Below are positions 1-64,000 of a DNA stretch of 64,000 nt, one piece after another. A program made the translations under genes and the position numbers. The first letter of the stretch is position 1, and every line of letters starts with the position of its first letter. Below the pieces are notes generated by a model. It was not told where the DNA came from, did not search any database, and was given only the letters and a program-made list of their open reading frames with translations. Origin of the DNA: Phycisphaeraceae bacterium (GTDB taxonomy: Bacteria > Planctomycetota > Phycisphaerae > Phycisphaerales > Phycisphaeraceae); NCBI GenBank assembly GCA_963674705.1, contig OY771506.1:2048001-2112000 (forward strand). The letters are read 5' to 3'.

Positions 1-258
1 ACACGCCGGGGCACGACCGCCAGCGTCTGGCTTGGGATCGCATGTTCGTTTGTGTTCACATTCTGGACGGTGATTGCACAGTACTTCCCGCAGATCTTGC
101 CTAAGTTCCTGACGGTCCCATTTGATCTGTACTACACGGGACTGATCGGGCATGTCGTGATGTTCGTAGTGGCATATCTCAGCGGTGCCTTGATACCGAG
201 CAAACCGCGAGACCTAGCAACGCTGACCGTGTGGGATCAATGCAAAGCGGCAGAGTAG
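1..258 (+). CDS. 3' end of a membrane transporter, probably sodium:solute symporter family (partial, runs off the left edge)
   Basis: Frame 1 is open from base 1 (TRRGTTASVWLGIACSFVFTFW...) with two hydrophobic helices and a C-terminal LATLTVW tail resembling SSS-family ends. Confidence 0.5.
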   Translation, partial: TRRGTTASVWLGIACSFVFTFWTVIAQYFPQILPKFLTVPFDLYYTGLIGHVVMFVVAYLSGALIPSKPRDLATLTVWDQCKAAE

Positions 259-502
259 CACGACCTCTGACATATTTATCACAAAAATATCTGGAGTATG
301 ACGTATGTGCCGGCCCAGCGGCTTGTGACCTGCTCTGTAGAAAACCTCGGATGTTAGGCGCTTGTTCTAGTGAGTGCGCAACCGCGTAAGGGTTCAAAAC
401 ACAGCCGACGTAGAAGTGCATTGGCATCAATGGATTAACGGATGCATCTATCTTTGTTATCGGGATGAACCTGCAAAGCTTCGGTTGGGGAGAATAGCCG
501 GG

Positions 503-1569
503 ATGAGTTACTGCCCGTGGCTGTTCGTGTTGGTTGCGTTGTCGGGCTGGGTCAATCGGCACCAGCAGTCTGTGATTGACTACCTTAAAGAAGAGAACCG
601 GGTACTGCGTGAGCAGCTTGGTGAGAAGCGTCTGCGCTTCACCGATGACCAGCGGCGGAGGCTTGCAGCCAAAGCTAAGAGGTTGGGGCGCAAAGTATTG
701 CGAGAACTGGACACGCTCGTTACACCAGATACACTGCTGCGTTGGCACCGACGGTTGATCGCCATGAAGTACGATGGCAGCAAGAACCACGGACCCGGGC
801 GCCCGGGCGGATCCGGGCCTTGGTGGTGCGCATGGCGACGGAGAACAAGGACTGGGGCTACGACCGCATCGAAGGCGCACTATCAAACCTGGGCCATCGG
901 GTCAGTGACACTACGATCGGTCGGATTCTCAAGGCGCAGGGTATTGAGCCGGCGCCCAAGCGAAGCAAACGCGGAAGCTGGGAGACTTTCCTCAAGGCGC
1001 ACTGGGAACACCTCGCGGCAGCCGACTTCTTCACGGTGGAAGTTTGGACACTCGGTGGCCTGGTTCGTTATCACGTGCTGATCGTGATGGACCTGGCCAC
1101 ACGGCACGTTGAGGTGGCAGGTATCTGCCCGCAACCCGACGGCCCATGGATGATACAAGTCGCACGCAACCTCACGGATGGGATCGACGGATTCCTCCGG
1201 CATAAGCGATTTCTGATCCATGATCGGGACCCGGTCTTCACCCACGAGTTTCGCGAGACATTAGAGGGGTCGGGTGTGAACCCTGTCCGGCTCCCGCCAA
1301 GGAGCCCCAATCTGAACGCTTATTGCGAGCGCTTCATACGCTCCATCAAGGAAGAGTGCCTGGATCAGATGATCCCAATTGGCGAAGCCCATCTACGCCA
1401 TGCTGTTGATGAATACGTCGCCCACTATCACCGCGAACGCAATCACCAAGGGATGGGCAACCAGCTGCTCGATTCCGATCAGGTCAACCCATCATCCGGC
1501 CCGATCGAATGTCATGAACGCTTAGGCGGTATGTTGAAGTACTATCACCAAAGGAGCACAGCGGCATGA
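503..1569 (+). pseudogene. rve integrase-core transposase, frameshifted near 805
   Basis: The N-terminal part ([10 protein letters not shown]...[24 protein letters not shown]) is in the 374..1081 frame. The rest ([16 protein letters not shown]...AADFF...IHDRD...[19 protein letters not shown]) is in the 742..1569 frame. Confidence 0.85.
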
Positions 1570-1904
1570 CCATGGAGTTCTTGAATCGTGCGGCATTGGT
1601 GGTCAGGCCGAAGCAGCCCTACATCGATTGGGCGAATGCCTTTGATGATGGTGGGCCGCAGTACGATCCGGATCATCATCCAGCGAAGATCTTCCTGATC
1701 GATGAAGTGGCGGATACGCATGACATCAAGAAAGTCGTGCGCCGTCTATGGCCAGCGATCTTTGAAGAAGAACTCAACAGCTGGATGCGCGCCCCGGATG
1801 TCTGGCCGCCGCGGCGGACGTTGCAGGTCTTCCTCGAGTGGTTTGAGGTTGAAGTCTGCGACCTCGTCCTTGATCTGGGCAAGAAGGCAATCGATTACGA
1901 CTGA
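1566..1904 (+). CDS. Conserved small acidic hypothetical protein, passenger of element A
   Basis: 112 aa, ATGA-coupled to the transposase stop and inside the TIRs. A second degraded copy lies at 37395-37698. Confidence 0.75.
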
Positions 1905-1959
1905 ATCAGCCAGTAGAAAAGGATGTCTATCTGTCGGCTGAGTTTTGAACCCTTACGCG

Positions 1960-2465
1960 ACACCCGCGTGCCCCACAACGCCTCGGTAATGTCCTCCACA
2001 CGACGCACACTCACTCCCGCCAGGTACATCTCGATCAACGCCTTCTCTACCGAGGACTCCCGACGCTTGTACCGCTCGATGATCTGTGTCTCGAACGGCA
2101 AACTCCGAAGCCGCGGCACCTTCAGCGTCACCTCGCCCGCCTTGGTCTGCAGCTTCCGGGGGTAGCTGCCCGCCCGTGTGTCTTTCCGAGCGTCCGTCCG
2201 CTCATACCGCCCGGCCCCGCACAACGCCTTGGCCTCTTCCTCCAGCAGCCCGTTGAGCGTCTGCTCGACACTCTCACGCACCACCCGGTCCACGTGTCCC
2301 CGCACCCGGGCCTCATTGATCTTGAACGCGTCTTTCATCCCGAGGCCCGTCGCTGTAATATCATCCGTCATGGCAGTTCTCCTGTGAATGGGGTTGTCTA
2401 ACACACCAACACCATCCGCTCGGAGGACTGCCTTTTCAAATTTGCGCATAATTCAGGACGTTATC
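1960..2465 (-). mobile_element. Truncated IS256-family element (left end plus 5' part of transposase)
   Basis: ORF from ATG 2371 has mutator-type motifs (RKLQTKAGEVTLKVPRLR, YLAGVSVRRVEDITEALWG) and is cut at WGTRVS exactly by the right TIR of element A. An IS256-like end GATAACGTCCTGAATTATGCGCA begins at 2465. Confidence 0.85.
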
Positions 2466-2692
2466 ACCGACCATTGAGCACGAGCCACGATCCGATCCCC
2501 ATCCGCGCGACCGAATCCCCGCCGCCGATCGGGGAGGTCGGGCCTGTCCATCGGCACGAGTTGTTGGCGGGCTGTTGAGTCATTACGAGCGAAAAGCAGC
2601 ATGAAATAAGGGAAAAACTGGCGGTGCCCAACATTTTGAACCGGCCCCGAGTGGTTGCAGCTTTTCGCCGAATCCGCAAATGGACCACTTCA
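2466..2692 (+). mobile_element. 3' remnant and right end of rve element 'B'
   Basis: Close nucleotide match to about 56245-56469: transposase tail ...HYERKAA* followed by the terminus ...TGGACCACTTCA (2681-2692). Confidence 0.85.
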
Positions 2693-2697
2693 CCACT

Positions 2698-3126
2698 TCA
2701 CTTAAGTCCCAATAGACTGCTGATGTCCCGCCAGAAAATCCAATCAGGAAAGGAAGCGTTTGCGTGAAAAGCCAAGAACACTTCGATTGCTTGGTCAATG
2801 GTAAACCATTCATTGCTCTTCAAAGCTACTTCGCTACCTGCAAACCGCAACTTTGTGTCATCGGGAAATGCTCTATTTTGTTTTTCTTGATAAGCCCGAA
2901 AATGGTAAAGTGGTTCAACCGTTCGTTTTTCAATCATGCAAGTTGCGCCTCCACCGGCGACTTGCACATAATTGCCGTGGTTATCTTCCAGTGCAGCAAA
3001 CTCATGCCGACCGGTCAACTTGAGTCTTCTTAGCGTTCGCTCAACTTCTTTAGCCGTTGGATTTGTAACCGCAGGTGCGGATTCCATTGTAAGGATCATG
3101 TAAGCCTCGATATGCCTATTTGACAT
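2698..3126 (-). CDS. Immunity protein, Imm1-like, cognate to the RHS nuclease toxin (likely start ATG 3099)
   Basis: Lies directly downstream of the toxin stop and is AT-richer. The C-terminal pattern EWFTIDQAIEVFLAF...FPDWIFW resembles the Imm1 family. GAGG lies just upstream of ATG 3099. Confidence 0.7.
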   Translation of the reverse strand: MSNRHIEAYMILTMESAPAVTNPTAKEVERTLRRLKLTGRHEFAALEDNHGNYVQVAGGGATCMIEKRTVEPLYHFRAYQEKQNRAFPDDTKLRFAGSEVALKSNEWFTIDQAIEVFLAFHANASFPDWIFWRDISSLLGLK

Positions 3127-6100
3127 AAATTGTCTGGACTCCGAATATTTTTTGACCGGCTAAGGGCCCATCACCCAAGATAACCGCATCACGCGTGTGT
3201 TGCACGTGTATGTCATTGAGTCGTTGCAGTGGTGTTTTCGACGCAGTTCCGCTTTTGACTTCAATCCCCCACAAACGTCCTTTCGAATCAAGAACGACAG
3301 CGTCATAGCGACGCGTGCTTACCAATCCGCGCACAGTTACCTGCTCACCTACAACATTGACACCTTGGTCTCGTAGTCCTTGGACGACAAGCTTCTCTCC
3401 GGGAGTTCCTGGAGGAGCCGCACCGCGAACACTAGCGAACTTTCCGTCTGGGGTTCGGATGCTTCCGTCGGGATACACGCGAGTGGTTTTCGCGGGTCTG
3501 ACACCTATTGACCCAGAGGTGTCAAGCGCATTGTCAACTTTAGTCCACTGGCCGTCAATTCTAGTGACGACATTGTCTACAGTCATCATATCATCTGTAA
3601 GCCTCAGGCCGTCATCAACCAAGCCGCTACCACGGAAGACCCATGCACCTATAGCCTCACCGCCCATTGTTTCGGTTGCCAATTGGAAGGCATCAACCTG
3701 TAAGCTTGCACTGAAGTATTTGTCTGTGATGCCATAATCCCCAGCCCAGTAACGGTTTTCAACAGTAGGCAATCCATAGCCCATCATTGCATTCATTTGT
3801 GCTTGAGATGAGCTATTGTTGGCGATTGTAGCCAGAAGGTTCCACGCACCTCTGCCGGTATTCTCGATGGCATTTCCTGCGCCCGCATAATAACTAATGC
3901 CGAGATCAAAATATGTATCAGAAAGCACAGGTATCGAAGATAAAGGATCCTGGAAGAACTCGTTATGTATATCGTAAAGATTTGATGGTAGTTCTCCTAC
4001 CAGCACTATGGAGTCAGCTATACGAGGAGATGCTACATAAACATTACTCATATAGGATTTGCTGGTGTATATATCTAGTGTCTGGTATCCAAATTCGTGG
4101 GCATATGGCTCTTGTGCAAGACTTGGAGAGGTCTGCATCAGGAAACCCGCTACTACTCCTCTAAGAACGGTTTCTCGTGTTACAGTGTAATCCTTGTAAT
4201 CCTTAGAATCCCAATCGTGACCAAAGTTTTTGAATAATGCTTCACTCGGCCTTGCATATTCGTCTTGTTTTTTCCAGTATTCCGGGGACTCACGTGCAGG
4301 ATCATTCAGTATGGCGTTGGCTAATCCGGCCCCTATCAATTTGCCACCAAAACCCGACGGATCCACATACATCAGTGGGTTATTCATGACGTACGCATAG
4401 AGGTTATACCCGTCCACATATCCCGCCGGATCGCGTTGCAGGAAGCGGCCGAGGGTGGAGGAGTACATGCGGTTACGGTAGTGCCACAGGCCTTCGGAGA
4501 CGACGGCGGTGTTGCCGGTGGGGTCGGTCTCAGGGTCGTAGCGTCTGCCGGTGAAGCCGTAGGGGTTGCCGACTATTGATATATTGGGTTGTGAGAGGCT
4601 GGTGCGTGTGGTCCAGCTTCCACCGTAGTTGATAAAGGCGGTCATCCCGCCGAAAGGCTGGTAGCGGGAGCGTTCGGTGACGTCGCCGGTCCAGCTTGCC
4701 AGGGCGACAACGGAGTACCGTCTGTCCTGGAAGTAGTAGAGCTTCTCATCGTAGACATGCTCTTCATTGATCAGGAATGCCGGCGAATCGACGTAGCTGT
4801 TGTATGCGTAGCTCTTGGCGTGGATGATCAAGGTTGGTAGACCAGTGCCGTCGGGGTCGTAGAGGTCCATCACAACACGGCTGCCGTCGTATACGTAGAA
4901 GTGCAGCGATCCGCTGGAGCCCTTACGCATCGCAACCCGTCGGTTCAACGCGTCGTAAGCGTATTCGGCCTGAAGCCTCCAAGTGCCGGCGCCCGCAGCG
5001 TCGTACTGCTCTGCCTTGACCAAGCGGTTGGCCCAGTCGTAGGTATACAACAGGTCATCGTTGGCGGGAGAAGACTGATTGGCACCGATATAGATCAGGT
5101 TACCACGGTCGTCGTAGTGGCGATTGGTACTGGGCGCACCGGCACCGATGGCGGTGTATTCGTTGTTGCCGCTGACCACGTAGTTTTCTACCGAGCCGTT
5201 CTGGTCAGTGTTAGACCAGTTGCCGACCTTGTCGTGGTCCCACTCTGTATCGTTCGAGGCGTTGGGTGTACCCGACGGGCCTTTACGGGTTAGCCGGTGT
5301 AGCTCGTCGTAGTCATAGTAGTCGGTGATGGGAGTGGAGCCGCCGATGTAGTCGGTGATGGCTTCGGTTTTGATGTTGCCGATGGCGTCGTAGGTGGTTA
5401 CCTGCCGGAAGGAATTGGTGGTTGGGTTGGCATTGCGATCGTATCGGCGCTCGGATTCACGGCCACGGGAATCGTAGGTGAGTTGGAGAGTGTGGCCGAG
5501 TGTATCCGAGCCAAGGACCTGTGACGTAAGTCGACCGGAGTTGTTATAGGTGTACCGGGTGTCGGTTACACCCATGGATTCGACCTTACTCAACAGTCCG
5601 CGCATGTTTTCCTTGTAGGTGATGGTGCGGCTGATCGTGGGGGTCTGTGGGGTATAGTCGGCGTAGAGGTCCTTGGTGATGATTCGGGAGTCGGGGCTTG
5701 TCCCGGCGGAGTATGTGGTCTTGACGGCGTGGGCCCGGGTGGTGCCGACGTAGCTGACTTCTTCGAATGTCCGGCCAGCGAAGTCGTAATCTAAGTCGAC
5801 GTTGTATGTAACAGGGGTGCTCAGACCGGCATTCGTGTCGCTGGCAGTAGTAATCCTGGACAGCTTGTCGTATTCGAACTCCTGAAGCGGGACCGCGATA
5901 CCGGTTGTATCCTCGACTGCTTCGACACGGTTAAGATTGTCGTAGGTCCGGGTGATTTCTGTGCCGTCACGAAGTGTTGTGATTTCGGCGTTACCGTTCA
6001 GGTCGTACCTGACGGTTTGCACTTCACGATTGCTCAAGTCGGAGGGGCCGTAGTCATAGGTATAGGTGACACGGTTGAGTTCGTCGTAGGTATAGCGGAC

Positions 6101-9100
6101 GGCTTCTTCATCGTCCTCGTCCGTGTCAATCGCTACACGGTATTCTCCGGCTTCGCTGATGTGGTTGCCATCGATGACGGCAAGCAGGTTGCCGTTGGGG
6201 TCGTAACGGAACTTGGTGATGGATTCTTCGGTTTCCCCCAGGGCTTCGATGGTCCGGACGACCCGGCCGTTGGCGTCGTAATCCTTCTGGGTGATATTGC
6301 CGTTGGCGTCCGTGACACGGGTCTGTCGGCCGTTGGCGTCGTACTCGAAGCGTGTGATCGCCTCGATCACCGAGCCGGGGGCCTCGATCAGACGAGTGAG
6401 TTGACCGCGTGCGTCATATTCGAAGACGGTGGGGGCGTCGTTGGGAGTATCTGACTTGATAATCAGGCCTCGACGATCGTATTTCCAAGAGGCGGTTTCG
6501 ATACCGCCCAACTCAGTCTTAATGCGTTGACCGGCGGCGTCGGCGTATGTGGTAGCGGTCACGCCGTATGGGTCTTCACTTGTGACGGTGTTGGTGTCAT
6601 CGTCGTAAGCGGTTGTACTTGTCAGGTTGGTTCCAGAAGGATCGCCGACGATGGTTTTGATGAGCCGATTTAATTCATCGTACTCGTAGGTGGTGGTAAA
6701 TTCATCGGACGTGTTAAGCGCGCGGACTTCCTGAATGACGTTCCCTACGGGGTCGTATTCATACTGCGTGGTGACTTCTTCGGATGTAGATTCGGCCTGG
6801 GTAACCGTCAGAGTCCGTCCGAGCACATCGTAGGTCATCCGGGTGATGATGCCTTTGGGGTCTTTGATGGACAGGGCGCGGCCAAGGCCGTCGTAGGCGG
6901 TGATAATCTCGGGTTCGGATTGGTTCTGGTCATCAAGCAACTTGACGTATTGCGTGACTTTGTAAGGCTCGCCGAAGTCATTATAAGTAGTATAGTTCTG
7001 CTCATTACTACGTGCGTCGACGGTTTGCGTCAGCCGACCATACCCGTCGTACTGTAACTCAACCGGGACAGTGAGGAGCCCTTCGTTATGAAGGGGGGTG
7101 TATTGTTCTACGACCTGGTTGTTCTCGTTGTATTCAAGTGTTGTTCGTTCGCCTAGCGGTGAGACAGAAGCGATTTGGTTACCGAATCCGTCGTACTCAT
7201 AAGTCGTTGTGTAGCCCAAGGCATCCCGTGTCGAGACTTGACGGCTCAATGCATCGTAGGAAGCGTAGGTGGTGAAGCCTTCCTCATCGGTAGCACTGAT
7301 TTGGTTGCCATTGCCGTCGTAGGTGAATGTGCGGGTGTGTCCTAAGGCATTGGTTGAGGCGATCAGTTCATTCCGCTTGTTGTATGCGAATTCGGTTTTC
7401 CTGGTGTAAGAATTCTCGAAGCCGTCGATCAGATACCGGGTCCTTACCAGGTTGCCCGCGGCATCATAATCCTTCACCGTTTTATGCACGGCCGATGATA
7501 CACCGTCCACATGATTGACAGTGATCGAAGAAGTCTTGATACGTCCTAAGGCGTCGTATGTGACCTCCGTGGTGCGGAAGTCGGATGCGGCGCTGGTCGG
7601 ATCCGTAGCATAACTCGCGAGTTTCGTATCTTTCAGGGTTGTCTTAATACGAAGGTTGCGGTCGTCATAGTCATAGTGGACGTGGCTCTCGGGCACGGTT
7701 TCCCATGCGGCAGGACCTGCGTCCGGGTCCCATGCGAACATCATCTCATCGGTGAGATTGCCGGCCTCATCGTAGGTGTAGGTAGTCCGGCTCAGGTAGT
7801 CTGAGGCAGATGGAGTACCTGTCGTTTGGTTGACAACGGTCGCACCCTTGATGCGTTCTTCCCGCAACCTACCGAGGGAGTCGTGCTCATACTCGATGGT
7901 GCGTATATTGTGTGAATTCGGGTCGTCGCTGTTACTGATAGTCTTGATCTTGCGGTTTAGCCGATTGTAGACATACTCGGTCGAGAGAGATTCCACAAAT
8001 ACAGGGGACTCGCTGGTGTTATTCTCGCCGTAGTATCCGATGGTTTCAAGAGTCAGGTTACCACGCTCGTCATATTCGAACTCGGTAGCACGCTGATCGC
8101 CCCATGTTTCCCACCGGCGGATAAGACCGTTAGCTTTGTCATAGGTGAAACGCGTGGTACGTTCTTCACCGTCAGCAATAGCGGTGGTTTCGGTGAGGTT
8201 GCCGGCGCCGTCGTATCGGTTGCGAACTTTGTCTCCCAATGCGTTGGTTGTCTGAATCAGACGATTCAGTTCATCGTACTTAAATGTTGTGGTGTTGCCA
8301 TTCGCATCGGTAGTTGCGATGCGGTCTCCCACGGCGTCATATTCATAACTTGTCACATGCCCGAGTGGGTCGGTCTGGGTTGCGATACGCTCGAAGTTCC
8401 GGCCGTAGAACGGCGTGGTATAGGTGATAGATGAGACCGCTTCAAGTGGATTCTTTGTTTTAACGAGTCTGCGATTCTCATCGTATTCGTTAATGGTCAC
8501 CCCGCCCGCGGCATCGACCAGCCGTGTTGGCTGACCGTAGGCATTCAGTTCGACCTGAGTGGTGTTGCCGTCCGGATCGGTTGTGGCGATTACACGTCCG
8601 AAGTCGTCGTATGTATAGTTTGTGAATCGTCCGAGTGGGTCTTTTGTGCGGACGTTATTCAGGCCGTGTATGTCGTAGAAGTATTCTGTAACGGCGTTAT
8701 CCAAGTCGCTGCCGGAACCGTCATACTGACGGATTTTCTCCGTAAGCATGATCAGATTCCCGTACTTGTCGTAGTCATATTCGGTAGTGTGCTTTTCGGA
8801 ATCTAGTGATGCACTAAAGTTGCCTGTAAATTGGAGTTCGCCATTGCCATTGAGTACCGGAACGCCGTCCGCATCGACGATTAATTCCTTGACGTATATA
8901 CCGATATGGCGTTTGTCAACCAGGATATCGATACCGGGGTCGCTGCTGTTGTACTCGAGATAGGTCTCCAAAACATCGATGTGGTAATCATCTCCCCCAT
9001 CATGCTCGATCTCGTCTACCTGGGTGTATTGATATTCCGGACGGTTCTCGTCGTTATAGATGGTTGCCTGGGTATCACCTTCAGGCGTGGTGAATGAAAT

Positions 9101-12100
9101 CAGATTGCGTTTATCATCGTATTGAAAGACAGTCCGGTTGCCGTTGCCGTCGGTCTGAGCAATCAGATTGTGCTGTTCATCATACTCACGGTACTCGATG
9201 GCTCCATCGCGCGTATTAGCGCGGATCATATCGCCGTTCTTATTCCAGAAGATCTTGCGGTAGAAACCGGCTTCGTTCCACGTTTCTGCATAACGGTTCA
9301 ACCAGCTGTATTGGAAGTAGAATGCATCGTTGTTGCTGTTGATGTGGTGAGATACCGTATCGTCCTTAAAGTAATAGATCTCCAAGTAATCCCCTGTCGG
9401 AAGGATCTGCTTGGACATGTTGTGGTTATTCAGGACATTGTCTTGATTCTTCAGGTACTCGTAGCGGTAGACATTGCCTTCGAGGTCCTTGAACCAGATC
9501 AGATCGTCGCCGTCGTAGCCGTATTGTGTTGACCGCCCGTTGTAATCAGTAACACGAATGACATGATCGTCGTCGTTGTATGTTAAGGTCAGGCTCCGGC
9601 CCAGTGGGTCGGTGATCCTTGTTATATTCAGATCTGTGTCGTATGTGAAGGTCAGGGTGTGATCTAGTGCGTCGGACTTCTCTTTCAGTTGTCCGTCGGC
9701 ATTGAACCGATAAACCCTGCCGTCGTTATGGTGAATGGCGTAGCCATTCGTGTATGTCGTATCGGGCTTGAGTTCGAAAGTCGAGCCTGGGGGGGCCTCA
9801 TATACACCACTGCCCTGATCTTCGAAACGATAGACCTTGCGACTCGCGTCCGAGTAGATAACGTGAGTGAGTTGGTTGTTTTCCGAATCCGTCAGGAAGG
9901 TCAATGTGTCTGCGTGGGACCATCCCCAGCCGAAGCCAAACGGGCCGTTATATAATATGGTACTGCCATACCGTCTGGTGACTTCCAGGGGCATGCCTCG
10001 GGATCGAATCATTAAATCGGCGGGTTCCTCAAGGTAAAATTCGCCGTTGAAAAGGTCGACGGGATCACCACCCGAGACGATTATCACATCGCGATTGGTG
10101 GTGTTGGATGTTTCGCTGGAGATATTCTGGATGTGAGTTGTGGTAGTACCGCTGGCGTTATCCTCTGTGACTGTCGACGCAGTGTAGTTTTTCTTCTGAA
10201 AGTCTGAAGATAAGTCAGGCGTCCCAAGGTTCGTATTGAGGGTAGTCGAGGAGGAGGTATTCAGGCGTGTAACGGTGTCATAGTCATACCAGGACCTACC
10301 GCCGTTGAACTGCCCGAAGAGCCAATTTGTTGATCCTTGTTCGGATTGGGTGATGCGAAGGTCGGATTCGACATACGGATTGCCTTCAGGGTCTTTATAC
10401 ACCACGAGGTCGGTGGGGGTCGTGGTGTTCACCCCGTCATAGCCGTGGAAAGTAAGGGAAATGGTGTCGACCCCAGTGGTGATTACGAAATCTCCAGAAG
10501 TACTTGCGTCGAGTAAGAGATTCCCATCGGCGTAACCCGCTTGGATTCCATCGATGGTGTCGTAGTAATCCTTTAACTCTTGAATGCGGTCCAGACTGAA
10601 GTCGACCTTGGCAACGAGCACGTCGCTGGTGATCGGATCGAATGCAACAAGTGCTGTATCGTTGTCGTACTTCCATTGCCCGGAGTCGAATACAACAGCA
10701 ATAAAGTGGTCGTTGTTGTTAGCGTTAGGCGGAGAGCTGTTAAAGCGTTCATGCACAGATTCGGCACTGTACATGATGTACCCCACCCCGGTAGCGGTGT
10801 CGCGTGCGGCGATAACGTTACTATGACTTAGTTTGTCCACACTGGTCGCAGTGGCAGTAACGTCGTTATAAATCTTTGCTTCAATTGCGAGCGCAGAATC
10901 AGTTTCGCCAGGGATAATACTCTGGATGTCAGCGAGTGATGTACCGCTGCCGATGGTTACTATATCGATGCCATCGCTAATAGCGGCAAACAGCCCTTCG
11001 ATCGTCCCAAGCGCAGGCGTCCCCTGCCAGTCTTCGAAGATAGCCGATTCATTGTACGATGCGGCGGTCCCCACAACAGTGCTTTGGAATAGAGCCAGTT
11101 CGTCACTGCCCTTGAAGATCTCCGGCGATGCGGCGTTACTCTTATAGACGTAACTGGACGCGAACAGTGCGTCGATCCGCCAGGCGGGGCTGACATGTCC
11201 AAAGCTCGCACTGTTGTACTGGCCGGTTGGAACACTATCTTCTTCATCCGGGTAGGTCCAGATCAATACCGCCATGCGATGTTCATTGAAGCCGGCATCA
11301 GGGAAAGTGTTGTTGACCGTCAGTTGGTAAGGCGAGTGATGAACGCGGTTAGTCCAAAGCAAGCTATCGAGCCGTCGTGCGTTGCGTTCGAATCGCTCGT
11401 TATAAGCCTCGGTCAGCAGGTCACTCACACGACCGAGGTATAGTTCGTATGTGTCTGGGCTGTTGTTGAAGGATAGTCGTGTTGCCAGCTCATCAAGCTC
11501 TTCTGCGACTTCATAGATTCGCTCGCGAGACGCGGCCAATGGATCGAGTGCGATGTTGACCAGGGCGTTAGGTCGTATGGATGGACGTTCTGTATAAGGG
11601 ACGGTGCCAAACCTGTAGCCGACGGTAAAGCTGTCGGAGAAAGTAACCGTCTCATCATAAGTTTTCTCTGCTGCTTCCAGGAAAGCGCCGGTACCAGAGT
11701 TCAGGATCTGGCCATCCAGTTTCAATCGTGGTGAGGCGGTGTTGTGTTCGGTGCTTTCAAGATCGGTATAGGTACCTGTATTGAAGTCAACAACTAAGCG
11801 TCGACCGGCGACCTGAGGGAGCATAACTCTGGTCTTAATCAGGTTGGCTTCTGCCAGGGTTGTATCTTTTGCATCCTTTACTTGAACGCCGTTTAAGGCT
11901 TTGTTGTAGACTCTAACATCATCGATTAGGCCCGAAAACCAGTTACCGCTACCGGTGGTTGTCGCGAAGGCGGTGCCGTTGAGTCGACCACCAAGGCCGC
12001 TCATAGTATCCGTGGTCCCATCAACACCTATCACATCTATCGGAAGAGTATTATGTGTATGGTGCACGCTTGCAACGGAATCTCCATCGAGTCTGATTCT

Positions 12101-14713
12101 AAGTAGGTCGCTATCATTGCCGCTTCCGTCGGGGTCACCGAACACAACTGCGACATGTACCCAATTAGTTGATGTATAGGCTGCCGAAACAGTTGTGCGC
12201 TTTGTCCAGATACCGCTGATGTCTAGAATCTGAGTTGCGACGACGGCTTCAATATTGCCATTGTTAATTCGGATTGCTAGGCCAGCATCCGTCCCACCTT
12301 CGTCATAGAGTACCTGGTTGCCGTAAGTGGAATCGGCCTTGACCCACATCATGACGGTTCGGGTATTAAATCCATCGTTGATGAAGTTTGAATTATCAAG
12401 CTTGACATGATCTCCGGAGTTATTAAGTCGTAGTGCCCCCCCGACGACACCTTCGTCGGGGGCCCATTCGGGGCTGTTGGGTACATCTTCGGTGTTGTCG
12501 ATTACACCGTTCCACCGGCCATTGGTTGGGTCTTTGATTCCGGAGCCATTCACGTAGTCTCCGAACTCTTCATCCATGCGCCAACGGCCTTCAAGGCCCA
12601 GATCATATTCAGCTTGGAGATAGGTGCCGGAACTTTTTCGTAGATTCAGATCGGATATAGCCCGCATCTCGTCGCCGAGAACGAGTGGGTCTGATGCTTC
12701 GGTGACATCGTTGATGTACAGGTCGGGGTCGCTGTCGGATACCGAGCTGCGATCGACCAGGCTGCTCAAGAATGTTGTGGGGGTATGTCCATTGGGGACA
12801 TTCTCGACAGTGACTTCACGCGGGACATCTTTGATCGAGGTGTTCGTCGGATGGCAGCTGGCAAGATAATCTGATATTTTCGCTTCCAGAAATTCGATTG
12901 CGCTTAGCTGAGTGTGTGCATCGAAAGGATCGGCATCCGAATCATCGTATACGGGCTGCAAGTAGTTGCGTGTGTCATCAAGGTCTTCATTCAATCCGAG
13001 GCGATTGATGTCGGCCTCGGTCAAAGCACTGTCGTAGACGCGGACGTCGTCAATATAGCCTATGAAGTTGGAAGCGGCTCCAGAAGAGGCAGATTGTGCT
13101 GCACTATTACCGCTCACATCGCCTGACACCCTCACAAATGAGCTTGCCCCACCGATGACGGTTCTCGGGGAGAGATATTGATTTTCTATGTTGCCATTTG
13201 TCATGTTGCGGTCGGGGTGGATGACCGAACACGCTTTTGAACCCAAGAGGGTTCCGTCCAGGTAAGCCCGCATGTTTGTGTTCGAAGATACATAAGGTGA
13301 CTCTGCATCGATCACCAGAACAACGTGGTGCCACAATCCGTCACAATTTTCTAAGCCAGCATAATTTTCCTTTACGATCCATTTCCCATACTGCGCCACC
13401 GTACTCCCATCAGCCGATCCATCCTGATCGAGATCGGTGTTATATGTGCCGATGTATAGATCACTATTCTTGAGATAGATTGATATACCCGAGGTGACAA
13501 TGCCTTGGGTGAACAGCATTTCTTCCTTGCCAGTATTGTCGTAGGCTTCGTCCTTGAACCATAACGATATGGTTCGTTTAGTAAATGAAGAATCGTTAAG
13601 CCGAGAGTGATTGCGGATAAGGAACCTTGTACTGCTTACGGATGGAAGATGTAATACGTTAAGTCCATTTGGATTATTTGTTGGGTCTGAAGGAGCGGCC
13701 GGCCTGGTAGTATCTTCGGCATATCCGGCGTTAACCGCGGTCCCGTTGTTGATACCTTGCGTGTCATTACTGTTGTTGTTGAAGTCCCATCGTGCGATAA
13801 GGTTATTGTTAGTGATCTTCAACTCGCTTGGGATGAGTACGTCATCGCCTTCGCCGAGCGGCGCGATGTCGATCCCACCGGTGATGTGAAGGTCCTTGTG
13901 CCAGGGGGCGAGTGTGATCCATGCCCGGTTAGGTGAATCGAGTTCGGTGTCGCTCTGCTGTGGGTACGGCGAGGCCGGCAGCCAAGCCTGGACTAATACC
14001 AGTTCTTTTTTGGTGTCGGCAATACCCTCGACACTCTCGTAGGTCCGGCCCACGGCGTAACGAGCGGGTATACCGGACATCCGGTAAAGCGTGATAAGCA
14101 GACTGCATTGGTCCCACTCGTTGCCTCGACGTGTCCGGTAGGTTGCAAGCGATCCCTTCCTGGACAAGGCGTAGTCTTCGAATTCGACGTTGGTGTAGAC
14201 CCACTCGTAGATCTTGGATGGGTCATAGTCCAGAGTTTTCGCGAGTTCAGCGAGCTCTTCATGGAATTGTGTTTCCAGTGTAGGCGATAAGCCTTCGAGG
14301 GGTAGGTAGCTGGGCAGGGAGGTCTCGCCAGTGACATCAGTCAGGCGTTCGATAAGGTCCACCGTAGAGCTGTCGCCGTAGCCGTTCTGAGTGGTCCAGT
14401 CGGTGGCTAACGCGAGGGCAAGATTGAAATCCTGCATGCGCGTTTGGCCGTCATCGGAGGAATCACGATCAGCACCCGTAAGAAACTCTTGCAGGTCGGT
14501 GACACCATCTCCGTCTTCATCGGCTCCGGGATTGGCAAGCATTTCTGTGAAGGTATCGTACAGGCCCGACTGATAAGTATTAATGTCTGTGCTGTACCCC
14601 AATGCAGGCCCGTCCAAATCAGTGCTGGGCAATACCGGGGCGATGAACTGGCCAAGCGCATTGGTTGCCAGGAAAATTGTTACTAAGGCGGCGATAAATG
14701 GGGTTTTAGTCAT
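3116..14713 (-). CDS. Giant RHS/YD-repeat polymorphic toxin: Sec signal, transglutaminase-like domain, two LamG domains, DUF6531, RHS core, C-terminal PD-(D/E)XK nuclease
   Basis: Signal peptide MTKTPFIAALVTIFLATNALG. Transglutaminase-like WVYTNVEF...GNEWDQCSLLITLYRMSGIPARYAVG. LamG motifs WHHVV...GYIDDVRVY and WVHVAVV...GLIDDVRVY. DPVDLFNGEF...FGFGW (DUF6531-like), many YD repeats, RHS end motif NNPLMYVDPSG (DPSG at 4352-4363), and a tip with RRYD...IEVKSG. Confidence 0.92.
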   Translation of the reverse strand: MTKTPFIAALVTIFLATNALGQFIAPVLPSTDLDGPALGYSTDINTYQSGLYDTFTEMLANPGADEDGDGVTDLQEFLTGADRDSSDDGQTRMQDFNLALALATDWTTQNGYGDSSTVDLIERLTDVTGETSLPSYLPLEGLSPTLETQFHEELAELAKTLDYDPSKIYEWVYTNVEFEDYALSRKGSLATYRTRRGNEWDQCSLLITLYRMSGIPARYAVGRTYESVEGIADTKKELVLVQAWLPASPYPQQSDTELDSPNRAWITLAPWHKDLHITGGIDIAPLGEGDDVLIPSELKITNNNLIARWDFNNNSNDTQGINNGTAVNAGYAEDTTRPAAPSDPTNNPNGLNVLHLPSVSSTRFLIRNHSRLNDSSFTKRTISLWFKDEAYDNTGKEEMLFTQGIVTSGISIYLKNSDLYIGTYNTDLDQDGSADGSTVAQYGKWIVKENYAGLENCDGLWHHVVLVIDAESPYVSSNTNMRAYLDGTLLGSKACSVIHPDRNMTNGNIENQYLSPRTVIGGASSFVRVSGDVSGNSAAQSASSGAASNFIGYIDDVRVYDSALTEADINRLGLNEDLDDTRNYLQPVYDDSDADPFDAHTQLSAIEFLEAKISDYLASCHPTNTSIKDVPREVTVENVPNGHTPTTFLSSLVDRSSVSDSDPDLYINDVTEASDPLVLGDEMRAISDLNLRKSSGTYLQAEYDLGLEGRWRMDEEFGDYVNGSGIKDPTNGRWNGVIDNTEDVPNSPEWAPDEGVVGGALRLNNSGDHVKLDNSNFINDGFNTRTVMMWVKADSTYGNQVLYDEGGTDAGLAIRINNGNIEAVVATQILDISGIWTKRTTVSAAYTSTNWVHVAVVFGDPDGSGNDSDLLRIRLDGDSVASVHHTHNTLPIDVIGVDGTTDTMSGLGGRLNGTAFATTTGSGNWFSGLIDDVRVYNKALNGVQVKDAKDTTLAEANLIKTRVMLPQVAGRRLVVDFNTGTYTDLESTEHNTASPRLKLDGQILNSGTGAFLEAAEKTYDETVTFSDSFTVGYRFGTVPYTERPSIRPNALVNIALDPLAASRERIYEVAEELDELATRLSFNNSPDTYELYLGRVSDLLTEAYNERFERNARRLDSLLWTNRVHHSPYQLTVNNTFPDAGFNEHRMAVLIWTYPDEEDSVPTGQYNSASFGHVSPAWRIDALFASSYVYKSNAASPEIFKGSDELALFQSTVVGTAASYNESAIFEDWQGTPALGTIEGLFAAISDGIDIVTIGSGTSLADIQSIIPGETDSALAIEAKIYNDVTATATSVDKLSHSNVIAARDTATGVGYIMYSAESVHERFNSSPPNANNNDHFIAVVFDSGQWKYDNDTALVAFDPITSDVLVAKVDFSLDRIQELKDYYDTIDGIQAGYADGNLLLDASTSGDFVITTGVDTISLTFHGYDGVNTTTPTDLVVYKDPEGNPYVESDLRITQSEQGSTNWLFGQFNGGRSWYDYDTVTRLNTSSSTTLNTNLGTPDLSSDFQKKNYTASTVTEDNASGTTTTHIQNISSETSNTTNRDVIIVSGGDPVDLFNGEFYLEEPADLMIRSRGMPLEVTRRYGSTILYNGPFGFGWGWSHADTLTFLTDSENNQLTHVIYSDASRKVYRFEDQGSGVYEAPPGSTFELKPDTTYTNGYAIHHNDGRVYRFNADGQLKEKSDALDHTLTFTYDTDLNITRITDPLGRSLTLTYNDDDHVIRVTDYNGRSTQYGYDGDDLIWFKDLEGNVYRYEYLKNQDNVLNNHNMSKQILPTGDYLEIYYFKDDTVSHHINSNNDAFYFQYSWLNRYAETWNEAGFYRKIFWNKNGDMIRANTRDGAIEYREYDEQHNLIAQTDGNGNRTVFQYDDKRNLISFTTPEGDTQATIYNDENRPEYQYTQVDEIEHDGGDDYHIDVLETYLEYNSSDPGIDILVDKRHIGIYVKELIVDADGVPVLNGNGELQFTGNFSASLDSEKHTTEYDYDKYGNLIMLTEKIRQYDGSGSDLDNAVTEYFYDIHGLNNVRTKDPLGRFTNYTYDDFGRVIATTDPDGNTTQVELNAYGQPTRLVDAAGGVTINEYDENRRLVKTKNPLEAVSSITYTTPFYGRNFERIATQTDPLGHVTSYEYDAVGDRIATTDANGNTTTFKYDELNRLIQTTNALGDKVRNRYDGAGNLTETTAIADGEERTTRFTYDKANGLIRRWETWGDQRATEFEYDERGNLTLETIGYYGENNTSESPVFVESLSTEYVYNRLNRKIKTISNSDDPNSHNIRTIEYEHDSLGRLREERIKGATVVNQTTGTPSASDYLSRTTYTYDEAGNLTDEMMFAWDPDAGPAAWETVPESHVHYDYDDRNLRIKTTLKDTKLASYATDPTSAASDFRTTEVTYDALGRIKTSSITVNHVDGVSSAVHKTVKDYDAAGNLVRTRYLIDGFENSYTRKTEFAYNKRNELIASTNALGHTRTFTYDGNGNQISATDEEGFTTYASYDALSRQVSTRDALGYTTTYEYDGFGNQIASVSPLGERTTLEYNENNQVVEQYTPLHNEGLLTVPVELQYDGYGRLTQTVDARSNEQNYTTYNDFGEPYKVTQYVKLLDDQNQSEPEIITAYDGLGRALSIKDPKGIITRMTYDVLGRTLTVTQAESTSEEVTTQYEYDPVGNVIQEVRALNTSDEFTTTYEYDELNRLIKTIVGDPSGTNLTSTTAYDDDTNTVTSEDPYGVTATTYADAAGQRIKTELGGIETASWKYDRRGLIIKSDTPNDAPTVFEYDARGQLTRLIEAPGSVIEAITRFEYDANGRQTRVTDANGNITQKDYDANGRVVRTIEALGETEESITKFRYDPNGNLLAVIDGNHISEAGEYRVAIDTDEDDEEAVRYTYDELNRVTYTYDYGPSDLSNREVQTVRYDLNGNAEITTLRDGTEITRTYDNLNRVEAVEDTTGIAVPLQEFEYDKLSRITTASDTNAGLSTPVTYNVDLDYDFAGRTFEEVSYVGTTRAHAVKTTYSAGTSPDSRIITKDLYADYTPQTPTISRTITYKENMRGLLSKVESMGVTDTRYTYNNSGRLTSQVLGSDTLGHTLQLTYDSRGRESERRYDRNANPTTNSFRQVTTYDAIGNIKTEAITDYIGGSTPITDYYDYDELHRLTRKGPSGTPNASNDTEWDHDKVGNWSNTDQNGSVENYVVSGNNEYTAIGAGAPSTNRHYDDRGNLIYIGANQSSPANDDLLYTYDWANRLVKAEQYDAAGAGTWRLQAEYAYDALNRRVAMRKGSSGSLHFYVYDGSRVVMDLYDPDGTGLPTLIIHAKSYAYNSYVDSPAFLINEEHVYDEKLYYFQDRRYSVVALASWTGDVTERSRYQPFGGMTAFINYGGSWTTRTSLSQPNISIVGNPYGFTGRRYDPETDPTGNTAVVSEGLWHYRNRMYSSTLGRFLQRDPAGYVDGYNLYAYVMNNPLMYVDPSGFGGKLIGAGLANAILNDPARESPEYWKKQDEYARPSEALFKNFGHDWDSKDYKDYTVTRETVLRGVVAGFLMQTSPSLAQEPYAHEFGYQTLDIYTSKSYMSNVYVASPRIADSIVLVGELPSNLYDIHNEFFQDPLSSIPVLSDTYFDLGISYYAGAGNAIENTGRGAWNLLATIANNSSSQAQMNAMMGYGLPTVENRYWAGDYGITDKYFSASLQVDAFQLATETMGGEAIGAWVFRGSGLVDDGLRLTDDMMTVDNVVTRIDGQWTKVDNALDTSGSIGVRPAKTTRVYPDGSIRTPDGKFASVRGAAPPGTPGEKLVVQGLRDQGVNVVGEQVTVRGLVSTRRYDAVVLDSKGRLWGIEVKSGTASKTPLQRLNDIHVQHTRDAVILGDGPLAGQKIFGVQTIYVK

Positions 14714-14786
14714 TGTTCACACATCCTGCGGATGGGGCGTTGTTGTATCGAGATTCGCAGTGATCAAATCGTTGTGTTTAGGTGTA

Positions 14787-17700
14787 TCAAGGCCTTACGA
14801 CAGGCGTTGTGATCCACTCGATGGCGGCGTCAAGCAGCGCCTTGCCTTCATCGGTAAGGGCATCGGCGTTGCTGTTAACGAAGCAACCCAGGCGTCTGGC
14901 GGGTGCGGTAAGACCACCGACCATGGGGTCTCCAGTTTCATATATGAAGATCGTGGCAACGGTGTTGTCGCTCTCGAGCGTTGCGATATAGCTGCGGTTG
15001 TTGACCGGCTTTGCCCAGGTTATGGAATATGTGCTATCAAAAACCTCGCCTAAATTGCTGATACCCGCGGCAAGCGGATGATCTGTTGCGAGAATACTGA
15101 TTGTGTCTTGGCTTGAGGCGATTCCGGCGTCGGCGTCGGTTCCAGTTTCGGTGGTTTCCGGGCCCGCCATAGCCATGTCATGGTAGAGATAGGCCGAGCA
15201 AACGATCACCGGGATAGGAACATCTCTGATCTGGGTACCGAGTGTGGCGTGATCGATATCACCAGTAACCAGGATCAGTTGATAGTCATATACTTGGGAG
15301 GGATTAAATGTGGAAGCGGTCTTTTCGGTCACGGTGTAACCACGTCTTTCCATTAATGCTCCAAGTGCGCTCACGTTGTTGCCATTTGCGCCATGCAAGA
15401 GCAAGGCCTGTCTGTCGGCCATGGCTTCAAGACACAGCGCGGTCAGGAAAGGATCATCTTCCCAACTGCCGTTGGGCTGTTGCTGGTCGCGTAAGTAATA
15501 TTTTGCGGCATCTCGTGCCGTATCTGTTATTGGCAGAGCAAGCATAACACCGGCGGTGTCCAGGATATTTCCGCCATATGAGCCATCGACTTCCGGTGTA
15601 ATCCAGCTATACACCGGTGAGGTGATGGGGTGGTGCTGATTGGTGGCTTTGTAAACCAAGGCCGACACGTAGATACTGTCGCTGTTCCGTGGGATCCAAC
15701 CGTATCGGTTCGTACCGACGATAGATTGAATCGTTGTATCTGCAGTCGTATCCGCCAGAAAGTCTGTGATGTCTTCCAGCCCCAGGGTATCGTAGCTTGC
15801 TGTATGTCGGGCGATTGCGCCAAGCGCGGTATGTAGCGGGTCTGGGTAATAATTGCGTTGGATTCCCCATCCCTGCAGGTCATCGCCTGACTTGTTTGCG
15901 CGGAACTCGAGCTTGGTATGGATGGCATGCGTATGCCAGCGATAACGTTGTAGCGTCTCGGCTGAACGTGCGATGGCATCGTTATTGTCTTCGAAGTGAC
16001 CGGCGATATAAGCCAAGCCTCGATTAATGATGTCTGGATGATTCTCAGTTACACCGTTTACACGCCCAAGCGCGTTGAGAGCTTGTGATGTGGCTACGAT
16101 ACGGCTGGTGTTGTCCCCATCCCAGCAACCTGATTCATCCTGGTTAGCGATCAGCCATCGGGTAGCACGTTTCACGACTATGTCATAGTCGATTGTGGGC
16201 TCATTGGCAGGGGGTAGGGCGGTGGTGACCTCGGAAAGATTTGAGATCACACTTTCGTTTCCGTCAGCTGTGGTGATGGTCACGCCGTACCAAGCTGTTG
16301 TGCCCGGGGTGGTGTCATTATCGGTGTACTCGGTGGTTTCGTGCGAAACCCCGTCTGTGCTTCCGGTAAGCCTCAGATAATGAGGCGGCGGATAATCATT
16401 TTCCAAGCTGTCTTTCAGACGCTTGATATCAACGGGATTGATGGCACGGTAGATGTGGTACCCGATGATGGGTGTTGTGTAACCGGCGCTTGGTACCCAG
16501 TTGTCCCAGGTGCAATCAATATATCTGGTGCTTTGGTTATAACTGGCTAGGAATCCAGAAATTGGATGTAGCTCATCCCCGAATTGGTAGTATACCTGCC
16601 CGACAGGACCGACATTACCGGCATTATCAGTGGCTTTAAATGCTAGCACGGTAGATTTATTGATGTCGATGGCGCCAGTGTAGTTGATCCAGGTTCCACT
16701 ACCGTCTAACTCGTACACGATATTCGTCGGCTGGACATCGTCGTTCGATGTGAGTGTGACGCTGATTGAATCCTCAGATACGCGTCCGCCTGGACGTGAG
16801 GCCGTAACAACCGGGGGCGAGGCATCAACGGTGAAGAAGATTTCGTACACGGTCGCGGGTATGCTATCAGTGGTATCATTATCGAGCGATACGGTGTAGA
16901 CATGTGTAATACCTGACAAGTATTGACTCTCATCGACTGCAGCAGGATCGTTACCGTCCATCGGGTCGATAGCTATTTCGATACCGTTCGTGCTGATGTA
17001 GGCACGATCTGTGATTTCTTTGCCGAACCGATCGGTGATGATGATCTCATGGTTACTACCGCTTGTATTCAGGCCCTGTGTGTTGATGGTCAGTCGTAAT
17101 CCGTAGTTATCATCCTGAACCGAATCATATGAAACAGGTGCTGGAACAGTTGATGCCTGCAATGGGTACATGGGGCTTACAATCTGCGGTAGTCCGTCAG
17201 CAACAGTGGGATCAGTACCGTCAAATAATTCTTGATAATCGCTGATCAGGTCGCCGTCGGTATCAAGACTAGATGAATCAGAGCCTATGGTGTCGAGATT
17301 GCCGTAGTACAAGAGCTCTTTCCAGTCCTCGATCTGAGTTTCCACTTCACCTGGAAGGGTAAATGTGTCATTGTCTGTATTCGCGGGGGTTGAGCCGAGT
17401 ACTTCGTCTGGGGTGTTGTCGACGTTGTAGATATCGATCGTAATGGGATCGGTGTCGTAGGTATTGCTGTCATCATCGGTCACCCGGATCGCCAGTGTGT
17501 GCTTACCGGGAGCGAGGTCTGTGGATAAGATCACGTAGTATGCCGGTGTATTGCTGTATTCACCGAGGTTCGTTTCGTATTCGTCTCCGTCGACCAGCAG
17601 CTTGACCGCACCGATGTTGGCTACGCCTTGCGGATCAAAGGGTAGGGCAAAGACGGTAATATCTTGTCCGTAGGCAAATGAGTCTTGGTCCCGCGGGCTG

Positions 17701-20700
17701 GTCATGACCGCCGTGGGGGTATCGATCGTGAAGAATGTGACGTAGCCCTCTTCTGTAGTCGTGACACTGGGGGCCCCGACCAGGATCGTCCCATTGTAGA
17801 TCGCAACAGACTGCCCCATCCGGTCGTCGTTATGCGAACTAGTGGTGCCTGAGAGAGTCGTTGATAGGGAGGCACCCGATGAAGCGAGGTTAAAGATATA
17901 CGCGTTTCCGGGAGTATTTAGTACGCCGGTGACTTTCGGTTCACCGATGACAAGGGTCTGGTTCTGTAAGGCTACGGCCGTGCCGTAAGCTTGGTAAGCC
18001 ACTGGTGTTGTCAAGTTAACAGCATCACGATCATCCGTGTTGGACAGGTTAAGCCACGTGTCTTCTTTACGTTCGAAAAGGTGTGCATTTCCGGCGCTGG
18101 GTATGGTACTACGAGTGCGATTCTTCTCACCGACGAGAAGGTACCTGCCTTCTAATGCAACCGATGAGCCGAAGTGAGCATTCGCGGAGGGGTAGCCCAT
18201 TACCAACCGGAGGGTCATATCCCACTGGTCGTGCTCTTCTTCAAATACAAAGACTTCGCCAGCATCGGTGACGCCACTGACTTCACGGAACGGTGAACCA
18301 ACGGCAATGGCGTTGCCCGATACGGCAACGGCGTACCCAAATTGGGCTCCGTCTTCATTCGAGGCACTCCCACCGACAGATCCACGGGGGAAGAGCCCTA
18401 AAGATGTGACCAGTTCATACTCGTCACTATCTGATATCTTGTAGACGTAGGCGCGACCTCTTTTATCTTGTACAGGATTGGTGTCGAGTCTTTCCCATCC
18501 GGGTGCGCCGACAACTAACGTGTCTTTATCAAGGTCGACTGCGAATCCATATTCATGCTCTTCATAATTGTAGTCGTCGCCGTGGTAGGGGTCTTCGAGC
18601 GGGGTGGTATCCATCGTCCAGTCACCATCCACACGCTTGAAGTGAAAAACAGCACCGGAATCTGTATCCGTCCCGTCATAATACGGAGCCCCGACAACGG
18701 CGCGGTTACCGCTGATCGCGACCGAGAAACCGAACTGATCATTATTTGTTGCATTTGTGCCAAGGTCGAAAGACCCATCGCTGATCCAGTCGGTGACGTC
18801 ACCGTCGGTGTTTTCGTCATCCACATCACGTTTGTAAAAATACACCTTACCCGCGTTGGTCGCCGTTCCAGTGATGTTATTTTTGGGAGCACCGATGATG
18901 GCGAAGTTCCCCGAGATATCTACTGCATAACCAAATTCGTCTTCCGTTGCCGTGCTAGAAATGATCTGGACGGTCGCCCCATCGATACCCGACAATGGGT
19001 TGGAATCGACATTGACAACGCTGTAACTCTCGGTGGTGATCCCACTCTTGTTTGAGGCGGATACCTTCAGCATGTACAGGCCGTCGGCGCCGGGCCGCCA
19101 GTCGGCAACATATTCATCCTCAGCGTCTTCGGGATAAGTAGCACTTAGGCGGATGGGTGTTGCATCTGGGCTGTGGTAGATCTCAAAGGTGACGGAGTCG
19201 GGATCAACGTCCCCGGTATCCGTGATCAAGGCACGTATCAGGTGCGAGGTTTCTCCTGTATGTCCCAGGTATTGCCCATCCGCAGGATTCAGCATCACAA
19301 TCGTCGGTGCGGCCGGGGCGGTGGACGGAGAAACGTTGAACATCACAGTGTCGAAGTCGGAGTTGCCACCCGAGTCGGTGGTGGTGACCCTGAGCACGTA
19401 ACTGCCTTCGGTATTGAAGGTGACGTAAGGCTCTTCGCTGGTCGCGTTATGAGATGAGTCTGTGCTAAACGTGACAGTAGAGTTATCAGGTTGAGAGACG
19501 ACGGTCCAGGTTACCGTAAGTGAGGAATCTTCGGTGTCGGAGAGTGTGGCAATGTCCAGCTCTTGATATTCGTCTCCCGCGATAGCAGTGACTTCGTCGT
19601 TGCCATCGATGACCACTACAGGCGGTGCGTTGTTCGCAGTAACATCGATCAAGACCGGGATGGGGCTGGATATCCAACCGTCTTGAGCAATGATTTTTAC
19701 CGAAAATGCGTCGATATCGGGATCTGAGACGTCAGCATCGGGATACCAAACGAGTTCGTCACCATTTTGGATGACGACAGAATCATCGAGTTCAACCTCG
19801 ATGTCATCTTTAAAAAGACGACCCGATTCCAACGAAGTGACTACCAGAATTACTGGTTCACCGGCGTATTCGGGATCACCACTGGTGTCGTTAGGGAATC
19901 CTGCGTCGTCTGTCAGATTGTCGTACGAGATCGTGAGGGGGGTGTCTTCGGTGGTCCCTGTTGACAGGGGGATCGACTCGGGTATGACATTGATTACAAC
20001 TGTATCTGAGTCAGATTTCTTATCTGGTAAATTGTTAACATACGCGCCATTGTGGCCTTCATCATTCACATATATATACAAATCGACTCGACCGATAAAA
20101 TCAGGATGTGGTGAAAAACGCAAATCATCAAGTGCATTATGTAAGACCAGAGTATATGAACTATCCATGTACTCGCCATAAAAAGTCATAGATTGTTCAT
20201 TCTGCCCCGTCCAGCTCGGATCGGTCGGGTGTCTTAGTCCGTCAACTGTACTTAGAGAAATGGAGCCAACATTATTACTGCTAATTATTGCAGTATCTGA
20301 TCCATGAACGCGCAGTTCAAGCGTTACTAGCAATTCTTCAGGCATGGAGTCAGCGTCAACAATCCAAAACCGATTAATTGCAAGTGGGCTGACGTTATCA
20401 TCTTCAAATATCAGATCGTTATCCTGGATTATTTCTTGAACATAAGGTGAATTTGACCACTCGCCGTAATTTGAAAAGCGTATCTCAGGCGCCTGATTTT
20501 CTAGGGTACCGAAACCATAAACATGTGGGCAGAAATGTAAGCTTACAAGCGTGAAAAGGATCACGTTGATTAGCGATAACCCGTATCTTGATGGTGCACA
20601 ATTAGTCTTGCGTGATGCAGGAATACAAAGAGAAGTACATGTTCTAATAATAGTATAAATATAATCAAGTACTTGCATGGTAATGCTTCGATTCAGCATC

Positions 20701-20702
20701 AT
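14787..20702 (-). CDS. Large secreted multidomain protein: cadherin/PKD/Ig domains, FG-GAP propeller, FN3/chitobiase-like domains, prenyltransferase-repeat alpha/alpha barrel, C-terminal alpha/beta domain
   Basis: Hydrophobic N-terminal signal ending VYG. Repeated FGxxVxxxG...vvGAP blades. Ca-binding DTDGDLISDYQE. QxxxGxW repeats (WLIANQDESGCW; YLRDQQQPNGSW). Confidence 0.85.
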   Translation of the reverse strand: MMLNRSITMQVLDYIYTIIRTCTSLCIPASRKTNCAPSRYGLSLINVILFTLVSLHFCPHVYGFGTLENQAPEIRFSNYGEWSNSPYVQEIIQDNDLIFEDDNVSPLAINRFWIVDADSMPEELLVTLELRVHGSDTAIISSNNVGSISLSTVDGLRHPTDPSWTGQNEQSMTFYGEYMDSSYTLVLHNALDDLRFSPHPDFIGRVDLYIYVNDEGHNGAYVNNLPDKKSDSDTVVINVIPESIPLSTGTTEDTPLTISYDNLTDDAGFPNDTSGDPEYAGEPVILVVTSLESGRLFKDDIEVELDDSVVIQNGDELVWYPDADVSDPDIDAFSVKIIAQDGWISSPIPVLIDVTANNAPPVVVIDGNDEVTAIAGDEYQELDIATLSDTEDSSLTVTWTVVSQPDNSTVTFSTDSSHNATSEEPYVTFNTEGSYVLRVTTTDSGGNSDFDTVMFNVSPSTAPAAPTIVMLNPADGQYLGHTGETSHLIRALITDTGDVDPDSVTFEIYHSPDATPIRLSATYPEDAEDEYVADWRPGADGLYMLKVSASNKSGITTESYSVVNVDSNPLSGIDGATVQIISSTATEDEFGYAVDISGNFAIIGAPKNNITGTATNAGKVYFYKRDVDDENTDGDVTDWISDGSFDLGTNATNNDQFGFSVAISGNRAVVGAPYYDGTDTDSGAVFHFKRVDGDWTMDTTPLEDPYHGDDYNYEEHEYGFAVDLDKDTLVVGAPGWERLDTNPVQDKRGRAYVYKISDSDEYELVTSLGLFPRGSVGGSASNEDGAQFGYAVAVSGNAIAVGSPFREVSGVTDAGEVFVFEEEHDQWDMTLRLVMGYPSANAHFGSSVALEGRYLLVGEKNRTRSTIPSAGNAHLFERKEDTWLNLSNTDDRDAVNLTTPVAYQAYGTAVALQNQTLVIGEPKVTGVLNTPGNAYIFNLASSGASLSTTLSGTTSSHNDDRMGQSVAIYNGTILVGAPSVTTTEEGYVTFFTIDTPTAVMTSPRDQDSFAYGQDITVFALPFDPQGVANIGAVKLLVDGDEYETNLGEYSNTPAYYVILSTDLAPGKHTLAIRVTDDDSNTYDTDPITIDIYNVDNTPDEVLGSTPANTDNDTFTLPGEVETQIEDWKELLYYGNLDTIGSDSSSLDTDGDLISDYQELFDGTDPTVADGLPQIVSPMYPLQASTVPAPVSYDSVQDDNYGLRLTINTQGLNTSGSNHEIIITDRFGKEITDRAYISTNGIEIAIDPMDGNDPAAVDESQYLSGITHVYTVSLDNDTTDSIPATVYEIFFTVDASPPVVTASRPGGRVSEDSISVTLTSNDDVQPTNIVYELDGSGTWINYTGAIDINKSTVLAFKATDNAGNVGPVGQVYYQFGDELHPISGFLASYNQSTRYIDCTWDNWVPSAGYTTPIIGYHIYRAINPVDIKRLKDSLENDYPPPHYLRLTGSTDGVSHETTEYTDNDTTPGTTAWYGVTITTADGNESVISNLSEVTTALPPANEPTIDYDIVVKRATRWLIANQDESGCWDGDNTSRIVATSQALNALGRVNGVTENHPDIINRGLAYIAGHFEDNNDAIARSAETLQRYRWHTHAIHTKLEFRANKSGDDLQGWGIQRNYYPDPLHTALGAIARHTASYDTLGLEDITDFLADTTADTTIQSIVGTNRYGWIPRNSDSIYVSALVYKATNQHHPITSPVYSWITPEVDGSYGGNILDTAGVMLALPITDTARDAAKYYLRDQQQPNGSWEDDPFLTALCLEAMADRQALLLHGANGNNVSALGALMERRGYTVTEKTASTFNPSQVYDYQLILVTGDIDHATLGTQIRDVPIPVIVCSAYLYHDMAMAGPETTETGTDADAGIASSQDTISILATDHPLAAGISNLGEVFDSTYSITWAKPVNNRSYIATLESDNTVATIFIYETGDPMVGGLTAPARRLGCFVNSNADALTDEGKALLDAAIEWITTPVVRP

Positions 20703-20788
20703 GATCTACGTTCCTTAAATCTCTACCATGTGTAATGGCACAATGGTCAAGTCGAATCTATTACAAACCCCTGTTACGTTGCTGTGAG

Positions 20789-22135
20789 CTATTGCATGTT
20801 CTCGATAGCTTCAATCTGATTCACGATATGCTCTACCATGGAGATAGTATTTGTGATCTCATCAATTGCAGATGGGCTTGCCTGATCTAGCAGTGAAGAG
20901 AATCTTGAGACATCATGCCTGGCTTGTTCGAAGTTGAAATAGGCAAGATTGTTCAGCACCATCTGTTGTAGACAGGCCAATCTGGTGGAGTCTGTGGTGG
21001 CTAACGACATGGCACTATTAAGTAATTGTTGACCCGAAAGGGGTGATGGCTTATGAGTATCGTCGGTGAGGCCAACACTGTATGCCTTGGCAATCATCCA
21101 TTGTGCACGCAGGTCGTCTAAAAGTGAGGTGTCTTTGATTAAGGTATCGAGTTGGGTATGCCATGCAGGTGCATCAGATGTTTGGCTGAAGGATGATGAA
21201 AGAACACGCAAAATGTCCTGTCTCAGATCTCCCTCTGTAGCCGCAACAAGCAACATGTCGCGCTGTGCCTGACTACGAATTGGTTGAGCCAGTAGTTCCA
21301 CATATTCGTAGCGGAAACGCCAGTACAGTTCCGTGTTCGTCATCTTCTCTAAATAAGCCGGCAGATGTTCCACGTACTGGCTGCTCGTGGATTGGTAGTC
21401 ATCTAGGAGATCGAAGATTTCCTGCCAAATCCTCAGAGACGATGCTTCACGGGCATCCGTCAGGTTGAAAGGTGCTTTGGATTCGATCTCGGTAGCCCAA
21501 CGTTTACCGAGGTCCTGGGCCAATGCAATTTTCTCGTCTGCCGTCAGGTGCGGAGCAAGTGCTCGTACCGCGGCTCCAAGATCTCTGGCTGGGACTTGAT
21601 GGCTGTCTTCTGTACTTAACGCCTTGAGGATACTCGTCTTGAACTGTGGTGCTGATGCAAGTTGCTCCGGAGTCTCGAGTTGTGCCAGGAGCCAAACGTT
21701 CTGATTAAACGATAATGTGGTGGTGCTCTTGGCTCCATCCAGCCATGCCAAGACGATCGCACCACGGTCATCGCTACCAGAGCGTAAATAGCGGTACAGC
21801 GTCTGGATGTCTTGCAGTTCCTGATATGTCAGCTTCGGGGCAAGGCCATCGGCTGATGCGTACGCCTCTTCTATAGCCATTGCGATCGCCTGCTTATCTA
21901 GAGCGCTGGCCGATTTGGCTATCCGAGGCGCCTGCCCCAGAAGGTCTGAGATGGAGGTGCTTCTGATGGCAGACTCACTCGCGAGTGGATGCTTCGATTC
22001 GACTTGTGCTAATAGCGGAGAAGAAAGCAATGCCATTGAGGTGCAGATTGCTCCCATCGCCATTAGATTGCGTAGCGCGTACATCTTGGTTCGTCGTTTG
22101 TGCTTTTGCGTGTGCACCGTATGTCTCCTGGACAC
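20789..22135 (-). CDS. Secreted alpha-helical hypothetical protein (likely start ATG 22084)
   Basis: Signal peptide ending PLLA|Q, helical composition, and a C-terminal half homologous to the upstream 554-aa protein. Confidence 0.8.
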   Translation of the reverse strand: MSRRHTVHTQKHKRRTKMYALRNLMAMGAICTSMALLSSPLLAQVESKHPLASESAIRSTSISDLLGQAPRIAKSASALDKQAIAMAIEEAYASADGLAPKLTYQELQDIQTLYRYLRSGSDDRGAIVLAWLDGAKSTTTLSFNQNVWLLAQLETPEQLASAPQFKTSILKALSTEDSHQVPARDLGAAVRALAPHLTADEKIALAQDLGKRWATEIESKAPFNLTDAREASSLRIWQEIFDLLDDYQSTSSQYVEHLPAYLEKMTNTELYWRFRYEYVELLAQPIRSQAQRDMLLVAATEGDLRQDILRVLSSSFSQTSDAPAWHTQLDTLIKDTSLLDDLRAQWMIAKAYSVGLTDDTHKPSPLSGQQLLNSAMSLATTDSTRLACLQQMVLNNLAYFNFEQARHDVSRFSSLLDQASPSAIDEITNTISMVEHIVNQIEAIENMQ

Positions 22136-22171
22136 TGTGGTGAGGTATTTATCTTTAAAGATCGTGGGTAA

Positions 22172-23836
22172 TCACTTGTCTGCGCTGTTGTTCGAGACCT
22201 GAAGCTGCATATCGTTGACTTCACTGAGGGTTGGCGAATCACTCAGCTTGGAGGCTTCTGCTGCCAAGATGGCCTCTGCTTTGTCTGAACGGTTAAATCG
22301 CATGTCGTCTGCCACGATCCACTTAAGAACCGCCAGACGGTCTTGTTCATCTGACGCTGCCGATAGTGCATCTACAGCCCACTCGCGTGGTGTTTTTGTA
22401 TCGGTAGGGTCGTTAACGGTGAGTCCGACTGGTGATGCTGCATCGGCTCTCATGAGCATCCACCGGGAACGCTGGTTCATGGGAAGCGATTCGTTTGCGG
22501 CTTTGTCTTCCAGTTCGCTGCGCCAAAGTGCAGCTTGTGCTGTTCCGCGGTAGCGCCAGGTCAGGAGCTTGCCGATTTTAACCCGGGGATTACCCTGATC
22601 ATCTACAAGCCGGGTACGGAGGTCCTCTCGTAGTTGTTCAGTATCAAACAAGCTGGCCATGTTCTCATAATGCCAGTGGAACCCATCGATCGAATCTGTT
22701 TCTTCAAAGCGATCAGCCACATAATGGGCAAGTGTTTCTAATTGATCTTCATCAAGACGTGGTGCTAGCGAGCGGAGTACGCGTGCCAAGCCCATCCCTT
22801 GCGAATCAGCCACGGCCAGCAGGCTTGGGTCGATCGCCAATCGGTCTCGGAGGTGTTCAATGAGCCTGCGCTCGGCTTCTCGTGCTTGTGGGTGTGTGCG
22901 TGCCAGGAATATCCAGTCGTATAGGGCATTGAATTCGCGGTATGTTGCGTTCTGCATCCACACGTTGCTGTTGAGCAGCCATGTGAGGGTCCATTCGGTA
23001 ACCAGCGATTCATCTATCCCGGCCTTACGAGATTCCTTGCGTAGGTAATCGATGTTCCAGACGGTAAATCCCAGGAATGCGTCTTGATTCGATCCTACAA
23101 GATCCATGATCTGCGAGGCGATGTCTTGATCTTTTTCGGCGTGATCAGTACTTGAATTGGATGTGATTAATCGGAGCTTTGCGTAGAGTGCAGTCGCACT
23201 ATTCCCATCCGATTCTGCCATGAGGTTATCGATATGGTTGATCAGGGTCTGACGTGTGTTTGACATGTCCTCATCAAGCGTCTGCTCGACATCATTTACC
23301 CAACCAATCAGCAAGCCCAGTTCGGTATTCCCGGCCCGATCAAGCATGCTGGTGTTGGTTAACAGATAGGTCTTCGTCCACTCACTTGTCGTGTCTGATG
23401 TTATATCCAATTCTTTTGCTAGACGACGCAAACGCCATACATCCCAAACACCTAGGCTGGAAAGCTCGCCACGATTGCTTTGAATCCGGTCGGTTAATGC
23501 GGTCGCCAGAATGTCGTGACGACTGCTATCAATCCGGTCTTGGAATCGCTCGGCCAACTTGGTGAATTCAGATAAACCAAGTGAAGCCTCCTCGCCACCA
23601 TCATCTAGATATAAGGTCCAAACATGATTCGTGAGTAACTCACGATCTGTTGCGGCTAAAGATGCCCAGGTTTCAGCGCTTAATGAAGAGAGTACTTCAT
23701 TGGGCGTCCATTCCTGCCAGTCTTTTGGCAGGTCGGCCGATACCCTTCCTCCAATACAAACGATTATGACACACGCCAGAGTACGAATGAACCTTTTTAA
23801 TAGGTTCTGATGATTCAATTTCATGATTATGAACAC
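22172..23836 (-). CDS. Secreted alpha-helical repeat hypothetical protein
   Basis: Signal peptide ending RVSA|D, an internal duplicated helical unit, and homology to 20789..22135. Confidence 0.8.
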   Translation of the reverse strand: MFIIMKLNHQNLLKRFIRTLACVIIVCIGGRVSADLPKDWQEWTPNEVLSSLSAETWASLAATDRELLTNHVWTLYLDDGGEEASLGLSEFTKLAERFQDRIDSSRHDILATALTDRIQSNRGELSSLGVWDVWRLRRLAKELDITSDTTSEWTKTYLLTNTSMLDRAGNTELGLLIGWVNDVEQTLDEDMSNTRQTLINHIDNLMAESDGNSATALYAKLRLITSNSSTDHAEKDQDIASQIMDLVGSNQDAFLGFTVWNIDYLRKESRKAGIDESLVTEWTLTWLLNSNVWMQNATYREFNALYDWIFLARTHPQAREAERRLIEHLRDRLAIDPSLLAVADSQGMGLARVLRSLAPRLDEDQLETLAHYVADRFEETDSIDGFHWHYENMASLFDTEQLREDLRTRLVDDQGNPRVKIGKLLTWRYRGTAQAALWRSELEDKAANESLPMNQRSRWMLMRADAASPVGLTVNDPTDTKTPREWAVDALSAASDEQDRLAVLKWIVADDMRFNRSDKAEAILAAEASKLSDSPTLSEVNDMQLQVSNNSADK

Positions 23837-23881
23837 CTTTTGTTGATGTAGACTCGTTCTGAACGTGTCCTCTTATTGCGT

Positions 23882-24028
23882 GCGTAATTACCGCGCATCA
23901 TTGATCGGAAGCCAGATGCTTGTGACCAATGAATGCAACATGCATGGCAGATTGATGAGTGTTGACTATCAACCTGATTGACGCACCGGCAAAACACTTG
24001 CCGCAAATAAGCGCGTAACTACCGCGCA
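23882..24028. promoter_or_regulatory. Pair of 16-bp quasi-palindromic direct repeats in the divergent intergenic region (candidate operator)
   Basis: GCGTAATTACCGCGCA (23882-23897) and GCGTAACTACCGCGCA (24013-24028), 15/16 identical. Confidence 0.35.
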
Positions 24029-24547
24029 CGTGCACTTACAGCTTTAGTTGTATTTAGGATCCTCCCTGATCCCCCATCCAGATAAGATAGCACAACGTAC
24101 CCACACGATCAGATTCAGGCTGGTAATGCCGGAAACAGTGGGCTAATGAACCCCCAAGATAATGGTATAACACGGCGAGAAGAAGGCAAACATTAAAGCC
24201 CGGCTCTCTTATGATGACCTATGTATCAGCAGCCGATATCAAAGTCAAGGATATTTTTATTCCATCTGAAAATTCAAAGGCATTATCGTGATTACTTCAT
24301 GTCGTCAGGTATAGACGTCTAAGACAATCTTCTAATACTATGTAGATTGTCGGATGTCGAAGATCGGCAAGTGTACATGCGCTTATACGAGACCAGGAGA
24401 ATCTGGAATGTGGTCCAGATGCTTCTTTAGAAGATGAATCTACCAAGGATTATATTCTCAGAACAGCAAGTATATGGCATGTATTACCAGAACCTTCTTG
24501 CTAAACTATATTGGGCGACTTAGGGATGCCCTTCGGGAGTTATATAC

Positions 24548-26800
24548 ATGCCCAGGCTCACAGTTACTCTGATTGCTTTCTTATGCTTGGCAACTTCAGC
24601 CGTAGCACCTCTTCGAGAAGCCATCGCGCAGGTTCCGAACAACGACGATCCGATGATCGAATTGACTTTCAGTGAGAATGTCGAGCTGAAGGTGGTGATC
24701 GATTATGTCGCCAAGCGGCTGGATATGAATGTGTTGTATGACGAGCAGGTGGGGAACAAGCTGGTAACGATCAAATCGCCGGGGCCTGTGCCGCGCAGTT
24801 CGCTGTTGGGATTGTTGCAGAGCGTGCTGCGGATGAAGGGGCTGGTGCTGGTGGATGCGGACGAGCCGGGCTGGAAGCGTGTGGTGATCGTCGGGGAGAT
24901 GGGGGCCTATGCGAAGGCGGATAAAGACCCGCAGTCCGGGGCTCGGGCGGTGACGCAAGTATTTCGTTTGAGTAATCTGGATGGCAAACAAGCCGAGCAG
25001 ATGGTGGTGCCTTTACTGACCCGTCCCGGCGGCAACGCGATCGGTATTCCTAGGCAGCCGATCGTGATCGTTACGGACTTCGCATCAAATATGCCACGCA
25101 TTGAACAGGTGTTGAGCCTGATTGACGAACCACGCAGCGGTGTGGTGTTGCGGTCGTACACGGTTCAGCATGCGGCGTTGACTGAGTTGTCGCGGCTGGT
25201 CCAGGAGCTGATCAGTGCCCGTCAAAAAGCTGAATGGGGATCTTCGCAAGACAGTGGTTTGCAGGTCACGCTTACACCTGTGCCGCACGCGAACCGGATC
25301 GTGGCGGTGGGTGTCCAGCAGCAGGTCGAAGAAGCGTTACGGTTGCTGCAGGATTTGGATGTGCCCGACCGGCTGATCACGCGTGCGTATCAGTTTCAGT
25401 ATACGACGCCGACGCAAATCAATGATCTCGTGCAGGGCCTGCTCGATCCGGCGATGCCGCAGACGAAGTACCGCCAGGTGATCGATGAAGACCTGGGCCT
25501 GTTGGTTGTCGTCACGACCGAAGCGATCCACAGTCAGATTGAAGCGTTAGCGAACGATCTGGATGTGGCGCCATTAGAGGACGAGAATCCGGTTCGCATC
25601 TACCGGTTGTTGAACACCGAAGCGGCGGATGTGCTGGCAACGATCCGGACGCTGGAAAGCGGCGTGGGGTTTGATAATTTTCTTTTAGCGGAAACCGGGG
25701 AAGGCGGCACCGGCGTAGCCGATAGCAAGCAACCGGGCTCAAGTCTTACCACCACTGCTGTTGATAGAAAGAGTAATTCAACATCGCCACCCAAACGTTC
25801 TTCAACGGACCGGATACTCAGCAATCTCGATGCGAGCGGGGGGGCACTTCTGCCTTCGGGCAATGTGGATGTACGGGTTGCGGTTGATGAGCATACGAAT
25901 AGCATTCTGGTCATCGCGCCGCCTGCTGAGCAAAAGGTTTATGAACGCCTGATCGAGTTGTTGGATCAGCGCCGGCCACAAGTGATGATCGAAGCGGTTA
26001 TTGTCACGCTGGATACAAGCAATGGTTACACGTTTGGTGTGGAGATCGCTGGTTCGGGGTCTGCAGGGAGCCTCGGGGGGGACTATCTGGTATTCAGCTC
26101 TTTCGGGCTCAGCGAGCCAGACACGTCGACCGGGTCACTGGCATTGATCCCTGGATTGGGATTCAACGGCACGCTATTGAATTCGGATGTGGCGGATGTG
26201 GTGATCAGGGCGCTGCGCACGAACGGCCGAGCAACGGTGATGTCCGCGCCGCGGATTCTGGTGAACGATAACACTGCGGGCACGTTGAGCAGCGTCGCGG
26301 CGGAGCCTTACGCGGCGATTGTGGATTCATCCAACAACACCTCCACCACAACACTCGGCGGCAATTCCGAGGCCGGTACGACGATTACCGTTACGCCGCG
26401 AATCAGCATGGATGATTACCTTCAGCTTGAATATAACATCGAGCTGAGTAACTTTACCGGCGATCGATCTGCAAACCTACCGCCGCCAAGTCAGCGCAAC
26501 ACGATCCAGAGCGATGTCACCATCCCCGACGGTTACACGATCGTGGTCGGTGGGATCAACCGTATCGATAATTCGAACACGGAATCCGGCATCCCCGTGC
26601 TCAGTGAGATTCCCGTCCTCAAACATTTATTCAGCAGCCAGGATGTCAGCCACCGTGAGCAGACGTTGTTTGTGTTTATCCGCCCGGTGATCTTGCGGGA
26701 CGATCGTTTCGCTGACCTGAAGTATTTGTCCGGCAGGGATCGTGACCTGGCGGGGCTGGATAGTGAGTATCCGAGCAGTGAATCGTTGTCCGTTTATTGA
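24548..26800 (+). CDS. gspD: Type II secretion secretin
   Basis: Signal peptide, N-domain repeats, LDQRRPQVMIEAVIV, APRILVNDN, TIVVGG, GIPVLSEIPVLKHLF, LFVFIRPVI. Confidence 0.93.
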   Translation: MPRLTVTLIAFLCLATSAVAPLREAIAQVPNNDDPMIELTFSENVELKVVIDYVAKRLDMNVLYDEQVGNKLVTIKSPGPVPRSSLLGLLQSVLRMKGLVLVDADEPGWKRVVIVGEMGAYAKADKDPQSGARAVTQVFRLSNLDGKQAEQMVVPLLTRPGGNAIGIPRQPIVIVTDFASNMPRIEQVLSLIDEPRSGVVLRSYTVQHAALTELSRLVQELISARQKAEWGSSQDSGLQVTLTPVPHANRIVAVGVQQQVEEALRLLQDLDVPDRLITRAYQFQYTTPTQINDLVQGLLDPAMPQTKYRQVIDEDLGLLVVVTTEAIHSQIEALANDLDVAPLEDENPVRIYRLLNTEAADVLATIRTLESGVGFDNFLLAETGEGGTGVADSKQPGSSLTTTAVDRKSNSTSPPKRSSTDRILSNLDASGGALLPSGNVDVRVAVDEHTNSILVIAPPAEQKVYERLIELLDQRRPQVMIEAVIVTLDTSNGYTFGVEIAGSGSAGSLGGDYLVFSSFGLSEPDTSTGSLALIPGLGFNGTLLNSDVADVVIRALRTNGRATVMSAPRILVNDNTAGTLSSVAAEPYAAIVDSSNNTSTTTLGGNSEAGTTITVTPRISMDDYLQLEYNIELSNFTGDRSANLPPPSQRNTIQSDVTIPDGYTIVVGGINRIDNSNTESGIPVLSEIPVLKHLFSSQDVSHREQTLFVFIRPVILRDDRFADLKYLSGRDRDLAGLDSEYPSSESLSVY

Positions 26801-26826
26801 TCCGTTCGCGTGCAAGGTAGATAGCT

Positions 26827-28566
26827 GTGGCAAATAGCATCCTGTTAGAACTGGCCGAGGGGGTTCAACGGCAAGCCGAGGTTGAAGGCTCATCGCTTTC
26901 CGATGATTGGCTGGATGCTGACAGCGTGAGTCGGGCGCGTGATCCGCTTGCCTTACTGATTAAGAGTGCGAATGAAAAGGGCGTGAGTGAGGCGGCGGTG
27001 TGTCGCGCTGTGGCAGACGTATTAGGCGTGCCTTATATAGATAGCCTGGCGGGTTGTGCGGTATCGGCTGACTTCATGGATGCGATCCCGATCCACTTCG
27101 CCCGCAGGCATCAGGTCGTGGGGCTCGCTGGTGGGGCGAATGATGAACTCGAACCGATCACAGTGGCGACGGCATCACTGAGCACGGTTGATCGTGTATA
27201 TGAACTGAGCCGGTTCCTCGGACGCAAGGTGCGGCCGGTGATTGCGACTTCCAAGCAGATCCAGGCATCGATCAACGTGGCATATCAGAAACAGGAGGGG
27301 CAGGCGAAAACCTTTATCGATCAGATCGATCGCAGCGATGTACTGGATGAAGTCTCGCGTTTATCAGAGCATGAAGACCTGCTCGATGTTGATAGCCGGG
27401 CCCCGGTGATTAAGCTGGTGAATCTGATTTTGTTTGAAGCAGTCAAGGCGCGCGCTTCGGATGTGCATATTCAGCCGTATGAAGAAACGCTAGTCGTGCG
27501 TTTGCGGATTGATGGCGTGTTGTACGACACGTTCGATGTGCCCAAGCACCTTCAGGATGAAGTCATCAGCCGGATGAAGGTGATGGGGAAGATGAACATC
27601 GCCGAGAAGCGTCTTGCACAGGATGGTCGTGCCGCGGTGCAGATCGGCGACCGGATTATTGATCTTCGCATCGCTTCGCTACCGACCAGTTTCGGGGAAC
27701 GGGTTGTGATCCGTCTATTAGATAAAAGCTCGGAGTTATTCACACTCACAGAGTTGGGCATGCCGGGCAAGACGCTTGAGCAGTTCCAGTCTCTTATCGG
27801 TTACGAGCATGGGCTGATCCTGGTGACGGGTCCGACGGGCAGCGGGAAGACGACGACGTTGTACGCTGCATTGCAGCAGGTAAACGCGACGGAGCGGAAC
27901 ATCCTGACACTTGAGGACCCGATCGAGTATCAGTTGCCGGGCATCAGCCAGACACAGGTGAGTGAAAAGAAGGGGCTGACGTTTGCACATGGATTGCGAA
28001 GCGTATTGCGTCAGGACCCGGATATCATCATGGTCGGCGAGATCCGCGATCACGAAACAGCGGTGATGGCGATCCAGTCCGCGTTGACCGGTCACCTGGT
28101 ATTTTCGACGTTGCATACCAATGATGCGCCCAGTGCGGTGACGCGTTTGCTTGATCTTGGTGTGGAGCCTTACCTGGTTGCAAGTTCGTTGGTGGGTGTG
28201 TTGGCGCAGCGGCTTGTCAGACGTGTATGCCGATCGTGCGTGACAGCATATGAGCCGACAGAGAGAGACTTGGTAAAACTGGGATTAAGTCCGGAGGATA
28301 CCGACACGGCTGGAATGCGCAGCGGCGGAGGGTGTGAGGTATGCCGACAAACGGGATACGTCGGGCGAGAAGGCATATTTGAACTGTTAACGGTAAACGA
28401 TGCGGTGCGTCATTTGATCCAGACGCGCGCCAGTGCATCGCAGATAGGCCGGGCCGCCGTAGAGTCGGGTATGGAAACATTGCGCGACGCCGGGCTGGAG
28501 AAAGTGAAGCGAGGCGTGACGACAATCGATGAAGTGGTGCGTGTGACGACGAGGATGCAAGCCTGA
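26827..28566 (+). CDS. gspE: Type II secretion ATPase
   Basis: ASDVHIQP, Walker A GPTGSGKT, LRQDPDIIMVGEIRD, STLHTND, and a tetracysteine motif. Confidence 0.95.
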   Translation: MANSILLELAEGVQRQAEVEGSSLSDDWLDADSVSRARDPLALLIKSANEKGVSEAAVCRAVADVLGVPYIDSLAGCAVSADFMDAIPIHFARRHQVVGLAGGANDELEPITVATASLSTVDRVYELSRFLGRKVRPVIATSKQIQASINVAYQKQEGQAKTFIDQIDRSDVLDEVSRLSEHEDLLDVDSRAPVIKLVNLILFEAVKARASDVHIQPYEETLVVRLRIDGVLYDTFDVPKHLQDEVISRMKVMGKMNIAEKRLAQDGRAAVQIGDRIIDLRIASLPTSFGERVVIRLLDKSSELFTLTELGMPGKTLEQFQSLIGYEHGLILVTGPTGSGKTTTLYAALQQVNATERNILTLEDPIEYQLPGISQTQVSEKKGLTFAHGLRSVLRQDPDIIMVGEIRDHETAVMAIQSALTGHLVFSTLHTNDAPSAVTRLLDLGVEPYLVASSLVGVLAQRLVRRVCRSCVTAYEPTERDLVKLGLSPEDTDTAGMRSGGGCEVCRQTGYVGREGIFELLTVNDAVRHLIQTRASASQIGRAAVESGMETLRDAGLEKVKRGVTTIDEVVRVTTRMQA

Positions 28567-29783
28567 TGCCTGTTTTTGCGTACAAGGCGTTATTGAGTGG
28601 CGAACACGGACCGCAGGCCGTGACGGGCACACTCACAGCCGATTCACCCCGACAAGCACGGGACACGCTTCGATCGCGCGGCTACACCATCCAGCATGTC
28701 AGCGAGCACCGTGAAGCGATTGGTTACAGCCAATGGCTAAGAAAGCTGCCGGGGCGTAACTACCAGACACAAACCACGATATTTGTCGGCGAACTGTCAA
28801 CACTGCTGGGTGCGGGCATCCCGTTGATCGATGCGATCGACACGATCCTGAAACAGCTCAGCGGGGCGTTCCATAACGCTATCCTGCAACTGCGGGACCG
28901 TATCGCAGCAGGGACAGGTTTGGCCGAAGCGATGCGTGAGCAGCCGCGTGTGTTTGATGAGTTGACTGTGACGATTACGGAAGTCGGGGAAAACGCAGGC
29001 ACACTGGATACGGTGCTCGATCAATTAGCGCGGTTCAAGGAAAGATCTCTGCAATTCAAAGGGCGTATCGCCAATGCCTTGATCTACCCCTGCATCGTAC
29101 TGCTACTTGGGGTAGGCGTGAGTCTGTTTTTAATGACGTATGTGTTGCCTAACATGCTTAATGCATTGGTTGAGGCGGACCGTGAATTGCCTTGGATAAC
29201 GAAACTGGTCAAGGGCTTGAGTGATTTTCTGCTCTACCGTTGGTGGGCCGTGTTGCTGGTTGTTATGGCCGGTGTGCTGGTGTTTGGGATGGCATCGCGT
29301 TCGATGCGGTTAAAGATGCTTTGGCACAGGGCACAATTGCGATTGCCTGTACTTGGTGTACTGATCCGCAAACAGGCGATCGCGCGGATAGCGATGGTGA
29401 TGGCGACACTGCTGAAGTCGGGCGTGGAGTTTGTTCGTGCGATTCAGATCGCGCAGCGGACCACGCAGAATCTTGCCTTACGGCAGGCGATTGCGCAGTG
29501 TGAGGCCGCGGTGCAGGCCGGTCAGGACATCGCGGACGGGCTTGAAGATACCGGGGCGTTTCCCCCGACGGTGTTGCAGATCTTTTCTGTGGGTCAGCAA
29601 TCCGGCAAGCTTGAAGCGATGCTAGACAGGCTGGCCGGCGATTACGATCAGCAAGTGGCACTGGCATCACAACGTGTCGGGGCGATGCTGGAACCGATGC
29701 TTATTCTTGTCATGGTGATGATGGTGGGAGCGATCCTCTTCGCGACGATCCTTCCGATCCTGGAGACTGCCAATGTGTTGTAG
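28566..29783 (+). CDS. gspF: Type II secretion inner-membrane platform protein
   Basis: MPVFAYKA start, LLGAGIPL, GENAGTLD, IYP, and GQQSGKL; two T2SSF domains with TM helices. Confidence 0.93.
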   Translation: MPVFAYKALLSGEHGPQAVTGTLTADSPRQARDTLRSRGYTIQHVSEHREAIGYSQWLRKLPGRNYQTQTTIFVGELSTLLGAGIPLIDAIDTILKQLSGAFHNAILQLRDRIAAGTGLAEAMREQPRVFDELTVTITEVGENAGTLDTVLDQLARFKERSLQFKGRIANALIYPCIVLLLGVGVSLFLMTYVLPNMLNALVEADRELPWITKLVKGLSDFLLYRWWAVLLVVMAGVLVFGMASRSMRLKMLWHRAQLRLPVLGVLIRKQAIARIAMVMATLLKSGVEFVRAIQIAQRTTQNLALRQAIAQCEAAVQAGQDIADGLEDTGAFPPTVLQIFSVGQQSGKLEAMLDRLAGDYDQQVALASQRVGAMLEPMLILVMVMMVGAILFATILPILETANVL

Positions 29784-30225
29784 CGGTAAGCAAAATCAAA
29801 TACGAACGAGTCATAGACGACAAGCCTTTTCGTTGATCGAGATCCTTGCGGTGCTCGTGCTGATCGGGTTGGCGGCAGGGCTGATCGCTGTGAACGTCAG
29901 GCCGCTGATGTCCAAGGGCAAGCAGAACGCTGCCAAGTCGGATGTCAGCACGATCGTCAGTGCGCTCGAGGCGTATTACATGGCGGTTGGCGAATACCCG
30001 AGTAATGATGAAGGGCTCGAAGTCCTGAAGCAGAAGAACGAACACTTTGATGAACCGCTTCTGACTAAGGGATTGATCGATCCCTGGGGAAGGCCGTACC
30101 AGTACAACCAACCGGGTAGCGGTGATGAACCTTACGAAGTGTTCAGCTTTGGCGCGGATGGCCGAAGCGGTGGCGATGGACCGGATAAAGATATTCGCAG
30201 TGATGATGAACCGGAACAGGAATAA
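29773..30225 (+). CDS. gspG: Major pseudopilin
   Basis: A|FSLIE prepilin site, YPSNDEGLEVL, DPWGRPYQY, SFGADG...DI. Confidence 0.92.
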   Translation: MCCSGKQNQIRTSHRRQAFSLIEILAVLVLIGLAAGLIAVNVRPLMSKGKQNAAKSDVSTIVSALEAYYMAVGEYPSNDEGLEVLKQKNEHFDEPLLTKGLIDPWGRPYQYNQPGSGDEPYEVFSFGADGRSGGDGPDKDIRSDDEPEQE

Positions 30226-30744
30226 ATGCTACATTCCACCCAACGAGCATTTACACTTATTGAGGTGACAGCCGTACTGGTGCTGGTTGCTTTGCTATCG
30301 ACTGCGGCTGCTTTGTCGCTCAAGAGTGCTTATCGTGGTTCACAGATGAGCGACGTTGTCGCCCGCGTCAGTGCGATGGACCGGACGGCCCGGCGTCTAT
30401 CTATATCCCAAGGGACGGCTGGAAGCATCATTATCGATCAAGCGGAGGGAAGCCTGCGGTATAAGCAAGCGGGTAAGACGAAGGATGAATTGCTCCCCGT
30501 CGTGTTGCCCGCTGACTTTCAGATGACGTCGGTCTACATTATGGGTGCGGCTAAGCATGAACACACAGTCATACCGTGTTCGCGGGAAGGCAGGACGCCG
30601 AGTTATTCATTAACGCTTACAGGGCCCGGAGGATCATCGCATGTGCTGATGGTTGCCGGTTTAACCGGGCAGGTATTGGAATTGGAGCCGGATGCGAGCT
30701 TCGAAGTTGACAACTTGTTGTCCGCGCGGCCTGACACTGATTGA
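30226..30744 (+). CDS. gspH: Minor pseudopilin, GspH-like
   Basis: RA|FTLIE prepilin motif; position after gspG. Confidence 0.7.
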   Translation: MLHSTQRAFTLIEVTAVLVLVALLSTAAALSLKSAYRGSQMSDVVARVSAMDRTARRLSISQGTAGSIIIDQAEGSLRYKQAGKTKDELLPVVLPADFQMTSVYIMGAAKHEHTVIPCSREGRTPSYSLTLTGPGGSSHVLMVAGLTGQVLELEPDASFEVDNLLSARPDTD

Positions 30745-31252
30745 AGTGGTGGCGGGTCTTGCGCTGATGGGCACGCTGTTGGCCGGGATGCTGACCGCCA
30801 AGAGCCGTTTTACGCGCCAACAGGTTCAATCACAGCGTGTGTTGGTTGCTGTTGAAGCACTGGATGCTTTACTCATCGAGCGTTGGGACGAGTTCCATGT
30901 AATACAGCGCGGTTCGCATGGCGACTTTGATGGTTTGGAAGACATGACCTGGCGAGCGTCAATTGTTACGAGCGGGGCGGCAAGCGACTGGCACTGTCGG
31001 GTTATCCGTATCGAGGTATTAGACCAGGTGGAGCGTTCGAGAGGTGAATCGCTTGCCAGTGTTGAACTCTTGGTGCCCGACCCCGTCTATCTGAAAGAGT
31101 TGGCGAATAAGGAGGATGCAGAAGCAGATAAAGAGCAGGACAATCCAGAAACACGGGAATCGCCGGGTGAGAAGCAGGAGCAAGAGAATGCGCCTGCTTT
31201 GCCGGATAATGAAGCAGAACCCGGGCCGGTTGTGCTGGGGGTATCCTTATGA
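30692..31252 (+). CDS. gspI: Minor pseudopilin, GspI-like
   Basis: RG|LTLIE prepilin motif; gene order. Confidence 0.65.
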   Translation: MRASKLTTCCPRGLTLIEVVAGLALMGTLLAGMLTAKSRFTRQQVQSQRVLVAVEALDALLIERWDEFHVIQRGSHGDFDGLEDMTWRASIVTSGAASDWHCRVIRIEVLDQVERSRGESLASVELLVPDPVYLKELANKEDAEADKEQDNPETRESPGEKQEQENAPALPDNEAEPGPVVLGVSL

Positions 31253-31818
31253 ATAGGTGTGGTGGCTTTACATTAATTGAAGCACTCGCCGCGACCGCGC
31301 TGGCGGCAATCATGATGACAGCCGTCATGACGGTTGTATCCGCACTTGCTCATGATGATTCACGGCAAGCCAATGAGTCTGAACGTGAATCGTGGCAACA
31401 GCGCATGATCGAGTTGGTTGAGCAAGACCTCCGCTACAGCGATTCGGTCACGGATCAGGGCGATGGTGTCCTGATGACAGGACATCTTTCGCTCGATCAA
31501 GATACGCTTACGCCGACACATCGGCCGGTGCAGGTTTCGTATCACATTCGTAAGTTTGCGGATAAATCCTGGTTGATCCGTTCGCAGACAGACCTAGAAA
31601 GCCGGGCATTGGACAATAGCTGGTCTGAGGTGGTGTGCTCGGGAGTCCGTGCTATTAAGGTGATGAATGCCCAGCAATCCACATCATCCGCCGCTAATGA
31701 TAAGGACCAAACAGATTCGTTGATAGATCAAGCAGTGGCAATGGATACCGCTGTCGTGACAATTGTCTGGGATACGCCGGATGAAGATGCAACGACGTTT
31801 AATCTTGTTTTACGTTGA
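31249..31818 (+). CDS. gspJ: Minor pseudopilin, GspJ-like
   Basis: GG|FTLIE prepilin motif; ATGA overlap with the previous gene. Confidence 0.7.
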   Translation: MNRCGGFTLIEALAATALAAIMMTAVMTVVSALAHDDSRQANESERESWQQRMIELVEQDLRYSDSVTDQGDGVLMTGHLSLDQDTLTPTHRPVQVSYHIRKFADKSWLIRSQTDLESRALDNSWSEVVCSGVRAIKVMNAQQSTSSAANDKDQTDSLIDQAVAMDTAVVTIVWDTPDEDATTFNLVLR

Positions 31819-31821
31819 AGT

Positions 31822-32826
31822 ATGATGCAATGCAGCAGTAAAACATCCCGACGTGGCTTCATCCTGGTGCTGACCTTGATGCTTTTGTCCATCGCGGCGG
31901 TAGCGATGGCGGCGACGGCAAGGTCGAGCACCGATCAGGCGGTGGCTGCGGTTCAGGCGCGGCGTGATTTACAGCGGGCATGGGCCAATCGCAGCATCCG
32001 GCATACTGCCTTGACGCTCGCTCCAAGTCTCCTGGCAGATGAAAGTGCATATACCACGGAATCGACACCGGTGCGCTCAATCACCATCCAATTGAATAAG
32101 CATGACTACAACATCATCCTGACAGACGAGCAGGCAAAGGTGAATATCAACGCACTTCTGGCAAATCGTGGCCGAGAGGCGGCGCGTTCGTTTGCTGTCA
32201 AGCAACTTGCTGATTACCCGAACTTCATGGGTGTTTATCTGCCTGTCACTACGGACCAGTCTGATGAACAACAAGATCATGGTAAGAATGAATTGCCGCG
32301 AACGATCATTGGATTCAATCATCTATTACCTGACTTCGATCCGGATGAGTTGTTGAAGGAGCAGGCAGCTCCGTTTGATGCGCTGACGTGTTGGGGTGAT
32401 GGTCGGATCAATATTAAGCTCGCACCGGAGACATTGCTCAAAGAGGTTGCTTCGCCATTGCTTGGCTCGATACAGATCAAACGACTGCACGACATCACTG
32501 CGGAAAACGATGACATCACACTTCAGCAGGCACTTACTGATATCGGTGTCGAAGAGAAGAACATCCCGGCATTGCTGAAGCGTATGACGATGGATTCGCG
32601 TTGCTTCGGTGTCTGGATCATGATGGATGATGGTAGACGCGATTGGTGTGAATTCAGCGTCATCGAGTTGGCTTCCAATGCAGAAGATAAGCGGGTTGAT
32701 GTGACAGGGACTAATCATGAAGAACGATTAAGGGCAGAAGCGGTCGATGTGAATAACATCGGCGATACATCCGACTTCGTACAGTCGAGCGATGCATACC
32801 CGAGGCTCCGAGTATTTGAGTGGTAG
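31822..32826 (+). CDS. gspK: Minor pseudopilin, GspK-like
   Basis: RRG|FILVLTL (no Glu5), DEQAKVNIN, GRINIKLAP. Confidence 0.85.
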   Translation: MMQCSSKTSRRGFILVLTLMLLSIAAVAMAATARSSTDQAVAAVQARRDLQRAWANRSIRHTALTLAPSLLADESAYTTESTPVRSITIQLNKHDYNIILTDEQAKVNINALLANRGREAARSFAVKQLADYPNFMGVYLPVTTDQSDEQQDHGKNELPRTIIGFNHLLPDFDPDELLKEQAAPFDALTCWGDGRINIKLAPETLLKEVASPLLGSIQIKRLHDITAENDDITLQQALTDIGVEEKNIPALLKRMTMDSRCFGVWIMMDDGRRDWCEFSVIELASNAEDKRVDVTGTNHEERLRAEAVDVNNIGDTSDFVQSSDAYPRLRVFEW

Positions 32827-32830
32827 TTGC

Positions 32831-33382
32831 ATGAACCTGAAACGTCGTAAACAGTTCTGCTGGCTTCTTGCCGTGCTCTTGATGGCCGGGGGTGTCGCGG
32901 TTGTGTGTTTGGCGTTTGTGTTGCCTTACGCTCAGCCAGATACCATTGAAGTGAAGACCAAGGCGGTTCAACGAAAAGCCGGGCAACAGCAAGACAGAGC
33001 TGTTGAGCTAGAGCAGTTTACGGGTCTGTGGGATAAGAACCTGCGTCCGCCGTTGATTGATGCGCCCAAGGAAGTTGTGCCTGAGAACACACAAGCGAAT
33101 GTGCCGAAGCCCAAACGCCCGGATATCAAACTGATCGGGTTTGCCATCGAATCCGAGGGTTCATTGGCGATGCTCAAAGCGCCGGACAATTCAATCGCCT
33201 TTGTGGGCGTCGGTGAAGAACTGCAGGGGGTGACGGTGCATGCGATCACCGCAGAAGGCGTCACTTTGGACTTCAACGGGGATCGGTACTTGCTACCGAT
33301 CGACGAAGAGGCGGACGCGGCCCGACCGACACCTAATATTCGCCGGGCCGATCGGCGCAGTGAAAGGCCGGTGAGGTACTGA
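32831..33382 (+). CDS. GspC/PilP-like periplasmic T2SS component
   Basis: N-terminal TM helix, Pro-rich linker, and a beta domain (IKLIG...AML...VGVGEEL.GVTVHAI..EGVTL) typical of the GspC HR domain. Confidence 0.65.
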   Translation: MNLKRRKQFCWLLAVLLMAGGVAVVCLAFVLPYAQPDTIEVKTKAVQRKAGQQQDRAVELEQFTGLWDKNLRPPLIDAPKEVVPENTQANVPKPKRPDIKLIGFAIESEGSLAMLKAPDNSIAFVGVGEELQGVTVHAITAEGVTLDFNGDRYLLPIDEEADAARPTPNIRRADRRSERPVRY

Positions 33383-34746
33383 TGATGACACGCGCCGTGA
33401 TATTCCTGGATGATGAGACCTGGCGCATCGTTCTGACGAACGCGGTCGACAGCGATACCGATGTCATTCGTGTCAATGGCGATATCCCGGAAGCAGGTAA
33501 GGCCGATCAAGTCTATGAGTATTTACAACAAGCGGGTTGTCTCGATCGGCCGGTGATTCTTGCATTGCCATCTTCATGGTGTGCAGCCGGTACGGTCTCT
33601 CTGGATGATCTACCGCGCAAAGATCGGCGTGAAGCCCTGGCGTATCGCCTTGAAGAAGTGCTGCCCGTGGCTGCGGAACACTTTTCTGCAGACTTTATAT
33701 TTCACAAGCATGAAGCGCTGGGTGTATGCGCGATCCATGAAAAGATCAGGCCCATTGTTGATGCGTTTGAAGCGCGGAATATATCAATCCATACGATCGT
33801 GCCCGCGGCACTACTGATCGCGCAAGCGTATTCAAAGGATAAGCAGGATTCGAACGCCAATGTCCTTATCTGGCGGCACGACGACTGGTGTGATGTGATC
33901 ATGCTTGATGAGAAGCGCCAAAACGCGGTTGGCTGGTCAATGCTGTCGGATGAACCTGAATCGGTGTTGCTGCATCTGAATATGTGTGCGCTTCGTAATC
34001 GGACAGTTCGCGGCGTGGTGTTGTTAGATGATCAATCGAGTCCTGGTGTCGACTATTCTAGCTGCGTGCCTGAAGCGATTGGCCTGAACCGCGTGGAAGA
34101 TGATCCGTATCTGGCTGGGACCGAGTTGGCGGATCAGATATTGCATGGGCAGGTTGAATCCTGGATCGATCTGAAAGATGAGACACTCGGGGGTGTGGGT
34201 TGGGTGAAGCAGATCGGTAAGCCTTTCAAGGCGGTGCTGGTGGCAACCTTGTTACTGTTGTTGTGTGTGAACGGTGCGTTACTGTGGCGGGCGGGGCAAT
34301 ACGACAAGCTTGCGGACGATTACCGTGCTAAAGAGCGTGCCATCTATGAAGACCTGCACCCGGGGCAGGCGCCACCGCTGGCGATCAATATGCGTCTGGC
34401 GGGTGAATTAAGGAAGCACCGCGGGATGCAGGGGCAATCCGAATCACTTCCCGATCCACCTGCGACGTTGTCATTATTGCATGATGTACTCGGCAAGCTA
34501 CCCACCGAGATACGGCTGCGAATACTCGAGCTGCGCATCGAGGATGACCAGGTGTACCTGGATATGCAGAGCCGGTCTCAACCGGATGTGGCGGCAATCA
34601 AAAACGCGCTTGATGGCGGGGGGATACGTGCGGAAGTGATGCATGCCGATAGATTGCAGGGCGAGTCGGGCTTTGGCTTCATGATTGTTGTTAGCCAGGA
34701 AGAGGCTTCGGCTTCCGCAGGTGATCGGAAGGAGGGGGGCGCATGA
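33382..34746 (+). CDS. gspL: GspL-like T2SS protein
   Basis: Actin-like cytoplasmic part (VILALPSSW, ALAYRLEEVLP), one TM helix and a periplasmic domain; gene order. Confidence 0.75.
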   Translation: MMTRAVIFLDDETWRIVLTNAVDSDTDVIRVNGDIPEAGKADQVYEYLQQAGCLDRPVILALPSSWCAAGTVSLDDLPRKDRREALAYRLEEVLPVAAEHFSADFIFHKHEALGVCAIHEKIRPIVDAFEARNISIHTIVPAALLIAQAYSKDKQDSNANVLIWRHDDWCDVIMLDEKRQNAVGWSMLSDEPESVLLHLNMCALRNRTVRGVVLLDDQSSPGVDYSSCVPEAIGLNRVEDDPYLAGTELADQILHGQVESWIDLKDETLGGVGWVKQIGKPFKAVLVATLLLLLCVNGALLWRAGQYDKLADDYRAKERAIYEDLHPGQAPPLAINMRLAGELRKHRGMQGQSESLPDPPATLSLLHDVLGKLPTEIRLRILELRIEDDQVYLDMQSRSQPDVAAIKNALDGGGIRAEVMHADRLQGESGFGFMIVVSQEEASASAGDRKEGGA

Positions 34747-35276
34747 ACCGCGATTCTGGTTTTAGTCGAGAGGCACTTCTGGTGGCCGCTGCCGGGCTGG
34801 CGCTATTGATGGTCACGTTCTGGAGTTATGGTCGATTCGGCGCAGCTCGTCAACGAGCGATTGAAGATGGCGACGCCTGGGCGCAGAGCGATTTACTGTC
34901 AGGACAGATCAAGACGCTGCGCGATCAACCGGCGCTTGCCAACGATCGCGCGCTTCAACAAGACGATATGACCCAGCGCATCGCCGATGCCGCCGCTTCC
35001 GCATCCCTGGATGAAAAGAAACTGATCGCTGTCGAACACCAGAAAGCCCGTCGGATCGGTCGGACCGCTTATCTGGAAGAACCGACCCGACTCACATTCA
35101 AGGATGTATCGTTAAAAGAAGTCTTGACATCATTGTATGCGTTAACCGGAGACGACCCCCGGCTGCATGTGTCATACCTGAGGCTCGCAGCACCGCGAGG
35201 AGAAGGTGACCCCATGCTCTGGTCTGCGGATGTAACCGTTACCTACCTGATCTATGACCCTATTGCTAAACCTTAA
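34743..35276 (+). CDS. GspM/PilO-like T2SS protein
   Basis: N-terminal TM helix, coiled coil and ferredoxin-like C-terminus; ATGA-coupled to gspL. Confidence 0.65.
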   Translation: MNRDSGFSREALLVAAAGLALLMVTFWSYGRFGAARQRAIEDGDAWAQSDLLSGQIKTLRDQPALANDRALQQDDMTQRIADAAASASLDEKKLIAVEHQKARRIGRTAYLEEPTRLTFKDVSLKEVLTSLYALTGDDPRLHVSYLRLAAPRGEGDPMLWSADVTVTYLIYDPIAKP

Positions 35277-35285
35277 ACGCTTAGA

Positions 35286-35915
35286 TTGATGGATGTTCTC
35301 ATGAAGTATTCAAGAGTATGTTTACGTATGTTGATGGCAGCGATGTTTGTCTGTGTCAGCGGATGCAAGACCCAACAAGCAGGGGTCGGTGCAAGCACAG
35401 GTAACTACGAGACCGTCGCCCGCGATTCGCTGCACGACACCGAGGCGGCCAAGAAACACAACGCTACTGGCTTAGAGGCACTTGAACAGGGCAATTTCGA
35501 TGAAGCGCAGCAAGCGTTTGAAAAGGCCCTTGAAGCCGATGTGATGTTCGGTCCGGCCCACAACAACCTCGGCCAAGTCTATTACGCGCAGAAGCTTTAC
35601 TACAAGGCCGCGTGGGAATACCAGTACGCAATCAAGCTTATGCCGAATCAGCCCGAACCTAGGTGCAACCTGGGTCTGGTCTACGAGGCGGTGGGTAAAC
35701 TCGATGACGCGGTTGTGCAGTACGACGAGGCTCACGAGTTAGAACCCGATAACGCAATTTTCATCGGCAACAACGCCCGAACACGCATCAAACGGGGCGA
35801 CAAGGATGAGCATGTGAAAGCCCTGTTGTCGGAACTCATTATGAAGGACACACGTTCGGAATGGGTCGCCTGGGCGGAGAAGAAGTTGGCACTCATGTCA
35901 GGCGGACAGCCGTAG
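35286..35915 (+). CDS. TPR lipoprotein, probable pilotin (PilF/PilW-like); likely start 35301
   Basis: Lipobox VSG|C, TPR repeats (AHNNLGQVYY, RCNLGLVYE); last gene of the T2SS operon. Confidence 0.75.
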   Translation: MMDVLMKYSRVCLRMLMAAMFVCVSGCKTQQAGVGASTGNYETVARDSLHDTEAAKKHNATGLEALEQGNFDEAQQAFEKALEADVMFGPAHNNLGQVYYAQKLYYKAAWEYQYAIKLMPNQPEPRCNLGLVYEAVGKLDDAVVQYDEAHELEPDNAIFIGNNARTRIKRGDKDEHVKALLSELIMKDTRSEWVAWAEKKLALMSGGQP

Positions 35916-36016
35916 GTAGGGTTTGACGGCCGAGAATACTTACATGCAATATCAATTGCATTAATCAAGACTTGATCTAGTGAGGAATCGGACTGTCGGT
36001 AGTTGGGTGGGGACTT

Positions 36017-37394
36017 TGTAGAGTGGTCCAAACCCTCTTCGGGAAGTGGGGTATGATTTTTTTGTGGTGCTGGCCCGCTGAATTTCAGATTTCTTTAAGA
36101 CAAATCGGGGGTGTTTGGGGTGGGGGCCTGCTGGCGATTGGGTCGGCGGAGGGGGCCAGGTAAATCGGCGTCGACTGGCAATCCCCCGGGGGTGGTCCAT
36201 AATGTTGGGCAGTTGCCAATACTGGACTTAGGGGAGTGGAGAAGATGTTGCCGCGTTGGGTGTTTGTGCTGTTTACCTTGCTTACTGAGGCCTGGTCGGT
36301 CCGCCGAGATAACCAGATCCGGTTTCTGAAACTCCAGCTCGAACTGTATAAGGGGAAGGTGCCGGGTAGCCGTGTGATCCTGTCGCCGGAAGAGCGTCAT
36401 CGCATGCTTCGGTTGGGCAAGAAGCTGGAGCATAAAGTAGATGATCTCGTCGGGATCGTGACTGTCAAGACCTATAAGCGGTGGCTGCGTGAGCAACAAG
36501 GTGGTCGAGAGCCGGGTCGAGTTGGTCGGCCTCGGAAGATCACCGCGTCGGTGCGTGCATTGATCCTGCGCTTGGCCAGGGAGAATACCGGCTGGGGCGT
36601 GCGTCGAATCGTGGGGGAGCTGCGGAAGCTGGCGCTGTCGCCCAGCCGTAGTTCTGTGCGGCGCGTGCTGGTCGATGAAGGGTTGATGCCTGACCCTGAC
36701 CGCCATGCGCCCAAAGGTGTGACCACGCCGTGGCGGACGTTCATCTCGGCGCACCTGAACACGATGGTGGCAGCAGACTTCTTCTGCAAGAAAATCTGGA
36801 CGGTCACGGGAACCCACATGGCTTACTGCCTGGTGTTCATCCACCTGGGGAGCCGCCGGGTGTTTGTGAGTCCCGCAACGTATCATCCGACCGGCGAGTG
36901 GGTGCAGCAGCAGGCGAGGAATATGATCATGTGGTTGGAGGACGAAGGCCTGGGCTTTGACTTTCCCATTCATGACCGTGACACCAAGTTCACGGAGCAA
37001 TTCGACACCTTCTTCGATAACACCATTCGGGCGGTCGTCAGGACACCCTACCAGTCTCCTATCGCCAACTGCTTCGTCGAATCGTGGATTGGGACATTGA
37101 AGCGAGAGTGCCTGAATCAATTCTTCTGCTTCAGCCTGGGGCACCTGGACCACATCGTACAGGTCTACGCGAACTATTATAATGTGCTGCGCCCGCACCA
37201 GTCGCTGGGCAACGTGCAGTTGAACCGAGTGGGGGAGCCCCCGCCCCCAGCGACGGATGATGAACTCGGTACGATCCGCCGCCACGCATACCTCGGCGGA
37301 TTGCTCAACCACTACGAGCGGAAAGCTGCATGATTCTCGGGAAAAACGGGCCGAGCCCGACAATATGGACCGCCCCCGGCTATGGACCACTTCA
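36017..37394 (+). mobile_element. IS element 'B' (rve integrase-core type), complete copy 1
   Basis: Left end TGTAGAGTGGTCCAAACC (from 36017) and right end TGGACCACTTCA (37383-37394) share the inverted core GTGGTCCA. Homologous to 55044-56469. Confidence 0.88.
36236..37333 (+). CDS. rve/DDE transposase of element B
   Basis: ENTGWGVRRIVGEL HTH region, AADFF, IHDRD, PIANCFVESWIGTLKRECL. Confidence 0.9.
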   Translation: MEKMLPRWVFVLFTLLTEAWSVRRDNQIRFLKLQLELYKGKVPGSRVILSPEERHRMLRLGKKLEHKVDDLVGIVTVKTYKRWLREQQGGREPGRVGRPRKITASVRALILRLARENTGWGVRRIVGELRKLALSPSRSSVRRVLVDEGLMPDPDRHAPKGVTTPWRTFISAHLNTMVAADFFCKKIWTVTGTHMAYCLVFIHLGSRRVFVSPATYHPTGEWVQQQARNMIMWLEDEGLGFDFPIHDRDTKFTEQFDTFFDNTIRAVVRTPYQSPIANCFVESWIGTLKRECLNQFFCFSLGHLDHIVQVYANYYNVLRPHQSLGNVQLNRVGEPPPPATDDELGTIRRHAYLGGLLNHYERKAA

Positions 37395-37749
37395 GGTCCG
37401 GCCGAAGCAGCCCTACATCAACTGGGCGAATTCCTTTGACTATGGCGGCCCGGAGTACGACCCGGATCATCATCAGGCGAAGGTCTTCCTGATCGATGAA
37501 GTGACAGATACGCGTGATACCAAGAAAGTCGTGCGCCGTCTATGGCCAGCGATCTTTGAAGAAGAACTCAACAGTTAGATGCGCGATCCGGATACATGGC
37601 CACCGCAACGAACACTGAAGATCTTCCTCGAGTGGTTTGAGGTTGAAGCCTGCGACCTCGTCCTTGATCTGGGCAAAAAGCCAATTGATTACGACTGAAT
37701 CAGCCGGTAGAAAGGCGGGTTTGTCCGTCGGCTTAGTTTTGAACCCTAC
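37395..37749 (+). pseudogene. Remnant of a second element A: 5'-truncated passenger gene with internal stop, plus right TIR
   Basis: [15 protein letters not shown]...EEELNS*MRDPDTWPP...IDYD* matches 1566..1904, with TGG changed to TAG at 37576-37578. The end GTCGGCTTAGTTTTGAACCCTAC lies at 37727-37749. Confidence 0.88.
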
Positions 37750-37918
37750 GAGCTTCGTCTTTGCCTCGCCACGGGGCTTCTACGTGTGTCAAAGAGCCAT
37801 CGAAAATGCCTCGATTATGCAGTCACAAACCGTCGGGCCACTACAACCACTTCAGCCTGAAGTGACGAGAACTCGCGCAGATAAATACAGAATGTCGTGG
37901 CAAATAGCACGGTGTGTT

Positions 37919-38578
37919 TTACGGATCGAACTGCATCACGCCATTGCTGATCGTACCCGTTACGACCAGTGACGATTCACCGTCATCGACCGTAACCACA
38001 GCACGCCAGATGCCGGTCGCGTTGTTGGTAAAGGTGAACCGGCCGAGCGCCACCGTACCCGTGTCGTCTGTCGAGTCGGTGGGACCGAACCAGCTTACAT
38101 CCAACTCGGACGAATCAAATTGTTGCGTGTCACCGCCGGCATCCCCACCGGCGCCAGCGGTTGACGCGTTGTGACCGTTTGCGTGGATGTGGGTGTCATA
38201 CTCTGACGATGGCAACATTGAGAACAACGAACTCGAAGGCTGCTGCGAAGTTTGGCCATTGTACATTTTAAAACCGTTGGCGGTAGCGACGAAGCCTTCT
38301 GTCTCCTGGTAGATCGAGCCGTTTGTCAGTTCAACAAGCATCGCTGCGGCGTGCCAGTCGTCAGTTGTACTGATTGTTAGGTCCTGGCAGACGTAGTTGT
38401 CCAGGTTCCCGATGACGGCGCCGGGCGTGCCACCGGGGTATTCGATGCCGTCCACGATGTTGGTGCCTGTGGGAATGGTAACGGCGGTCAGTGCAAAGGT
38501 GACCTGCGCCGAGGCCTGAGCCGAGGCAACCAGCGTGGAAAGGGCGACGGCAAGTGAGAGAATCGTTCGTTTATACAT
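37919..38578 (-). CDS. Secreted beta-rich hypothetical protein
   Basis: Signal peptide ending ASAQASA, beta-strand-like composition, AGGAG ribosome-binding site; co-oriented downstream of the GH74-like gene. Confidence 0.8.
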   Translation of the reverse strand: MYKRTILSLAVALSTLVASAQASAQVTFALTAVTIPTGTNIVDGIEYPGGTPGAVIGNLDNYVCQDLTISTTDDWHAAAMLVELTNGSIYQETEGFVATANGFKMYNGQTSQQPSSSLFSMLPSSEYDTHIHANGHNASTAGAGGDAGGDTQQFDSSELDVSWFGPTDSTDDTGTVALGRFTFTNNATGIWRAVVTVDDGESSLVVTGTISNGVMQFDP

Positions 38579-38658
38579 AGCATGCTCCTGTATATAATTA
38601 AATGTGGTGGTGATGTTATAAGTAGTTGTATGGTTTTGCGATAACTATGACGCGTGCT

Positions 38659-41600
38659 TTATGGGAAAGACGGTGGAGTGCCTTGATTCCAGTTGTTTAG
38701 GATGACGTCCAGATCATCTAGGCCGACATAGCCATCTCCCGAGGGATCTGCATGTGGATCAGCACTAGGATCGTTAATCGGATCAGCCGGGTGAACATAC
38801 AGGTTCCAGTTATTCAGGACAATGTCTAGATCGTCAAGGCCTACATAGCCGTCGCGGTTTAGGTCACCGACGACAGGGACTGCTAAACGGTCATGTTTAA
38901 GGACACCTGTACCACGCGTAGCAATATAGAGGCCGCCTTCGTTCTCACCCTGATGGACGTGCATCATCCACGCACGCCGATTATCGGGTTGAACATCCGC
39001 ATCAAGTGGCAACCAGTTTGTAGCGGTAGTAAGCATCGAGACGCCTTCGCTGAAGTCACACGCGTACAATTGAGGGCTTGCGGAGACGGCATAGCCGGGC
39101 CCTAACTTATCGTAATCACCATCACGAAGGGCGTAGGCTTGTTTAGCAGACACATCAACCGCCACACCTCCGAAGCCTACCTGGCCGTCGCCGTCAAGTA
39201 CTTTGGTATAATTATCACCCGCATCAGTGCTGATATAAAGACCAGCATTAGCAGAAACTAACACAATTGTTGCATGATTCGTGCTATCAGCGTATATCGC
39301 AATATCACTACAATTACCACAATCGCTAATGACCTTTTTCACTTTCCATCCGTCAGCGGTATCAGTCCAGTCACCATATCCTGTGACGCCACTCGCTAGT
39401 TTTACAGCAGTCCAGATTCCTGCACTTCTGTCGTAATCCGAACCAGTACCTGGTTCTGTATACTTCCATGTCCCGATGATTAAACGGTAATCCTCAAGAG
39501 ATGTCCCATCATTATTGGGGTTCGCATTGTGTGGAATCGCTTGTATATTTGTCACGGATTCCGTCTTAAGTGAACCTACCGCGTTATTGTTGAATTTGAG
39601 TATTTGCGTCCAACTAGATCCGTTGTCGGAAGACTGATACACACCCGATTGTGAACGTAATGTGATATCAATAGGTTCCTTGTCCTCATCGACTTCGATT
39701 TTTTGCACGGTTCCTAGCCAGAGCGGCGAATACAGGTCATTCGTATCGGCGGTCATATCCCAGTATTCGAGACCATCACAGGGTAGATTGCCCGCTACAT
39801 TGCCGGGGTTGTAGTGACCGCCACCCACGAGTACCCATGTACTGCCTGCATTTGTCGACTTAAATAACCCACTCAAGCCACTGGCACCGGCAGTACTATC
39901 ATTTGCACTGGCATAAATAGCATTTGTGTTCTGGCTATCGGTGTGAAACTTGACAAAGAAACCATCGCTTGCATAGCCATAGATATCTTCAAGTGTAATA
40001 GGATTTTGGCCGATAACCACTTTCATGCCACCCGCGTGCTCTTTGAAGTAGTAATTTCCATTTACTTCAATTGCTTCTAATATCCCGCGATCACCTTGCG
40101 ACATGAAGATTTTATCGGGATCGTCCGGTTTTGTGGTTACGTGGCGAACTGTGGTGTTAACCATACCACGGTTTGCCCACTCATCATTGGCCCCGTTTTG
40201 CGTACTATACTCCTGGCTCCAACCGTAATTAGCCGGATCTGTGAAGTGAGGAACGATTTCTTCCCCATTTTGTGTTACATAAAAAAAGTTACTTGCGCTT
40301 CGGAAGAAGCTACCACTCTTACCAGCCCAGATACATCCATTACCATTTGTGGGGTTATATGCATAGTACAGTGAGTGGGGGTTGTTGCGGAGCGGTTTAC
40401 TCTGTTGCCAGCCGGCATCCCAGTCGGTGTCATTCACAGCGGTATAACACGTTTTCCACATGCCACCGCTTTTTACATTGTTGCCGTTATACGAATACTG
40501 AATTGTAGTTTCGCCCGCAGTTGAGGCGCCGATGAAAACATAATTGCCCCATATTTGATTACCTCTACTTACATAATCCATCAAGGAAGAGTCGTTGGCC
40601 ATGGACTTTTCATCAATGGCGATCGCGTTCCATTCGACGACAAACGATCCTGAAGAATCCGGATGGCCCTCACCATCATGATATTGCAGTACATTTTGAA
40701 CACGGAACCACTTATAAGTTGGTGGAGTAGTAGGAGGATCAGTATCCTCTTTCCATCTGTAATACCCACCAGGTACTTTGAATTTTGGATCTGACTCATA
40801 TGTATTGGGATCTAGATATTGGTCTCCACCGTTCTTTTCGTAATCGATACCTTTGACGATGACTCTGGCATCTGTATCAAAGTTATCGGGATTCACAATA
40901 ATATCGTTGCAGTGCAGGTTGACGATGAATCCGTCACCGTCTAAGCCATTTGAACGCTCCTCCCAACTGGTACCACCGTTATTAGAGTAGAAGACGCCGT
41001 CTTCGGTGCATACCCAGAGTTGATCTACATTTGCTTGATTAGCCACAATTTTGTATGTCGTCGCCACCCAATCTGGATCTGTTGGCTTCAAACGGCTAGA
41101 TGTCCAAATACCTGAATCAGTGGTCGAATCCACTGGGTTATCGACACCCGGTGTACAGTCATACTTCCAGATATTCCCCGTTGCATGAGAGAGTACAGTC
41201 GATTTTACCAGCAAGCTGCCACATCCGGCATATACCCGAAGTTTATTTCCGCTATCATAGCGCACAACACTGATCGTACTAACCTTGGACAGATTATTAA
41301 ACATATCCTCTACAGGCAAGGTATCAGGGTCCGAATTCAAAGGGACATCCATGATACGCTCATTATCTGCTTCACTGCCCAGTCGTTTCCACGTGGTGTA
41401 TTCGTCGTCCTCGCTGTTGTAGCTGTAGTAAACACCCGTTTGTGTTGCTATAAAAATACCGATCGGATCCGTTGACGTATCGAACGCGATATCCTGACAG
41501 AACCGGATGCTCCAATTTTGAGTCAGGTACTCGTAATTAGGATTTGTTGAGAAAGCATTAAAACCATTCTGCGTAGTGCGCCATAGGCCAGCCACATCAC

Positions 41601-41763
41601 TTCCGATATATAAACGAGTGGGATTGCCAGCGCCGGTGTCAGGTTCTGACTTTATCAGGTGTATCTGGCCACCGGCTCCCTGTCCCAGTTGCTCCCATTC
41701 AGCAAAGGCTGGGGCGGTGAGTACAAAGCACAATGTTATGGTGTAAATCAAACGAAAGAACAT
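38659..41763 (-). CDS. Secreted BNR/Asp-box beta-propeller, GH74-like, with C-terminal dockerin-like duplicated EF-hand
   Basis: Signal peptide, LYIGSDVAGLWR and MSQGDRG resembling the two GH74 catalytic Asp motifs, Asp-boxes (SNNGGTSW, STNAGSTW, SSDNGSSW), and a duplicated D.N/S.DGYVGLDDLD..L.NWN motif. Confidence 0.78.
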   Translation of the reverse strand: MFFRLIYTITLCFVLTAPAFAEWEQLGQGAGGQIHLIKSEPDTGAGNPTRLYIGSDVAGLWRTTQNGFNAFSTNPNYEYLTQNWSIRFCQDIAFDTSTDPIGIFIATQTGVYYSYNSEDDEYTTWKRLGSEADNERIMDVPLNSDPDTLPVEDMFNNLSKVSTISVVRYDSGNKLRVYAGCGSLLVKSTVLSHATGNIWKYDCTPGVDNPVDSTTDSGIWTSSRLKPTDPDWVATTYKIVANQANVDQLWVCTEDGVFYSNNGGTSWEERSNGLDGDGFIVNLHCNDIIVNPDNFDTDARVIVKGIDYEKNGGDQYLDPNTYESDPKFKVPGGYYRWKEDTDPPTTPPTYKWFRVQNVLQYHDGEGHPDSSGSFVVEWNAIAIDEKSMANDSSLMDYVSRGNQIWGNYVFIGASTAGETTIQYSYNGNNVKSGGMWKTCYTAVNDTDWDAGWQQSKPLRNNPHSLYYAYNPTNGNGCIWAGKSGSFFRSASNFFYVTQNGEEIVPHFTDPANYGWSQEYSTQNGANDEWANRGMVNTTVRHVTTKPDDPDKIFMSQGDRGILEAIEVNGNYYFKEHAGGMKVVIGQNPITLEDIYGYASDGFFVKFHTDSQNTNAIYASANDSTAGASGLSGLFKSTNAGSTWVLVGGGHYNPGNVAGNLPCDGLEYWDMTADTNDLYSPLWLGTVQKIEVDEDKEPIDITLRSQSGVYQSSDNGSSWTQILKFNNNAVGSLKTESVTNIQAIPHNANPNNDGTSLEDYRLIIGTWKYTEPGTGSDYDRSAGIWTAVKLASGVTGYGDWTDTADGWKVKKVISDCGNCSDIAIYADSTNHATIVLVSANAGLYISTDAGDNYTKVLDGDGQVGFGGVAVDVSAKQAYALRDGDYDKLGPGYAVSASPQLYACDFSEGVSMLTTATNWLPLDADVQPDNRRAWMMHVHQGENEGGLYIATRGTGVLKHDRLAVPVVGDLNRDGYVGLDDLDIVLNNWNLYVHPADPINDPSADPHADPSGDGYVGLDDLDVILNNWNQGTPPSFP

Positions 41764-41939
41764 GTTGTCCTCCGGGCAATATGTGGATTAGTTGGCGAGA
41801 CACGTGCAATTACAGCCCGCGCTCTCTGCTAGACACTTCATTCCATGAATCATAAAGTTATCCCCCTGACCCAATGGAATCAACGGATCAGAACATGCTG
41901 ATGTTCATCAATATCATAGCGATAGCTGATAGCGAGTAT

Positions 41940-43277
41940 TCACCGGCCGCGCCTTAGTAATGCCAATCCGCCCAGTGCGAGGAGGCTGAGGCTTGTGGGT
42001 TCGGGGACGGTGAACTTGACAAGGAAGGCGTCCCAATCCCCCGCGTTGGTCCCGACGAGACTGCCGTTGGTGTAGCCGCTGCTGTACACGTTGCCCGCGC
42101 TGTCTACTGCCAGTGCACGACTCTCATCCGTATCCATAGTGCCGAACTGCTGGGTCCACAGCAGATTGCCTGATGCGTCGTACTTCGTCAGGAAGGCGTC
42201 GGAAGATCCTAAGTTAGTCCCATCGAGACTGCCACCGGTGAAGCCGCTGATGAATATGTTGCCTGAACTATCCACAGCTACGCCGTAACTGCGATCTGTA
42301 GCATATGTGCCGATCTGTCGGCTCCACAGGACATTGCCCGAGGCATCTAACTTTGTCAAACAAGCATCAAGTGATCCCGCATTGGTCCCGCCAAGGTCGC
42401 CTTCGGTGTATCCGCTGATGTAGACGTTGCCCGTGCTGTCTGTTGTAACGGCATAGCTACTATCACTGCTTGTCGTGCCGATCTGCTGAGTCCACAATTC
42501 ATTGCCGGAGGTGTCGTACTTCGTTAGGAAAGCGTCATAAGACCCTGCGTTGACCCCATCAAGATCGCCACTTGTGCTGCCACTGATATAGACATTGCCC
42601 GAACTGTCCACCGTTACGGCATGCCCATTATCATTCTCTGTTGTGCCGATCTGTCGGGTCCATAACACATTGCCCGATGAATCGAACTTCGTCAGGTAGG
42701 CATCATCTTCGCCCCGATACGTGCCACCAAGGTTGCCATTGGTGTTGCCGCAGATGTAAATGTTGCTTGAGCTGTCCACGACCACGGAACTGCTGAGTTC
42801 AGTGTTGGCGGTTCCGATCTGTTGGGACCACACCAGGTTGCCGGAAGGATCGTACTTCACCAAGAAGGCATCGCTGCCACCGGCGCTGGTTCCGCCGAGG
42901 CTGCCATACGTATTACCACTGATGTAGGCGTTGCCCGCACTGTCGACCGCTACGGCATTACTGCGATCGTACTTTGCTGTGCCGATCTGCCTGGTCCACA
43001 GCACATTGCCGGAGGCATCGAACTTTGCCAGAAAGGCTTCATAGTGGCCCGCGCTGGTGCCGCCGAGGTTGCCGCCAGTCATGCCGCTGATGTAGGTGTT
43101 GCCCGAGCCGTCCACTGCGACGGAAAAGCTTTGGTCAAGTACTGACGTGCCAATCTGCGCGGACCATTCGACCGCGTATGGCTGTTCCGCATAAACAATA
43201 CTGCCTTCAGCTACCGACGCGCACACCACCGCTACGCTGACTATGCGAGCCATCCACGAAGTCATTTTAGGCATCAT
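41940..43277 (-). CDS. SBBP-repeat seven-bladed beta-propeller, PEP-CTERM protein
   Basis: About seven repeats of QIGT...VAVDSSGN.YISG.T.G.LGG...DAFL.K.D.SGN.LW; C-terminal VPEPTSLSLLALGGLALLRRGR. Confidence 0.9.
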   Translation of the reverse strand: MMPKMTSWMARIVSVAVVCASVAEGSIVYAEQPYAVEWSAQIGTSVLDQSFSVAVDGSGNTYISGMTGGNLGGTSAGHYEAFLAKFDASGNVLWTRQIGTAKYDRSNAVAVDSAGNAYISGNTYGSLGGTSAGGSDAFLVKYDPSGNLVWSQQIGTANTELSSSVVVDSSSNIYICGNTNGNLGGTYRGEDDAYLTKFDSSGNVLWTRQIGTTENDNGHAVTVDSSGNVYISGSTSGDLDGVNAGSYDAFLTKYDTSGNELWTQQIGTTSSDSSYAVTTDSTGNVYISGYTEGDLGGTNAGSLDACLTKLDASGNVLWSRQIGTYATDRSYGVAVDSSGNIFISGFTGGSLDGTNLGSSDAFLTKYDASGNLLWTQQFGTMDTDESRALAVDSAGNVYSSGYTNGSLVGTNAGDWDAFLVKFTVPEPTSLSLLALGGLALLRRGR

Positions 43278-43731
43278 GTTCCCTTTCTCGAATTAAAACC
43301 CCGGCCCCGGTGAAGGCTTCCGGCTAGACTGGGCGGATGCCGTGACCCGGACCATGATAATTATGCAGACTATATTGTACTGTTATTGGTTTGAGGTTAC
43401 AAGGCAATAATTATTTGTTAATACGATCCCGTTCTTTGGTAATCTTCGATCCAGCGTTTATGTGAGAATCAAAGAGTTTTGTAGTTGTTTGCGATGCCAC
43501 AAGGATTAACGTAATCCTGGCCGGAACGGCGGTAGATTGCAGGAGGCATTTTAAAGGCGGTCCGCATGACGAAAATCCAAACAACTTGGCAGTAGCCAAT
43601 GTTGATTTGCGATAACCTTCTTCAGTCTGGTTACGGCTTCAACTGCGTGATACGAAGCGCAACCTTAAACATATACTCACCGTCAAATCCACCACGGATG
43701 CAACCGTAAAATCTTCACGTACTAGGAAAGT

Positions 43732-43799
43732 AAAGAAACTATGAAAGCCGGGTCTCCCGAAGACCACTCACCGGGAGACCCGGCTTTCATAGTTTCTTT
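43732..43799. repeat. Perfect 28-bp inverted repeat with 12-nt loop (possible bidirectional terminator)
   Basis: AAAGAAACTATGAAAGCCGGGTCTCCCG (43732-43759) and CGGGAGACCCGGCTTTCATAGTTTCTTT (43772-43799). Confidence 0.85.
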
Positions 43800-43895
43800 T
43801 CTTATCAGCGTGTGATTAAATGTTCATCCATAGTGGGCTGTACTTAGCTCAACCGCACCCTGATCGGGAGTAGGGGAGAATGCTGATCCTACCCT

Positions 43896-44324
43896 CTAAA
43901 TATACAGAAGTGCGCCTTCAGGCCAATCACCTTCCCAACCACAAGGGAAGTGACCCTGCTCATAAACAGATAGCAAGTGGACATAAAACAAAGGGGGGTT
44001 GCAATGAGCGTAAGCAATCTCCATGATTGCTGCCAGGACATCCCATTGCACACGATGCACAAACCTTATCGGTTCTCCGTGTTTGGTAGCGAATGCTTCT
44101 GCTTGCGCTGTAACTGAATCAACAACACGTCGTTTCGCTTCATCTGTAATGTTATTCCAAGATCTGTATTCTTGCTTGTAATTGTTGTGCAAATGCAGTG
44201 TTAGATGATCTCTAGCATGAGCCCTAATAGTCCCCCATTCTTCTGCTGTGTAGTAGTTTCTAGCAACGTCCCAGCGATCAATCCACTTGCATGGCGTAGA
44301 CATATTTAAAGTGGCTCCAGACAC
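43896..44324 (-). pseudogene. Probably 5'-truncated immunity-like gene
   Basis: C-terminal motif YEQGHFPCGWEGDWPEG.L, which I recall from small proteins found after polymorphic toxins. The ORF starts exactly at an element B left end (44325). Confidence 0.5.
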
Positions 44325-44357
44325 TAGAGTGGTCCAAACCTAGTGAGTGCGCAACCG
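44325..44357 (+). mobile_element. Two abutting IS left-end fragments
   Basis: TAGAGTGGTCCAAACC (44325-44340, element B left end) joined to CTAGTGAGTGCGCAACCG (44340-44357), which is identical to 367-384. Confidence 0.7.
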
Positions 44358-44495
44358 TGTTCGTAATGGCCGGTATGTAATTATTGCGGTGTCGTACCGC
44401 GCCATTCTCAAATTTTATACTCGTCTCGCTTGATCTTGTTTCTTGGTTGTGGCTAAGTGCGATCCTGTGGTTGCTAGACCATAGGAGCAAATACG

Positions 44496-45257
44496 ATGGC
44501 TTACGACGAACGGGATCGAGACATACCTAAGGATGAACAGTTTCAGGAGGTAAGTAAGGTCCTCGCGACAGCTTTACTCCGCTATTGTCGCGAGGGGCCA
44601 CATCCTAATTCTACGCCGGCACCCGAAGACGCAGACTCCGAATCGCCTCCTACTGATTCTGTCGAATCACCCCACCATGTGGGAGATAAACAAAAAACGA
44701 AAACCAATCATGCTCCCATCGAGGAACGTATAAAAGCCAAGGCTATGGACATTCTCCGCCAGTGCAAATTGCCTCTCACTGACGAAGAGGATCTATGTCA
44801 AAGTATACGTTTGGATCTTCTCAAGCGTGATCATCTATTTGATCCAAAGCGCGGCTCGCGGGAACGGTTTGAGACGATCGTGATCAATAGTTGGGCGGCA
44901 ATGTTTCTACGCGGTCGCTCACGAATAAAGCACGCTTTTCATCTGGATCATGTACCGCTCGACGTTCTCATCGATAACGATGTGGCCAGGGGTTATGGAT
45001 ATTCGTGTGATCAGACGCCGGTAAGCTTGGCAGAACTTGTTCCGGATCCTTCGGTTGAAGTACCATTGCTCATAGATAGGCGCGACGCCCTTGAATATGG
45101 GATGAGGACCCTTTCAGAACATGATCGTCAACTTATATGCTTGATAGCGCGTCATGGAAAGGCGGCGGCGGCTCGAAGTCGTGGCATCTCACGTCGGCAA
45201 GTTGACAACATCATTGTGAAGCGTATTCGGCACCATTTTGAACGGGCGGGCTTTTGA
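44496..45257 (+). CDS. Sigma-70/ECF-like RNA polymerase sigma factor of the type seen on planctomycete mobile elements
   Basis: Region 2-like DEEDLCQSIRLDLLKRDHLFDPKRGS...F...VI; region 4 HTH LSEHDRQLI...AAARSRGISRRQV...RIRHHFERAG. Confidence 0.7.
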   Translation: MAYDERDRDIPKDEQFQEVSKVLATALLRYCREGPHPNSTPAPEDADSESPPTDSVESPHHVGDKQKTKTNHAPIEERIKAKAMDILRQCKLPLTDEEDLCQSIRLDLLKRDHLFDPKRGSRERFETIVINSWAAMFLRGRSRIKHAFHLDHVPLDVLIDNDVARGYGYSCDQTPVSLAELVPDPSVEVPLLIDRRDALEYGMRTLSEHDRQLICLIARHGKAAAARSRGISRRQVDNIIVKRIRHHFERAGF

Positions 45258-45439
45258 ACTTCAAGCGACTCGTGTTCGGCTTTATGCCGTGTTTCCTGCT
45301 TTCAGGCTGGAACCCCCCCCCCGTCTAATTACTGCGTTGATTCAAAGACTTCTGCAGGTACATATTTGTAGCTTCAAGAAGTTCCGTTAATCATCTTCAT
45401 CTACATCAGGGCAAGGAGAATCGGCTGTGGAACACTAGC

Positions 45440-45762
45440 CATGATCCGATCAGAAAGACCGAATCCCCGCCGCCGATCGAGCAAACCGTCCTTGTCCATC
45501 GGTATGCGATGTTGGGTGGGCTGTTGAGCCATTACGAGCGAAAGCAGCGTGAAATAAAGGGAAAACGGGCAGAGCCCGACATTTGAATCGGCCCCGGCCC
45601 GAGATTGTCCTTGCCCAATTCGCTGGTGGACCTCTTCACCGTGCCCAATATTTATAGACCGGATCCGGTGGTGGTTGGTTTTCGTCGAAACCGCGAATGG
45701 ACCACTTCACCCGCTCCGACCCGGCAGCTGGTTCTCGCCGAACTCGCAAATGGGCCACTTCA
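45440..45762 (+). mobile_element. Element B transposase tail followed by three tandem right ends
   Basis: ...GGLLSHYERKAA* followed by TGGACCTCTTCA (45627-45638), TGGACCACTTCA (45698-45709) and TGGGCCACTTCA (45751-45762), each preceded by diverged subterminal sequence. Confidence 0.8.
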
Positions 45763-46019
45763 GCGTTGACAAACGGCGGGAACCAGTCTCACGCAATCCC
45801 CGCTTGAGACTGATCGGCATCCTGTAACCGCTGATCCTGCCGGTACCTGTGGCGGCGGCATAAACGCACCATCGCCCAGGTTACCCGGGCCCCGCCAGCT
45901 ACCGTGGTCGTGTGACAGCGGCCATGGGAGTCTGCGGCGCTTTATGGAGACGAATACACAAAATACATTGCCATTCGTGCTCTCGGCCCCATAATTTCGC
46001 CATGAATCATGTATTTGCG

Positions 46020-46049
46020 TTGACAAACAGCCATGATCAAGCGTATAGT
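46020..46049 (+). promoter_or_regulatory. Near-consensus sigma70 promoter for the kinase operon
   Basis: TTGACA (46020-46025), 18-bp spacer, TATAGT (46044-46049); an in-frame ATG at 46057 lies 7 nt downstream. Confidence 0.6.
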
Positions 46050-47667
46050 ATGGCCTATGGCGAGTTCTTCATCACGAAATTGCTCTAATCGTCCCGACGA
46101 GCGTGCGCGATCTCGTCTACAAGAGTTTGCTCAGGCGATTATGCGCATGGACTCTCGCGAACGAGATGCACTGTTGAGTCTGGTCACAGTACTTGAAGAA
46201 GATCCGCGAGGTCCGGGCGCTGAACGGGGTTGCGGGGTCTTGTTTTCGGAATGGAACCACAAGTACAAGGCGACGTCTGGGCGATCGGAGTATGCGCTGC
46301 GACAATCGATTGCTTGGTTTCAGGAGCACACCGATTCGAATCCCGAGAGAGAGTTCGTACGAATACAGGGGAAAGGCAAAGGCACCCGATATTCGGTACC
46401 TGAGGACGTCGCCATTGCCTCACAGATCGCACAATCGTCCGATGAGGAGAGGGGTCTGTGCCTTGCGCTTGGCGTCGTCCGTTTGACGGAGGTCCTCACA
46501 AGTACAATAGACGCCGGGCAGCAAATTCCATCATTCAGCTCGAAGCCGGACGATTTTGTCGATCTTGGTGAAATGGTCCACCCGGGCTTTGTCACCAACC
46601 AGTCGCTGGAGATCACCGGTGCCTCGGAGTCGTTCAAAAGGCTGTTCCATGTGTCAGCATTCCCCATCGAGATGGAGTCGCTGTTCACGCGCCTCCATTC
46701 GTATGATTTGGTACGCGACAAAGTCGACGATTCTGATAGTACGTTGTTTTCGGACATTGTCGCGCACTTAAGCAATGGCAAGGCGATCAACAACGACTAC
46801 TATCTTTATATGCCGCTCAATGGGGGGGGGGATGAAGGCGTTATTATCGAGGCATTTGTTACGCCACAGCGGAGATATGTAGGTACTCAAGGAACGCTTG
46901 TTGTTGCGACAAACAAGGTACGTCGCATGCAGCAGCGAATGTTCGAAACAGCGCAGTTCGCTCACTTCATATTAACGCATGAAGTTAATAGCCAGCTTAT
47001 GCGACACTCGATGGCGCTTTACCAAGCGCAGGAAGACTTCGCGCGGGCACATCCCGATGACAGCGAGCACCTGCGCCAACTGAAGCTACTTATGCGCGAC
47101 TTCGACAACATTCAATTGCAGTTGAAAGAATGGCAGGAGGAAATGACACTTTCTGACCTTAAGCATCGCGAGAGCAGAGCGGACGTCGAATCGTGCGTTG
47201 AACGCGCCGTTACCCGCGTGGCTGGCCGGTACCCTGATGCTCAGTTCGCAATCGACTCTGACATTCCCCCGCACACGGTAGCCTACGCGTCGATGCCTGC
47301 GCTCGCACTCGTCACTGTTCTCGAAGCGCTTCTCACGAATGCATACGATGCCAGCACAGAATCGAGTGCCCAAGGCTCCCAAGCGTCGATCAGTCTCACC
47401 GTGGATACGGAGTTCCCTGAATACCCGATCCTCATGGTGATTTCAAACTACGGTCGCGGTTTCCCCGAAGAGGTGGTCGCAGCATTCAGATCAGGGGATG
47501 AGCCTCCAAGCACAAAACACTCGGGTGTCGGCCGTGGCCTCGCGCAGTCACGCCGATGGCTGGTGGAAGAATACGGACACCGGATGACCATCGCTTCGAC
47601 ATCGGTCGGCGCATCCGTGACACTTCGCATGAAGGGCAGCATTCAGGCACAAGGGGACGCGATATGA
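46033..47667 (+). CDS. Cytoplasmic sensor histidine kinase with possible N-terminal winged HTH and PAS-like region (likely start 46057)
   Basis: H-box THEVNSQL, N-box EALLTNAYDA, G1-like SNYGRGFP, and STK..G.GRGL. No transmembrane segments are evident. Confidence 0.75.
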   Translation: MIKRIVWPMASSSSRNCSNRPDERARSRLQEFAQAIMRMDSRERDALLSLVTVLEEDPRGPGAERGCGVLFSEWNHKYKATSGRSEYALRQSIAWFQEHTDSNPEREFVRIQGKGKGTRYSVPEDVAIASQIAQSSDEERGLCLALGVVRLTEVLTSTIDAGQQIPSFSSKPDDFVDLGEMVHPGFVTNQSLEITGASESFKRLFHVSAFPIEMESLFTRLHSYDLVRDKVDDSDSTLFSDIVAHLSNGKAINNDYYLYMPLNGGGDEGVIIEAFVTPQRRYVGTQGTLVVATNKVRRMQQRMFETAQFAHFILTHEVNSQLMRHSMALYQAQEDFARAHPDDSEHLRQLKLLMRDFDNIQLQLKEWQEEMTLSDLKHRESRADVESCVERAVTRVAGRYPDAQFAIDSDIPPHTVAYASMPALALVTVLEALLTNAYDASTESSAQGSQASISLTVDTEFPEYPILMVISNYGRGFPEEVVAAFRSGDEPPSTKHSGVGRGLAQSRRWLVEEYGHRMTIASTSVGASVTLRMKGSIQAQGDAI

Positions 47668-48089
47668 TCATGCGTGTACTGGTCTTGGACAACGACGAGA
47701 ACTTTGCCAAACAACTTCAATCAGCGGTCCTTTGGTTGAACAGACACTATCTTGCAAAGCGTGTCGAAATGGACGTTGATGCTGTTTTTGATATTGCATC
47801 TGCGCATGCGGCGATAATACGCAATAGCTATGATATTGCGTTTGTAGACGGCATCCTCAGCAGTACCGATGCTTTCGATGATGGCATCGACTTCGCCAAG
47901 TATCTTCGCGCAGAGTATCCAGAAATGACGATCGTTGTTGTATCAGCATACCCCGCCTGTCTGGACGCAGCCAGAGTCGAGGGCATCGAATATGTGCTGG
48001 CAAAAAGCCATGTACCCATCCGCGGGTTCTATGATCGTCTGAGGAGTATCCTTGATGGTATCTCGTACGCATCGGAGGGAGGATCATGA
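47664..48089 (+). CDS. Stand-alone response regulator receiver protein
   Basis: RVLVLDND, phospho-acceptor in DIAFVD, DGIDF, VVSAY, LAK; ATGA-coupled to the kinase. Confidence 0.85.
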   Translation: MIMRVLVLDNDENFAKQLQSAVLWLNRHYLAKRVEMDVDAVFDIASAHAAIIRNSYDIAFVDGILSSTDAFDDGIDFAKYLRAEYPEMTIVVVSAYPACLDAARVEGIEYVLAKSHVPIRGFYDRLRSILDGISYASEGGS

Positions 48090-48775
48090 CTCCGGAAGCT
48101 CTAGTGGCAACCAGATGCGATGAGTTCATCGCTCGATTCCGTAAACTGATCGATCTCTGGCAGCAGCATCTTTCAGTCCGGCCCGATCAGACACGGGCCA
48201 TTCTAACATTCATCCGCCGTTTCGACAGAGAGATGGCTGAGAAACTCCGCAGCTTCGACCGATCTCATGCGGTCGATCCTGTTGCGTCTATTCTGGTTTC
48301 GTCAACATTGATGGATGCACGACATGCAGCCGCAGGAATTGGTTCTGCTCGTGTGACGTTGCTGCTCTGGCAGCTCGAGAAGCACTGGACGATGAGGGGG
48401 TATCGCTACTCACCAAGCTTACAAACCAAGCTCCGGGGCTTCCTCTACGCCGTATGGGGCTTAAGCAGCGGCTACAGCACCAAACCACTAAGGTTACTGA
48501 CCCTAATGGTAGTTCTGTGGATTCTCACTTCACTGGCCCTTATTGCCGTACGTCCGTCGCCAACGACCTCAGCGGACGTGTACCGCGAAATATACACCGC
48601 GTTTTCGGTGATCGTATCGATCGGAGATGTCTTGCCAGCGGCCAATTCAGGAATTGCGTACTACGTCGTTCTTATCGCAGCAACTGGTGGCGGGATATTT
48701 GCCATGGTAAGTCTGCTGTCGATAGTTGGCGTCTACCTTTTGGTCTCTGACCAAGTATCCGGAAAGGCAGAATGA
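48086..48775 (+). CDS. Membrane protein with degenerate two-TM ion-channel-like C-terminus
   Basis: GYSTKPLR, TM helix, YTAFSVIVSIGDVLP, TM helix; resembles the Ion_trans_2 layout but lacks the GYG filter. Confidence 0.5.
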   Translation: MTPEALVATRCDEFIARFRKLIDLWQQHLSVRPDQTRAILTFIRRFDREMAEKLRSFDRSHAVDPVASILVSSTLMDARHAAAGIGSARVTLLLWQLEKHWTMRGYRYSPSLQTKLRGFLYAVWGLSSGYSTKPLRLLTLMVVLWILTSLALIAVRPSPTTSADVYREIYTAFSVIVSIGDVLPAANSGIAYYVVLIAATGGGIFAMVSLLSIVGVYLLVSDQVSGKAE

Positions 48776-49584
48776 ACGTATTGGCAAGCAAAAGCCATGA
48801 TGGCGTAGCGGTTGATCTAAGAGACATCACCCACTTCTACGTGAACAGAGGGCGATGCTTGCCTGTTGTTGATAGAGTGGGCATACAGATTCATGAGAAT
48901 CAGGTTGCCGCAATTGTCGGACCCTCTGGATGCGGGAAGACAACCATCTTGAGGATGATTGCTGGCCTCCTAACGCCGTCGTGCGGCAACGTATGGATAC
49001 ATGGTCAATCTCCAGCGGTGTACCTTGACCTTCGCAAGGTATCGTTCATGTTTCAGAAACCCGTGCTGCTTCCTTGGCGGACAGTCAGAGAGAACGTCCT
49101 GTTACCATTTGAGCTGGGTCCGAAGCGACGCGGCGGCGCGGATGCGTGCAGGCCGGCTGCGGCTGACCATTGGATCAACGTAGTTGGCCTAGATGATTTC
49201 CAGGATTATTACCCGCATCGCTTGTCTGGCGGCATGCAGTCGCGTGCAGCGTTGGCACGAGCCCTTGCGACTGCACCCTCGTTGTTGCTGATGGACGAAC
49301 CGTTTGGGCATCTGGACGAGCTGTCGCGCCTGCGACTGAATCAAGAATTGGCAGCAATGCATATTGAGTCGTTACCGACTATTGTGCTCGTTACGCATTC
49401 GATTGAGGAGGCCGTGCTTCTTGCCGACCGCGTATTCGTATTGTCTTCCTGCCCTGCCCGAGTCAGTGATGTCATTGACATAAATATCGCTCGCCCCAGG
49501 CCTCGACACATTGTTGATTCTCCCGCATTTCAGCAGTACGTGAAGCAAACACGTTCATCGCTCAACGAAGGATGTGCATCATGA
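48772..49584 (+). CDS. ABC transporter ATP-binding protein, NitT/TauT family
   Basis: GPSGCGKT, LSGGMQ, LLLMDEPF, VTHSIEEAV. Confidence 0.93.
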   Translation: MNVLASKSHDGVAVDLRDITHFYVNRGRCLPVVDRVGIQIHENQVAAIVGPSGCGKTTILRMIAGLLTPSCGNVWIHGQSPAVYLDLRKVSFMFQKPVLLPWRTVRENVLLPFELGPKRRGGADACRPAAADHWINVVGLDDFQDYYPHRLSGGMQSRAALARALATAPSLLLMDEPFGHLDELSRLRLNQELAAMHIESLPTIVLVTHSIEEAVLLADRVFVLSSCPARVSDVIDINIARPRPRHIVDSPAFQQYVKQTRSSLNEGCAS

Positions 49585-50717
49585 AGCCGTACGACTTCTT
49601 GGTGGTTGGCTTGGGTGCAGAATCGGCGGTGCTACTTGAAGCCATCGAGCGGCGCTATGAGGTCGTCACCTGCGTCAGTACCACGGAAGTCACTTCAACT
49701 GTCGCAAGTAGAGGTGGCCCACGGGCCGGCATCGTACTGGGGGGCGAAGCAGACTTGGACGACGCAAAACTTTGCAGTCTTGAAATACCGACAGCCACTC
49801 CAGTTGTTGTCGTAGGTAACCAGGGGTGTGCGTCGGCGGTCAGTGTGTTTAAGAACTCCCCACTATTTCGCATAGATGTCGGATCAGAGATTGCGGATCT
49901 GATGGCCCTTCTTGATAGGCTTGCGGTGGCATGTAGACATCGACACAGCATCCTTCGCAATGGTTTAGTACGGGTGATTGCCCCCGGAAGCCTAATGGCC
50001 TCGATAATTATCGCGTGGGAACTGATGTGTCGCTATCTCCACGTTCCAGTGTGGCTACTCCCACCACCTTCGCAGATCGCACTTGCAGTGATGCAGCACG
50101 CCGACAGTCTCCTGATAGACACCGCGATCACCGGCGGCGAGGCGTTGGCGGGCTTTCTGCTGGCAAACGTAGTATCATTGCTGGCGGCGGCGATCTTCTG
50201 TCACATTCGGTGGATTGAACGGTCCACCTATCCACTACTAATCGGACTAAAGTCGGTGCCGGTGGTCGCGCTGGCCCCACTTCTGGTGCTATGGCTCGGA
50301 TATGGTCCCGCAAGCAAGATTACCATGGCCGCTATTGTTGCGTTCTTTCCGCTGGTCGTGAACGCAACATTAGGATTGCGCAGCGTGGAGCATGACGCGA
50401 TCGACCTGTTTCGCACACATGGAGCGACTAAGTTGCAGATACTGCTGAAGCTCCGAATCCCGACGGCCGTTCCGTACATATTTGCTGCTCTACGCGTTTC
50501 GGCAACGCTGGCTGTGGTAGGTGCTATTGTCGCCGAACTTACCGGCGCAACTTCCGGCATCGGATTCGCAATCATCATGGCTTTCTACAACGTCGACACT
50601 CCGATGCTATTCGCCGCGCTCCTATGCGCCTCAGGTATGGGGTTGCTGCTATTCGCGTTGGTGATCACATTCGAATGGGTGTTTGCACATCGCTTCCGAA
50701 TTGATAGCAGGAGATAA
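49581..50717 (+). CDS. ABC transporter permease, NitT/TauT family, with about 130-aa N-terminal extra domain
   Basis: WLLPPPSQI, PVVALAPLLVLWLGYG, EAA-like loop, GAIVAE; soluble alpha/beta N-terminal extension. Confidence 0.88.
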   Translation: MKPYDFLVVGLGAESAVLLEAIERRYEVVTCVSTTEVTSTVASRGGPRAGIVLGGEADLDDAKLCSLEIPTATPVVVVGNQGCASAVSVFKNSPLFRIDVGSEIADLMALLDRLAVACRHRHSILRNGLVRVIAPGSLMASIIIAWELMCRYLHVPVWLLPPPSQIALAVMQHADSLLIDTAITGGEALAGFLLANVVSLLAAAIFCHIRWIERSTYPLLIGLKSVPVVALAPLLVLWLGYGPASKITMAAIVAFFPLVVNATLGLRSVEHDAIDLFRTHGATKLQILLKLRIPTAVPYIFAALRVSATLAVVGAIVAELTGATSGIGFAIIMAFYNVDTPMLFAALLCASGMGLLLFALVITFEWVFAHRFRIDSRR

Positions 50718-50721
50718 CACG

Positions 50722-52734
50722 ATGTCACTATATCGAAAGACCGTCCTATCCGTGGTCTTGATTTCCTTGATCGTGGCTGCCACAGTTGTGATCTGGCGCA
50801 TCAACAATAGCCAGATTGCTGGCGGAGACAACCATGCTCCCGTGGAAGTGCGCTTTCAGTTGAAGTGGCTGATGTACTCTGGCTTCGGCCCGCAGGCATT
50901 GGGTGTAGCCGACGGAATCTACGAGCGCGCGGGTGTGGATGTTACGCTGATGCCCGGAGGACCTGGCAAAGATCCCCTGAGACTGGTGGCAACCGGGAAG
51001 GCCGACGTGGGATTAGCGAGCTTTGACCAGATTCTTCTAGCGCGAAGTAAGGGATTGCCGATCATTGCCATCTCTGAAGATACCACTAAATCCGGAGTTG
51101 GGTTTATCGCATTGGAGGGCAGTGGCATTACGACTCCGCACGACTTTGCTGGAAAACGTGTCGGAGTAATGCCCGGTACCGACAAGGGCACCCTCTATGA
51201 AGCCTTGATGGCAAAGCTGAATATTGACCGCAGCACAATCACCGAGATACCGGTGGGTCCTAATCTGGAAATGCTTCTTAATGGGACCGTGGATGTCTTC
51301 CCTTCATTCATCACAAACCAACCGATACTCGCTGAGGAACGGGGCTTCCGAGTGAACATTATAGACCCCTACCAGTACGGCATTCGGCCTGGAGGAAACG
51401 TGGTTTTCACGTCGGAGGAGACGCTCAGAACCCAGCGGGAAGATCTTAAGCGATTTCTAGTTGGGGAGTTGTGGGCAATTAGGGCATCTTTGGAAACAAC
51501 TGATGATAACGTAGTTGATGCTGTGGTTGACCTAAACCCGCAGTTGGATCGTGCCGCAGAGCTGCGCATATGGCGTGCAACTCGAGATATGCTCTACGCG
51601 AAGGAGCCACTGCAACTCGGCCGGATGGATGAGCAACTATGGAATCACACGGCCGAGGTCTGGCAGTCATCCGGACTGTTACCCAAAGACATCAACGTAA
51701 AGGAATGCTATACGAACAGTCTCGTTGATGAGATCCACAAAAGCGGTCTCCTGGATTCAGGCGTATCAGACCACCTGCAATCAGATGTAGCGTATACACA
51801 TCGACAGTCAAAGCTGCGACATGTGACAGTCAGCCTAGGTTGGCAACCTAATGCCAATTCGTGTGGGCAGATCGCCGCGCTCGAACTCGGTTTCTACAAG
51901 GCCCAAGGATTGGATGTCACTTTTGAGCCTGGAGGGATCGACAATCCGTCAGTCGTCCGGGTCGCCTCTGGCTCGTCAGACATTGGCATCGCCAATAGTC
52001 CCGTGCTAGTGATCAACGCCGTTTCTTCAGGGGTACCACTTCAGATCGTTGGGACAATTCAGCACACAGGATATCACGCGTTTTTTTCTCGTGCGGAGTC
52101 AAAGATTGCGTCTGTTGAAGACTGGCGAGGAAAGCGAGTAGGTATCAAGCCGGGCAGTCCCACATACTTTCTGTATCATGAGATGCTTCTGAGGAATGGC
52201 GTCGATAGAGCCGAGTTGCATGAGGTACCTCTCAAATACGGTGTGCAGCCGTTTGTAGCCAATGATGTGGATGTGTATCCAGGCGCACTTACAAACGAGA
52301 TGCTTGTCCTTGAGGAACTCGGAATTGATATAGTGATTCTGCACCCAGAGGACAGCGGAATTCCAACTTGTGGCAGCGTTATCTTTGCGAACAGGGAATA
52401 CATCGACCAACATCCAGAGGTAGTGAAAGCATTTGTCTCCGCAACTATGGCTGGCTGGGAATGGTGCCTGGAGCCCGAGAATGAGGCGGAGGCAATAGAA
52501 CACCTCAGCAAACACTGCCGCAACATCGACCGAAATAAGGAACTCAATGCTCTGCGAATGAACCGGGAACTGGTCATGCAGCATGCATTGGGGGCGAACA
52601 ACTTGGAACGATTATCACAGATCATGGAAAGCATGAAGGCGCGTGGGCTTATACGTTCAGATATTGAACTGAATGAGGTAGTTCATAGCGTCCCACACAA
52701 CAGAGCGCCGTGCCCTGAGCATGCCCAAAAGTAG
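50722..52734 (+). CDS. Substrate-binding protein with two tandem NMT1/THI5-like domains
   Basis: Two homologous units (QLKW...GIYERAGVDV...PGG...GKRVG and SLGW...GFYKAQGLDV...PGG...GKRVG); N-terminal TM anchor; AGGAG upstream of ATG 50722. Confidence 0.88.
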   Translation: MSLYRKTVLSVVLISLIVAATVVIWRINNSQIAGGDNHAPVEVRFQLKWLMYSGFGPQALGVADGIYERAGVDVTLMPGGPGKDPLRLVATGKADVGLASFDQILLARSKGLPIIAISEDTTKSGVGFIALEGSGITTPHDFAGKRVGVMPGTDKGTLYEALMAKLNIDRSTITEIPVGPNLEMLLNGTVDVFPSFITNQPILAEERGFRVNIIDPYQYGIRPGGNVVFTSEETLRTQREDLKRFLVGELWAIRASLETTDDNVVDAVVDLNPQLDRAAELRIWRATRDMLYAKEPLQLGRMDEQLWNHTAEVWQSSGLLPKDINVKECYTNSLVDEIHKSGLLDSGVSDHLQSDVAYTHRQSKLRHVTVSLGWQPNANSCGQIAALELGFYKAQGLDVTFEPGGIDNPSVVRVASGSSDIGIANSPVLVINAVSSGVPLQIVGTIQHTGYHAFFSRAESKIASVEDWRGKRVGIKPGSPTYFLYHEMLLRNGVDRAELHEVPLKYGVQPFVANDVDVYPGALTNEMLVLEELGIDIVILHPEDSGIPTCGSVIFANREYIDQHPEVVKAFVSATMAGWEWCLEPENEAEAIEHLSKHCRNIDRNKELNALRMNRELVMQHALGANNLERLSQIMESMKARGLIRSDIELNEVVHSVPHNRAPCPEHAQK

Positions 52735-52746
52735 GTACCTGAGTCG

Positions 52747-53712
52747 ATGAACCCTTCGTCGCCTAAACTGAAGGAATCTGTAATAAATTGTATCGCTCGA
52801 CTCAGGGCGAGTGCTGTGGATCGGCTCACATCTAGGCTCAGGCATATGCTGGATGATTCAGCAGTAAGACGCCTCTGGTTGACGCATGGACTGCTTGCAT
52901 CGAAGGATGGCCGCTACGCTCTCAGTGATATCGTCGGCCCGCTGGAGGGGGATAATCAGCTCGCCCCGGTATGTGCCGAAATCGGTTGGAGGTCAGACTC
53001 GGCCCATGACTGCAACCCCTTTGACGGCCTCGATCCAGACTTCTATGACGTTGTAGCCACAACGGCCCCGCGAGACCAGATAATTGCACAGGCGATTGTG
53101 AATTGTGACCCACTGGGACTCGCTGACCGCTCGCGTGGCGGCGATCGGGCAAGACTGTTGGACATCGGATGCGGCACTGGCATTGTCGCAAGAGTTCTAC
53201 GTGACCTTGGCTTCGAGTTTGCCATCGACTCGCTGGATATTGCTGGGCAGCATATTGCTCATTGTCGCAGTTACAACCTGCCGCGCACGCGGTGGATCGT
53301 CGGCGATGCAACGCACGTCAATCTTGATGAGAGGTACCTCGCCGTTCATGCGTTCATGGTTCATCATCACCTGCGTGATTTCGTAGCGAGTTTCCAGTGC
53401 GTAGCTCGCGCATTGGCACCTCACGGAGTCTTTTCATACACCGACAAATGCTCTATTCCAGCAAGCGACGAACGAAATGTGATCGGTCTCCGCCCAATCA
53501 AAGCCCGTTTAAGCACTGGTAGCCAAAATCCGAGAGTCACAGTAGTGCGGAACTACAGGGGCATCCACACTCGACCGCACCCCGAGCACTTTCAGGAGTT
53601 CAATAACCCTGTTGGCGAAATAGCCAGTGCACTTGCGTTTACGAAGATGCGCACCAAACAGGTTTGGTGGTACCAGCCCTATATATTCCAGTTCCTATGC
53701 AATGGGCAGTAG
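52747..53712 (+). CDS. Class I SAM-dependent methyltransferase
   Basis: Motif I LLDIGCGTG, LDI, GDA, and LAPHGVF. Confidence 0.85.
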   Translation: MNPSSPKLKESVINCIARLRASAVDRLTSRLRHMLDDSAVRRLWLTHGLLASKDGRYALSDIVGPLEGDNQLAPVCAEIGWRSDSAHDCNPFDGLDPDFYDVVATTAPRDQIIAQAIVNCDPLGLADRSRGGDRARLLDIGCGTGIVARVLRDLGFEFAIDSLDIAGQHIAHCRSYNLPRTRWIVGDATHVNLDERYLAVHAFMVHHHLRDFVASFQCVARALAPHGVFSYTDKCSIPASDERNVIGLRPIKARLSTGSQNPRVTVVRNYRGIHTRPHPEHFQEFNNPVGEIASALAFTKMRTKQVWWYQPYIFQFLCNGQ

Positions 53713-54037
53713 CTAAGCTAAGGTACGGTGATCTTCATCTAAGGCGGATACGGGAAAGACCATGGCTCTTGCCGCACGCCGTATATGACATGGAGGGCCG
53801 TTTAGTTCAGCTAAGTCTCGCATGCGATCCATACTGCAAGTGTTAGCGTCACAGTGCTGGTGGCTCGCCCTCGGTCTGGGGCGACGACGGGCGGCATGGA
53901 TAGCGCTGCCCCGTTTAAGGCAACTCATGCGTAGTGATATGTGAACGCTCTTCGAACTATCTAATGGAGTTATTTTCTTGACAGCTCTACCGATTATTCA
54001 TCCAACACTCCCAGGTGAATTTCTGGGTAAGTCATAT

Positions 54038-55043
54038 TAGAGCGTCTTCCAATCTCATGTAGCATACCCGCAGCTGCGGAAGTAGTTGCGGCACTCGTCC
54101 AGGGATACCGCACGCAACGCCCGACCGATCGCCTCAATCAGTTTGTCGCTGGTCCGCGCGGCGGCGGCACGCAGCAGGGCTTTGACCTTGCTCCACATCT
54201 TCTCGATCGGGTTGAAGTCCGGTGAGTACGGCGGTAAGTACCACAGGTCACAGCCCGCCGCTTCGATCGCTTCACGCACCCCGCGCACCTTATGCGACGC
54301 CAGGTTATCCATCACGACGATCTGGCCTTGCTTTAGTGCCGGGGCCAGGCAACGCTCGACGTAGCCGCGGAACAGCGCCGCATCCGTCGCGCCGTCGAAG
54401 GCCAGCGTCGCCCGTTGGATCACACCCTCACAACCGATCGCGCTGAGCATCGTCGTCGTACGCCAGTGGCTGTGCGGCGCCGCGGCGTCCAGCCGGCAAC
54501 CGCGTCCGGCCCAGCCCCGCAGGCGGGTCATGTTCGTCTTCGCGCCCGATTCATCCAGGAACACAAGCTGCTTAGGCTCGATGAACCGCGTGGCGATGCG
54601 GAAGTTCACACGCTGACGCTTCACATCCGCGCGGTCCTGCTCGCCGGGCCGTAATGACTTTTTTTAAACGTCCACCCCAGCTTCCAACGCACCGTCCGCC
54701 ACATCGTGCCCAGCCCGCAACGGATGCCCAGCTCACGCTCACAACGCACACGCAACGCATCCAGCGTCGTGTCCGGCTTCTGCTTGAGCATCGCATGTAC
54801 ACGCTGCAGGTCTTTGCCGGCGAACCGGCTGACGTAGTCGCCGCCCTGAGGCCGCGGCGCGATCCCCTCGCCTTCACGACGCCGTTGCTTGAGCCGACGC
54901 ACCCACGAGGCGCTGACCGAGAACCGCTTGGCCACCTCACGCGTGCCGTGCCCGGCATCACACGCCGCCAACACCCGCTTCCGCAGATCCATTGAATATG
55001 CCTTCATCAAAGCCTCCTTGCTTGAAGGCACAGCATAATCACT
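54038..55043 (-). mobile_element. IS630-family element with -1 frameshift-split transposase; upstream end removed by element B
   Basis: orfA from ATG 55007 (MKAYSMDLRKRV). The A7G slippery site at 54658-54665 joins to KKSLRPGEQDRADVKRQR...FLDESG...MDNL...LPPYSPDFNPIEKMWSKVK (ends 54055). One end, TAGAGCGTCTTCCAAT, begins at 54038. Confidence 0.9.
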
Positions 55044-56469
55044 TGTAGAGTGGTCCAAACCCTCTTCGGTAAGTCGGGTATGATTTTTTTGTGGTGCTGG
55101 CCCGCTGAATTTCAGATTTTTACAAAAAGATTTGGGGGTGCTTCAGCGGGAACCAGTGGGGCGATTGGGTCGGCGAAGGGGGCCAGGCAAATCGGCATCG
55201 ACTGGCAATCCGCCGGGGGTGGTCAATAATGTTGGGCAGTTGCCAATACTGGACTTAGGGGAGTGGAGAAGATGTTGCCGCGTTGGGTAATTTTGCTGTT
55301 TACATTGCTTACTGAGGCCTGGTCGGTCCACCGAGATAACCATATCCGGTTCCTGAAACTCCAGCTCGAACTGTATAAGGGGAAGGTACCAGGCAACCGT
55401 GTGATCCTGTCGCCGGAGGAGCGTCATCACATGCTTCGGTTGGGCAAGAAGCTGGGTCATAAAGTAGATGATCTCATCGGGATCGTGAGTGTCAAGACCT
55501 ACAAGCGGTGGCTGCGAGAGGAGCAGGGGGGCCGGGAACCGGGGCGAGTCGGCCGGCCGCGGAAGATCACCGCGTCGGTCCGTGCGTTGATCCTGCGCTT
55601 GGCCGGGGAAAATACCGGCTGGGGCGTAAGACGGATCGTGGGCGAGTTGCGGAAGCTGGCGCTGACGCCCAGCCGCAGCTCGGTGCAGCGTGTGCTGGTC
55701 GATGAAGGGATATTGCCGGACCCGGACCGCCGCGCACCGAAGGGCGTGGTGACCACGCCGTGGCGGCTGTTCGTGTCGGCACATCTCAACACGATGGTGG
55801 CGACAGACTTCTTCTGCAAGAACGTCTGGACGCCATTTGGCAAACGTGTCGCTTTTGGGTTGATGTTCATCCATTTGGGGAGCCGGAAGGTGTTCGTCAG
55901 CCCGAGCACTTACCATCCAACGGGCGAGTGGGTGCAGCAACAAGCACGCAACGTGACGATGTGGCTGGAGGATGAAAACCTGGAACTTCGCTTCCTGATC
56001 CACGACGGTGACACGAAGTTCACCGAAGCTTTCGACGAACACTTCCGAAACGTGGGCGAACAGGTCGTCCAGACCCCGTTCCAGGCTCCGATCGCGAATT
56101 GTTTCGCCGAATCGTGGATCGGCACCCTTAAGCGCGAGTCTCTGAACCACTTCTTCTGTTTCAGTCTCCGCCACATGGATCACATCGTGCAAACGTATGT
56201 GAACTACTATAATCGTCTCCGCCCGCATCAAGGCAAAGACAATAGGCCGTTGACGATGAGCTATGATCCGATCCCCATCCGTGCGACCGAATCCCCGCCG
56301 CAGACCGAGAAACTCGGGCCTGTTCAGAGGCATGCATTGTTGGGTGGTCTGTTGAGTTATTATGAGCGAAAAGCAGCATGAAATAAGGTAAAAATGGGCA
56401 GTGCCCTACATTTTGAACCGCCCCCGAGTGGTTGCAGCTTTTCGCCGAACTCGCAAGTGGACCACTTCA
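55044..56469 (+). mobile_element. IS element 'B', complete copy 2
   Basis: Left end TGTAGAGTGGTCCAAACC at 55044; right end TGGACCACTTCA at 56458-56469. Confidence 0.88.
55263..56381 (+). CDS. rve/DDE transposase of element B
   Basis: Paralogue of 36236..37333: nearly identical N-terminal half, more diverged C-terminal half. Confidence 0.9.
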   Translation: MEKMLPRWVILLFTLLTEAWSVHRDNHIRFLKLQLELYKGKVPGNRVILSPEERHHMLRLGKKLGHKVDDLIGIVSVKTYKRWLREEQGGREPGRVGRPRKITASVRALILRLAGENTGWGVRRIVGELRKLALTPSRSSVQRVLVDEGILPDPDRRAPKGVVTTPWRLFVSAHLNTMVATDFFCKNVWTPFGKRVAFGLMFIHLGSRKVFVSPSTYHPTGEWVQQQARNVTMWLEDENLELRFLIHDGDTKFTEAFDEHFRNVGEQVVQTPFQAPIANCFAESWIGTLKRESLNHFFCFSLRHMDHIVQTYVNYYNRLRPHQGKDNRPLTMSYDPIPIRATESPPQTEKLGPVQRHALLGGLLSYYERKAA

Positions 56470-56485
56470 GTCTCAAACGACTTCA

Positions 56486-57754
56486 TCAATCTGCATCAAA
56501 TAAAAGATATCCGCTTACGGTCGTGTCTATCATGGGGTATTCAATCTTTGCACGGTAAACGTCAAAGTCGGTCAGATTCCATCCAGCTTTGTCGGTGATA
56601 TGTCTTGCGATCTGAACGTGCTTGGGGATATCGATGGTATGAGCCCCGACTTCACCGCGGCCGACATATTGCAGTTGTTCTGTGAATGGCAACTGTCCAT
56701 GCGCTTCGTACATGTCGTCGGGTCTGGTTTGTAAGGCGTGACCGTTGACCTTCAGGAGCGGCTGCATCCGTTCGTTTGGGAAGCCGTCGGCATGGACAAG
56801 GATGTGCAGGACGAGAAGTTTGGTGGGGATCCAGACACGCGTCCTTGCACCGAGCATGAGTTGGCCTTCATTGAACCCGGGCGTGATGTCTGCCTTGCGT
56901 CGCAGGCTACCGAAGGCGAGGTCTACCCGGCTCTTTTGGCCGACCTCGGCGCCGAGCAGTTCCGTGCGTGTTTCGCCATGCTCATTCGAGATGGTAGAGA
57001 ATTCCGGCAAGGGTTTGGAGCAGAACTCTTCAATAAGTGGCGCACCGATCCGCTGTACGGTGTCAGGGTCTAATGGCATTAAAGAGGCTTCATCGGGGTG
57101 CTTGTCTCCGCTGAAGAATTGAACACGGTCGACCAGCATGTTGGCTTCGGCTCGCAGGCGACGGAGCCCCTGGAAGGTGCGGATGTGCCCGTAGTCGACT
57201 CTGTTTTTGCCTTCTTTGCTGGGCGCGATAACTGCGGTGACCGAGCGGGTCGCGACTTCCATGCCCCAGTAGTACATGTGGCCTTTGAAGATCGCCTTAC
57301 GGCTTTGCAGGTCGGCCTGATAGATCGGGTCGGTCTGGTCGCCGAACGTACGACCGGCAACCATCGACTCGAGACTGGCGCGGTCGCCGGCATGATCTTC
57401 TACATATTGCTCAAACTCCTTGAACGCTTGTTCCGCCTCGTCGACTTGCGCGCGATCTAGGCCCTTCTTGCGTGCGGCATCAAAGACGCGTTGCATGGAT
57501 ACGCTCGAAGGGACAAAACGTGATGCGCCTAAAGCATCCGGGCAAGCAAGTACTTTCAATAGCAGCCAGCTCAGGTTCGAGTCAACGCCAAGGTATTTTT
57601 GTGCATCTCGACTCTTGCGTATCCCGTTTGGGAAGTGAGAGAATAGGTCTGTCAGAGTTAACCGAACACGATCCATTACCCTGCCGAAGTCGGCGGTGAA
57701 CGAATCCTCTTTCTCGGTGGTCGGATTGCTTTGGTTTGAAGAATGAATAATCAT
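56486..57754 (-). CDS. Hypothetical protein with possible N-terminal HTH (putative regulator)
   Basis: 422-aa ORF with HTH-like SRDAQKYLGVDSNLSWLLLK; no signal peptide. Confidence 0.6.
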   Translation of the reverse strand: MIIHSSNQSNPTTEKEDSFTADFGRVMDRVRLTLTDLFSHFPNGIRKSRDAQKYLGVDSNLSWLLLKVLACPDALGASRFVPSSVSMQRVFDAARKKGLDRAQVDEAEQAFKEFEQYVEDHAGDRASLESMVAGRTFGDQTDPIYQADLQSRKAIFKGHMYYWGMEVATRSVTAVIAPSKEGKNRVDYGHIRTFQGLRRLRAEANMLVDRVQFFSGDKHPDEASLMPLDPDTVQRIGAPLIEEFCSKPLPEFSTISNEHGETRTELLGAEVGQKSRVDLAFGSLRRKADITPGFNEGQLMLGARTRVWIPTKLLVLHILVHADGFPNERMQPLLKVNGHALQTRPDDMYEAHGQLPFTEQLQYVGRGEVGAHTIDIPKHVQIARHITDKAGWNLTDFDVYRAKIEYPMIDTTVSGYLLFDAD

Positions 57755-57853
57755 GTGACTTTATCGTAGCTGCTGGAAAGACTCACAGGTTTGTGATCTG
57801 TGAGTCATAACAATCTTGTTATAGCTTAAGATAACATATTCGATTCATACGTA

Positions 57854-58930
57854 CTATGGTTTTCTGTGCCGGCGGTACGAAGCCAGACCCGCAACCCCCA
57901 TTGCGAGTAGAGCGACTGAGGTCGGCTCAGGAACAGCGTTACTTGTCGTGGGCGGAGTTCCTGTGTTCCAATTGCTGAGGACGATGTCCAGGTCGTCCAG
58001 TCCGACATAACCGTCGCCGGATGGGTCACCTTGTAACAGGTTGCCCGCGGAAGCGCTCTGGTTCCAGTTACCGAGCACGATATCCAAGTCGTCCAGTCCG
58101 ACGTATCCGTCGCCGTTAAGATCACCTGCAAGTGTACCGGTGAAGCCAGCGAGGATGGGTGTATCCAGATCGGTTTCCATGGCGATGCCGGTGAACTTGA
58201 CGCTGATGGGTTCTTGCACTTCGGTTGTGCTCGGGTCATCAAGGGAGAGGACCTCGACGCCTAGCCAGCCATAGTAGAACGATGTACCGGTAGCGCTATC
58301 GTTGTTGTCGTTGTCGATGGCGAAGCCAAAGTACTGCTCGCCGAGGCCGGGTGCGTACCAGCCCGCGTTGCCGTAGAGGTCGGTGGTTCCATCGGCAGAT
58401 GCGAGTAGCAAGTGATCGCTAGCTTTGGCGGTTTCGTCGCCAGTGATTTGTCCGACGAATGGGCTCCAGATGTCGCCCGGTGTGCTGGGGCCGATCTCGT
58501 CGTTGAGCGCGAAGGTGAGCGCCTCAATATGCTCAAAGTCTGTATTGATATTCGGATCGGGGTCCACGTAGGTGGACCCGTCTATGAAGTAGTAACCGTC
58601 GGCCGAGACGCTCGAGCCAATCGGCTTGCTCCCACTGATGCCGTTGACCGTATCAATCTCAAATAGGAGCAAGTCGTTCCCATCGATATCGCTGTTGCCC
58701 GTCAGCCCGCTTGGGACCGTGATTATTTGCGACGTGGTCGCATCGCTCGATAGTGTGATGTCCAGATCCTGATAGACAACTGTTGCGCCGGCCTCGGTGC
58801 TTATCACGCCGACCGCACCCATCGCAAGCATTGTCTTTAGAGGCAGCGTTCCAAACTTACCGGTTTCGCTAACCATCGCGTGTTCTGTACTCATCTCTTT
58901 CTCTTCCTGAAGTAAAAAGTGACACGACAA
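57854..58930 (-). CDS. PEP-CTERM protein with dockerin-like duplicated EF-hand
   Basis: Signal-like region ending EAGA, YFGF...YYGW...AMET...ILAG motif, duplicated GD..GDGYVGLDDLDIVL.NWN, and VPEPTSVALLAMGVAGLASYRRHRK. Confidence 0.88.
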   Translation of the reverse strand: MSCHFLLQEEKEMSTEHAMVSETGKFGTLPLKTMLAMGAVGVISTEAGATVVYQDLDITLSSDATTSQIITVPSGLTGNSDIDGNDLLLFEIDTVNGISGSKPIGSSVSADGYYFIDGSTYVDPDPNINTDFEHIEALTFALNDEIGPSTPGDIWSPFVGQITGDETAKASDHLLLASADGTTDLYGNAGWYAPGLGEQYFGFAIDNDNNDSATGTSFYYGWLGVEVLSLDDPSTTEVQEPISVKFTGIAMETDLDTPILAGFTGTLAGDLNGDGYVGLDDLDIVLGNWNQSASAGNLLQGDPSGDGYVGLDDLDIVLSNWNTGTPPTTSNAVPEPTSVALLAMGVAGLASYRRHRKP

Positions 58931-58952
58931 GCCAGTGTGTCATACGGATTGA

Positions 58953-60047
58953 TCATTGTCCGACCTGAACGGGTTTGGCAGATGCTGAAGCATCGGCAGG
59001 TACTTCCTCGAGCAGCGGGGGGATCATTTCATCCAGGTGCCCTCTTGCTGTAACCGAGTTGCAGACTCCGTTGCGGTCGATGAGGAACAACGCGGGAATC
59101 GCGTTGATGCCGAACTCTTTGGTAAGCGGGTGCCATCCACGTTGCTCTGCCTTGCCCGAATCGAAAAAGTGAGGCCAAGGTAGATCGGGGTTGTTCTTGA
59201 TGAATGCTTCGAGCGCCTGCTTATTGAAGTCATTGGACACGCCGATTATTTCCAAACCCTTATCGTGGTACTTCTCGTAGGCTTCTTTGAGATGGGGCAG
59301 CTCAGCCCGGCAGGGGGCGCACCAAGTTGCCCAGAAGTCGACGAGGATCACTTTGCCTTTCCATTGTTCGGTAGAGAATTCGATGCCGTCGACAAGCGTG
59401 CCTTTGAGAGCCATGGGCTTGCCTTCAAATGCCTTAATACGTTCGGCGGCCTCGGCGAGCTGCTGGGTGCGGCCGGAGCGTTTCATCGCGTCTTCACGGT
59501 AGGCGGCGAGCTGCTTTTTCAGTTCAGGGGTCGCAAGACCCGCATACTTCGTCATCAGCGCCAGCGATAAAGTCGCTTTCATGTCGGTCGGGTCTTTATC
59601 CAGAACCTCTTTGCACTTATTAAACAGGGTTTGCTGATCTTCGTGTGTGCCGGTGATGAACTTCGCGATATTGGAAGCGACCTCCGCTTCGCCTTCGGAG
59701 ACGGGGACATCCGACGGGTCTCCGCCGAGCACGATGTAGTTGGTGAGGAAGCCCAGGCTGAGAGAAATTACAAACGGCATGGGCCTGTGATTCTGTTTCC
59801 ACTCATCCAGTTTGACGAGGAACTGTTCGCAAAGCTCTAAACCCTGCTCACGCACCGCTTCGCGTGCCGCCGGGTCGTTCAGGGCGGAGGTGTCGGGCAC
59901 CAGTGTTTCCCACTGTTTGGCTAGGGCGGTCATCTCGACAATGATCGGATCTGGCTTCTTGTCCTGTTCCTGAGCTCGGGCGGTCGTTGACGCAACAAAG
60001 CAGGTTGCGATCAGTATGATATATATGAGTCTGTTCATGGTTTTCAT
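58953..60047 (-). CDS. TlpA-family thiol-disulfide oxidoreductase with signal peptide
   Basis: GKVILVDFWATWCAPC, GLEIIGVS, FGINAIPALFLID; signal peptide from ATG 60047 with GGAG upstream. Confidence 0.9.
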   Translation of the reverse strand: MKTMNRLIYIILIATCFVASTTARAQEQDKKPDPIIVEMTALAKQWETLVPDTSALNDPAAREAVREQGLELCEQFLVKLDEWKQNHRPMPFVISLSLGFLTNYIVLGGDPSDVPVSEGEAEVASNIAKFITGTHEDQQTLFNKCKEVLDKDPTDMKATLSLALMTKYAGLATPELKKQLAAYREDAMKRSGRTQQLAEAAERIKAFEGKPMALKGTLVDGIEFSTEQWKGKVILVDFWATWCAPCRAELPHLKEAYEKYHDKGLEIIGVSNDFNKQALEAFIKNNPDLPWPHFFDSGKAEQRGWHPLTKEFGINAIPALFLIDRNGVCNSVTARGHLDEMIPPLLEEVPADASASAKPVQVGQ

Positions 60048-60117
60048 CAGGCTCCATTCCGTATTACGTTTGCTTGGTATGAGTGCTTTTGTTTTAGACA
60101 GAGATCGGCAAATGTCG

Positions 60118-60984
60118 TTATTCGCGGAGCCTCTTGATGTCTTTGTTTTTCCAGAAGTAGTAGGTTTGATTCTCATCACCGTATACGACGCCTTCAGGCA
60201 TCAGGTCGCCAAGGAATGCCTGTTTTCGCTGTTCTTGTGTTGAGTTGCCGAACAGCACGCCCGTGCCGGGGTTGGTGTAGTTGGGTTCGCGTGAGTCTGC
60301 GTGTCCATCGAGCCAGAGGATGTTGGCTTTCCCTGAGTGCCGACCGTGAAATGCTGCTTGGTATCCGAAGCCACCCTCACAATCTGTGATTTCACAACGA
60401 GCTAATTCACCATTCAGATAGCGACCACCGTCACCCCACCAGAAAGTTTCGCTAGGCATCTGGACTTCAACGAGCTTCAGCAGCAGATTCGGGAAAGCAT
60501 AATGACCACTGTCGTGAACTGTGGCGGAGAAGCCATAAGCAACTGGAGCGTCCTCATCCAGTCCCAGGTTTGTCCCGAGTCCATCGGCGTTCGGGCAGTC
60601 GCGGATTTCACCGCTGGGCATGTAAGGATAAAGCGAACCCTTTTCCCGTACCGCTTCACCCGTGGTCAGGTCTTCGGCGGCCCACCATTGAACCTCATAA
60701 TTACCTTGATGACTGGAGCCGACATAGACGCAGTCATCGTTGTCGGTGGCATAGGCGGTCCACGCGATGCCGAACTGTCGGAGCGAAGACTTGCACTTCA
60801 TGCTGAGGGCCTGCTGTCGGGCCGCGCCGAGCGCGGGCAAAAGGATGCCGACCAACAGGGCGATGATGCTGATGACGACCAGCAGTTCGATAAGCGTGAA
60901 CCCGGCTGCGGGATGGTTAGATCGACGATGTACGTTGCTCTGGCTGACTCGCCGATCTACGGGGGCATTCCGGGCGTATGTCAT
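60118..60984 (-). CDS. Planctomycete prepilin-type (DUF1559-like) protein with H-X9-DG motif
   Basis: [33 protein letters not shown], and [14 protein letters not shown]; likely start ATG 60984. Confidence 0.9.
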
Positions 60985-61370
60985 CACTCGGCCGTACGAG
61001 TACAGTGAATAAGCATAGTCTGCTGCACGGGATATGAGCATCGAATCAATCTCTGCATTCCACAAGTTACAAACCCAAATGATCTGTTCCCCCGCCCGAC
61101 TTGATGCTATTCTAGGTGCTTGACTAGCAGATTGCAATGCTTTATTTTCAGATTATTCAGACATTTGGAATAACGGTGTCCGCGTTACCCAGCTTGACGG
61201 TATCAGCGTATGCCCGGCTCGATTCGGATGCCCGGGCGTCTGGGGGTGAACCGCTGATGCAGATCGTCTGGTGCTAAGGTTGGAGAGGTTGTTGGCTGGT
61301 ATAAATAGTCTTGATTCTCATGCGGATGATTCAATCGCCTCATTGAATCGACAGAAGTTCTGATACCACG

Positions 61371-62300
61371 ATGGGTAGCTTTGATTTGTGTACCAGTGAT
61401 CTGAAGATACGCCCGGGCGACCGCAGCGACTGGCGTGTGCTGCGGATGCTGTTGCCTGAGGTGGTGCATTTGGGGGCGAGGGTCAAGACATGGGTCGCGA
61501 TCGATACGGCTAATGATGTCATCATCGGTGCGATCGCGGCCGATCCAACCTTTCGCCATGAGCCGGTCGTGGGGGTGAAGATTGCCCTGCATGTGGTTGC
61601 ACCCTGGCGGGGCCGAGGTGTGGAGAAGGCTTTGGTTGAAGGCGTTATCCCAGCGGTCAGGCGGTGGGGCGGGCAGGCTCTCTATACCTGGGGAGCGATC
61701 GAAGTCGGGAGTGAGGTTGAGCAATTCTGGCTACAACTCGGATTTGTCCACGGAGAGCGGACGACGGAGGGGAGAATTACGGTGCAGTCGGGCCTGGACC
61801 TGATCGAACCGATCTGGGCACAGCTATGCAAGCGTGGCCGAGTACCCGAGGGGCTTAACGTATTGAATCTGGATGAGGTGGACCCGACGGCCATAGCCCG
61901 GTTGTATCAAAAACATATCGGCGGATCGTACGACGAGATACTTGGCCAGATCACAGGGGACTCGGCTCGCAGGTTTAATGCGTATGCATCCCCTGTTTTG
62001 CAACTGGATGGGCAGCTTGTCGGTGTGATACTGGGGCGGACGATGGAAGAAGCGGGGCTTGGGTTTGTCGAAGCAATCATCGTCGATACGCCTTTCCGCG
62101 GCACTTGGGCTAACATCGCGTTACGTCTATATGGCTGGCGACGTTGTGTTGAGATCGGTGTGCACACGTTGACCTACTTCACACATAAAAAGCACACCGA
62201 CACGATCCGGTTCTGCGACAAACTCGGCGTGACTACCCGCGTATTCGTAGAGCCGTATCGAATCCTAGACGCTGCTTCTGTGACTTGTGGAACTGAATAA
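61371..62300 (+). CDS. Tandem GNAT-fold N-acetyltransferase
   Basis: Two acetyl-CoA-binding-like motifs (HVVAPWRGRGVEKAL; IVDTPFRGTWANIAL) and FWLQLGF / FCDKLG ends. Confidence 0.75.
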   Translation: MGSFDLCTSDLKIRPGDRSDWRVLRMLLPEVVHLGARVKTWVAIDTANDVIIGAIAADPTFRHEPVVGVKIALHVVAPWRGRGVEKALVEGVIPAVRRWGGQALYTWGAIEVGSEVEQFWLQLGFVHGERTTEGRITVQSGLDLIEPIWAQLCKRGRVPEGLNVLNLDEVDPTAIARLYQKHIGGSYDEILGQITGDSARRFNAYASPVLQLDGQLVGVILGRTMEEAGLGFVEAIIVDTPFRGTWANIALRLYGWRRCVEIGVHTLTYFTHKKHTDTIRFCDKLGVTTRVFVEPYRILDAASVTCGTE

Positions 62301-64000
62301 GCATCAGCCGTTCCCGCAGGTCCTTGGCGTGTGCCTGATTGCCCAGCCGTTCATACAATGCGGCTAGTGTCTGGATGATCTGTACGGAATCCGGATCGGC
62401 GAGAAGTGCATCTTCGAGCCAAAGCCTTGCCGCTTGATCCCTGACGCCCGCCATGAGTGCTTCGCCGTGCAAAAACATGATCTGCGGGTCGTGTGGCCGA
62501 AGGTTTGCGGCTTTCTGAGATGAAGCTATCGCAGCCTCGGTGTTTTCGCATACAAGTTGCGCCGATGCCAGGCCCGCATAAGCGTCGGCAAGGTTCTCAT
62601 CGTTTTCAAGTGCTTTGGTGAACAGCTCGATTGCCTGTTTATGGCACTTCATTTTCAGCATTGCGCGCCCGGCCTCTACCAGCAGCCAAGGGGTGGATTT
62701 TGCCGACGACTCAGTCAGTTTTTGTAAGGTTTTTCGTGCGGTTTCGTGATCGCCGCGCAGCATTGCCGCGATCCCCAAGCCAAGCTGTGCGACGGGCGAT
62801 GTGGGGTATGCCCTGGCGAGCCGGTCTACCAGCTTGCTTAGTGCTTCGGCTTCGCCGGTTGACGCGTACAACTCCGCGAGGCTGATGGCGTATTCGGTGG
62901 TATTGGGGAATTGTTCGACGAGCGTTTCCAGGATCTCGATCGCGCGTTGTGTTTGGCTGTATTCATGGCAAGCCAACGCGAGGATGTGGTTCTTGTCGGC
63001 TTCGAGCCTGTTGTTAGCCGCACGTGCGTAACCATCCGGCTTATCAACGTAGCCCAGAGAATGCAGATAGTTGACAGATCGTTCTTCCGGTTGTTGTAGA
63101 TTCTGCGCGGAACTACCAGGCTTTTTATTTGGTTCGATTAATGGTTGAAGTGTTTGTTCGGGGCAGTCTATTCCAAACAGAGATAACACGATGGAGGAGA
63201 AGTCCGCTGCGGGGATAATCGCGGGCAGTTGAAAAGTCGGGTTGCCGGCGATGACGGCCATGGCTTCCCTTTTTAATCCTGACATAACCTGCGTGGCTGA
63301 CTTCGGTGTGGCGGTTGGGCGGTTCGGTCCGCGTGAAACGCCGTGATTTGATACGAGCATGATTATAGTGTCATCGCCCGCAAGTTCGATCAGGCGTCCG
63401 AGCATCAGGTCGTGGAAGTGCAAAGCATTGGTGATCACGTCGGCGTAACAGCGTGTGTCGTGTTCGGATACGTCTTTCGCGGCCGGGGCGTCATACGACA
63501 GGAAGTGCCTGCACAGCGGACCGAGGCCGTGGTAGTGTACGGCCGCGAAACGCCAGTCGCTCCGTTCGACTACGGCGGTGGCGACCGCGTGCCAGCTCGC
63601 GGTTTGCGCCAGGCATTTTCGAAGAATCGTTGGCCTCGGATCATTTGGGACGATGCCCGATGCGTTGGGCAGGAAAGAACGCAATGTCGCAACATCAATC
63701 TCGTCGGGAGTGATCCGAAGCGTGTTGAGTGTTTCTTGAAGACTGTCTGGTTGAACCGATGCCTCTTGGTCTTTGATATCTGTCGATATCCAATAATCCG
63801 AAATACTCGCGCTCGATAGCGGTACGGCCGGATGTGTTGCGGGGAAGCCAACGACTGCAGTCGGGATGCCTTTTGATTCCAAGCGTTGCCAGAGTGTGGC
63901 GACGCATTGAGCAGATCTACCAATCGTCTGTAAGCCCGAACCGTCGGGGCGTATCTCGCGTTCGGCGAACACGCCGTGCTTTAATGGGTTGGCGCCGGTC
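62233..64000 (-). CDS. Alkaline-phosphatase-superfamily (phosphodiesterase/nucleotide pyrophosphatase-like) protein with C-terminal TPRs; partial, runs off the right edge
   Basis: Frame open to the edge (TGANPLKHGV), VVGFPATHP, FHDLMLGRL, MLVSNHG, LHSLGYVD, then several TPR helices. Confidence 0.8.
   Translation of the reverse strand, partial: TGANPLKHGVFAEREIRPDGSGLQTIGRSAQCVATLWQRLESKGIPTAVVGFPATHPAVPLSSASISDYWISTDIKDQEASVQPDSLQETLNTLRITPDEIDVATLRSFLPNASGIVPNDPRPTILRKCLAQTASWHAVATAVVERSDWRFAAVHYHGLGPLCRHFLSYDAPAAKDVSEHDTRCYADVITNALHFHDLMLGRLIELAGDDTIIMLVSNHGVSRGPNRPTATPKSATQVMSGLKREAMAVIAGNPTFQLPAIIPAADFSSIVLSLFGIDCPEQTLQPLIEPNKKPGSSAQNLQQPEERSVNYLHSLGYVDKPDGYARAANNRLEADKNHILALACHEYSQTQRAIEILETLVEQFPNTTEYAISLAELYASTGEAEALSKLVDRLARAYPTSPVAQLGLGIAAMLRGDHETARKTLQKLTESSAKSTPWLLVEAGRAMLKMKCHKQAIELFTKALENDENLADAYAGLASAQLVCENTEAAIASSQKAANLRPHDPQIMFLHGEALMAGVRDQAARLWLEDALLADPDSVQIIQTLAALYERLGNQAHAKDLRERLMLIQFHKSQKQRLGFDTALRIRG

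Follow-up and report, generated by a model that had tools for sequence, protein, structure and literature searches.

How does a giant RHS toxin with a signal peptide cross the outer membrane of a Gram-negative bacterium? For such toxins this step has so far been assigned to 'Sec/T2SS' by default, and no gene signature goes with that assignment. Proteins combining a signal peptide, an inactive transglutaminase and RHS repeats were filed under a 'T2SS/Sec-dependent' default route (Zhang et al. 2012, PMC3482391); in the accessible part of that paper, Table 1 gives no signature neighbor gene for the route and the main text uses none of the words 'secretin', 'pseudopilin', 'Gsp' and 'prenyltransferase'. 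The window analyzed here, a 64,000-nucleotide stretch of a Phycisphaeraceae genome (G000; GCA_963674705.1, contig OY771506.1, positions 2,048,001 to 2,112,000), encodes a toxin of this kind next to a gsp operon. Judged from sequence, it is reasonably likely that a dedicated accessory T2SS of the Planctomycetota serves interbacterial competition by exporting RHS polymorphic toxins.

The layout given in the preliminary description holds for every ORF: a minus-strand five-gene unit stands divergent to a gsp operon of twelve plus-strand genes (24548 to 35915) in the order D-E-F-G-H-I-J-K-C-L-M-TPR lipoprotein. The features of the locus and its flanks are as follows.

742 to 1569, plus strand: IS-type transposase/integrase, left island flank (rve_3, E 1.5e-13)
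1895 to 2449, minus strand: truncated Mutator-family transposase, left flank (Transposase_mut, E 3e-34, model positions 12-135 of 379)
2698 to 3126, minus strand: probable immunity protein, Imm1-like, 142 aa, overlapping the toxin stop
3116 to 14713, minus strand: RHS polymorphic toxin, 3865 aa (Pfam/NCBIfam domains, DPxG motifs)
3119 to 3520, minus strand: toxin tip, putative restriction-endonuclease-fold nuclease (E3790, D3804, E3818-x-K3820)
14787 to 20702, minus strand: barrel partner protein, 1971 aa (Pfam, fold model, fold comparison)
20789 to 22135, minus strand: helical protein 2, 448 aa (N-terminal hydrophobic stretch, conserved C-terminal domain)
22172 to 23836, minus strand: helical protein 1, 554 aa, same family as helical protein 2
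23837 to 24547, no strand: divergent intergenic region, 711 bp, 44% GC
24548 to 26800, plus strand: GspD secretin with N0, N and secretin domains (Pfam; TIGR02517 at 302 bits, below the cut-off of 351; trees)
26827 to 28566, plus strand: GspE ATPase (TIGR02533 at 630.5 bits, barely above the cut-off of 630.25; tree)
28566 to 29783, plus strand: GspF platform (PF00482; TIGR02120 the top match, below cut-off)
29773 to 30225, plus strand: GspG major pseudopilin (TIGR01710 at 104.8 bits, above the cut-off of 88.85)
30226 to 32826, plus strand: minor pseudopilins GspH, I, J and K (N-methyl motifs in H, I and J; weak GspH/XpsI/GspJ/GspK matches)
32792 to 35276, plus strand: GspC, GspL and GspM (weak matches below cut-off; order kept across the clade)
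35286 to 35915, plus strand: TPR lipoprotein, PilW/Tgl-like, probable pilotin (TPR; TIGR02521 and Tgl top matches below cut-off; lipobox-like VSGC)
36236 to 37333, plus strand: IS-type transposase, right flank (rve_3 and HTH_32)

The same gene order recurs in genomes G424 and G420. An assembly chimera was considered and rejected. A single public contig (which may be the source of the same DNA) spans window positions 8001 to 28000 unbroken. The Sec-type signal peptides proposed for the four proteins upstream of the immunity gene are consistent with a hydropathy script, which finds in each a single hydrophobic stretch near the N-terminus, with no transmembrane segment after it. In the 1971-aa protein this stretch comes late (aa 43-59), so that translation may in fact begin at a more downstream codon.

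In the RHS toxin, a hydrophobic stretch at residues 6-16 precedes a transglutaminase domain (Transglut_core, PF01841, 156-245). Two inserted LamG domains, a conserved middle domain (∼955-1300), DUF6531 (1549-1628), the RHS repeats of a YD/RHS shell, an Rhs core ending at 3454 and a 411-aa C-terminal extension make up the remainder. The core scores 64.5 bits against TIGR03696 (cut-off 32.5) and carries bipartite DPAG3428...DPSG3451 autoprotease motifs. The transglutaminase is inactive by sequence: in GNEWDQ (197-202), Glu199 stands at the presumed Cys position, which varies among homologues, and Gln242 and Ala269 occupy the presumed His and Asp positions. Pfam and NCBIfam detect no PAAR, VgrG, Hcp, TPS, WXG or SpvB/TcdB domain in the protein, as the preliminary description had noted. 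The toxin is the sole RHS match in G000, a genome (96.6% complete, one contig) with no VipB, VgrG or SpvB match; a search for ShlB matched none of the control genomes and so carries no information on a TpsB transporter. A search of 401 genomes of the phylum with the N-terminal 1200 aa returned LamG and distant transglutaminase matches only.

The preliminary description spoke of a candidate new system, but the class of the toxin is known. The available text of PMC3482391 (section 19) already describes, in 2012, a class built in this way, with a signal peptide first, then a degenerate transglutaminase, an RHS array or cage and a variable, swappable tip. There, peptide binding by the dead transglutaminase is suggested to anchor the toxin, whereas in the window the predicted ligand of this module is a dedicated barrel protein. 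The toxin shares with T6SS Rhs proteins (Photorhabdus Rhs1, PMC8636562, as far as accessible) the YD shell, the aspartyl-protease plug with two DPxG motifs, the cleavable tip and, probably, the immunity gene. Unlike Rhs1, it has a signal peptide, lacks PAAR, VgrG and EagR, and possesses a shell about twice as long; its extension measures 411 aa, against the 9-20 kDa tips and the cage fitting of <25 kDa given there.

The tip appears, from its sequence, to be an intact-looking restriction-endonuclease-fold nuclease. The motif residues E3790, D3804 and E3818-x-K3820 are retained in the tip alignment; 13 other proteins, including RHS and hemagglutinin-type toxins, end in the same domain; and the atlas neighbors, as a lead only, are Tox-REase-7/-3/-9/-5 at 0.88-0.91. 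The adjoining 142-aa cytoplasmic ORF is probably the immunity protein, weakly Imm1-like: it has the lowest GC content of the locus (45%) and no signal peptide, and it has 26 homologues, including Burkholderiales. Full-model Imm1 matches, all below cut-off, occur in 3 of the 15 homologues scanned, the window protein itself giving none. The weakness of this assignment, together with the abundance of LamG, FG-GAP, PKD and cadherin-type domains, could be taken to mean that RHS protein and partner together serve mainly for adhesion or as a surface structure, with a tip that is not an active toxin. This is very unlikely, as homologues carry different tips (of 14 compared, one pair is alike), the tip common to both toxin types keeps its catalytic-type residues, and the downstream gene changes together with the tip, the gene at the immunity position being different in G424, G420 and G416.

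The 1971-aa partner consists of a variable, adhesin-like N-terminal part (PKD/Ig domains, a propeller of five FG-GAP repeats) and a conserved core of two FN3/Ig domains followed by an alpha/alpha barrel (aa ∼1285-1765). The aligned core folds well (model pLDDT 87.9); a single-sequence fold of the C-terminal 802 aa (pLDDT 33) was discarded. The barrel matches the squalene-hopene cyclase fold (Z 24.5, rmsd 2.7, 245 aligned), and its DNND motif (1572-1575) occupies what is presumably the place of the cyclase DxDD. The domain thus shares the fold of class II terpene cyclases and thioester-domain alpha/alpha barrels, but it has no thioester motif, is exported, and has a cavity predicted to hold a protein loop.

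In genomic neighborhood analysis, 28 of 28 window-type loci, from many phyla, have the barrel core immediately upstream of the RHS gene, and in one genome the two proteins are fused in-frame (G415, contig C111). The loci were sampled with a loose single pattern in metagenomes and with an exact degenerate pattern requiring Trp in genomes, so both samples are incomplete; two alignments (A1, A2) offered no conserved stretch for locus search. The toxin and barrel partner are predicted to bind. Modeled with custom alignments for the homologous L061 pair in place of the window pair, the complex scores 0.66 against 0.00 for the best control, on a scale whose mark 116 of 157 solved complexes attain, compared with 2 of 215 mismatched pairs. 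The runs share ≥87% of contacts, partner pLDDT is ≥84, and the predicted interface residues are conserved on both the toxin and the partner sides.

The operon is a full gsp set, as previously proposed: GspE and GspG exceed the NCBIfam cut-offs, T2SS models are the top matches of GspD and GspF, below cut-off, and GspH-K and GspC/L/M combine weak below-cut-off matches with conserved order. The TPR lipoprotein gene belongs to nearly all clade operons examined. The prepilin peptidase is absent from the operon, a point that the preliminary description does not mention, with two copies 1.25-1.3 Mb away in G000; supply of the peptidase in trans has a precedent in Acinetobacter. The operon is not the housekeeping copy, as G000 has a second complete cluster at ∼1.65-1.66 Mb, which belongs to a different clade. 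The housekeeping reading was therefore rejected: the other G000 cluster groups with copies of G424, G001 and G369 (SH 100), and that of the window does not. The GspD and GspE trees suggested in the preliminary description place the window GspD in a 62-row accessory clade (SH-aLRT 96), the GspE tree agreeing; all are quick trees with SH-aLRT only, and the GspD tree omits two long-branch rows and one partial row. This clade of Planctomycetota was found in 81 of 401 genomes of the class.

The machine might alternatively work at a contact site, assembling the toxin complex there, displaying it or pushing it rather than releasing a soluble toxin, in the manner of the Tad-like Kil apparatus used in Myxococcus killing (PMC8460266, as far as its text is accessible). 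The very large cargo with adhesion domains would suit such an apparatus, and so would the TPR lipoprotein, which resembles those of type IV pili (PilW/Tgl). But GspG and GspE score above T2SS cut-offs, GspC/K/L/M all occur, the operon contains no retraction ATPase, and the use of the same clade by TonB-receptor loci fits ordinary secretion, which leaves this alternative distinctly unlikely.

Export of the toxin by the T2SS is suggested by the linkage of this clade to RHS genes. In genomes chosen by GspD alone, and with kin counted as independent, which they are not (as in all counts of this paragraph), an RHS core lies ≤25 kb from the secretin in 7 of 23 clade loci versus 0 of 113 others; after inspection, 11 of the 23 clade secretins are linked. 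A second sample of 70 further genomes yields 21 RHS-linked loci among 82 of the clade, three of its 19 TIGR links being orphan cores only, and in an author-chosen control set of 22 of these genomes RHS genes stand near 13 of 28 clade secretins versus 4 of 102 others. The RHS genes linked to the clade operon belong to at least four families, which are dissimilar at their N-termini. A hydrophobic N-terminal stretch is present in 24 of 24 full-length linked RHS proteins versus 16 of 479 internal segments, and orphan tip cassettes lie downstream of several of the linked genes. Window and G420 are 90-94% identical in operon, helical genes and flanks, and the 17-kb cargo aligns in patches of 64-76% only. 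This recurrent pairing of an accessory T2SS family with giant caged antibacterial toxins points to an undescribed export route, as far as gene content can indicate.

The five minus-strand genes are not, as had been assumed, one conserved unit: they comprise two modules with different ranges, since the toxin-barrel pair is cross-phylum and mostly without gsp, and the helical-gsp module belongs to the Phycisphaerae and takes other RHS families. The co-occurrence of toxin, gsp and helical genes that the preliminary description proposed to check is far more frequent for the clade than for other secretins (7/23 versus 0/113, with helical genes traveling along) and rare for the pair outside the Phycisphaerae, where a secretin lies ≤25 kb away in 1 of 13 loci on contigs ≥38 kb. 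That one (G408) has a secretin of another lineage. The toxin-barrel pair therefore needs no neighboring machine; gspG is found elsewhere in the genome in 5 of 5 tested pair genomes of other phyla. The clade, in turn, has other neighbors. A TonB-receptor module replaces the RHS gene in 23 clade loci (5 seen, 18 by DUF3450), 43 of the 82 second-sample loci bear neither cargo (including the closed genomes G637, G757 and G591), and FN3 and subtilase genes adjoin the operon of G416, whose GspD is 69% identical to that of the window. The preliminary description had counted a gsp copy kept by relatives without the toxin against its own reading; the operon forms a separate clade, but the clade also has non-toxin neighbors, so this objection partly applies.

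These observations, with the transposases flanking the locus, would suit a shared island with separate export, in which the T2SS works for different cargo (the adhesin part, surface proteins or partners of the receptors) and the RHS protein leaves by a general T2SS, vesicles or lysis. Both modules lie in IS-flanked islands, and their co-location can be partly historical. Separate export is nevertheless improbable: tight divergent or nested layouts recur across four or more RHS families (G156 has its RHS gene nested within the gsp operon), RHS genes almost never lie near other secretins, the three operon copies of G420 each have their own RHS gene alongside, and RHS and TonB modules occur together in 0 of 82 second-sample loci.

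The helical genes accompany RHS/clade-gsp loci, often between the gsp and RHS genes, as the preliminary description had led one to expect. The family is present in 24 of 401 genomes of the class, mostly adjoining RHS or clade gspD, neighborhoods read as DNA leaving out nine helical-gene genomes; protein search yielded five close members only. The two window proteins, described as paralogues, are alike over ∼110 C-terminal residues (27%, E 4e-7) and not elsewhere. The family has no Pfam, NCBIfam or PDB match, no strong atlas match (weak TPR-like leads stay below 0.85) and no likeness to the TPR pilotin, and a barrel-domain search of five helical-gene genomes, run without a positive control, gave no match. 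Their gene position makes them candidate periplasmic chaperones or adaptors, comparable to the chaperone genes beside cargo genes in Acinetobacter (CpaB/LipB, in the accessible text of PMC4713064).

Compared with the canonical T2SS (GspC-M,O), the operon retains the full core set and differs in its order (D-E-F-G-H-I-J-K-C-L-M-TPR), its apparently caged polymorphic toxin cargo and a helical family without known homologue. A Serratia T2SS (PMC13729183) is likewise tied to antagonism; its substrates are unidentified there, and 'Rhs' is absent from the text available. Omnitrophota T2SS-like loci, also of the PVC group, stand beside very large exported proteins, but, in the part available, these are membrane-anchored giant proteins with a hybrid Tad/gsp locus, whereas the window holds a toxin-immunity module (bioRxiv 10.1101/2023.11.21.568195). 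A literature search, largely without subscription papers or supplements, found no paper on RHS genes with a dedicated gsp operon. A T6SS sheath gene occurs in 3 of 5 RHS-linked genomes tested, the G189 copy ∼26 kb from a linked RHS gene, and was not found in G000, G636 and G736.

In the proposed T2SS export mechanism, the toxin, barrel and helical proteins would cross the inner membrane via Sec, as their N-terminal hydrophobic stretches suggest, and the RHS shell would fold around the C-terminal extension in the periplasm. The inactive transglutaminase module may dock into the barrel cavity by a conserved LPxSLP-type loop (window toxin 642-651), as the model and the natural fusion indicate, with adhesion or target binding coming from the variable N-terminal domains of the partner and the toxin LamG domains. 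The helical proteins could act, going by gene position only, as cargo-side chaperones or adaptors of the T2SS clade. Linkage suggests that the T2SS would carry the complex over the outer membrane and either release it or display it on the surface. Going by motifs and by what is known of the family, DPxG autoproteolysis would then free the tip to cut target-cell DNA, and the cytoplasmic Imm1-like protein would guard self and kin. Against this reading, the toxin, at 3865 aa, is larger than the T2SS substrates commonly described.

A wider account, to which we would give an even chance, is that this T2SS lineage of the Planctomycetota first served to export signal-peptide RHS cages of 2,000-4,500 residues, with toxin cassettes that can be exchanged and with adaptors on the cargo side (the helical family plus at least two further small families), TonB-receptor loci having taken it over later. 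The window instance would then have taken up a cross-phylum two-protein toxin, a dead transglutaminase plugged into a dead terpene-cyclase barrel bearing adhesion domains. The locus family offers candidates for the machine and for the adaptors as well as a conserved partner, so that the export question becomes testable by single deletions. If the proposal is true, the T2SS would join the delivery routes of caged polymorphic toxins as a new route for RHS proteins, with probably the largest known secretin cargo, which would test the size limit of the secretin. It would also identify a principal means of competition among planctomycetes, in some of which (G000, G636, G736) no T6SS sheath gene was found.

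A promoter scan of the 711-bp intergenic region detected one sigma-70-like site versus 1.8 expected by chance, and thus gives no promoter evidence there. Window positions 1-1570 are 92% identical to G420. Transposase genes stand on both sides of the locus, a feature absent from the preliminary description.

The locus is a polymorphic toxin system that joins known parts in an undescribed, recurrent combination, and it falls into a toxin with its barrel core (module one) and a type II secretion (T2SS, gsp) operon with helical genes (module two). The gene set, lengths, strands and 711-bp gap of the preliminary description are all borne out on the window sequence:

2698-3126, minus strand: 142-aa immunity candidate
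3116-14713, minus strand: 3865-aa RHS toxin
14787-20702, minus strand: 1971-aa partner (barrel) protein
20789-22135, minus strand: helical gene
22172-23836, minus strand: helical gene
24548-35915, plus strand: gsp operon

Domain scans place a transglutaminase-like domain, two LamG stretches, DUF6531 and an Rhs core in the toxin and reveal a multi-domain partner, while the two helical proteins match no known family. The operon reads D-E-F-G-H-I-J-K-C-L-M, followed by a TPR lipoprotein; GspE and GspG pass the T2SS cut-offs, the remaining parts match T2SS models below cut-off, and a prepilin peptidase is encoded elsewhere in the window's own genome (G000). Transposase genes flank both ends of the locus, and positions 8001-28000 run uninterrupted in one public contig (possibly the contig from which this DNA comes). 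Farther along, the window encodes a 1034-aa exported protein (38659-41763) ending in a 70-aa C-terminal domain that is matched at least 60 times across the genome, a PEP-CTERM-tailed SBBP beta-propeller (41940-43277), a cluster of genes for a histidine kinase, a response regulator, an NMT1-type ABC transporter and a methyltransferase (46033-53712), and a third rve transposase (55263-56381).

Module one is broadly distributed. Among 41 loci from a metagenome scan (14) and a genome scan (27), the same 480-residue core is encoded directly upstream in all 28 window-type RHS loci with upstream DNA in view; of the other 13, ten belong to a related transglutaminase family that lacks RHS and one to a different Myxococcus subfamily, one is a fragment with no DNA upstream, and one is an edge hit. 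By record title the loci come from Desulfobacterota, Myxococcota, Gammaproteobacteria, Arcobacteraceae, Lentisphaerae, Scalindua and Phycisphaerae. The adhesion-type domains preceding the core vary from ~150 to >3,000 residues, and in one genome (G415, contig C111) core and transglutaminase are fused in frame through a 20-residue linker without a signal-peptide remnant. The RHS-less relatives (loci L044-L049, L052, L060, L067, L072; ~1,000-1,260 aa) often follow giant genes, with a weak barrel homologue two genes downstream in L067 and L072, and may represent a split version of this system. In an Arcobacteraceae pair (G406 C27:346039-368017) the partner reaches 3816 aa, and an orphan RHS cassette lies downstream of the pair. 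The partner gene at G420 C1:4902452-4908555 and the RHS gene at G001 C1:815326-823753 are each split over two ORFs, either by decay or through an assembly error.

Structurally, the core is modeled as two FN3/Ig domains and an alpha/alpha barrel (pLDDT 87.9), its closest fold being squalene-hopene cyclase (Z 24.5, rmsd 2.7, 245 aligned); sequence searches of the PDB returned distant single-domain relatives only. A complex model of the compact homologous pair L061 scores 0.66 versus 0.00 for the best control, with contact agreement between runs of at least 87% and partner pLDDT of at least 84; 116 of 157 solved complexes reach that score mark, as do 2 of 215 mismatched pairs (rough counts, given the custom alignments used). 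The conserved LPxSLP loop (residues 642-651 in the window's copy) is predicted to sit inside the barrel, in a cavity whose lining includes DNND (1572-1575) and GWG. The modeling supports the predicted binding of the toxin module to the barrel core.

Within the toxin, Glu199 occupies the expected catalytic Cys site of the transglutaminase, a position that varies across homologues. The RHS shell is closed by DPAG3428...DPSG3451. The toxin's final 125 residues have matches at the ends of 13 further proteins, including RHS and haemagglutinin-type toxins, with E3790, D3804 and E3818-x-K3820 conserved; as a lead, the atlas indicates Tox-REase families. Only one alike pair occurs among 14 window-type tips, and the 142-aa downstream gene, weakly Imm1-like (3/15 homologues match Imm1, below cut-off), is swapped in loci where the tip is swapped. 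The architecture is exactly that of a class in Zhang et al. 2012 (signal peptide, inactive transglutaminase, RHS, variable tip; PMC3482391 section 19, Table 1), and the shell-closing arrangement is the aspartyl-autoprotease arrangement shown for Rhs1 (PMC8636562).

The preliminary description had joined the five minus-strand genes and the gsp operon into one system; the toxin-barrel pairing stands (28/28), but the gsp neighbour is usually absent outside Phycisphaerae. Comparison of neighbour positions in 24 genomes places a divergent gsp operon beside the pair in G424, G420 and G422 (the G422 locus is that of G557), all Phycisphaerae by record title or by their inclusion in the class sample. 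The analysis covered 18 window-type genome loci outside this class; of the 13 on contigs of at least 38 kb, one (G408) lies near a gsp cluster, which belongs to another lineage. Two such loci, on closed chromosomes, lie >390 kb from the nearest secretin. In 5/5 such genomes tested, gspG occurs elsewhere.

The proposed dedicated machine agrees with quick GspE and GspD trees, which separate the window operon from the second full gsp cluster of G000 (a genome that also carries several pilus-type clusters) and define a 62-row clade (SH-aLRT 96). At E 1e-60 this accessory group is present in 24/401 phylum and 81/401 class genomes, a few matches falling outside the tree clade (G299, G097, G158, one G637 copy). 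The anticipated co-occurrence with RHS is also observed: in a first sample, chosen by GspD alone with G000 left out, an RHS-core match lies within 25 kb of 7/23 clade secretins (one of the seven below family cut-off) versus 0/113 other secretins. DNA inspection of the 23 gave 11 RHS, 5 TonB-receptor modules, 2 other genes and 5 cut contigs. A second sample, with 82 loci counted manually in 70 additional genomes, has an RHS core within 25 kb in 19 loci (three with orphan cores only), two further RHS links by inspection, the TonB-module marker DUF3450 in 18, both together in none and neither in 43. In 22 of these genomes, picked for few contigs or a known link, RHS is near 13/28 clade secretins versus 4/102 others. 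These counts carry no p-value, since related genomes are not independent samples. Because the five fetched TonB loci are nested in one subclade and RHS links occur in both main branches, the trees suggest that RHS is the older cargo.

In the TonB loci (G136 C53, G046 C17, G356 C33, G117 C5 (L108), G395 C25), a conserved operon of PEP-CTERM-type proteins (one TIGR02597-like), TonB-dependent receptor, DUF3450, two ExbB, ExbD, TonB and a TPR protein leads straight into the clade gsp genes. At G046 C53:16991-24651 (L120, L121), a repeat protein and two multicopper oxidase-like genes (by eye) precede the operon. In G004 C20 (L126-L127) and G240 C66 (L124), an RHS gene is faced by a clade secretin with no gspE detected immediately behind it; the toxin may be served there by a secretin on its own. 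Three secretins that are not in the scored clade list (G443 C12, G538 C50 and G636 C1:1.72 Mb) also lie within 16 kb of an RHS core, two of them forming one family of 670-690 aa. Secretin domains also occur in open frames of 4,200-5,000 aa (G117 C26, G351, G269 C86, G189, G041 C13, G538 C51, G616 C15, G645 C8, G640 C29, G443 C24, G732 C4, G702 C7).

On this sequence evidence, export of RHS toxins by the T2SS is moderately probable. Clade-linked RHS genes fall into four or more families whose N-termini have little in common (transglutaminase in the window's family only), and an N-terminal hydrophobic stretch is present in 24/24 full-length linked RHS versus 16/479 internal segments. The very large substrate (3865 aa) weighs against such export, and the clade also occurs without RHS, adjoined in G416, among the closest operons, by FN3 and subtilase genes. 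A T6SS sheath gene is present in 3/5 RHS-linked genomes tested, in G189 (C1:912591 and 938338-945117) ~26 kb from a T2SS-linked RHS; it was not found in G000, G636 or G736, and a search of five genomes for VgrG gave no match. The literature searched describes neither RHS genes with a dedicated gsp operon nor the barrel partner, and words relevant to gsp linkage are absent from the searched part of the main text of the Zhang 2012 survey (PMC3482391). A T2SS role in Serratia competition is in print, its substrates unknown (PMC13729183), as are T2SS-like loci ahead of giant genes in Omnitrophota (bioRxiv 10.1101/2023.11.21.568195).

Judged from their distribution, the helical genes are part of module two. 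The family occurs in 24/401 class genomes; of the 23 other than G000, 16 belong to the 80 genomes that carry clade GspD, and 14 have a helical gene within ~15 kb of an RHS core or clade gspD (RHS tested in all but two; G557 in the query alignment). The toxin-barrel loci fetched from outside Phycisphaerae yielded no member of the family. Most often the operon is followed, across the divergent gap, by one or two helical genes and then RHS, other linked RHS families having different small genes in the helical slot. By analogy with substrate-adjacent T2SS chaperones (PMC4713064), we infer a chaperone or adaptor role.

Cargo varies at these loci: G420 has three operon copies, each adjoining a different RHS gene, and orphan tip arrays trail several linked loci. 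Between the window and G420, positions 19981-23898 are 90% identical, 24643-36016 94% and the left flank 92-94%, and 2700-19980 retains short patches only (64-76%). By this alignment the machine, helical genes and first 240 partner codons were kept, with toxin, barrel and immunity gene replaced or diverged far faster. In G156 the RHS gene lies within the operon, which is rearranged around it (C1:6447553-6470675; L110, L111); a phospholipase A2-like tip is followed by a leucine-rich-repeat gene.
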